Shown here: positions 1-64,000 of the stretch, one piece after another
Layout: the number at the start of each line of letters is the position of its first letter
How positions within the stretch are numbered: position 1 is the first letter of the stretch
Source: Amoebophrya sp. A120
Lineage: Eukaryota > Protista > Dinoflagellata
DNA: 64,000 nucleotides
NCBI GenBank assembly: GCA_905178155.1
Contig: CAJINV010000014.1
Span: 1,891,888 to 1,955,887, forward strand
Direction: 5' to 3'
The notes under the pieces: generated by a model
What the model was told of the DNA's origin: nothing
The model's database searches: none
The model's input: only the letters and a program-made list of their open reading frames with translations
Translations under genes and position numbers: made by a program

Positions 1-255
1 GTGTGTCCGGGGTGTGTCTGGGGTATGTTCGGACTTTTTGCCTGGGGTATGTTCGGGGGTCTGTCTGGGGTATGTCTGGGGTGTGTCTGGGGTGTGTCTG
101 GGGTATGTTTATACCCCACCTGTTGGTTTTTCGGCAAAAAATTGCAGTCCGCTCGTGAAGATTGAGGAGCATTTGCATACCCCTGACACACCCCCGAACA
201 TACCCCCGAACATACCCCTCGCCTGCATTTTTGACCAGCTGCTGCAGTTTAGATA
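1..255. repeat. Tandem ~11-bp (GTCTGGGGTRT) repeats with inverted copies; probable right part of a further introner
   Basis: 1-110 gtctggggtrt repeats, 176-219 catacccc/cacacccc inverted copies. Ends ...tgcagtttagata at 255, resembling other introner right ends. Confidence 0.5.
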
Positions 256-3200
256 GTAATTATTTCCACTTTGGGAATTTCCATTCTGAGGCTTTCATAG
301 CGCATCGCCGAGTCGAACTCCCGCGGCGCGAACCCTGGCGTGTGCGGGGCATGAAGATACACCTGCAGTTTGCTGTCCTGGTTGATCATGGCCCCAAAAT
401 CGATCAGGACCACATGCCCGGGCGCGGGCCTCTTCGACGCCCCTTTTCCGAGATTGCCCTCCCCAGAGGTTGCACCGCCGTCGTACGCAGGAGAGCTGCT
501 CCGTCGGTTGTCATTCAAAACGAAGAGCTGCTTCTTTGAGCTCTGTCGCCGCTGCACAGGAGCGCCGTCGGGTGCCACGTTGTCGTCCGTTTTGCTAGTA
601 GAAGTGCTTCCACCACCAGATTTATTGCCCTGTTGGAGCTCCCCGCCGGCACCAGGAGCTCCACCACCGTCTAGCAGCTCGGTGCTTCCAGACCGAGATT
701 TCAGTTTTCGCAACATGGCCTGCTGTTGCTTCTGGTGGTCAAACCCAGGGAGCTGGATGTTTTCGGAGTACATGATGTTGGCCGACTTCAGGTCGTGGTG
801 CACAATGCCCGCGAGCTTCATGTAGTACAGCGACATGGTCAACTCGCCCAACACACTGGCCAGCGCCTTCTTGGTCGCGAACTCCACTTGGTCCAAGCGC
901 CTGCCGTATCAAATGCAAAGTGTCTGGGTCTGGAAGAGTGTAGACTTCCTTGTCATGCAGATTTGCATGACGCATGAGGTCTGGAGTGCGGGACTTAGCA
1001 TGACAGACTCTGCGAGGTCTCTGCCATGCCTATTCTGCATGAGGAACTCCGTTCCAACTTGGTCAAAATTGGACAGCTTTTGGCACTCATGCAACACAGA
1101 TTTTTGCATGCTTCAGATTTACCATGACAAGTTGCATTCGTCCAGACCCAGCAGACATTCTTGCAATTCATATGCCGCCAAAGTTCACGATGACGTACAA
1201 CTCGTGCTCCGGGAGCGGGCTCCCGAGCGCCTTGTGGTCGGAAAAGTAGTTGTAGCCGCGGCGCTTCGGGGGGATGTTGGTTTCGTAGCACTGCATAAAC
1301 AAAAATCGGCTCGCGTAGTTGTACACCTGTCCAAATTTCTGCAGCGACAGCGCCCACTCACACTCGTCCCGGAGCCCGTCAATCGCGTCCTCGATGTCCC
1401 TATGACAAGATAAAGTGTTTGCGTTAGGAGCGGAATTTGTGATGCAGCAGTACTACATGCAGATGAACCAGAAGCGCACTGAAATTTGTTTAGCTGCATA
1501 GCATACATCATTTATGGCACCAGGGAAAAATTGTCATGCATGACGCGCATCCGCATCCACGAAAAGCTTTTATCGTCCAACACTTTTTTCATTGATAATC
1601 TCGCCGCCCGTTGTCGCGCCACTTCAAGTATGCATTGGAAAAGTTGTATCGCGCTTGCGTGTTGAATAGCAGTGTTGCATGCGCTCTCTCCTGAGGAGAG
1701 GTTCTTAGTAGATCTATCAGCTTCAGCATTACAAATCCCATTTTTCAAACTGGCAAAATTTAAAAATTTCTGATGCAATTCACACTAAGCGCGATTGTTG
1801 TACTTTTGCAGAGGATATCAGGTAGATTTTGTGGTCGTCCTGGCGGTTCTTCTGGTCCCCGTAGCGCGGGTCCGGGATCCGCTTCATCACTGCCAAATTG
1901 TTGTCCAGAAGGTTTTGCACCAGGTAAGCCTCCCCAAACGCGCCGGAGCCCAGTCGCTTGATCAACCGCCAGCGGGTGTTCCAGCCGGTCTGGTACAAGG
2001 CCTCCAGCAGTTTCACATTTTCCTCGACCGTGTGCGCCGGCCCGCTCGCAACCTCGTTGGCCCGCTCCACCTTCGGCTTGCGAACTTGCATTTCCACCAT
2101 CTGCAGCAGGGTCTCCTCGGTCAAATGCACCGGCGGCCCCTCGTATTCCGGCGTTTTGATTTTCTGATACGGCTGCAGCATGTACCCGGTGACTTGGTTT
2201 AAGCCGGAGAGTAAGTTGTTTCCCACCTGGTCCCAGTTCACTTCCGGGACTTCGTGCTCTGTTGACGCGGAGGAAGTCCTGGTGCCCCTGTGGTTCGTAC
2301 CTGCCGCCAGCTGCTTTTCTTGCAGCAGGTCTTGCACATCCACGCGCGACGCCGTGGTGCGCATGGGCTTGTAGACAACGTTTTCTCCTTGATCAGCATC
2401 GTCCTGGAGGTAGTTCTTCGCAAGGCCGCTTCCGCCTCCCCCGCCAGCAGCTCCGGTGGGGGACGTGGTTGCCGCGGGTAAGACTCCCGTCCGAAGGTCT
2501 TCGTCCTCCGGAATGGACAGATTGTCGACTTCCTGGGCTATCCTATGTAAAAACGTCCCCACCCCATAGTCAAGATGGGGACTCAGCTAGACAAATCCAA
2601 AAGTTTTGGCTGTTCAGCATGACAAATTTGGACTCGTATTGTCTTGCTGTCTGAGCTAGCTCAGCAGCATCACAGATCTAGTATATCACTATCATGCTGA
2701 TTGGAGCATGAGAAATTCCAAAACACGACTAGAAAACGCTTCTCGTGGTGCTCCGCATAAGAGACATTTTCAGCATGCAGATTTGCATGACAACTCTGGG
2801 GTGGGGACGTTTTTACACAGGATATGGGCGAGCCGTTCCTCATCCCGCAAAGATGAACCTTTTGAACCCGCTCGACCACGCCCCAGTGAAGGTTTCCCGC
2901 TAGAGTAAGAGCCCCGACCTCCGTAGTACGTTTCCTCTTCTAGTAGCTGCGGGAGTCTGCCACCCTTTGGCAAAACTTGCAGATCTTCCAGCTCTTCGTG
3001 CCCTGGTGGTTTATTTCGAATCGTGTTCGCCAACATTTTGGCGATTTTGGACGCGCGGGTGGCGGAGTTGACTGGGAGGTTGGAATTTTTTTCCGTGTCG
3101 TAGGAGGTAGTATGGAGCAGGTCCAGCTCGTGTTGGGACATCTTCAGGGTCGGGCCGTCAAACGGACGGTCGGCAAAAGTGGTTGTTGTACAACCCGAGT

Positions 3201-3315
3201 TGAAAAGGAAGAGGAACAGCATGCCCATGCAGCTAATGCCGTTTTTATTCCCAGCTGCAGCCGAAGATGCCGCTGCTCCGCTGGCGGAACGAAATGGTAA
3301 TGAACGGAAGAGCAT
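256..3315 (-). CDS. Ser/Thr protein kinase with N-terminal hydrophobic segment, multi-exon, probably 3'-partial (continues off window)
   Basis: Exons ~3315-2825, 2533-1818, ~1400-1173, 901-256. Spliced product has RLGSGAFGEAYLV (Gly loop), AVMKR, HHDLKSAN, DFG and APRE. Junctions read EERLA|QEVDN and VNFGG|RRLDQ after introner removal. Subdomains IX-XI are missing, so the stop at 249 is probably inside an intron. Confidence 0.85.
907..1172. mobile_element. Introner, family F1 (TIR TATCAAATGYAAAARTGTCTGGGTCTGGAA)
   Basis: DR tgccg at 902-906 and 1173-1177; removal restores the kinase frame. Confidence 0.9.
1401..1817. mobile_element. Degenerate introner-like intron (F2-like right TIR)
   Basis: Right end tacttttgcagaggata; left TIR and DR are eroded; internal ttgtcatgc/gcattacaaa motifs; separates two kinase exons. 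Confidence 0.6.
2539..2824. mobile_element. Introner, family F3 (TIR TATCCTRWGYAAAAACGTMCCCAC)
   Basis: DR tgggc on both sides; frame restored (LAQEV). Confidence 0.92.
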
Positions 3316-4339
3316 CTTGAATAAGATTGGTTGTCTTGTTCCTGGCTCTTTGAAGAATGTCCGGAAAACAAATTCGACGTCTTTGGTGCAACAGCTCTCT
3401 CAACACCGCGGCTCCGCTTCTGATCTACGTATATCTGAAATTTTCAGTGCGTTATTTGGGGAGTTGCAGCTGGTTGGCGACGAGTGGTCGTGCATGGAAG
3501 AGATCAACAAATATTTCACGTCGGTTACGCAATTGTAGTTGAGAACCAGAAGAACAAGAAGAGTTGGACGCAAAAAGCGCTGCCGTTGATCGTATACTTC
3601 CGACACTTCTTGCTGTTAGGTATGGGTCCGCGGGATCGTCACAATCGCATTGCTGGTGGAGGTACAACGATCACGTTGCTGAGGAAGAGCGTGACGCGAT
3701 CGAGTCAATAAAGAAAGGAGAAGAAGAAGAACAAGGCTGCTAGCTAGGTGGTGTGCCAGCTTGCGTTCAGACATCACAAACGTCATGTTCAAAATCCTCC
3801 GCGCGTCGTGGCACAATCACCAGCGGAGGAAGATCCAATCACGCTAACATTTTGTATTTGTTTTTACAGGGGGGAATCAATTTATTGGTCTGCCATTGTA
3901 CAGGTTTCAAAGTTCTTGTGAAACAAAATGCGGTGGCACAAGAGAATGATGTACAAGGGTTGAGTGACTAAAAGTTTACAAGTAGCAGGAGGAGGCTGCA
4001 ACTGGTGCAGCTTCACGTGGATACGCGATGTTGATGATGTAAATACAGAGCGAGAGCCTTCACCTACCAAAAAATCATACAGCGAGGTCGTGGTGAATAC
4101 CTATAGCTTCATCGTCATTTATGTTCGTAATTGCGCAGATAGTTCGCGATTGCTTTTGCTTTAAAAGTACGGTACAGATTAAATGAATAATTTTTCGAGG
4201 TAGTTTAGTCTGGACTTTTGACCTTGGTGAAGAACTCACAGCTCGCCTTGTGTGGTCGTGTGGTTTCTTCGTTCCACCACGTTGATCGCCACTTCAACTG
4301 CACGAGCACGACCCAGTAAGTAGTACGCCCGCACGACTG

Positions 4340-7300
4340 CTACAGCCTGCCCGGCGGCTCTCGCTTCACCGCTGGGTTTTCCACGGCGTGCTTCTTCTTG
4401 TCCGTCTTATACCGGCTGAATTCCCATGGTTTCTCGTGCTGATTTGGATTTTTCACCGTCCCCTTCGTGGGTTTCTTTCCTCGCCAGTGGCGTGGACTAT
4501 TGGGGCCCGCTTCGTGGCTTGGCGCGAACCACCGTCGCTCCCCATCGCGCCGGTCTTTCTTTGATGCCCTGCGGAATGGAGAGTTCTTTATCATGTCAGA
4601 ACGTATTCTACCTCATCTGGTAAAGCTACGTATAGATAGACCTAGAAGGTGCCTATCCTATAGCATGCAGCCCAACTGTAGGCGAAGTACGCACTTAGTT
4701 CAAATCTAAACAAAGAGGATTCAAATGGCAAAAAGTCCTCGAACAAAGAGAGTTGTAAAAATCCGTTACCTTGTCCCGACAAAATTATTTTGTTGCTGTT
4801 CCATCTCCGCGGCTTCTTCCTCCACAGCCTCGAGATCGAACATGGAATTCATATCCAGTTCTCGCTGCTTCGTTGCTTCATCTTCTCGGCTGAGGTACTC
4901 ATACACCTCGATCGGTTGCTGATGAACGGTCAACGACGGGTGGAAACCCTTCAAGGACTCGGGTTGCTGGGAGGGAGGTTGGGGCGGTTGCATCGTGGAG
5001 GAGGATGACGCAGCCGCTATCCTGTGCAAAAACGTCCCCACCCCATAGTCAAGTTGGGACTTTGGCAAGACAAATCGAGCATCTTTGGGACTCACGCATG
5101 ACAAGTTTGGCGACGCAGTGTAGTCGTGCCTATCTGTAGCTAGTTCGAACGCATCACAGATCCAGTCTGTCATCCTGATTAGCGCATGACAGATTCCCAA
5201 ACGCCACTAGGTAATGCCTCTCATGGAGAGCCACATGACACACATTCTGAGCATGTAGATCTGCATAACAACTATGAGGTTGAGGTGGGAACGTTTTTAC
5301 TCAGGATAGCCGCACCGCTGGCAGTCGGGTCCGTGGGAGATGGGGTGAAGTATCAGAGTGCGCAGGGGCAACGACATCAACTATAACGAACCCTGGCCCT
5401 CATCTGCTTCAGCTCTCAGCAACAAAATTATCAGTGCAACAAATCGTGTAGCCTTAGCATGACAGCAACAGACCCTTACCCGCACACATGATATCTACTT
5501 GCATGACAAAGTACAGTGAAATAGAGCTATAGTAATAGTAGTTCTTGCGCACTCTCATACGAAGTATGTGTTTTTCAGCGCATTGGTCAGGTAGGTCTCC
5601 CCAGGAGGAACGACCCTCACTCCGGCATTTTTCAGCTTAACAGACAAATGCTTCACGTCTTTTGTCGTGTCGTAGCCACGGTAGGCGGTTGCGCGAGATT
5701 CTGTTTTTGATGGCGTGCTGAACTGGAGCAGTCTTCTTGTTGAACTGCCGAACCTGTTGCACGGCTCTCATTCATACACAAAATTCATATAAGACAAAAA
5801 GCTTCTGCTTCATCTGTCCAAAGAACAAGAAAATCAGTACCGCTGTAACGCCCCCGCTCGGCCTTCATCTTCAGATGTTCCTTCAGCTTTATGCATTTCA
5901 ACCGCTGACAATTTGGACTTGCCGCACACTTGCAACTTCATGCATGACATTGACAACTTATCTTGGCTGCAATAATTTGTGAAGATGCTACACCGGCATA
6001 CTAAGGAGGGCAAACTGTCGGCTACGAAAATTCATCGTGCGCGTGGGTGTGCTGCAGAAGCAGTCAATCATTCAATTTACATTCGATAAGTTCTAGGGGT
6101 TCCAGATAGGCTAAACTCGGCTCGGAGTACAGCCGCTCACTGGTCCTGATGTGCCTCCGACTCGTGTGAGAGTGCAACATGCGAAGGTCGGCCGCTTCGC
6201 TTTGTCCGAGATCATTGACGTACCGCTCGTATCCACTGCAAATATGTCCGAGCTGCCTCCTGAACGAGATCTGTAACGACACGCACCATTCTCGGCTGGC
6301 ACGAATCCAAAGTGTCACATGCAAGTTGCTATCATGATCGACAAGCTTTCTTTGATGTTTATTTCCGTGTATCGTGATCAATTATCTTGTTAGCAAATTA
6401 TCAATACAGCAGCTTCTTCAACCCAGACCAAAAAATATCTTTTGCAGTGGATAGCGCACCGTGACGGGCGAGGGTCTTCAGATTGTACAGGTGGCTGCGC
6501 ATCATACCCTGTTGAGATTGTTGAGGCAGGTGTTTTCATACTTTCATAAACGCGTACGCAAAGATGAACGAGGGGCCGTTCATATGTTCAACGAATTTCT
6601 CTGAAAAGAGGACAACACACACGACATGCAAATAAACAAGTACCACGTCCGTTTTCAATATTTTCACGGTTTCCCTCCTTGCCCGCTCCTCCTTACTCAG
6701 CAAAGCGGTGGACTCGTCCAGGGCCCCACTGTCCTGGTCGTTTTTTTTGCTGTCCAGCCTGGCCTTTTTCTGCTCCTCCCGCCGTTTCCTGTCGTAGTGC
6801 CGGGCCAAGTGTCTCAACGTCGTCGGCTGTTCTCGGTTGTGGGCCGCTTGCTCTTGCGGGGACAGCAACGGGTCGAGGTTTTGGTGGTACTTTTGGAGAA
6901 TGTGCGGGTAGAAGTCCTGGCTGGTTTTGTGGCCTCGGGGCTGGCTCGAAGACTTCGACAGCATCGGCGAATTGAAATTGTTCGAGCTATGATTCATCGT
7001 CCCGCGTTGAGGCTGATCGTTGGAGTGTGTCTCCTCGTAATGGGCAGTTCGGCCATCTTCACTTCTTAGCATCATCATCATCATCGTCGAGATCAACAAG
7101 CCTTCATCCTAGGCTACCATACGTACCACAGTTCTGGACCACCAGCGAAGGTCAAAAGGAAAAGGATGTCGAAATGTTTCACTTTTTGACCCCGAAACAA
7201 AAAATCAGATATAAACAGTATTATACCGACATGGACGAGGCAACACTCATGTTCGGATTGAAGCCCCCATTTGATGATCCTCCGTTGCCCCTCCTCGCCG

Positions 7301-7436
7301 GCACGCCATTTCCGAATTTCTCCACGTATTCAAGCTGGTTGGTGCTCGTGATGTGTTCCCCCAAAGCCCGTCGGACCTCGGTGGACTGGGGAGGAACGGA
7401 AAATTTCATGGCATCTACGGCGGCTGACGAGTGCAT
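4340..7436 (-). CDS. Hypothetical membrane protein, ~9 exons (5 GT-AG introns + 3 introners)
   Basis: One open frame after joining: GT-AG introns 7226-7109, 6541-6509, ~6080-5905, ~5840-5754, ~4769-4608; introners 6230-6453, 5351-5559, 5018-5308. Hydrophobic segment VVLVYLHVVCVVLF. Confidence 0.65.
5018..5308. mobile_element. Introner, family F3
   Basis: TIR tatcctgtgcaaaaacgtcccca / tgggaacgtttttactcaggata; DR gccgc. Confidence 0.92.
5351..5559. mobile_element. Introner, family F5 (TIR TATSAGAGTGCRCA)
   Basis: tatcagagtgcgca / tgcgcactctcata; DR tgaag/cgaag (4/5); frame restored (NTYF|TPSP). Confidence 0.8.
6230..6453. mobile_element. Introner, F2-like, aged
   Basis: tatccactgcaaa / tttgcagtggata; DR gctcg/gcgca (3/5); frame restored (HGAR|YVND). 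Confidence 0.7.
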
Positions 7437-7957
7437 CTTGAGAATGGTTGGTTGCCGTTTTTGCTCAACAGGAGCCGGAACGCAACAACAGAAGATTTTT
7501 GATGGTATGCTCTAGATATTCGGAAGCTTTGACTATCTAGACTTCTGAAGACATCGCTGCGGTGTGGCAGAAGCGCAGCTTGGTCGTTGAAGAACTACTG
7601 CCTTGACAAATGGAGGACCCTCTCTTCCAAGGCAGTTGTATCAACTCAAGAATAAAAATTCAAATTGTGAAAACAAAAACCATATAATGTGACAGGAAGA
7701 ACAAGAGGAGTGGTCGAACACGGTAAATAATATGTGGTAGTATATGGTACGACCAGGAGGCTGCAACCTGGTGCAGCAGTCGTGCGCCCAGTCCAACTGG
7801 TGGCACGACGTCGATAGATTTCCACTACCACCTGGTGTAGACGTGAAGGTGCTTTCTTGTGCCGTGCTTCCCTGCCCTCGCAGTTGCTGTGCTTGTGACG
7901 AGCAATCATCTACCTGCTGCTCAGCATGTTAATGTCTTGCTCACAAACGGATTATAG

Positions 7958-9673
7958 TCACTGCTTATGGAATGGCACGCCGCTTGTAGCTGCTGTCGTA
8001 TATGGCGGTAAGGAAGATGATGTTGAGCCAGCAGCACCCATTGAGGGGACAGCCTGTGCCTGCTGTTGATTGAACACCGGCACTCCGACCGTCGTGCTCC
8101 CGAGAGTTTCCGCTCGTTGGTTATCAACGAGGGATAAAGTTTGCCACGGAACCGACGCAGTCGCACTTACAGCAGCGCCAGTAGAAGTACCTCCCCCGAA
8201 CAAAGAAACAGCACCAGCACTACCTCCAGCACAACTATTGGAAGCAAGCATCTGTGCCTGGTTCGGCGGCAACATCAGGGTGTCTACGCGTTCCACCCGT
8301 ACTGGCAGCGCGGTCAGCAACTGGATCCATCGGACCTGGAAACTGTGTCTGCGGATCATGCCACAAGTCAGCACCGACCCGAAGCAGCTGTCCTGAAAAT
8401 TCGGACGCCCGTTCTCGATTTCGTCCAACTTGCACACTTGCAAAATCACATTGTACTTGGTCTGGAATTCAAACGCCTTCTGCTGGAAAAACCGCGCTTC
8501 TTGCCGTTCCAGCGACGTCTTCTTCTGCTCATGCGCGATGATGAAGCAGAAGGGGGACAAAATCCCGGCCGAGAGGCAGCAAAGAAAATCGGAACAATTG
8601 CAGAAAAACTCGAGCCTCTCCTGGTCCTCGTCGGCGTCAGGGTCTGCGCCCCACGAACGCAGGCAATTTTCGAACAGCACCTTTGGCAGCGGCAGGCAAA
8701 CTGGCCTGTCCTGGTAAAACTTCGCAACTTCAAACACGAACGCCCGCCAATCGGCTTCGGGAATGATATTCTCAAGTTGCTGCGGCAATCTCGGTAAGGG
8801 CCGATTCGCGTAGCCGGGTGGTTGTACTCCTTGGGTTGACAGTGGGGGAGCCGCCCCAATTCCGTTTTTCATATCCGCCAAGGTTGGCATGCCGAGCTGC
8901 TGCTGGTGGTGCTGCTGCTGGTAGGACGCTCCGTTGGAGGAAGAAGACGATCCCCCTGCTTGCTCCTGAGGAAAATCATAGTACCCCTGATTTTTTGACG
9001 TTACTGTGTCAACCCCGGCTCTCCCGAAAGCACCTGGCTTTTGCGGAATATTAAACGATCCGAGATCTTCACCGACTTCCGACTGCTGCTTTCCCACTAC
9101 ACCAGCACCCGCGTAGCTACCCTGCTCTGCACGACCTTGCGGGGCCATCGGCTGCAATTTTTGACTCACCATCAGTGGCGGAACCGCGCCACTGAAAGCG
9201 AATTTCCAGTAGGCACAGTAACCCATTTTCTTCCGGTTTACGTCGACCTGGCCGGAAACACCACAAGTTCTTCTCGGGTACGGTGGGCGGTATTCCGGGG
9301 GAATGACCTCATAGAAGGTTCTTTGGTGATGTGCAGATCTACTGCCTGGCGGTGCAGCAATCGCGGAGGTAGAAGAACTTCCAAGAACCTCGTCTGCCGG
9401 AAAGACGTGCATCCAGTCCGTCATCGCGTTTTCCTTGGACGATCCTCGGCCAAATGCAGCCGAAGCTGCACTGTGCCAGCCGCTGTTTGCCAACCCATCC
9501 TCGAAGCAAAACCCATCCGCCCCGGGGTCCACGTTTTGGCGCAGAATGACTTTGTGCGCGGTCTCATTTAGCATCGCGGGGAGCCGGTGCTCTGGGACGC
9601 CCGAGATTTTCTGCTGTGAAGGGGGGTCGAGCATGTTTCGGATTGCGTCGAAAACAAAGGCGGCGTGATCCAA
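7958..9673 (-). CDS. Hypothetical protein (571+ aa, 5' exon unresolved) with Cys-rich hydrophobic patch, weakly Golgin-A7/Erf4-like
   Basis: Long ORF; PQQLENIIPEADWRAFV followed by FLCCLSAGILSPFCF. Family resemblance is by eye only. Confidence 0.7.
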   Translation of the reverse strand: MDHAAFVFDAIRNMLDPPSQQKISGVPEHRLPAMLNETAHKVILRQNVDPGADGFCFEDGLANSGWHSAASAAFGRGSSKENAMTDWMHVFPADEVLGSSSTSAIAAPPGSRSAHHQRTFYEVIPPEYRPPYPRRTCGVSGQVDVNRKKMGYCAYWKFAFSGAVPPLMVSQKLQPMAPQGRAEQGSYAGAGVVGKQQSEVGEDLGSFNIPQKPGAFGRAGVDTVTSKNQGYYDFPQEQAGGSSSSSNGASYQQQHHQQQLGMPTLADMKNGIGAAPPLSTQGVQPPGYANRPLPRLPQQLENIIPEADWRAFVFEVAKFYQDRPVCLPLPKVLFENCLRSWGADPDADEDQERLEFFCNCSDFLCCLSAGILSPFCFIIAHEQKKTSLERQEARFFQQKAFEFQTKYNVILQVCKLDEIENGRPNFQDSCFGSVLTCGMIRRHSFQVRWIQLLTALPVRVERVDTLMLPPNQAQMLASNSCAGGSAGAVSLFGGGTSTGAAVSATASVPWQTLSLVDNQRAETLGSTTVGVPVFNQQQAQAVPSMGAAGSTSSSLPPYTTAATSGVPFHKQ

Positions 9674-10369
9674 AGCCTCGTGAGACGGAGCTTGTTACCA
9701 TCAACACGAGATGAAAATAAAAATCAGCGAACACGAAAAAGAAAAAACACCGAGTTGAACAAAAACACACCCACAATCATTAGATGATACAGTCGGGTCC
9801 GGCCTAGACAATGTTCAAAAACGGTAACGGAATAAACTGAGAAAGCTTACTTAATTGCACATTACTGGAAAAGCAAGCTTCGTTGCTCTGTCGTATGCTG
9901 CCCGAAAGATATGCGCTACGGCCGAAATTCCCTGCTCGGCAGCTTTTCTCGCTCTGCTTTTCGGGCGTTTGTGCTCTTTTTCGACCTCTGTGTGGACCCT
10001 TCTCAAACTAGTTCGTGAACTGGGGCAGTTCTCGTCTCGAGCCGATTCACATACTAATCTTCACAGAAACAATATCGCGGCCGGCCGCAAAACCAGAAGG
10101 GAATCTCGAATCTGAAGGACTTGCGCTACAGGAGCAGATTGCACAAGCTCAATAGAGCCAACATCGCACTCGGAACATAAGAAAACTAGCGAGCAATCTT
10201 CTCGACGGCCGATATTCCTTACCTGCGGGAAGCCAAAGAGAAGAGCCTGCGCTTTGTGCTCTGGTGGGGCGTTTTTGTATTTTATTTTTCTCTGAAGGGT
10301 AATGCGCGGCTTTTTTGTTGCATATTCATACGGCCAAGTCACAGTCGCAGAAGAACGTGCGAGGTAGAA

Positions 10370-10892
10370 GAAAATTTTGCGCAAGCAAAAAAAATCGCAA
10401 CACTTTCGTTCCCGCCACACGATCACACGAAAAAAATGAAAACAGTGCGCCTCGATGCGTGTGAGGGCGGCGTGGTCGCTTGACGTGCAGCGAAGATCGG
10501 AACAGAAATCTAGCCAAATTTTGGAAATTCGCGATACTTCTGCGTTGCAAAATGACATAGAAAAAACCGAAAAAACTGCGCCTCGCGTTTGAGGGCGGCT
10601 TGCCAGCTCGGCGACGGCAGAGACCGGAAAAGAAATTTTGCAAAATTTCGAAAATTGGCGATACTTGCCCGCCGTAAAATAAACCGAAAAAAATGAAAAA
10701 GCTGCGCTTCGCGTTGGAGTACAGCTTGGCAGCTCGAAGCGCGGTAGAGGCCTCATATATAAAAAATTCGGGCAAGTTTTTTGAGTTTCGCCATACTTTG
10801 AAGAAGAAGACGACACGAAAAATAAAATAAAGAGCCCTCACCTCGCCATTGGCGGCAGATTGGTAGCTTGACATGCGGCGAAGACCGGATAA
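10370..10892. repeat. About 4 degenerate ~130-bp tandem repeats (A-tract and CG rich)
   Basis: Recurring aaatttt...cgatactt...cgaaaaaa...tgcgcctcg...agct...gaccgga blocks starting near 10370, 10505, 10633 and 10761. Confidence 0.6.
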
Positions 10893-11730
10893 TACAAACT
10901 GAAGCAGGCGGCACCATCTGCTTGTTTGTGTTGCGGTGGAAATTCCGACGCCCTATGGATGAACACTGGGATCCTCCAAACAACCTGCACAGACACCGAG
11001 AGATATAAAGGCACAACAAAGAGCCTAAAAGTGCTGAATCGCGAACATGCCCTACTTCTCTCTCTTACAACTCATGAACGTACTGGCAACTACGCAGACT
11101 CACTCTTCTCTCAATTTGAGCCTGAGGCCGCTTGGAAGCAGATTTTTTGACAGAACTCATGTCGACACTCACATTGTCTCTCAATCTAGTGTTGTCGACG
11201 GGATTCTGGTGCATAGAAAGCACAATATATCTCGAACACGAATGTGTGAAGAACTTCGCTCCGACACCGGACAACCCATGATCTGTAGGAAATAGGAAAT
11301 ACTGAGAATGTTTTGTACTCATCATCAATTGCAATAATATGTGGTCGCTTGTTGGTTAATAGTACAGGTTTTTTTTACCAGTGGCGCGCCTTGTTCACTT
11401 CGCCTTGGTGCATTGACAAAATTCATAATTTTTCTCCATGTCGTTTTGTGAATAGGCACCAGCATGCGTGTTGCTATCACGGAGTCGTGGATCATCAAGC
11501 TCACACATGATTCGATCCATGGTACGACGGATTGACGTACAAATGAGGTGAAGTTTTATCATGCGTTGATGCTGATACATGTTCATGATCATGATGAAAT
11601 AGACTTAGGTGCAATAAATTATAAACGGTGCGTCAGCAGATCATATACTATCACAAAGAACTTCTCTACGTAGCAAAAAATCCGGCACGACCAGAAAAGA
11701 ACTCGATAGCACAACTACTTCTAACCGCTA

Positions 11731-14700
11731 TCAGTATAGCGTCCTCGAGTTCCAGGCCAAAAACGATATCGCCAGAAAGTACATCAGAAAGCAGTAAAAG
11801 AACAGCATCAGTGTCGAAAAGTACCAACTGAACCATATGACCTGCTCAAACGTTACAATCTCAAACGTTACAATAGAATCTGGGATTTGTCTTGCATGAT
11901 CAACATGACAGACTCGGACAGCGTTCCACTTTCTGCAATACAAATTTCGCCAGATTGTAGTGGGGTTTGGGGCTCCGGAACTTGTCATGCGCAATCCTAC
12001 AAGAGTTTGCTAGATCATGCAACTTTGCATCACAGATTTCCATATTCTATTGTAACAGTTGACATTGTAACAGCTGAGCGCGTTATAAACCACCACGCCT
12101 CGGCATCGGCGGCGGCAATGTCCATGCGGGCCCACCACGTATCCCTTGCTGTGACAAAAGTGGCGTAGTTCGTGACCGCCCGATCTTCGGAAACCGACCC
12201 GGCGTTTGGCGGTGGGTTGATACTCGCGAACCCAACCGACGGGTTGTTCAAAGTTCGGTCGTTGAGGATTTCCGTTGCCACCGAATCGTTGGTCGTGATG
12301 TACGCCATCACCTTCAAGCCGAACGTGCTGGGCGTGATGTAGGCAAACCAGGAGATCCAGGACGGCATCTCCCGGACGGGCCGGAAAGACCCGGAAAAGC
12401 AGGTGGGCAGGGTGGAAAGGAGCAGCGGCGCCATCATCAACGCCCGATCCGGCGCTTTCGCGTTGGCCGTGGAGAGCAAGACGCCGATCCCCGACCCGCT
12501 GATCCCGAGCAACAGGGCGATGGCCACCCACGCGAACCAGTTGCAGGGGAGCCCCCAGGCGACGTAGGGGATGGTCATGACAATGATGGTTTGGAGGGTG
12601 ATCAACACCAATTCCACCACGAGTTTCGCGACCATGTAGGCGGACACCTTGTACAGGTTACTGTGGTACTCGCGGAGAAACACCGGCCGCTCCTGCGGCA
12701 CGGCTAGGGAGAGAGCGCTCGACCCGGACATCAACACCACCCAGGCCGTGAAACCGGCGGCGCCGTAGATGTCGATGATTTTCGCGGTGTATTTCATAAC
12801 GAGAAACTTCGCGGTCCACGACTGCTCCGGCGTCATTTGGCCGGACTGGATCATCTATCCTGTGCAAAAGTATCGCACTCGTAGTAATCGCAATCATGCA
12901 TTACAAATCTCCCTCTTAACCGAAATCCGCATCACAAATTCCATTTTTCATGCTGAGGGAATTTGTCATGTGATTTATGCTAGTAGTACGATGCTTTTGC
13001 ATTGCATATCATCTCCAGGGTGATGGGCGTCATCGTGCTGCTGTCGTAGAACGCGGTCCCGTCGTTCTCGCTGCCGTCAACCAGCTGTCGACCTAGGTTG
13101 AGAAAGGACAAGGAGTAGAATAGAATCTGCAGGGTCGGAATCACGAAACGGAACAACAGGCCGAAGGGGTCCCGGTGGCGGTGTACCGTTTCGCGGTGAA
13201 GTAGCAAGCACAACTGCGAGCAAAAGCCCTGAAATTGTGCGGTCTCCAGCTCCATTTCGTTTGTGACCGGAATTTCTTGCAAGTACTTCGTGTGTTATGA
13301 GAGTGCACAACTCCCCCACCCACTCATTTGTGTTGCATGAAGAGCAACACAAGCGCTGGCAAAGATGTAGCTTTTGCGTGGCAAATTCCTAGAGGATTGT
13401 AGTGCTGTTTTGGATTCCGGAGTCTGTGATGCAAACAGTGCTAACAGGCAAAGCGTGGACTTGCAATTTTGCATGACAAATGAGGGGGAGGGGGAGTTGT
13501 GCACTCTCATATGTGTTTCGTTTGGTCCAGAAACTTCCTTTTCAAAGCGTTCGGCGCGACCCCGAGGGAGTATCAAATGTAAAAATGTCTGGGTCTGGAA
13601 GAACGCAACTTGTAATGCATATTTCAGAACACAGAAAAGTCTCTCATGCATACGTAGCAAAAGCTGCCCATTTTCTCTCAGCAAAATAGGGGATTTGTGA
13701 TGCGGATTCGGCATTGCGGAAGCTTTTCGAAACCTGTGATGCTAGAGCTTTCATGCCAGGCCTTCCGTGTCATGCAAAAACAGCATGACTCTTCCAGACC
13801 CAGACATTTTTACATTTGATAGGGAGGGCCACAGGACAATGTCTCTCGCCGCGACCCGACTGTCGTTCACGGGTTTTTTCGGATTGAAATTGTCGTTCCG
13901 CAGACTAGTGTTGGATATGCATTGCAAAAGTATTGTACTAGTAGAAATAGCAAGACAAATAATGCCAAGAAGAGAAGTAGAATTTGTAATGCTGATTTGC
14001 CTAAGATCGGAGATTTGTCATGCGTCACTGCAATTACTACGAGTACGATACTTTTGCAGTGGATATTGGACTCCTGTTTGTTTTTTGAATCGATCTCCTC
14101 GACTTCCTCCTCATCCTCTTCCCGAAAGGTGATATCAAATGTAAAAGTGTCTGGGTCTGGAAACTTGTGATGCTGGGTGGCGTCTCATGATGAGGCTACA
14201 GATGCTGGCTCAGCATCACAAGTTTCTGAGCTCCTAGGTGTTGCCTATTCTGCATGACAAACTGCGCTTCTGCATCACAGAAAGACGGAGCTCTTGGGTA
14301 ACGTGCATGACAGATTTAAGAGTCATGCCAGACAAGCATGACAAACATGAATTCTCTCAGGAGACCCTGACATTTTTACAGTTGATAGGTGAAGAGACCG
14401 TCCAAGGTCGGCTTCGCCGTGTTTGCTCCAAAGCCGCCCGTGGTTGTGTTGTTCGCTGAGGATGAATTTTGCGCTGTTCTCCTGGATGCAGTGTTATTAT
14501 TCCCGAAGGAGCTGCCCCCAACTCCGGCGCGCATAGAGCCCATCGTGTTTTGGTGCTTTTTCCAGGAAAAGCTCGACCTCCGGTCCATCGAGACCACGTT
14601 TACCACGAGGTACTCGTTCTGCGTTTTATCGATGCTGTAATCCAAGAGTGGCACCCGGGGGGTCACATACCCGGGGTTCAGAATTTCGTACGCGCGGGCC

Positions 14701-17163
14701 GTTTGCTCTATGGAAGCGTCAGGTTTGAAATCGTCAAAGTTGAAATAATTTGTAATGCTAAACCGACCGAAACCACTACACAACCTGTAATGCATAAAAT
14801 GCATGACCCGAGGTACGTGTGTTGCAGAGCAGGCAAGTGAGGCCGATTGTCAGCCTGTTTGGGGTTACAGATCGAGCTGCTAAAGTAGCATGAGAAAATC
14901 GCTCTTCTTTGCCTAAACAGCATGACAAACTGGATTTAAGGACCACCGAAATTTGTCATGCGCCACTTGGAAACTGGGTTCCAACTGGCATCCATTTTAT
15001 GCATGGCAAATTATTTCAACTCTGTCGATTTCAACTCTGACACATCCATATGCTCGATGATCTCCCTAATCTCCGCCTCGTCGAGCGACTTATCAAATGC
15101 AAAAATGTCTGGGTCTGGAAACTTGTGATGCAAGTCAGGGAGCAATGCAAACACTGTAATGCACTGCCAGGCATGACAAGTTTTTCCGTGTTTCTGAGTT
15201 GCGTACTCCGCATGAGAAATTTCGTTTTTGCATGACAGAGAAGGGAAGGGCTTTGGGGCCACGCAATACAGAGCTCAGAGTCATGCGAGACTCGCATGAC
15301 AAATCTCGCAACCTCCAGACCCAGACACTTTTGCATTTGATACGACTGCGCCAGGTGCAACAGCCAATCGGCGAGATTGAACTGCACCGGCTTTGGGCGG
15401 GCGCAGATCAACGCGAGGAACCCCGGGATTGTGAAGATCGGGATCATTTTCTCATTTTTGTACTCCTGCTGCTGCACCATGGCAAAGGGGACCCCGGTTT
15501 GCTGGTCGTCCTGCTGCGCCGTCTGGGCCATCACCTCTTCCAGCTTCTGGTCGAATTGCTGTAGCAAATCTTGTTTTGGCGAAATTGACGGGGACGAGCC
15601 ATTCGTCTTGGGATTTTGAATTTGATTCGCTTGTTGCAGCCCTGGTCTGTACCCGAAGGCAGTTGTTTGCCCGTCTGTCGCTGCAGTCGCAGAGTTTGTC
15701 AACAGCAGCTCCTGATCTCTATTTGGGTTATTTGTCATCGTATTCGCAGCACTTCCCGCCCCAACTGTGGGATACAAATACGCCTCGCCGCCGAATTGCG
15801 TCAAGATTGCTTCTGCGGTTTTCCCGTTGTAGCCCGAGAAAAGGATTTCCCCGTCCCGCATGCAAATGACGCGGTCGAATTGGTCGAAGAGTTCGCTGGA
15901 CGGCTGGTGAATGGTGCAACAGATGATTGCCCGTTCCGATTCCGCGATCTTTTTCAGCTCTTGCATCAGCTCGAGGGACGAAAAGGAATCCAGTCCAGAC
16001 GTGGGTTCGTCCAGAAACAGCACGGACGGCTTGTTCAACAGTTCAATCGCGGCGGACACCCGCTTTTTCTGCCCGCCGGAGATCCCTTTCGTCAACGCAT
16101 CCCCGATCGGGACGTTTTTCACGTGGTTTAGGGATAACGTGTCCATCACGTGCGCCACCGACTTTTTCATTTGGTCCTCGGTGGTGGTGGTTGGGAGCTT
16201 GAGTTTCGCAGAAAATTCCAGGGTTTCCTCCACCGTTTGCGACCCCAACAGCGCGTCTTGCTGCATCACATACGCGATCGAAGACTTCAGATCCTCGAAG
16301 CTGACCTCCTTCCCGCCGTACCGAATTTCCCCCGTCAGCTCCACCCCGTTCCCCTTCCACGCCTGCCGCCCGGCGAGCAGATTCATCAACGTGGACTTCC
16401 CGGCCCCGCTCGGCCCGATCAGCGCACAGACCTCGCCCGGATAGAGCTTGCCGTAGCAGTTGGTCAAAATGTTTTTCCTCTTCGGCTTCGCACCAACCGT
16501 GAAGGTCAAATTCCGCCACTCCAGGCACAGCTGCTGCTGCTCGAGCAATTCGTCACTGTCATGCAGATCCTTGTCTTGTTGCGCCAACAGTTGCATATTC
16601 GCCATCGGACTGTTGTTGTTTTGGAGGTTTTGGCCGAAGTTATTATTTCCTCCCCCGCCTGCATTTGTCAACATGTCCCCGACGCAGAAGGAATGTCTGG
16701 GGCTCAGTTTCACCCTATCCTGCACCATCGCCCGCAGTTGCGCCCGCTCGACGGCAGTCAAAGTCTGCGCTCTCCTTTCTCCAGCCTCCCTCTGCACCTC
16801 CTGCAGCGCGTCTATGTCGTGCATATTGGTCGTGATAGCAGTTGTAGTTCCCGCGTTCGGCGAGTTGTAGCCGTTGGAAGTAGAATTGGTGCGGGTGAGA
16901 AGGTGAAACCCCGTGGTGGCGGGGCTGGGATCGGACTTCGGGTGCTGGTAGGGAGAGGGGGACTGGGGAGAGGTCGTCGTGTTTTTGATTTCTCCTCCTG
17001 CAAGAAGTGCTCCGGTACTTGTACCACCGTCGTTTAGCTGCACATGCTTACTCTGCTTCCTGTTTCTTGCGTTTAAGGACCGGGATTTTACCAGGAGGCC
17101 ACGCTCGAGGAGGTCCGACTCCTCCGTATACGAGTTCATTTCGGGGTAGTTGTCGTGCGACAT
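11731..17163 (-). CDS. ABCG (White-family) half transporter, 9 exons separated by 8 introners
   Basis: Walker A GPSGAGKS, signature ISGGQKKR, LFLDEPTSGLD, CTIHQP; TM domain with ERPVFLREY. Exons 17163-15343, 15085-15051, 14703-14388, 14127-14066, 13910-13822, 13565-13512, 13290-13009, 12850-12088, 11830-11731 join in frame and end ...AWNSRTLY*. Confidence 0.95.
11836..12087. mobile_element. Introner, family F6 (~44-bp imperfect TIR with doubled GTTACAAT)
   Basis: DR aacca; frame restored (AWWF|SWYF). Confidence 0.88.
12856..13008. mobile_element. Introner, family F2 (TIR TATCCTGTGCAAAAGTATCGTACTCGTA)
   Basis: DR tcatc; frame restored (LEM|IQSG). Confidence 0.92.
13296..13511. mobile_element. 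Introner, family F5
   Basis: tatgagagtgcacaactcccc / ggggagttgtgcactctcata; DR tgtgt. Confidence 0.92.
13571..13821. mobile_element. Introner, family F1
   Basis: Perfect ~32-bp TIR; DR gggag. Confidence 0.93.
13916..14065. mobile_element. Introner, family F2 (reverse orientation relative to the 12856 copy)
   Basis: DR ttgga; frame restored (QES|NTSL). Confidence 0.9.
14133..14387. mobile_element. Introner, family F1
   Basis: DR ggtga; frame restored (GLFT|FREE). Confidence 0.9.
14709..15050. mobile_element. Introner, family F4 (TIR TATGGAAGCGTCAGG..TGAAAT..TCAAAGTTGAAATAATTT)
   Basis: DR tgctc; core near-identical to 52167-52473. Confidence 0.93.
15091..15342. mobile_element. Introner, family F1
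   Basis: DR cgact; frame restored (LAQS|LDEA). Confidence 0.93.
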
Positions 17164-18850
17164 TTTGTGTCGTAATACTGTTTGGACTTCAATATGCGAA
17201 TTCTAAACTGAAACTGATGTGCTAATTCCAATCCGGGTAGTACTACTCCACCTTTAGTCTCTTACTTTTTGTCGTCGGAAGAAAAATATCAGTTGATATG
17301 AGTTGTGCAAATACAAAGGTAAAAGGTAACTTTCTGCGCAAGCGCAGTCGGTATCTTCGCGTCTAGTAGAGGCATGAGATGCAATTATTTGTTGCTGTTG
17401 CTGTATGTTGGGATGTCGATTCAAGTGTCTTGCTCTTGCATTTGCACCACTGCAGTGCATGAGCTGCGATGTGGTACACTGATGAATACAGGAGTTCTTC
17501 AGATCTTCAGAAGATAATGCTTACAACACCGTGGTGATGCAGCTATCGAACGAGTTTGAGATCGTTCTCGTTTTGTTTACTTCGACAGTAAAAATGTTGT
17601 TGGAACGAGATGGAAATCCATCCACCTTACTTCAGCAGCCGCAAACTCAGCATCCTCGGTAGAAACTGGGTGGTCAGATACTGATCGAGGAGAACTACAG
17701 AGGTGGCAGATCTTTTTCCGTACATAACCGACTTCTACCATTCACGTTCTCGTTCTGGTGGAGAAAACCGAGGGAAGATGCAAAAAGAACCGAGATCGAG
17801 CAGCCACTTGGGTCATGAAACTCACAGGAGGCCACCAGCTCTTCACACTCATATTACATTCTCTGCGAGATCTATCAACATTAGAGCAATCTGGCTTCAT
17901 CACCTACAACATCGCGGTCTTTTATTCTCATGAACATGTTACGGTCATTTGCCTGTCATGAACAACATACCACTTCCACTCATTAATACTGCTCATGATG
18001 CTACATCTATTGGGTCAACACGACCACACTATCCTTCTTTACTGTGGCGCTAAGCAGATGTCCGCTGCGTGTCTGAAGAATCATGCGTTAATTGTGCGAG
18101 TGCGTTAAAGAGGTGAATCAGAAATCAAGCATCAATTTGCTTTGCTCGAGAAACAGATTTGCATGGATGCCAAAAAAGACATCTGCAAATCCTGCCCTGG
18201 GCGGCGAGTTTTTCTTCTCGATGATTTTTGCTTCTTTGTGGCAACTTCTTCTTTGCCTGAATGTTCCTGACCTTTTGCTTTGTTCCTGCTTCTTATTCTT
18301 TGATGAAAAAAATTGTCGCGTCGACTATGTCCTCGTGTGTAGAAGGTCCAAAGATAAAGCTCTAGCAGGCGGCTTGAGACAACATACAGCTACTTTCAGT
18401 TTGACTGTGCAAAACCGAAAGTAGAGGAAGTCGATGTCCAAAGAGCTGCATGTAGAAGTGATGACTTCCGTGCTAGCATTGTCTTTGCCGCAACAAGCAA
18501 AAAAAGCGTAAAAAGAGATGATGATGAAATCAACATGCTATGTTGTTTTTTTTTTTTCTGCATGCTCGTGGTGTAAGAAGACTTCTGGTTCTTGTGATGT
18601 ACAGTTTTCATTTTAGTCTTCTCCATTCTAGCCGTATGTTGTAATCATCTGTTGAACAAGACTTTTGAGTCGATTGCAGGCCGCCTTCGAGAGCTGCATC
18701 ATGTCCTGAGTTTTGCAAAAAAAGAAGAAATGTAAAGTCCGAAAGAAACTTCTGAAACAGCTCTTGATCATGGTTGGTCTTCTTGACGCAACATCCTCCT
18801 CTTCTTCATCCTCACACTGCATACTTCAAGTTCAACCAAGATTCTTTATT

Positions 18851-21800
18851 TTAGAAGTACGCCACATCCTTTTTCAAATCAAAGCCCAGCGCTTCCAGGT
18901 TTTTCTTGCAGGCAAATTCCACCATGGGCGGGGGGCCGCAGAGCAGAAACACCGGACTTTCCTCCTTCTTCGGCAGCAGTTTTGAAATCATCTCTTTCGT
19001 GATGAACCCCTTTTCGCCCGCCCACTTCTCCGGCGGAAAGTCGAGGGTGAAGTTGACGGAGATTTTTCCCTTCGACTGCTTTTCCAGATCTAGCAAAAGA
19101 TCCTTGACGAGGATGTCGGACTCCGTCTTATTGGCGTAGAGCAGGGAAAATTTCGTGTCATCCTTGGGATCCCGGCAGGCCGCCTGGAGGATCTGCAACA
19201 TGGGCGTGATCCCGGATCCACCGGCCATCATGCCGACAGACTTGTGCTTTCGGGTACCTGGGTAGTAGAAGATTTTTACACAGATTTCGTTTGTACCAGC
19301 AGCGATCACTTTTTTTGGACTTTCGTCTAAGATTTTTTTCGCAAAATTAAATACGACATTTTTATTTTAGTACCATCAGCGAATGCAAATCAACATCATG
19401 TCCAGAAGAACTACGGCTTGCGACGGTGAAAGAAGTAAAGAAAATGTGGCATCAGGCCATGGTAAAGTACTAGAAGATCAAGGTGAAAAATCGAATCATC
19501 CAAAGAAGCAACTACGGCTCTCGAAATAGAAAATCTCCGAGAATCTCTATTTGAAATAGAGATTCTCGGAGGAAAATAGAAATTCTCCATGAGAAATAGA
19601 ATCGCTGTCCTCTTTTTTCTTTCTTTTTCTTTCTTTTTTTTCTTTTACTGTTTCACTGTTTTCCCACGTGTTTTTCTTATATTTCAGCAGCTTCTCCACC
19701 AGTGGCGAAGCCGAAATAGAGATTCTCCATCTGAGATAGAGATTCTCTATCTCAGATGGAGATTCTCTATCTGAGATGGCTGCCAGGCTTTGCTAGGTTG
19801 CGCCTCGCTAGGCCAGCAGCCCTAGCAAGCCAGGCCGTGCTAGGCTAGGCTGGCAGCCCTAGCAACTAGCCTAGGCTGGCAGCCCAGCAGGCCAGGCTCT
19901 GCTAGGTAAGGCTGGCAGCCCACCAGCAGGCCAGGCTTTCGCTTTCTTTGTTGGGCAGCCCAGCAAGATCGGCGCTTGTTGCTCGGCAGCCACGCCGGCC
20001 AGGCTTTCTTTGCTAATGCTAGGCAGCCCAGCAAGCCAGGCTTCGCTAGGCAGCCCCGGCAGGCTAGAGGTAGCCCAATCATGCTAGGGGCAGCCTGCCC
20101 AGGAAGGCTACCGGCAGGCCAGGCCGTCTAGCGGCAGCCCCCCCCCCGCAGACGGGCAAGGTAGAGGCAGCCCGAGCAGGCTAGAGGCAGCCCCGCTTGC
20201 CAGGCGAGCAAGCAAGCGCGCTAGGCAGAGTAGGCTGGCAGCTCGTCCCCGCAGGCCCGGCCACTGCGCGCGCCAAAAAGTTTTGCTATCGGGCGGGCTC
20301 CCAGCCACCAAAACACGGGCGGGGCGCATGTCTTCCGGCCAATGGACATTCCATCACCCCCACGCGCACCCCCACACACAAAAAACTTCGCGGTGCCGCG
20401 CACCATCGAAAAGGTGCGATCCCGTTCCCATTCCCACCCACGCACCGCCCACGGCCCTGGGATGGTGCGCGAGAAAGGGAGGGGGCGGCCGCCCTGCCCA
20501 AAAGGAGCAAGAAGCGCCCGCGCCCAGTGCGCGAGTTTTTCTTTCCATTCCCATCACGGCGCCAGACGCAACACGCGGGCGAGAAGGGGCGCGCGGCCAC
20601 CGCCGCAAGACAATCTTTGTGACGCACGCCCACACCGACTAGATCTGGCGCGCGATACCGTAGGGGCGCGCGGCGCTCCTCGAAAATCTTTGCTAGACCC
20701 ACTTAGCGCGCGGCCCCCAACCCACGGCGCCAGACTCGGCACGCGAGAACGCCCGCGCGCCTGCCCGAAAGAAGGCCCACGCGCGCAGCGCGCGAAATTT
20801 TTTTTGGCCCCCAAAACGCCCGCCGCCACCTAGGTGTGGCGCGCGGAAAAAGGGGGCACTACCTAGAGAAAAAGCTCAGGCGGGCGGAGCGCGAGAACTT
20901 TTTTTTTCATTCCCGCGACCAACGCCGAGAAGCGCGGCGAATGAAAAAGAGCGCGCGCCGCCTGCTCCAACAAACAGACCCCAGACGCGCAGCGAGAGAG
21001 AATTTACGCCATTCCATCCATTCTTTCCAATCACGACACTCACACGGCCACAACCCGCGCGAGGGAATTTAACCCATTCCCCCCGCAGCACGCGCGCACG
21101 ACCGCAACGCGCGAGAGCTTTTTTTGTTCCCCAACAAATGCGCCGCCATGAATTCGATCGCAGATCGGCGCCAAGGGAGCGCGGAGAACGGGCGGCGGGG
21201 GTGCGCGGCCGCTCAGAGAAAAAGGCCCGCGCGCGCGCAGCGTGCGAAAATTTTTGGAATTCGCTTCCACATCGGCACCAAGCGCGCCGCGCGGGCGACG
21301 GGGGCGCGCGGCCGCTCGGAGAAAAAAACTCGCGCGCGCGCAGCGCGCGAAAATTTTTTGAACTCGGCGCCACGTCGCCACCGTGCGTGGCGCGCGAGCG
21401 ACGGGGATGCGCGGCCACCCAGAGAAAGAAAATTCGCGCGCGCGCAGCGCGCAAATTTTTTTTTGCTTCGATCCCACATCGCCACCAGGCGCGGAGCGCG
21501 GGCGGCGCGTTGAAAAACTCGCGCGCGCGCAGCGCGCGAAAGTTTTTGACTCTCGACACCACATCGCCACCATGCGCGGCGCGCGGGCGACGGGGGTGCG
21601 CGGCCGCTCAGAGAAAAAAACACGCTGGGAAAATTTTGTGAATTCGATTCCGCTTCGCCGCCAAGCGTGGCGCGAGGACGACGGGGGTGCGCGGCCACTC
21701 AGGCGAAAAAACTCGCGCGCGCGCAGCGCGCGAAAATTTTTGGAATTCGACTCCACACCGCCACCAAGCGCGGCACGCTGACGACGGGAGCGAGTGCCCG

Positions 21801-24310
21801 GCCGCTCAGGGAAAAAAAACTTGCGCGCGCGCAGCGCGCGAAATTTTTTTGAATTCGATCCCACATCGCCAGCAAGAGCGGCGCGCGGGGGGGCGGGCGA
21901 CGGGAGTGCCCGGCCGCTCAGAGAAGAAAACTCGCGCGCGCGCTGCCCGTGAATATTTTTTGAATTTTTTGAATTCGATCCCAAATCGCCACCCAGCGCG
22001 GCTCGCCGCCCAAAAAAAACGCAAACGCGAACGGAGCGAGCGAAGTCTGTTGGCTTCTTTTCTTTCCCAGCCTAGGCGTGGCTCCCGCGAAAAGGACTGC
22101 GTGGCCGCCCAAAAGAAAATCGATCCTCGTGCGCAGGCAGCGCGCGAAATTTCCATGCCCACGCGCCTGGCACGGCACTTGGGCGCCGCGCTGCCGTGAA
22201 GGAGCGCGCGCCTCCCCACGCGCTCAAAAGACAAAGCCCGCACGCGCAGCGGAGGTCAGGTTCATTCATTTCGATCAATACGCCTGGCAAGGTGCGCGTG
22301 AAGCAATGCGTGCCCGCACGCAAAAAAATAAAAAGCTCGCGCGTGCGCAACGCGCGAAAAATTAACCATTCAAACCACCCCACGCACTGCGTGTGCCGCG
22401 CGGGCAAGGGGGAGTGTGCGGCCGCTAATGAAAAACAAAAGCGCGCGCGCAAATTTATATTTTTCGATACCAGCACGCCGCAAGATGACGCGCGCGGGCC
22501 GGCGAAAAGGGGCGCCCGGCTGCTTACAAGAAAAAGCCAGCGCGCACGCAGCGCGCAGAAATTTTTTTCATTTCCGTCACGCCAGATGCCGCGCATAGGC
22601 GGGCAAAAGCACCCGGCCGCTCAAAAAGAAGCCCACGCGCGCACAATCTGCGGGAATATTCTTTATTTCCCCTACGCCGGCCGCCAGGTCGGTGCGGCAT
22701 TATTCTTTCTTTCCCCACAACTGACTGCGGGCAAAAAAAGAATGAAAAAGCTGAACCCCCAGAGGCCGGAACATGCACAGAAACTTGTTTCCCCGTCCAT
22801 GGGCACGGAATAAGAAGAGCACTTTGCAAAAGTCAAGCGAGAGGCGAACATCTCGCAGCCGCAACGTAGAGGCCCCGCGTTTACTTCCCCAAGGGTCGGA
22901 CCGTCACACTTGGGCTTTTGCGCCAGAGGAAGGCCAACAGCTTTTGCGCCAGGCAAAGGCGAAGATCAAACGCAATCGAAGACAAATCGGGGGCCGATAG
23001 ATTCGACGCGGGAGATTCTCTATAGGGAGAATCTCTATTGGGCGTCGGGAGAATTTCTATAATATTTTTTTTTTCTAGACATAACTACATCCGTGCAAAA
23101 ATAAAATACCAGAGATTCCCGGCAGCTTGAATTCCCCCTTGCCCAGGTAGTTCAGCAGCCCGAAGGGTCCGTCGATGGTGACGTAGTCGCCGACCTTCTT
23201 CTTGTCCAAAAAACACCCACTCATTTTTCCGCCGTCGGCCCAGTCCATTACCCGGCCGTCCGGCATGGTTACCTTGCCCGGTCGGTACATTTTTATCACA
23301 AGGTCCACGTATATCCTGAGTAGAAACGTACCCACACCAGAGTTGTAATGCAGATTTGCAAAGACAGGAAGACTTGTAATGCGCATCACCATGAGAGCCA
23401 TTTCTTCCCGTCCTTTTGGAATTTGTGATGCTGTAAACAGCATGAGCAGCTGGATTTGTGATGCGGCTGCACTTGCTAACCTGCACTACACTGCAGAGTG
23501 CAACTTGTCATGCGTGACTCACAAAACTCCTAGGTTTGTGTTGCAGAATCCCCATCCTGACTCTGGTGTGGGTACGTTTTTACTCAGGATAACGTAGCCC
23601 TTGACTTCATCCCCGGTCACCGGTGTGTAGGCGCGCTCGATCTGCTTCTTCGTCGCCTCGGGGTCCTCTCTATCCTGTGCAAAAGTATCGTACTCGTAGT
23701 AATCGCAATCATGCATTGCAAATCTTTATCCCAAGGCAAAATAGCATGACAAATTCCATTTGATGTTATGCGGAGCTAATTTGTATTGCAATTACTACTA
23801 GTACGATACTTTTGCAGTTCATACTCCCGCCCGTTCCAGGTCTTTTCGGATTTTGACAAAGCCGGATTCGGCGCGTACACCTGGAGATTCGTGGTTTTTG
23901 CACATTGCAAAGTAAGAACTTCTCAGCGCTGCTGCTGAAACGAATGTCTGCTCGTGGTTTGACACAAGGAATGACTGTACCTGCTTTTTTACAGAGATCG
24001 ACTAATAATCTCTGGTACTAGAACAAATCCTCTGCTGCAAGAAGTCTTTATATAGTACCTTGAAGTGCTTCCCCACTGGCAGGCCGAGTCTCATGCCGCT
24101 CCTCGGAAAAGCTAGTCGAATCTGCTTGGTATCTTCGCTAACATTGACGATCTGGCTGATTTGCAGCTCCGTTTTTTTCCTCTGTAAAACCACACCGCCT
24201 CGCTGGGTCTTGAACCAGAACACAAAGGTCGCAAGGATGGCAACCGCGGCGGAAATCAGTGGTGCCAAGGAGGCCAGGTCGATGTTGGCGAGTGTAGCGG
24301 GCGGAGCCAT
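18851..24310 (-). CDS. NADH-cytochrome b5 reductase, 5 exons
   Basis: N-terminal TM anchor, LGLPVGKH, RAYTPVT, DLVIKMY, GGKMS, GPFG, MMAGGSGITPMLQ, LLCGPPPM. Exons 24310-24059, 23880-23824, 23665-23592, 23306-23110, 19257-18851; GT-AG introns 24058-23881 and 23109-19258. Confidence 0.95.
19522..23061. repeat. Composite repeat island inside the 3.85-kb intron; possible non-autonomous element
   Basis: ATAGAGATTCTC/GAGAATCTCTAT motif clusters at both ends (19522-19780, 23010-23061); CTAGGCAGCC-type short repeats in both orientations 19780-20240; ~8 units of ~100-bp CGCG/A-tract tandem repeat 21190-21990. Confidence 0.7.
23312..23591. mobile_element. Introner, family F3 (reverse orientation relative to the 2539 and 5018 copies)
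   Basis: tatcctgagtagaaacgtacccacaccagag / ctctggtgtgggtacgtttttactcaggata; DR acgta; frame restored (KGY|VDLV). Confidence 0.93.
23671..23823. mobile_element. Introner, family F2
   Basis: DR ctctc/ctccc (4/5); frame restored (NGRE|DPEA). Confidence 0.9.
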
Positions 24311-24934
24311 TTTTGCGGTTTTGTGGCTTAATATATGTGATGTAGCTGAAGTGATGAAGCTCCGCTTGTGCTTGTCCTATAGATACTTTCAAATCCTTTC
24401 GCGTTGCTGTCCGACTTTTGTACAATTTAGACGTGCTGCTTCGACCACTGTTAAAGACTGTTCGTAAAAATTTGGCTGTGCGGTTTTTATGTATCTTGTT
24501 CTGCTGTAGGTGTACTTTTTATCAAACGAGCGTACAAAATTGCTTATCTGAGGTCTTTATTCTGTGTTATAGTTCGCTCTACTCTTTTATGTCACTTACT
24601 GATGTATGATGATGCTTTATAACGGTTTTGCTATGAAAAAAAACTTTGACAAAAAAAATCGTCTCTCACAATGCTGTTGTGCCGTTCCTGTTGTGCCTGA
24701 GTGAAAATATTGGAAAATTATATGCTTTTTTCGTGTGCAGAACATAACATTTTTTTCATCTAGTCCAGCTGCAATTATTTTGGAGGAAGATCGTTTATTT
24801 TTTCGGACCATTTTGTCATCAGGCTATCTTCATTTTTTGCGGTTATTTATTCTCCTTGTGTTTCATCTCTTATTTATCTAGTCTGAGTGAAGATGCCATT
24901 AAGCACAGGGCGCTTCCTGCCGTCTTTGCTACTC

Positions 24935-47953: not shown

Positions 47954-50211
47954 TTTCGTCGTGGTGATTCTTTCTTCTAAGTATGTTCGCTTTCTGTACG
48001 CGTACCTTCAACAATAAAGTGACCACGCTCAGTAGTTTAATTCGAGTAGAAAAAACCCAGAAAACATTTGACTTTTTAGGTTTAGATTGAATAGACGGTG
48101 CTGCTCTGCAGCAACCACGGCCGGCTTTTAACTAGCAATCGTGCTTTGAATACGGCATCGGCTCACAAGCTATTTTCCTACAATTCAAGATTCATCGAGG
48201 GATAAACAGAACCACGTCGTGGATATTCGAGCGCTTTTCCTAAACTTTCTAATCTACCCGATAATGAGCCGCGAGTGTTAACATTTTACGAATGCCTGGG
48301 GGTCGTGCTGGGACAACTAAAGATATTGAAGTGAGTTTGTCCTTCCTGGCGAAGAGCCTGCTCGTGTTTCGGGAAAAAAAAAAAATAGAAGCGGAGGACG
48401 ACCTTAGTTTAGATTCTAGCTATCCGCGCAAGTATCCTCTCTACATAGAGTTGCAAGTAGAACTACCAACTTCTGAAGATGAAGGTAGCCGCTTCATGGA
48501 ATATGTCTCTGCTTGCCACCTGCTGCAAGAAAATTGCAGCTAGTAGTACACTAGAATCATGTACGGGAAAAATAATAGACTCTTTATTCTGCAAATAGGG
48601 CAGTGCACCGACAGCTTTTACAGTGTGTTCAGTTCTGTTGATCCGTGCATGTTGATCCGAAATCATGGCTTCCTTGCAAGAAGGTTCGTTTTCAGCCGCG
48701 GCCTTTCGCGCTGTCGGCTGTCGCAACTGGTGATTACTATAGCTATGAGTACCACAGTGGTCGACTCCTGAACACAAGCAAGACCGAAGGAATTGATACG
48801 GTGCAGTCCTTGCCGCTAGCAGTGCAAGCGAGGACGAGCGCTGGGCGACAAATGTTCTTTCTCCATCTGAAGCAGAATGTATGTTCCTTTGCGAGGGTTG
48901 TTGTTTAAAGTGTTTCCGAGCAAGATACAATGCAAGGAAAATGCTCGTTTTTCCGTTGATATTTTCTTCACAGCACTATATCCATCAGGACCTTATCGTA
49001 ACTCGAAAAGCTCTTGTGACTTCGAAGCGTTACATAAATCTGATGTACTGCTGACGGTGCTGTCTGCTTTTTTTGTGAGAATAAAACTCATCTTCAACAA
49101 GAATAGCTACAGGTTTAATCGAGAAAAGCGAGCGTGAAACGGGTCATCAGCTGTATATGTGTATCGCACAACATGTAGCTCTTGCGGGTTGTAAAAAGTT
49201 ACGAATCGCTAGCAGTTGAAGGCAAGAAGTTTCTGCAAGCTCTATACAGAGAAATAACGGCCTGAATATCTTTCGTCGAAAGTAAGAGGCCAATTCTCCT
49301 TTTTGCCAATTGCAAAAACCACGATACATTTGCTGCGAATGGTCGTTGGAAGAAGATTTTCCCCGACAGCACAAACAACAATTGAAAAGTGGCAAGCAAG
49401 AATACGCATCGGAACTAGTACAATCTGCGATTCTCTACTGGGCGACTGGTGTTTTATGTTGTTGAGTACGCTGGTTGATGTTCCAATTAGAGTCAGAGCT
49501 TAGGAGGTAAATGCTGCATCTTGACCTGCAAAGAGAAAGAGCTCAACAGAAGCAAAAATTTGCAATGCTAAACTACGTAGTTGCTGCGCTAGTACCAGCA
49601 GGAGCTGATAAGGAGCACTAGATCTGAGTAAAGAAGAGATCCAATGCAATGGAAAATTGGATCCCTTTTCATCTGCAGGTGAAGACAACACGATCCCCGC
49701 CACTTCTGATCTTTTCTTGAAATTTGATGGCCAACAACATCTGGCTGATAGTACACTTCGTGTACCAACAGGCTGCAAAAAATCGAAATGATTTGCGCAG
49801 TTATAATTGCTCGTAGTTCTGCATAAAAACCTGTTCTATTGCATTATATCTTAATTTCGTAAATCAGATTGTTGAATTTTGTGAAAGTTAAAGTTTGATG
49901 GTGAGACGGTGTTTAGTTATAGTTATAGTTTCTTTCCTTCGGTGGTGATGCTAATGCTTCTTTGTTTGCGAGTACTGTGTAATTCATGATCAAGGTGACA
50001 CGACACCATGTACAACTAGGTTCTTGCAGCTCCAGCCGGTAGTACAAGAATTCTGTGACACGCTAGTAGATGTTGAAATGATCTTCGATCACAAGGACAA
50101 CTTTTTGTTGAAAAGTGATACCTGCGGATCAGAAACATGTCATGCTGAAATCAGATGAGAGGCAGAGCTTGTCATGCGCGCAACAAGAAGATGTTGGCAA
50201 TCCCTACTTCT

Positions 50212-52600
50212 TTAGTACGCAACCACCTCCGGCTCCATGTTGTCATTGCCCAAAGCGCTCTTCTTCCACATTTGGTCGACAAACGCGTCGGCCGCTTCCT
50301 CATCCTTGAACTTGATGATGGCTTTCCTGTTGTTTGTGATGCACAGAGCGATGAATGACGAGCAACATTGAAAATGTATGAATTGTCATTTTGCCGTAAA
50401 CTTCTAATTGTTGTCATGCGTCAACGAGGTATGCAAAAGTGGTTTCTCATGCTGGAATAATCATAAAGCAATCATAAGCAAGACAAAAATCTCTACCCGG
50501 CCTTGATCTCGGTGTGGGAAGGTTCGTATTTTGAGAACTCATCCTTCAAATCTTTCCACGTGACGGTCTCCTTGAAGCCGGCGATGTGGACCTGATAGAG
50601 TTGTGTAGTTTACCATGCAGAAAACCAAAACGTAGCCACAGTGTAGGAACCATCGTCGCAACTGCTGCATTTCAGGTCGTCATGCGTGCTGGCGCGCAAG
50701 AGCAAGTGAGTCTGTCTTGCAAGAATGTGATGAAATGTAGCGTAAATAAACAATACCGCAACTTCGCCTTCCCGGTCCTCGGACTTGCGTCCTGCCTTCT
50801 TTCCCTTTCCCTTGCTGCCCTTCTTTCCCTTGCCCTTGGAGCTGGACTTGCCCTCGATGTAGCGGCCCTCGCGGTCCTCACGCACGAAAACGGCGCGACC
50901 GTCGAGCTCCGTGTCGTTCAGTTCCTCGATCGCCTTCTTTGCGTCGTCCGGGTTCTTGTACCGAACCAAGCCCGCACCGGCAGAGCGTCCGTCCTTGGAC
51001 TTCAGGATATCGCAGTACTCGACCTGTTATATGTTTGGTTATTTTCCTCACGTTGGACTTCTTCTACTTGCACTGATGATATATTGATATGTCGTGCGCA
51101 GTAGATTCAACAAAACTACGTTTGACATTTAGATTTACATGGCCTGCTTGACGCTGCAAATGCAACATCCACATACTTTTCCATTTCCATTTGTGCTGAT
51201 CCTGATGCTGCTTTAGCATTAGAATGACAAATTGAAAGTTTACCTCGCCGGCGCTGACCATGTGGTCCTTGAGGTTTTGCCAGGAAGTGTAGTAGCTCAG
51301 GTTTCCATATGAACTGCAAAAGTATCGTACTCGTATAAATGCATTACAAATTTCCTCAGCATGAGAAATAAAATTTGTGATGCGGATTTACCGTAAGAAA
51401 AAGATTTGTAATGCATGACTGCAATACGAGTACGATACTTTTGCACAGGATATTCCAACGTACACTTGCGCGGCTGCGGAATCCTCGCTCAGCTGCTTGC
51501 CCTTACCTGTTTGTAGGTGTTTGTGGTAGTGTTTTATCCGCATGACGAAAGTATCATGATCTATTACCGCGCCGAAGCCGACGGGCCAGGCGGGTACGCT
51601 ACAATTACATAACGCACGAGCTGCGCTGCAAATGTGTCGTGTGTGCCTGCATTAGCGATGCGATAGTCGAAGGACATTTATCAAAATAACGCGATGCATG
51701 AGCGCGACTGTAAAATTTAAATTACCCTTGCTTCCCGGTCCCTTGCCGCCCTTCTGGTCGAGGCGCAGGAAGATTTCCCGGCCCTTCAGCACCTTATCTG
51801 CCATGGTGTCGATGGCCTTTTGTGCGGCATCCGCGTCCGCGAATCGCACGATACCGTGCCATATGGATTGTTAACATGTCTGGGTCTGGAAGAGTGAAAA
51901 AATTGTCATGCATATTTCTCATGACCCATGATAGTCTGTGATGTATGCCCTAGCATTACAGATTTTTAGAAATCTTCCTGATGCACCTTCCGCATGAGAA
52001 ATGCCCTCTCGCCATGGCAAAAACTGGACCCCTCTTGGTGGTCATGCATTACAGGTTTTTTTCGAATCCGAAAACAGCATCACAAGTTACAACCTTCCAG
52101 ACCCAGACATTTTTACATTTGATATGCCCGGTTTTTCGCCCGTCCTTGTACTGCAGCACCTCCGCGTATGGATGTGTCAGAGTTGAAATCGACAAAGTTG
52201 AAATAATTTGTCATGCATAAAATGCATGACCCGAGGCACGTTTGTTGCAGAGCAGGCAAGTGAGGCCGACTGTCAGCCTGTTTGGGGTTACAGATCGAGC
52301 TGCTAAAGTAGCATGAGAAAATCGCTCTTCTTTGCCTAAACAGCATGACAAACTGGATCTAGGGACCACCGCAATTTGTCATGCGCCACTTGGAAACTGC
52401 GTTCCAACTGGCATCCATTTTATGCATTGCAAATTATTTCAACTTTGACGATTTCAAACCTGACGCTTCCATACCGCGTGCTCGAAGGATTCCCCCACTT
52501 CTGAGTTCTTGAAGAACTCCTTCAACTCTTGCCAACCAACCTGGAAGGACAAGTTTCCACAGAACACGCTGCGGCTGCCGGCGTCAGTTCCCTCGGTCAT
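50212..52600 (-). CDS. Three-RRM RNA/G-strand-binding protein (Gbp2/Hrb1/hnRNP-M-like), 8 exons
   Basis: SVFCGNLSFQVGWQELKEFF, QVYVGNLSYYTSWQNLKDHM, VHIAGFKETVTWKDLKDEF, LDGRAVFVREDR; GT-AG introns 51725-51507, 51243-51024, 50762-50592, 50496-50327 plus 3 introners. Confidence 0.9.
51308..51452. mobile_element. Introner, family F2 (reverse orientation relative to 12856 and 23671)
   Basis: DR ttcca; frame restored (VYVG|NLSY). Confidence 0.93.
51862..52124. mobile_element. Introner, family F1
   Basis: DR tgcca/tgccc (4/5); frame restored (KTG|HGIV). Confidence 0.9.
52167..52473. mobile_element. Introner, family F4
   Basis: DR ccgcg; frame restored (EHA|EVLQ). Confidence 0.93.
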
Positions 52601-53159
52601 TTTGTATTTGTTGCTTTAGGAAATAAAGCTAAGGTCGTAAAGATTGCTCAGTTGTATACGTTTTGAGAATAAGAAAAAGCTCTTGCGTATTCTTGCAGGT
52701 AGATTTTACAACTGCAATAATTTATGCAGATAGAATACTTATACGTAAAGTTTTCAAGTGTATACCCAGTACACTAAAATCCGTCGAAGGACTCCTCCCC
52801 TGGAATTGATTTTGTCAAATGAAATCAAGCTGACCAGGAATTGGAACTCCACTTGTCTTTATCGTTTGCCATCAAAAGTAGGCTTTGAGAACGTGGTTAT
52901 GTGCAGGTTTTCGTCGGACCCGGAAGAGATCCATTCTTTCAAAATAAATTCGAAACAAAAAAATACGTATTTCCGGTGCCACGCGGGCGGTTTGATCTGC
53001 AATATTTTGATCCTTTCTGGGTTTGTGTGATGATGTAATTATGGTGGTCATCAAGCTACTTCCGAGATCCGTTCTCCGCAGCTACTGGCACAATCGATGA
53101 TCATGATCGAAGTAGTTACACTTCACCATACAAAGAAGCGTGTGAAAAACTACGGACAG

Positions 53160-56100
53160 CACAAGCGATCGATTGAACCACGGACCAAGGGCGCACGTGC
53201 GTCGGGCTCAGCGTGAATTCTGCGAGGCCAATGACGTCACTGATTGAACACGCGAGCGGTCTGTCACTTTCAATCCACTTCTTGCCTTGCGGCCGCTGTT
53301 ATTCATTGATGGCCCCAGCCAGCTTGCAACTACCGGTAGGCATAATAGGCACATACGGGCATGATCGGCGGACAAACGGGCCAGCACACAGGTAGGCGCC
53401 CCAATCGGTCCCAATGCTTGGCCGGCAGGCAACACTCGGGGAAAAATCAGCTGCCTTCAAATTAACAGCCCAAAGCCGAGGCCAGGCGGCGCAACGGGGC
53501 GGCGCTGAGGACAGATCGGATCGCGTGCCCCAAGCCTGCTAGGCTGCCGAATGTAAGCAAGAATCGCGCTGGCCCGGGGAAGCAAATTTCTTTGCAGGCA
53601 CACACGCTCGGCCCGCCCGGCCGCGCGCTCGGAAAAGGCCCGCAACCAAAGAAAGGCCCGCCGAAATAAACCAGCCGGCGCTGAGTGTGCGACAGCTGCT
53701 AGCAGGGCCCCACAGGGCGCCCACATACAGGGGCGCAGCCCCGGGAAGGGCGCCCGCCGCCAAGCGGTCCGGCCGCCCCGACCCACCGCAGCGGAGCGGG
53801 GGGGGGCGGCAGGCCAATCGGGGCCCGGCCTATGATCGGGGCCCGGCCTATCGGGGCCCGCCCCTCCCCCCGGCCAGGCGAAGGGCCCGCGCATCGCGAA
53901 AAACGCGGGCGGCGCCGGCTTCGCTGCAGCGGGATCGGTCCCGACCACTTCCCGCCTCGGACATGGAAGAGCGCCAGGCCGCCGGCCAACGCGCAGCGAT
54001 GTATTCGGCATCTCGGCGAAGTCCAGGGCCTTGCCCCCGCCTAACAAAATAGGGGCGGGCGCCGCGCGTTGCAGCACAGGCACAACCCTGCGCGCGGGCG
54101 GGCGCGCGCCTCATGCGGAAAACGTCAACCAGATCGGCCGCCAGTGGGCTCGAATTATAAAAATTCATGCCGGGACTTTCGAAAAACTTTCGGAGAAGAA
54201 AAAAATCCCGCCCGAAGGACGTGGTGGCCCGAGATCTGCGACGAATCCACGGGCCCAGGGAAGGCAAAGATAAAAGGAGGGCGCAGGCGAAGGTGAAAAA
54301 GGGAAACCCCAGAAAGAAAAAGGGCCGGCCGAGGGAAGCACAACAGCGGGGGCGCCGGCCCCTAAGAAAGGCCAAGGGGCTGTCAAGCAGCGGGCCACGA
54401 CCCACATACTCCAAATTGAACTTCATACCCAGGCGGGACATTTGCAGTTTTTTTCTGCATTTCTTACGACCAATCATCTGTCAATCATCTGTCAACCATC
54501 TGTCAAAAAAACGGAAAAAAATTGAAAAAAGACGACAAACCCCAAACCATAGGGATTTCTAAGCCGTTTTGCTCACGACAATTTTTTTTGAATTTTTTTG
54601 AATTTTTTTAAATTTTTTGTCGTAATAAAAATTTTTTTTGTCGTAATAAATTACCGGCTCCGCGTTCCAAATCCCGGAAAAAAACCCGGCCGGCCGTCGG
54701 CAACAAACAACTGCCCCTCCCGCGGGCGCGGAAGAATCCTGGGGAAAAACAAAAGAAACCGGGGGGCTCGGCACTCTTCCGGCAAAACGCGAACCACCCC
54801 AAAGGCCCAGCACACCCAAAGGCACACACGGAAGCCGCGAAGGACGAGGGGCAATACGGAAAATGTAGAAACCCCCATCATCCGCGCCCGATTTTTTTTC
54901 GAAAGAGAAGTCGCGGGCGAATTTTTTCAAAGTCGCGCCATGAATTTTTATAATTTGCCGGGACTGGGGCCCGATCTGGTTGAAAAACGCCCGGGCGGTC
55001 CCGGCATCTAAAAATCTTCTAATTTTTCCGGTCTTGCAAAAAAAGCAAGGACCCAAAACCTTGGGTGGCAGGCCCATGGGAATGAAGAGGTCGGCGCCGA
55101 AGCCAAAAAAAGAAAGAGGTGACGCGGCACAAAGACAAGAGCTCGACAATGACGGCAGGGCAACCCCGGACAGGGAGGCAATATCGAAGAAGAGAAGACA
55201 AAGCAAGAGATCACCCCGAACACCTGCACATCGGATCATGTCCACGACCAGTTGGTGACGACGATCCGATGTGAAGGACGGGATGATCTTCGAAACCCAC
55301 CCGACAAGCGCCAACTCCTACAGCGAGCCTCTAATCTCGGCCTCTAAAACAGGCCTCTAATTTCGGCCTCTAAAATCGGTCTCTAAAACCGGCCTCTAAA
55401 GCCGGTCTCTAAAATGGGCCTCTAAAATCGCCCTCTAAAACCGGTCTCTAAAACCGGTCTCTAAAATGGGCTTCTAAAACCGCCTCTAAAATCGCCTTTA
55501 ATTTTCCCTCTAAAATGTCCTATAATTTCTCCTCTAAAACCCACCTCTAATTCGTTCTCTAAAAATCTTCTAATTCTGTTGTGTGTGCGGCAATTTGAGA
55601 ACTACTAAAAGTTCTCTAAAATTGCCGCACACACAAAATCCCGCACAAAATCACTATTTTGTGGTTTTAGAAGATGAGATGGAGGAAATCCGGACGCCGA
55701 AAGCGGAAGCGAAACCGGAAGATTTCCGGTTCACTTCCCGGGCAGCTCATGTTCGTGCTCGAAATCATCGAGCAACATCTCGATATTTTCGAACACGAAC
55801 ATCAGCGTCGTCCGACTGATCGATAATGAACAACACCACACACCATGTCTCACCCAATGACATGCGGAAGCAACCACCTTGAAATCTGAAGCCACAATGC
55901 GTGCGGGGGCAAGCGCCACTTCAGATCTGCTCTTTGACTACCAAACACCCTCCCCACCAAGCGAACGACCTCACTGCCGCCCCGACCCACAACTTTTGCC
56001 ACTCTCAATACAGTCTCACACACACAACCAAAATCTTGCGGCGCCGATTATGGAAACAAAACGGCCCGAATTTATAAATTTTAATTGAAGTGGAGCGCCA

Positions 56101-56780
56101 CATTCCAGGCAGGGTCCCGGGGGACGGGCTACGCCTCAACAACCAGACGAACAAAACCCCAACCCACTACAACACACCTAAACACCCAAAACGGGGAATG
56201 GGGCCGGGCACAGGGACGGGGCAAAGAAATGGGCGCCGGGTTTTTTGAAAATCCCGGAAATTTTAGCCATCTTTTAGCCGCAAAATCCGCCCGGGGCGTC
56301 TCCGCATGACGCGCCCCAAAACGGGCGGCCGACCACTTAGGAGGGCCAAGCGGACGCGCGCAGTACATACATACACGAGAAAAGGCGGCGCACGCGCCAA
56401 AACGACAAACAAACCCCCGGGCGGGCTGATTGTCACGCGGGCGCCCTCATGTGACAGGTGTCGTCGTGGAAGACCAGCTCGATGCTGGGGCATTCTCCAC
56501 AGCGCACGCCCCAGGAGCTTGCCCCAATCCGCAACCGTTTCGCCTTCCGGGAAGACGTCCCGCGCGCGCCCGAGTCCTTTGCGCCTCTAGTCGCATGGCG
56601 CCCCGGCATGCGGACGATTCCCCGGGAAGGTTAGCCGCCAAAACGCCCGCAGAGAGCTCTGGGCGGGTCGCGAAGGCGCAAAAGAAAAAGGACGCGCCGC
56701 CGGGCTGTCCTCTGCTGCTAGAACAACGCCAAATCCCTCGAGAACCAGAACACAGCCACCGCACCCCTCCAGAGAAGTAC
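53160..56780. repeat. GC-rich A-tract non-coding island with a long imperfect palindrome
   Basis: ~60-bp imperfect IR at 54126-54186 / 54921-54983; compositionally distinct from its flanks; boundaries approximate. Confidence 0.55.
55327..55575. repeat. Minisatellite of ~13-bp units (CGGCCTCTAAAA.), about 18 copies, decaying rightwards
   Basis: Directly visible ctctaaaa repeats. Confidence 0.9.
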
Positions 56781-57153
56781 GATAGGAACTTGTGAGGGAC
56801 GAGCTGCTGCAACGAGAACACCTCCTGCTGCATGCTCAAGGATGCTAAGAAGAGCCGTCGATAGCCATGGCATTCCATCACAAGTCCGTATGGGCATAAA
56901 TCATAATCAGTGCTGTCGCAAATACTAGTAGGCAATCTCAATTCATCAAATTCGGGACATGTTCCGCCTCCGGGTGGGAGAAAGCGTTCACGTCAAATTA
57001 TTTTCATCAGCTAAAGGCAAGCATGCTGGAATGTCGAGACCAGTAGGCAACATCAGCTGCGGTACTTTCCTCTGTTCAGTACGTGTAGTTACACAGACAA
57101 TGACACTACATCACCACTTCAAAAAGCTGCTAGCATCTCGTCACACAAGAACA

Positions 57154-60100
57154 TCACGATTCCTCCTCCAAAAACTTCGACTTTAACTCCCACACCGGCA
57201 TTTTTTTCCCCGCAACTTCCCCGATGCTCATGTCCGCGATGTCTTGCAAGTGGCTGCGGATCTCGAGGAACAGTGGGGAGGTCTGGTACCCCTTCACCGG
57301 CAGCTGAAACCACTTCCGCAGATGCAGTGGCGAGCACTTCTCCTCGTCGTTGCTGTCTAAACGCAGTTGCCGCATCTGCTTCACCAGCGTCGGTCGGATC
57401 TGCTCAATTTTTTGCTCCAACTCCTTACTGATTCCCGTTTTCTCCCGCTTTTTCTGTTTCGCTCGTTCTGCTTGTTCCTTTTTCTTCTTCTCCAAAGCCG
57501 ATAACTCCTGCTTGGTCATGGTGGACACCTCGGTCTTGTTCAGCAGGGATTTGGAGCTCAAGATCGCCTTCGCGGAATTCACATCGGTGTCATCAACTAG
57601 TACACCAGCCTGATGCGGATCATCCGGAGATGATGATGATGATGATGAAAAATTTGTGCTGCTCTTTAACCTTCTCAATGCCTCCTTGATATCGGCGGAA
57701 AGCATGTCGTCGTTGATCTTCATGAGTTCCTCTTGCTGTTCACCACTTTTGTCTGTTTTGCCGTCGTTGCCACCACCTCCGGCGCTCTTTTTCGTTTTCT
57801 TGGAAACAAGTTTATTTGGCCTCTTTATCATCTTCCCGTCTGCATCGATGAGAACTTCATCCTCTAGATCTTCCTCGTCGAAGTTGGTTCGTCTCCTCTT
57901 TCTGCCTGTAGTCCCGTCTTTTTCGACGTAGTTCCCGCCGTCCTCAGTCCCGGACTCATCGTCTGTATGACTAGTATTCCCCTCGCGATCATCTTCCCCA
58001 TCTCTCCCTCTCGGATTCACTTCTCTGTCCAGCGTTTCCTCCCCCTCTAACACCCCATTCGCGTCCGGCTTGTTCAACAAAATCTCCTCCTGCACAGCAG
58101 CGTCATCCCAGCCGACCAAGTGATCCGCCTCGTCGTTCGCGTGCTCCAGGGTTTCGTCTCCCAAATCCACATCCCCAGCACCACTCCCCGCCAGCCCCGT
58201 GCCGTCCAAGTCTTCGGTTGACAGGCCGGAATAGTGCGTCGAGCTGTAGAAGTGCTCCGCGTGTCCGTTGTTGCTGCCATTGTTTCCCCCGTTCATGGAG
58301 AGAAAAGTCGATCCCGCGTTGTGACACAAGTCGGCGCGCTGGGTGAGAACGATGTTCAACCGATTCAAAGCGTAGCGCTCCAGCTGACGCCACTCCTTCT
58401 GTCGCCGTTCCTTGCGCTTCTTCATCACCAGTTCCGCGTCTTCCAGCGTGTACAGCTTCTCTACTTTTGATGATGACGGAAGGTTGTAGGGGGTGCCACT
58501 GCTGCTGGTGGAAGAAGCTGTTGTTCCTGCGATAGTACAAGAAGAGCCGGTGGACGAGTTGTGGGTGTGCTTTGTCGTGGAAGTTCGGGTCGTTGAGGTC
58601 GTGACAGACGAGCGCTCATCGTCGGAAAGTGGTTTTTTACTTTCACCACCTAGTGGTGAGGTTTGTCCTTTCTCTACTGCGCTTTGGGAAGCACCACGAA
58701 CCTGCTGTTGTTTCTGTGCCTGCGACAGCGCAAGCGCTCTTCTGCTGTCGTTTCTGATCTTGTAACTCGGCGCTAGATCCTTCACCAAAGCCCGGGGGCA
58801 GTCCGGCTCCACTTCCGTGTAAAAATTGTGCAGCACGGCTTGTTGCTCGATTTGCGCCGCTGACGAATGTGAAGCTGATGATCCAAAAGATTTTTTGCGT
58901 TCTTGCCGGGCAGCAAGATGTTCTTGTTGACCAGCCTCTTCTTCCCGTACGGGCTCCTGCACAGCACAACTATCAAAGTCGTGATAATTCCTGCAATACT
59001 GCTGGAGATGCACGGTTTTGAACACCGGCACCAAATCTGCCACGTCCGGCTCCATTTTCGAGCGTACAACCTGCCAGGCAATGGGGAGATCGGGGACGGA
59101 TCCGCTCGCCTCGGTCGCGACAAAACGCTTTGGAGATGATGATGAGGAAGCAGAACTGATAGTAGAACCGTGCGGCTTCTGTTGATCTCTTGTTCCTCGG
59201 GATTCTTGTTGCTGCCCTATCCTCCTGTCGTTTACGTTTTTCAGTTCAAACAACCGAGTCGTCTTCCGCCCTTCGAGCATCTCTTTCAATCCCGGGACGT
59301 TGTGACCTTGTTCGCCGCCCATTTTCTCCAATCGCGCCGCCGTGGAAACGCAGACGGCGTCCAGTAAGCGTTCGCTCTGGGCTGGGGTCGAGTTTGGGAA
59401 ATTTACCTTCCCCACGAACTTCTTCAGGCAGTTCGTCATTTTGTCCTTGGATTTCTGGACCCGTTTGCGTCTCCTCAACCACTCCGCCATCTTTCGCATC
59501 TTCTCGGCTCTCGTTAGGTTTCTCGGCCGCTTTTCCAGCATGGAGGACGCTGCGACCCACTGGTGCTCCTGCTCCTGCTGCTCTTTATTTATTCCGGCTG
59601 GTGTGCTGCTGGCACTGTCGTTGTTCATTTTCATCCCTTGTTGCTTCCTCCAGGTAAATTTCTGTTTCGCTACCTGGGCAATGGTGGCTGGAGCCTCCTC
59701 CTGTACTAGATGATCATCACTATCATGATGCGCAGGACCAGGAGCTCCTGAGGATGGTGCGACCGTACTTCCTGTGTTCATCAAACTAGCCGACGAGGAC
59801 TCTCCTCCTGCTGAAGACCCGACTGAATTCGGCCAGAGGCGGTCGGCGGGAGACGTTGAGCTAGTAGGGACTGTGGATGATGATGAGGTCGTGTTGCAGC
59901 AGCTTCCTTGCTCGAACACGTCGTTGCTCGTCATGCTACAACCCAGAGCACTGTGCATCCCGGTTGACAAACTGGCGACTTCGCGGAAACAACTTTCTTG
60001 CTCATGCTCAACATTCACATCGCCATCGGTACTATGATCTTCCCCAGCAGCTGATCCTCCTCCTCTTATTCTTCTTCCCGCCGCCAGAATCGCCTCAAAC

Positions 60101-61369
60101 TCTTTCCCCGAGAAATTCACATCTTCGGCCAACTTCACCAGACAGGGGTTATTATTTTCTCCGGTAGAAGTTGTTCTTGAAGACGGAGGACAAGCTTTCG
60201 ATGGGATTTGCGATGCTAGGAGAGGAACTAGAGGCACAGCAGGTCCACGACTTTTGTGCGCTCTCCGATTTGCGACCGCGACGGCGTTCGCTAAAACTTG
60301 TTGCCGCAGCTGCAACATCCACTGTGGCAAGCGAATTCGGAGTTTTAGACCTGGGGGAAGGTTGTTGTTCTCGGGCCGCAGTGGTTCTTGTTGGTCATGC
60401 GAGTGAAGGCCTTCGGCTTCGTCGAGGAGGACCTCTCCTTCTTCCTCTGCTGCTGGGTCGACATCACCAGGAACAAAATCGTGCTCTGTTTGCTCAACAT
60501 CATCCCGAGGTCCTCGCGTGGTAGTCCGTCTCCGTGATGCTGATGAAGAAAAACTAGATGGTGCAGACTCTGGTCCACTCGTAGTTCTTTCGTCCGCTGC
60601 GGAAGTTGGCCTAGAAGATGTTGCTCTTCCTCTTGCGTCTTGTTCTATGTGTTCTTGATCTTTGTAGGTTACAACTTTCTTCTATCAAACAAAAAAAGTT
60701 CGTCACGATCACTCATGCGCATTTTTGCAATACAAAACTGTTTGTCATGCGTCAAAATGCATCACAGCCAAACTTCATTAGAGATTTCCCTAGTGTTTCT
60801 GCAATACAAGGAAACTTTGTGATGCTGAGACAATTTGTAATGCAAAACCTGCAAGTTAGTGACTGTGACAAACTTTTTTCTCTCCATATCTTCACCTCGC
60901 GCAGAATCTCTCCGTCGCCAAACAAGTCGTCCGGATCATCGTCAACATCTACTTCGTATCAACTGTAAAAATGTCTGGGTCTGGAAGATTCCAACTTGTC
61001 ATGCTGATTTTGGATTCTAAAAAAATCTGCATTGCATGAGCAGCAAAGAGAGCCCAAGTTTTGCTACACGGAAAGAGCATTTGTCATGCGGTATAGGCAT
61101 CCGGAAGCCCTCACAAAATCTGTGATGCTAGGGCATGCATCACAGACATCAGGAGTCATCCAAAATGTGCATGACAAGCCTGGCAATCTTCCAGACCCAG
61201 ACATTTTTACATTTGATACTTCGACCTTATCTTGCTTTGATGTCGTCCGTTGTTCCGCTTGGATCATGTCCAAGTTTTCGCTTGCTTCCTCATCGTCGCG
61301 GTCACTGTCGTCGTTGTCGCTGATTACAGGATCGTCGTCCTCGTAGAGACGGGCGCTACTAACCGCCAT
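57154..61369 (-). CDS. Large acidic/low-complexity protein (~1250 aa), possibly TFIIF alpha (RAP74)-like; 3 exons
   Basis: Exons 61369-61219, 60951-60889, 60677-57154 join in frame. YTLEDAELVMKKRK resembles RAP74 LTLEEAEE..K.R, followed by an acidic tract and a compact C-terminal helical domain. The CDS is solid; the identity is tentative (~0.3). Confidence 0.8.
60683..60888. mobile_element. Introner, family F7
   Basis: tatcaaacaaaaaaagttcgtcac / gtgacaaacttttttctctccata; DR tcttc; frame restored (EVK|KVVT). Confidence 0.88.
60957..61218. mobile_element. Introner, family F1 (reverse orientation relative to 907 and 51862)
   Basis: DR cttcg; frame restored (KVE|VDVD). Confidence 0.93.
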
Positions 61370-61539
61370 TTTGTCGTCAATCTTTGTCTATCTTCTACTG
61401 GCCCTGATTAAATCTTGACCACTTGCTGTCTGGATGACACCAATACAGTGCTGCCGCTAGTAGGTTGGCGATCTTCAACATGAACATCTCTACTACAATT
61501 ATACTCCTGCTGACGGATCGGCATCATACTTTAACTTTG

Positions 61540-62073
61540 TTACAGTTTTTTCACAATGTCGCTTGATATCTGTATCAAAAAGAATGCTCGTTTCGGCGGT
61601 ATGACTTTGAAATTCACTACTACTTTTGGGTAAGTACTTTTGCGTCGCTGTGTTGATCGTGTCGAAGTCAAACAAATAAAGGAAATAAAGCAAATAAACA
61701 CCATACCTGACTTGCAACAGGAACACCGATACAAATCCTCAACTAGATCGTTGTCAAAATCAAACAAAAACATTTCAAGCGATCCAATTTGTGAAGATCC
61801 GGAGCGATTTTTCGCATCATCATTCACATTCACATAGCATCCGGAATTCAAGAGACAAGATCTTTGTATTTCATTGTTGAAAACAGGATAGATTCTTTTT
61901 TTGACAAGTTCAGAAATACAGGAGCGCTGGGTCGTTTCTTTGGATCGAAAACGGATCATGCAGAAAAGAGCTACAATTTGTTGCAGATCTATAATTTTGA
62001 TTCGGGATTCCAAGCGATGAATGAGTGATTTTTTGCGCTTGCGGTGGTCGTGGTCGTGGACTAAATTTGCCAC
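61540..62073 (-). CDS. Possible hypothetical protein exon
   Basis: 177-aa AT-rich ORF on the gene strand; structure unresolved. Confidence 0.3.
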   Translation of the reverse strand: MANLVHDHDHRKRKKSLIHRLESRIKIIDLQQIVALFCMIRFRSKETTQRSCISELVKKRIYPVFNNEIQRSCLLNSGCYVNVNDDAKNRSGSSQIGSLEMFLFDFDNDLVEDLYRCSCCKSGMVFICFISFICLTSTRSTQRRKSTYPKVVVNFKVIPPKRAFFLIQISSDIVKKL

Positions 62074-62986
62074 GACTCACAACACTTTGTTTTCACGGAA
62101 CACAAACAGAGAACTTACTTGCGCTTGGTCTTTTATGTGATTTTGGTCGTCATTCATCTTGGTTCGGCTAGCGGAAGCGGAATTAATACAACTACGAAGA
62201 CCATACAGGCTCTACAATCAATGTTGATCATTTTTGACTGACGAGTCCTGTGCGGCAAAAAACCACGACCACGACCACCTCTCCGCCGGCTCAGACGCAA
62301 GCATTGTTTTTTTTCTCTGTAGTGGCTGTTAGGTAAAAAAAACGCTTTTTGTAATTGTAGTCGCGCTGCTTTTCATTTTTCCAGCGCGACGCAAAAACTC
62401 GCCCGAGCAGCGCATAGGTATTTCGTGTGCTTATTCCCGCACCGTGCGATCAGGCTCGCAGTGCACATTCCAAACCCGTCGCGATCCTCGTCCTCCGCGT
62501 TGATGATGATGTTGGCAGTGTGCCCTTTAGCGGACTGCTGCGTGCTACTCCCTCCTCCAGCCCGAGAGCAGCTGAACGCCGATCCTCTATGACGAACAGT
62601 TGATCTATACCATAAGGGCGCGGCTGTTATGAGGCTAGGTTTTTTTCGGACTTGGGTGTGGGCCTCACACTCACACACGTCGTTCAGGGGGGACCAAAAA
62701 CGCACACACTGTAGCACTCTGCATTAGTGTAGGGCGAATCTGATCAGCGACCGAGCCGAGGCTATCAGCCTTGTTTTTTAGGTCCGGCGCAGGGAGTACT
62801 TAAACTCCACAACGGCTCGGTCACTGTAGCTCGAGCACCGGACCCACTGCGTATTCCATGACGCAGCGCATACATTTCCCAGTATTAAAAATAAAAACTT
62901 TTTGAAAAAATCTTCACAAACTCGCCCTTCAGCAGAACTTTCCTCCGACGAGGATTGATTCTCTGCTTGCGAATAGGTCTACTTTT

Positions 62987-63828
62987 TCACAGGAGGAATA
63001 ATCCCGAACCGGAAGCGCCAATTTGTCCCTTTGCCAATTGTTTGTACATCCGGGTGATATCTGCTTGCTCCAGGTTAATGTCAACAAAACTCTGAGTACT
63101 AGTATCGTCTTCATCTTCATCGTCCTCCATATCCGTTTCCCCCTCGTCGGTAATCTCCTGCAGCTTCTCCTCCAAAACCTTTTCACAACCGCTTAAATCG
63201 ATCAGCTCCTGTTGGAAAAATTCCAAACTCACCGGGTTGTGGGCCCTGAAAATGTTGACCTCCGGCTTCTTGAACGGAATATGGAAGCGTCAGGATTGAA
63301 ATCCTCAAAGTTCAAATAATTTCTCATGCAGAAATTGCAAGGCATGAAGTGCCTCTCTTGCAGGGATTGCAAATGAGGCCGATTGTGAGCCTGTTTCGGG
63401 TTTGGAATAGAGCTGCCAAAGTAGCATGACAAAGGGCGCCTTCTGTCCCTAAACAGCATGACAGACTGGCTTTAGACGGTGCCGAAATTTGTCATGCGCC
63501 GCTGGGAAATTGGGCTTCCAGCTGGTATCCGTATCGCTTTTATGCATTACAAATAATTTCAACTTTGACGATTTCAATCCTGACGCTTCCATACGGAATG
63601 CCCCACTCGTAGTAGACGTCGTCGAAAGAGAGTTTGTCATCTTCGTCGTCTTGTAAAGCTACCTTCCACGGCTCCGGCATGAGTGCGAGGATAAGCTCTG
63701 AAGTGTTGGCAGAAGTTGAGGTCGTTTTCTTGTCGATGTAGTCCGCGGTGAGAATCTCAGCGAGCGTGTAGGAGTTTTGCTTCTGCGGCTTGGTCGTCGT
63801 CGGTGCTGCAGTATCGATAAAGTTCTTC
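62987..63828 (-). CDS. Hypothetical acidic protein, 3' part (5' end probably off window)
   Basis: Open frame KNFIDTAAP...YYEWGIP|FKKPEV...GLFLL* after removing introner 63280-63593. Confidence 0.7.
63280..63593. mobile_element. Introner, family F4 (diverged copy)
   Basis: tatggaagcgtcaggattgaaatc / gatttcaatcctgacgcttccata; DR cggaa. Confidence 0.92.
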
Positions 63829-64000
63829 TACTTTTTGAAGTGAAAGCAAATGCACAGCACTACAGGAACAGGATTGAGTTTGGACACGACAAAAATTCTC
63901 TGACTATATTACAGCTGCTTGTCGTTGTCGAGAGACGAAGCCATAGTATTAACTTACACAAGAAGACATATACGGCACCGGTTCTTGCACACATAGATTA

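Follow-up and report, generated by a model that had tools for sequence, protein, structure and literature searches.

We find 25 TAT...ATA inverted-repeat elements of 145 to 547 nt with 5-bp direct repeats (DRs) within the 64,000-nt window (the whole stretch of DNA analyzed here, from a marine parasitic dinoflagellate of the Amoebophrya A120 type). These transposon-like inserts lie in genes, and such elements are cleanly absent from transcript-like contigs despite missing normal splice signals. TAT and ATA delimit the element and not the intron; the cut sits within the 5-bp repeats. The elements are the published Amoebophrya A120-type introner elements, a system already known, and what the present analysis adds is the position of the cut within the flanking 5-base repeats, with 3 or 4 upstream bases kept.

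Results

Element inventory and end structure

Eighteen TAT...ATA pairs combine an exact 5-bp DR with a TIR score of at least 8, compared with a mean of 0.05 (maximum 1) in 20 shuffles. Together with four elements that carry mismatched DRs (5351, 6230, 23671, and 51862), these make up the 22 elements of 145 to 547 nt described in a first-pass annotation of this DNA, all of which were recovered; three decayed elements (1401–1597, 1629–1817, and 5890–6088) complete the set of 25, the last of them detected solely via its RNA-like joint. A PWM scan of the window gave no additional clear element, and no Rfam match was found. A single end of an additional element, resembling the 14709/52167/63280 family, lies at 250..299 and runs off the window, with no partner end identified inside it. 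This end and all elements given below are on the minus strand.

TAT is found at 50 of 50 element ends (the search itself required it in all but one of the 25 elements), the next base is C or G at 49 of 50 ends, and A occupies end positions 11, 12, and 13 in 36, 39, and 44 of the 50, respectively. BLAST clustering yields 14 groups, five multimember and nine singleton, compatible with the at least eight families originally proposed. Pairing of the first terminal base pair is predicted at 0.6 or above in 20 of 25 elements and is almost nil (0.00–0.04) in 1401, 1629, and 5890, all three of which are skipped in RNA-like contigs. Over all six placements of the junction within the DR, GT–AG or GC–AG arises in 0 of 25 elements, which extends the earlier remark that sliding gave no GT–AG pair and sets the ends apart from the GT/GC–AG of U2 spliceosomal introns; AT–AC arises once. 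In 18 of the 25 elements, length plus 5 is not divisible by 3, as the first reading had it for most elements, and six of the other seven contain stops in all three minus-strand frames. T is rare at DR position 4, both in the window (1/25) and in a related genome (14/155), and the flanks are T-poor too. Finally, 18,710 contigs of one run match the window with depth concentrated at the elements, which indicates repeated sequence; two raw-read runs gave 9 and 4 uninformative reads, confined to elements.

RNA-like contigs skip eight elements, each with five further bases

RNA-like contigs from two samples of one study skip exactly the element plus 5 nt at all eight elements in 700–7600, with no extra letters at the joints by record coordinates, and the scarless removal proposed earlier thus holds at the RNA level there; the runs consist of assembled contigs labeled “RNA?” (an automatic guess), no run recorded as RNA matches this stretch, and contigs conceal minor junction variants. 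The kinase gene contains 907..1172 (exact DR CGGCA in the transcript sense; 271 = 266 + 5 nt skipped), 2539..2824 (exact DR; 291 nt), and the decayed elements 1401..1597 (DR GAGAT/GGGAC; 202 = 197 + 5 nt) and 1629..1817 (DR CCTGA/CTTGA; 194 = 189 + 5 nt). A second gene contains 5018..5308 (exact DR; 296 nt), and further along lie 5351..5559 (DR CTTCG/CTTCA; 214 nt), 5890..6088, an old element with a decayed TIR (DR GAACT/AAGCT; 204 = 199 + 5 nt), and 6230..6453 (DR TGCGC/CGAGC; 229 nt). The same contigs also skip four canonical GT–AG introns, the donors of which resolve as GTAA, GTAC, GTAC, and GTAT, and no hybrid intron with one canonical end and one element end is found among these 12 joints.

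Template-switch artefacts of reverse transcriptase classically arise at a hairpin bounded by short direct repeats. The elements have just this arrangement, and in contigs with a guessed RNA label the joints might reflect template switching across DR-flanked hairpins, with the elements staying in the mRNA. We judge this very improbable: left in place, 24 of the 25 elements would disrupt the reading frame or introduce stops, eight of them in one ABCG gene; a Rab5-like gene of the related genome holds four elements between aligned exons that match the ortholog P0122; and the skipping extends, in one register, to elements that have no predicted stem and two DR mismatches. Excision from DNA before transcription, as for ciliate IESs, would suit the transposon-like ends, and the joints of the DNA-like run are swamped by repeats, such that a rare excised DNA form may be present. 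However, DNA-like contigs covering 1110–2565 and 5203–11863 span five elements without gaps, at a depth of about 23–26 versus 25–31 in flanking unique sequence, and a staggered 1 + 4 or 2 + 3 register in the transcript sense fits RNA processing, making prior DNA excision exceedingly unlikely.

Removal restores the ABCG protein and other open frames

When eight elements are removed from the ABCG gene, the translation is identical at 1173 of 1173 residues to P0001, a public Amoebophrya sp. A120 protein, and ABCG orthologs align at the protein level without gaps across three well-conserved junctions. Removal of 11836..12087, which has one TATA end, is required for this identity past residue 1141; exact-DR search and P0001 identity define 12856..13008, 13296..13511 (the sole AT–AC placement), 13571..13821, 13916..14065, 14133..14387, 14709..15050, and 15091..15342. 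The claim that removal leaves an in-frame junction at every site is now backed by RNA-like contigs for eight elements and by P0001 identity for eight more, and for the other nine of 25 it is read from open frames and by eye.

Among these nine, a cytochrome b5 reductase-like gene carries 23312..23591 (from element search, open frames, and Pfam host) and 23671..23823 (DR GGGAG/GAGAG), and an RRM protein gene carries 51308..51452, 51862..52124 (DR GGGCA/TGGCA), and 52167..52473, all three from element search and with a Pfam-assigned host. The longest element (547 nt; 41964..42510) lies inside a 1960-codon open frame without assigned function. Element search and open frames place 60683..60888 and 60957..61218 together in a gene without assigned function, and 63280..63593 likewise in a gene without one. 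Pfam agrees with the hosts named in the first-pass annotation (ABC_tran/ABC2_membrane, FAD_binding_6/NAD_binding_1, and RRM_1), the kinase match being weak and below cut-off.

The cut lies inside the direct repeats

The first reading had taken these introns to be TAT...ATA-bounded, and this is contradicted by the RNA-like joints, which rule out a cut at TAT (1401 and 5351) and a cut at ATA (1401, 1629, 5890, and 6230). The number of upstream DR bases retained is 2–4 at 1401..1597, 2–5 at 1629..1817, at most 4 at 5351..5559, and 3–5 at both 5890..6088 and 6230..6453, and a single register, with 3 or 4 upstream bases kept in the exon, fits all five informative joints. The mismatched DRs had been suggested as a means to fix the exact cut position; they place it inside the repeats at one of these two registers, short of the single base.

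The likely one of the two is register 4, under which removal takes 1 base ahead of the element and 4 beyond it (N|TAT...ATA-NNNN|). In the Rab5-like locus L032 of the related genome, register 4 encodes Ala and register 3 Asp; the ortholog P0122 has Ala, and among 54 alignable homologs Ala occurs in 35 and Asp in 0, which favors register 4. A weaker case, L137, favors register 3 (the A120 ortholog has Lys where register 4 would encode Arg), L019 is ambiguous, and an ortholog search for L066 gave none. Furthermore, register 4 places T at intron +2 and A at +3, the same bases that the window's four resolved canonical donors carry there. In Table S4 of Farhat et al. 2021 (PMC7789003), the commonest noncanonical sites of either strain uniformly show T at +2, a pattern that may be an aligner preference.

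Elements in a related genome

From 150 loci of a related genome, 303 elements were selected by TIR alone. An exact 5-bp DR flanks 217 of the 303, any other DR length from 3 to 10 accounts for at most six, and element length plus 5 falls into the three remainders modulo 3 as 74/67/76. With TIRs, a fixed-length TSD, and short noncoding bodies, the elements conform to the MITE-like nature first proposed and are likely nonautonomous DNA transposons that duplicate 5 bp of their target. Fifty of the 303 were excluded first (more than two DR mismatches, overlap, or edge), and 63 of 253 were excluded before boundary counts (locus edge or a weak or discordant strand call). No enrichment of GT or AG was seen at the boundaries of 155 oriented elements: G occupies DR position 5 in 49/155, AG occupies positions 3–4 in 15/155 versus 16 expected from base counts, and AG occurs 10, 8, and 9 times under the remaining registers. 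Orientation is random, with 26 asymmetric elements one way and 25 the opposite way. Anchoring on the inner TIR gives TAT at 266 of 271 ends, in loci preselected with TAT and with positions 6, 8, and 9 equally conserved; of the anchors used, one matched nothing and one was unspecific.

No transposase was found among the window ORFs scanned (24 of the 68 listed plus one shorter frame) or among the 70 longest of 265 ORFs in the related loci (489 kb), and no integrase-like ORF was found in the latter. The long copies L068 (972 nt) and L044 (631 nt) contain no ORF above 86 codons. Two other candidate long TIR pairs were set aside, L062 covering several short elements and L065 reflecting internal repeats that pair; viral-contig matches of L151 and L152 represent chance similarity in a coding region of 29–30% GC, without element structure.

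Discussion

Relation to known introners

The first-pass annotation likened these elements to introners reported in Amoebophrya; the link is closer than claimed, as the shared signature and the identity of an encoded protein to an A120 record mark this as the published system itself. Section 11 of Farhat et al. 2021 (PMC7789003) describes A120 inverted repeats as TAT, 7 variable bases, and at least 3 A, and the window elements share this TAT + 7 nt + AAA arrangement, the 5-bp DRs over the borders (A120 introners being recognized by a 3–5-nt direct repeat there), a length of about 240 nt, many families, noncanonical ends, and RNA support, with no difference in kind. The Fig. 3 legend of that paper describes the border position as unknown and variable, whereas here register 3 or 4, likely 4, accommodates all five informative joints. 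In the openly readable text searched, no paper was found that settles where Amoebophrya introners are cut or what removes them. As described in Gozashti et al. 2025 (PMC12130899), A120 family 38, a Ginger-like TIR introner, shares with our elements the 5-bp TSD, TA/TA termini, and organism, but is about 808 nt long with Copia/Gypsy-like ORFs, whereas ours, compared by description, are 145–547 nt and noncoding. In the noncanonical introns of Fritillaria borealis and the introners of Micromonas, Aureococcus, and Polarella (reviewed in PMC11282704), TIR/TSD transposons likewise made introns, which are removed by the U2 spliceosome; those keep preferred dinucleotides (AG–AC/AT or GT/GC–AG, often TSD-derived), whereas the elements here prefer none.

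Removal machinery

The explanation we prefer, at what we regard as an even chance, is that these known A120-type introners are removed by an adapted spliceosome, which sets its cuts by distance from the element ends and not by GT–AG. An integrase-like (Ginger-like) transposase with its gene outside the elements would insert them, the register would be fixed at 4 to give an intron N-TAT(C/G)...(C/G)ATA-NNNN, and catalysis would fall to a U2/U5/U6 core with an altered end-recognition step. Since 1 + 4 = 5 repeat bases are removed, the coding sequence would be recovered wherever and whichever way round an element inserts, a property that would account for the spread of elements through exons. One register at five informative joints and a shared internal motif are consistent with the single end-recognition machinery first suggested. 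To our knowledge, free +1 and free last intron bases are unlike any known spliceosomal intron, which speaks against this reading. U12 introns have as their hallmarks an RTATCCT donor and the U11/U12 snRNAs. A U12 assignment was rejected: in the transcript sense, just 5 of 25 elements open with TATCCT, and Farhat et al. 2021 (PMC7789003) report the minor snRNAs absent. In favor of a spliceosome, that paper found 83 of the 89 spliceosomal proteins sought, along with U2, U4, and U6 (U5 in A120), though no U1.

A separate, nonspliceosomal nuclease-plus-ligase that recognizes TAT(C/G) ends and the stem, by analogy with the proposal for Euglena nonconventional introns, is a possible reading that we place somewhat short of probable. 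The free boundary bases of the 155 oriented elements, the symmetric signals (asymmetric elements 26 versus 25 by orientation), the predicted terminal pairing in 20 of 25, and the lack of hybrid introns among 12 joints all speak for it, as does the Euglena code, in which a motif likewise stands at a set distance from each of the two cuts (Nomura et al. 2025, PMC12501133). Removal of 1401, 1629, and 5890 at near-zero predicted pairing, however, means that a long stem is not required, the T and A of register 4 align with canonical +2 and +3, and no candidate enzyme was identified. According to PMC12501133 and PMC11282704, Euglena introns also share a proposed MITE-like origin, paired ends, free boundary bases, a fixed-distance motif, and GT–AG introns alongside. 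The lineage is unrelated to Amoebophrya, however, and excised circles are reported for Euglena. The motif and spacers differ from the euglenid signature 5′-N3CDG...CH′GN5-6|R: CDG/CH′G with spacers of 3 and 5–6 in Euglena (PMC12501133), TAT(C/G) with spacers of 1 and 4 (or 2 and 3) here. Tentatively, one might propose an alveolate invention independent of Euglena, a second, nonspliceosomal splicing machine acting on exon|N-TATS...SATA-NNNN|exon with spacers that sum to the 5-bp TSD.

With a fixed register, “highly variable splice sites” would reduce to one simple rule that existing data allow to be checked genome-wide; it would also correct gene models and indicate where a branch point or circle junction would lie. 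Spliceosomal removal would mean a spliceosome indifferent to G+1 as well as to the terminal AG; if removal is not spliceosomal, Amoebophrya would harbor a second eukaryotic mRNA splicing machine, for which each insertion, in either orientation, would be a perfect intron from birth.

Results

A scan of the window for TAT...ATA pairs 60 to 1500 nt apart with 5-bp flanking repeats yielded 18 pairs with an exact repeat and a terminal inverted repeat (TIR) score of at least 8; 20 shuffled sequences averaged 0.05 such pairs and never exceeded 1. Together with four elements with mismatched direct repeats (DRs), these are the 22 elements of the first-pass annotation, whose observation is real and was correctly seen. 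Two further decayed elements (1401–1597 and 1629–1817) and a third, 5890–6088, detected solely via an RNA joint (a contig skipping a window segment), bring the total to 25 elements of 145 to 547 nt, plus a single end at 299. All 50 element ends start with TAT, followed by C or G in 49, and A is in the majority at positions 11 to 13. The minus-strand host genes encode a kinase, an ABCG transporter, a cytochrome b5 reductase-like protein, an RRM protein and several unknowns. Element-plus-5 length is not a multiple of 3 in 18/25 cases, and six of the seven frame-compatible elements contain stops in every minus-strand frame. With all placements within the repeats tried, none of the 25 elements can be read as GT-AG or GC-AG, and AT-AC is possible in one. 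The 6.2 kb of elements contain 70 copies of the motif GCAT(G/C/T)ACA, versus six in the remaining 57.8 kb. Folding predicts paired termini in 20/25 elements; elements 1401, 1629 and 5890 have no predicted terminal pairing, yet are removed.

The window has several other features. Two opposing arrays of an 11-bp GC-rich unit (1–220) adjoin the element end at 299 and may represent a large insertion within that element. In the RRM gene (~50100–50500), GCAT(G/C)ACA occurs four times in AT-rich noncoding stretches, one with GT-AG ends; these may be relics of old elements. An intron of ~3.85 kb in the cytochrome b5 reductase-like gene (~19257–23108), GT-AG-ended on visual reading, contains a GC-rich array of ~103-bp units (20.4–22.6 kb) and short AT-rich repeats close to both ends. 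A GC-rich intergenic block (53400–57000) harbors a 62-nt inverted repeat (54125–54186 and 54922–54983) and a 13-bp tandem array (55292–55499); a Pfam scan of four ORFs in this block gave no match. All identified genes of the window are on the minus strand, like the unidirectional clusters described for Amoebophrya.

A TIR-pattern search of metagenome_contigs retrieved 150 loci (489 kb), all from JACKZZ01 among the matches listed, with proteins ~80–100% identical to A120 orthologs, and thus from the genome of a close relative. For the 303 elements picked by TIR alone, the 5-bp repeat is exact in 217 and has one mismatch in 38 and two in 7; exact repeats of 3, 4 or 6–10 bases number at most 6. 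Among 155 oriented exact-repeat elements (strand inferred from codon scores), G precedes TAT in 49, without excess, and AG occurs in 10, 8, 15 and 9 by register, none in excess. Unlike-ended elements are oriented 26 one way versus 25 the other. Two long copies of the commonest family, L068:4787–5758 (972 nt) and L044:3862–4492 (631 nt), have exact 5-bp repeats and unrelated internal sequence; an exon for the largest subunit of RNA polymerase is also present in L068 (903–2087).

Contigs from runs guessed to be RNA, all from a single study (X3, X4 and X6 from one sample, X5 from another), contain 12 joints in 700–7600, eight skipping exactly an element plus 5 nt and four corresponding to GT-AG introns, with no hybrid introns among them. 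X5 contributes joints of the second gene only (eight). Extra letters at the joints are impossible by the record coordinates, and we regard template switching as an unlikely source of the joints. Five of these elements are crossed gap-free by contigs of X1 (1110–2565 and 5203–11863), a run that behaves like DNA and may itself be the source of the window sequence; excision of the elements from DNA is likewise improbable. Deleting the eight elements of the ABCG gene, each with 5 nt, gives a protein identical at 1173/1173 residues to P0001, a public protein of Amoebophrya sp. A120, and retaining the last element abolishes this identity after residue 1141. The elements are removed at the RNA level, and frame-restoring removal, first proposed from the sequence, is borne out by the joints for the eight elements in 700–7600 and by the protein for the eight ABCG elements.

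In transcript sense, we define k as the number of upstream-repeat bases that stay exonic. The joint of element 1401 allows k = 2–4, that of 1629 k = 2–5, that of 5351 at most 4, and those of 5890 and 6230 k = 3–5; the only values common to all five informative joints are 3 and 4. The intron therefore does not start with TAT or end with ATA, contradicting the initial description of TAT...ATA-bounded introns, and mismatched DRs, proposed there as a means of locating the cut, narrowed it to these two values. A DR difference at position 4 is absent from the window elements and present in 8/190 oriented elements of the related loci (upstream copy C in 6/8 across L001–L150, a small sample viewed post hoc). 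It alters a residue in five, and orthologs were sought for four of these. L032 is a Rab5-like gene that contains four elements. Here, k = 4 gives Ala and k = 3 gives Asp; the A120 ortholog P0122 has Ala at that residue, and among 54 alignable homologs (150 fetched) Ala is found in 35 and Asp in none. In L137, k = 3 gives the Lys of the ortholog and k = 4 gives Arg, which speaks against k = 4, though the change is conservative. L019 is ambiguous between the k values, and an ortholog search for L066 found none. We consider k = 4 probable, i.e., exon↓N-TAT(C/G)...(C/G)ATA-NNNN↓exon (arrows, cuts).

Discussion

The element system is already known. Farhat 2021 described TAT-initiated inverted repeats with 3–5 nt DRs in A120, in 29,850 copies and 1954 families; Fig. 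3 of that paper marks the border as "unknown," although its text mentions four bases of the repeat preceding the 5' end (PMC7789003). Gozashti 2025 lists an A120 introner family (PMC12130899), and a different Amoebophrya employs GT-AG (PMC12005148). The TIRs, fixed 5-bp duplication, copy number and common internal motifs suggest that the elements are non-autonomous DNA transposons. An integrase-like transposase would be the best candidate for the inserting enzyme, since A120 family 38 has a 5-bp duplication, TA/TA termini and Copia/Gypsy-like ORFs (PMC12130899). The hunt for long, transposase-encoding copies that the first-pass annotation suggested found no transposase among the ORFs scanned in the window and in the 489 kb of related loci.

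The distance to the ends of the element would set both cuts, which together consume five repeat bases, so that the exon would be restored for any target and any orientation. We narrowly favor removal by a re-tooled major spliceosome, because k = 4 would make +2 a T and +3 an A, matching canonical donors of the same genes, because a long stem is dispensable, and because A120 keeps nearly all spliceosomal proteins with U2, U4, U5 and U6, U1 being reported as not found (PMC7789003). Nearly as likely is a separate system resembling that of Euglena, to which the free boundary bases, the symmetry of the elements and the absence of hybrids among the 12 joints point; the Euglena intron code is treated in PMC12501133, and Fritillaria, Polarella and the Euglena circles are covered in the review PMC11282704. 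The present analysis adds the cut register and a lack of any GT/AG or orientation bias, with which the question of the removal machinery becomes testable.

What the first reader, a model, noticed from the sequence alone, without database searches (positions are those of the whole stretch)
12856..61218. Same introner families are inserted in both orientations relative to transcription
Seen: all host genes are on the minus strand, yet family cores point both ways. F2 copies 12856 and 23671 are the reverse complement of 13916 and 51308. F3 copy 23312 is reversed relative to 2539 and 5018 (gtcaagatggggactc vs gaatccccatcctgac). F1 copy 60957 is reversed relative to 907 and 51862. Established: spliceosomal donor, branch and acceptor signals are directional. 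Inference: removal depends on the symmetric TIR stem and DR. It could be structure-guided RNA processing (analogous to euglenid non-conventional introns) or DNA-level excision (analogous to ciliate IES with pointers).
Basis: partly seen in the sequence, partly recalled or inferred. Interest (0 to 1): 0.8.

Follow-up and report, generated by a model that had tools for sequence, protein, structure and literature searches.

The report
Strand-blind transposon introns in Amoebophrya
These are the already published mini-transposon introns of the marine parasite Amoebophrya A120: they sit in genes facing either way about equally often, stay in the DNA and are missing from the transcripts, so they are likely cut out of the RNA by something that reads their symmetrical ends rather than normal splice signals.

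Summary
The window is Amoebophrya sp. A120, and the elements are its published introners (Farhat 2021): TAT…ATA terminal inverted repeats (TIR) with 5-bp target-site duplications (TSD). Reversed cores are real. In a second assembly orientation is about 50:50 (99:88; 55 of 242 uncalled). RNA-like contigs lack element plus one TSD exactly, for F1 and F2 in both orientations, while DNA contigs run into the elements without a break. Excision from DNA is therefore unlikely. What is unusual is that only 16 of 261 copies have any GY–AG register, the TSD has no motif, and the ends show no polarity. The TSD decays as fast as the TIR. Best reading: RNA cut-and-join positioned by the terminal stem, likely non-spliceosomal (0.5); a modified spliceosome is the close rival (0.35). 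The system is known; the orientation statistics were not found in print.

The parts
907..1172 (.). F1 introner, orientation A, in a kinase-like gene (minus strand); 5-bp TSD
   Evidence: not tested on RNA
13571..13821 (.). F1 introner, orientation B, in the ABC transporter gene
   Evidence: absent from RNA-like contigs by length sum
14133..14387 (.). F1 introner, orientation A, ABC transporter gene
15091..15342 (.). F1 introner, orientation A (weaker call: 62 vs 36), ABC transporter gene
51862..52124 (.). F1 introner, orientation A, RRM gene; TSD copies differ at transcript position 1 and the annotated protein keeps the upstream base
60957..61218 (.). F1 introner, orientation B, in a 1251-codon restored frame
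   Evidence: not tested on RNA
12856..13008 (.). F2 introner, orientation A, ABC transporter gene
13916..14065 (.). F2 introner, orientation B, ABC transporter gene
23671..23823 (.). F2 introner, orientation A, cytochrome b5 reductase gene; TSD 4 of 5
51308..51452 (.). F2 introner, orientation B, RRM gene
2539..2824 (.). F3 introner, orientation A; 291 nt (element plus one TSD) skipped in an X6 contig
5018..5308 (.). F3 introner, orientation A
   Evidence: not tested on RNA
23312..23591 (.). F3 introner, orientation B, cytochrome b5 reductase gene; exact removal gives the annotated protein, colinear with homologues
   Evidence: not tested on RNA here
14709..15050 (.). F4 introner (same orientation as 52167 and 63280)
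52167..52473 (.). F4 introner, 94% identical to 14709 over 265 nt
63280..63593 (.). F4 introner
11836..12087 (.). introner outside F1-F4; 257 nt (element plus one TSD) skipped in an X3 contig
13296..13511 (.). introner outside F1-F4, ABC transporter gene
5351..5559 (.). introner outside F1-F4, TSD 4 of 5
6230..6453 (.). introner outside F1-F4, TSD 3 of 5
1629..1817 (.). weaker introner candidate, TSD 4 of 5
41964..42510 (.). long (547 bp) introner with an inner inverted repeat
60683..60888 (.). introner outside F1-F4
11369..17202 (-). ABC transporter gene (ABC_tran and ABC2_membrane) carrying eight introners; removal restores 1186 open codons

Best explanation
These are non-autonomous DNA transposons with terminal inverted repeats that lie in exons facing either way, remain in the DNA and are absent, with one target-site copy, from transcript contigs; they are likely removed from the RNA by a non-spliceosomal cut-and-join positioned by the predicted terminal stem. 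Shown: anatomy, both orientations, exact removal length, retention in one DNA sample, lack of GY-AG and of end polarity. Inferred: a cut-and-paste transposase inserted them without regard to strand (TIR and TSD; no transposase was seen). Inferred: after transcription the two arms pair, closing at UAU/AUA whichever strand is read; a nuclease cuts both TSD copies in the same register at a fixed distance from the stem base, and a ligase joins the exons, so one TSD is left and the frame is restored. The enzyme is not identified. RNA-level, end-defined removal by either machine is about 0.85; the non-spliceosomal version is about 0.5.
For: Exact removal: record gaps of 0, 487, 35, 839 and 0 nt equal the genomic gaps minus the sum of (length+5) in 5 of 5 gaps examined, covering nine elements, among them F1 A and B and F2 A and B. 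An X3 contig also skips a canonical GT-AG intron, which supports its being cDNA. Orientation in assembly JACKZZ01: F1 70:55, F2 19:16, F3 8:13, F4 2:4, none different from 50:50. Only 16 of 261 copies have a GY…AG register among the six possible cuts; the TSD has no motif. No position among the first 45 differs between the 5' arm and the mirrored 3' arm (180 tests, smallest p 0.025), and branch-like motifs are no commoner on the sense strand (132 vs 150; CTRAY 26 vs 29). The terminal stem is predicted in 256 of 258 copies on the sense strand. At 51862 the annotated protein keeps the upstream base at TSD position 1, and one X6 contig suggests the same for position 2 at 1629, so the intron likely ends in unconstrained TSD letters. 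U1 was not detected in A120 (PMC7789003 section 10). Euglenid analogues are released as circles without a lariat (review PMC11282704 section 6).
Against: No sign of selection on an RNA helix: G·U 244 against A·C 246 in the arms, 4 against 6 at the terminal three pairs, and sense and antisense folding energies are equal (-92.4 and -91.7 kcal/mol, p 0.24). The symmetry is what a transposase alone would leave, so it does not prove that the stem is read. A120 keeps nearly all spliceosome proteins and U2, U4, U5 and U6, and Fritillaria removes TIR-derived non-canonical introns with its spliceosome. The RNA evidence is assembled contigs from two samples of one study whose RNA status is a guess by the tool; seven of the nine elements are shown only through length sums; efficiency by orientation could not be measured. 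The cut register rests on two junctions.
Confidence: 0.5

Rival explanations
1. A modified U2-type spliceosome removes them. The TIR (as stem or as end motif bound by a new factor) replaces U1 and AG recognition; because each orientation carries the same ends, direction is supplied by transcription alone.
For: Either-orientation introners with spliceosomal sites are known in Polarella and Aureococcus. Fritillaria's spliceosome handles TIR-derived non-GT/AG introns. A120 has 83 of 89 spliceosome proteins and U2, U4, U5, U6. Every copy has a U-rich run 11-14 nt before its 3' end in either orientation. Canonical introns are spliced in the same transcript set.
Against: No fixed donor or acceptor dinucleotide in any register (16 of 261 GY-AG). 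No sense-strand excess of branch-like motifs. No orientation bias, whereas the either-orientation Polarella classes 6, 8 and 10 all show one.
Confidence: 0.35
2. The elements are excised from DNA, like ciliate internal eliminated sequences with pointers, before the genes are transcribed.
For: TA-containing ends, TIRs and short direct repeats; strand symmetry and G·U equal to A·C fit a double-stranded DNA substrate.
Against: In DNA-like run X1, error-free contigs at unique-sequence depth (23-31) run from exon into element at 19 of 28 ends with at least 20 nt on each side (12 of 28 with at least 31 nt); the other ends had no listed contig. A second assembly also retains the elements. No germline/soma split is known in Amoebophrya (my own knowledge), so excision would be inherited. 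The TSD decays. Limits: contigs drop rare variants, X1 may be the source of the window, and one life stage may be all that was sampled.
Confidence: 0.04
3. RNA polymerase skips the element during transcription, jumping from one TSD copy to the other across an extruded template hairpin.
For: Would be strand-blind, needs no splice signals and removes exactly the element plus one TSD.
Against: Needs matching repeats, yet 44 of 228 TSD pairs are imperfect and TSD mismatch rises with arm mismatch (rho 0.21, p 0.002). Element sequence is present in the RNA-like runs, though the source copies are unknown.
Confidence: 0.05
4. The removal is a reverse-transcriptase slippage artefact (falsitron) at a hairpin flanked by direct repeats; the mRNA keeps the elements and they are handled at translation.
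For: A hairpin flanked by short direct repeats is the described falsitron signature, reaching up to 70% of cDNA reads (PMC8240250, passages). All RNA evidence seen here and in the sections read is cDNA.
Against: One 4123-nt contig lacks all eight elements of the ABC transporter gene. 15 of 22 window elements shift the frame and most carry stops in all frames, so a retained element would need ribosomal bypass at each site. Imperfect TSDs are tolerated.
Confidence: 0.04

Closest known systems
Amoebophrya A120 introner elements (Farhat et al. 2021, PMC7789003; abstract, sections 10, 11, 12, 16, 20, 32, passages, supplement text search)
   Same: Same organism (P0121 and P0178, 100% identical, are named A120); IR starts TAT, seven looser bases, then at least three A; 3-5 nt direct repeats (5 bp in the legend of Fig. 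S19); non-canonical ends; RNA-seq support; hairpin model; mechanism left open.
   Different: The parts I read say nothing on element orientation relative to transcription (every 'orientation' passage shown concerns gene orientation). Here: 50:50 orientation, exact length+5 removal, no end polarity, TSD decay and DNA retention were measured.
Polarella glacialis and Aureococcus introners (Roy et al. preprint 10.1101/2020.10.14.339549, passages; Huff 2016 not held, known only through that preprint)
   Same: TIR/TSD transposons that make introns, several classes in either orientation.
   Different: They carry or recruit GT/GC/GA and AG sites and need TSD motifs (GHNN, AGGH); classes 6, 8 and 10 are biased to one orientation. 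Here there is no such site, no TSD motif and no bias.
Euglenid and diplonemid non-conventional introns (PMC11282704 section 6; PMC12621601 passages)
   Same: Non-canonical ends, end-to-end pairing, TSD-like repeats, likely MITE origin; an RNase III plus ligase route has been proposed for diplonemids.
   Different: Unrelated lineage; euglenid junctions follow a pyrimidine|purine consensus with CAG/CTG in the stem. Circular products are reported there and untested here.
Fritillaria borealis non-canonical introns (review section 6; bioRxiv 10.1101/2025.08.15.670264 passages)
   Same: TIR/TSD-derived introns without GT-AG.
   Different: Preferred AG-AC and AG-AT ends, and removal by a modified spliceosome; no preferred dinucleotides here.
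IS3EU/GingerRoot DNA transposons (PMC10045372, passages)
   Same: TA..TA termini.
   Different: Their TSD is usually 6 bp; here it is 5 bp. No transposase is in hand, so this is a lead only.
Ciliate IES / scrambled-gene pointers (recalled, no call)
   Same: Short, TA-ended, repeat-flanked insertions in coding sequence.
   Different: Those are cut from somatic DNA; these stay in the DNA sample examined.

Membership tests
Amoebophrya A120 introner elements | Lies in the A120 genome | tested here: met
   P0121 and P0178 are 100% identical to window exons and named Amoebophrya sp. A120
Amoebophrya A120 introner elements | IR beginning TAT, seven looser bases, at least three A | tested here: met
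   A at positions 11-14 in 82-96% of 261 copies; TAT at both ends in 228 of 254 copies found without requiring it
Amoebophrya A120 introner elements | 3-5 nt direct repeat at the boundaries | tested here: met
   5-bp TSD perfect in 18 of 22 window copies and in 184 of 228 copies overall
Amoebophrya A120 introner elements | Repeated, and absent from transcripts | tested here: met
   372 distinct copies; nine window copies absent from RNA-like contigs
Canonical U2 spliceosomal intron | GT/GC donor and AG acceptor | tested here: not met
   16 of 261 have any such register
Canonical U2 spliceosomal intron | Sense-strand branch point motif | tested here: not met
   no sense excess; a degenerate motif inside the TIR cannot be excluded
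Canonical U2 spliceosomal intron | Lariat intermediate, spliceosome dependence | not testable with these tools
   no raw RNA reads covering these genes (X9 had depth in 2 of 30 bins)
Euglenid-type non-conventional intron | Ends paired in a stem, non-canonical junctions | tested here: met
   predicted stem in 256 of 258; prediction only
Euglenid-type non-conventional intron | Pyrimidine|purine junction consensus | tested here: not met
   TSD positions show no consensus
Euglenid-type non-conventional intron | Released as full-length circle without lariat | not testable with these tools
   needs raw or RNase R-treated reads
Ciliate-type IES | Element-free DNA version exists | tested here: not met
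   X1 contigs cross 19 of 28 ends without a break; one sample, rare variants dropped
IS3EU/GingerRoot | TA..TA termini | tested here: met
IS3EU/GingerRoot | 6-bp TSD | tested here: not met
   5 bp
IS3EU/GingerRoot | Cognate DDE transposase | not tested
   no whole genome was held; no autonomous copy was sought

The most novel reading that the evidence does not exclude
Amoebophrya runs a second, spliceosome-independent mRNA splicing pathway: a ruler-type nuclease and ligase that reads only a transposon's terminal hairpin, is blind to strand and to target sequence, and makes tens of thousands of exon insertions silent. It would be a general tolerance system against TIR transposons, evolved separately from the euglenid one.
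Probability: 0.45. Interest if true: 0.85.

Novelty: already known. Interest (0 to 1): 0.42.

Why it matters
How Amoebophrya removes about 60% of its introns without GT-AG has been open since 2021. The measurements here narrow it: the core is dispensable in direction, the target sequence is free, the repeat need not be perfect, and the DNA keeps the element. That confines the signal to about 30 nt at each end and gives a minimal reporter design. It also means family searches that require the same orientation (the filter described in PMC12130899, passage) would split or miss about half of each family. It is a useful constraint on a known system and not a new system.

Tried and rejected
No whole genome was held, so the wider sample is 146 loci of one metagenome assembly, all fetched through an exact F1 end pattern; F1 is over-represented and one of its ends is forced. 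Whether that assembly is the same strain is unknown: the 40 longest BLAST hits to the window were element hits. The pattern found nothing in viral contigs. A second read lay gave no result, so the cut register at TSD positions 3 and 5 and direct RNA evidence for 907, 5018, 23312, 23671, 51308, 51862 and 60957 stay open. The joint table was swamped by other copies (1351 rows not shown), so the absence of an exon-exon joint in DNA from that table was not used. G·U versus A·C and sense versus antisense folding found no RNA-level selection. A k-mer strand scan gave nothing clear (smallest p 4.5e-4 in 119 four-mer tests, borderline after correction). Element-plus-TSD length modulo 3 was 106/66/89 of 261, confounded by family lengths and not interpreted. 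Huff 2016 was not held. The earlier-findings look-up was empty. Searches for a published orientation analysis (finds) found none for Amoebophrya. Supplementary figures of PMC7789003, datasets of PMC12130899 and PMC9860276, bioRxiv supplements and subscription papers were not seen and may bear on this.
Full report
Identity. Two window exons are 100% identical to proteins that NCBI names Amoebophrya sp. A120, a cytochrome b5 reductase (P0121) and an RRM protein (P0178). Farhat et al. 2021 (PMC7789003; I read the abstract, sections 10, 11, 12, 16, 20, 32 and passages) describe A120 introners whose inverted repeats start with TAT, then seven looser bases and at least three A, flanked by 3-5 nt direct repeats, with RNA-seq support and an unresolved splicing mechanism. 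The window's elements fit this description.

Anatomy. I mapped 22 TAT…ATA elements of 145-547 bp; 18 have a perfect 5-bp TSD, three have 4 of 5 and one has 3 of 5. The TSD differs at every site. Removing element plus one TSD restores long minus-strand frames, among them 1186 codons across eight elements in an ABC transporter gene. Fifteen of the 22 would shift the frame if kept.

Observation. The groups are F1 {907, 14133, 15091, 51862} against {13571, 60957}; F2 {12856, 23671} against {13916, 51308}; F3 {2539, 5018} against {23312}. The three F4 copies face one way.

Wider sample. An F1 end pattern fetched 146 loci (421 kb) of assembly JACKZZ01. A detector found 372 distinct elements in loci plus window (241 real against 12 in shuffles of the same loci). 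Sixteen with fewer than 3 of 5 TSD matches were dropped and 99 belonged to none of F1-F4. For the 242 non-window F1-F4 copies, host strand (codon model trained on the window) and core orientation gave F1 70:55 (31 uncalled), F2 19:16 (7), F3 8:13 (15), F4 2:4 (2); no family departs from 50:50 at any threshold tried. Host strand there is inferred, not annotated.

RNA or DNA. In one search, contigs of runs X3 and X6 (RNA by the tool's guess; two samples, one study) skip the elements. In 5 of 5 gaps examined the record gap equals the genomic gap minus the sum of (length+5): 0, 487, 35, 839 and 0 nt. This covers nine elements, two directly and seven by sums, and includes F1 and F2 in both orientations. 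An X3 contig also skips a GT-AG intron and X3 depth falls to zero between genes, which supports cDNA. For the reversed F3 copy 23312, and for 23671, 51308, 51862 and 52167, exact removal reproduces the annotated proteins, and three homologues are colinear across the 23312 junction; the annotation is transcriptome-based according to the paper, so this is indirect. In DNA-like run X1, error-free contigs at depth 23-31 pass from exon into element at 19 of 28 ends (12 with at least 31 nt each side), and one 6.7-kb contig holds two elements whole. An abundant element-free DNA form is therefore absent from that sample; rare or stage-specific forms are not excluded. Splicing efficiency could not be measured from contigs.

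What the ends say. In transcript orientation (261 copies) the 5' and 3' junction profiles are mirror images, the TSD has no motif, and only 16 copies have any GY…AG register among the six cuts that remove length+5. No position among the first 45 shows polarity, branch-like motifs are not enriched on the sense strand, and there is no base skew. A terminal stem is predicted in 256 of 258 copies. Against my reading: G·U and A·C mismatches are equal (244 and 246; terminal pairs 4 and 6 of 11 called), and the sense strand folds no better than the antisense, so selection on an RNA helix is not shown. TSD pairs are imperfect in 44 of 228 copies found without a TSD filter; mismatch per site is 7.4% against 8.0% in the arms and the two correlate (rho 0.21, p 0.002; some of the worst cases may be misplaced ends). 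A perfect repeat is therefore not required. At 51862 the annotated protein keeps the upstream base at TSD position 1, and one X6 contig starting at 1818 without a mismatch suggests the same for position 2 at 1629. These two cases suggest that the intron ends in unconstrained TSD letters.

Both orientations work, so nothing directional in the core is needed. That does not exclude a spliceosome, because a TIR offers the same ends on both strands. The Polarella preprint reports several classes that make spliceosomal introns in either orientation, as in Aureococcus (passages), and the 2022 survey allowed for opposite-orientation insertions (PMC9860276, passages and section 8). What sets A120 apart is the lack of any fixed donor, acceptor or TSD motif together with no orientation bias.

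Mechanism. I favour RNA-level removal defined by the ends (about 0.85). Within that, a stem-positioned nuclease plus ligase (0.5) fits the missing dinucleotides, the missing polarity, the undetected U1 and the euglenid and diplonemid parallels. A modified spliceosome (0.35) fits the nearly complete spliceosome and the Fritillaria precedent. Polymerase jumping (0.05), DNA excision (0.04) and a reverse-transcriptase artefact (0.04; falsitron paper, passages) are disfavoured as set out above. No enzyme was identified, and no transposase was sought; TA..TA ends recall IS3EU/GingerRoot but the TSD is 5 bp and not 6.

Novelty. The elements, their non-canonical removal and the hairpin idea are published for this genome. 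Six library searches and finds in five papers and one supplement text showed no orientation analysis for Amoebophrya; figures, datasets and subscription papers were not seen. Verdict: a real feature of a known system, with a likely unpublished and useful constraint. Interest 0.42.

Noticed in passing
run X9, at window 13571 and 13821: Raw RNA reads of a run that does not cover the window's genes join an F1 end directly to one foreign exon-like flank (51 and 19 reads): one F1-like copy appears to be retained in RNA in that sample.
   Followed up: no
window 41964-42510: A 547-bp element with an inner inverted repeat (42105-42348); possibly a nested insertion.
   Followed up: no
window 54125-54983: An inverted repeat about 800 bp apart with A-rich and T-rich inner arms; not TAT/TSD type.
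   Followed up: no
window 19500-22800: Region of about 3 kb with 20-bp palindromic units and GC-rich repeats at roughly 100-bp spacing, lying between genes.
   Followed up: no
window 55292-55499: Tandem array of a 13-bp unit.
   Followed up: no
window 1-218: Inverted repeat built of 11-12 bp tandem units at the window start; no 5-bp TSD.
   Followed up: no
window 14709-15050 and 52167-52473: Two F4 copies 94% identical over 265 nt, pointing to recent activity; the JACKZZ01 loci hold F4 in both orientations (2:4).
   Followed up: partly
all elements: The fourth base of each end is C or G in 97% of copies but often does not pair with its partner (145 of 242 Watson-Crick): a sequence constraint and not a pairing one.
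   Followed up: partly
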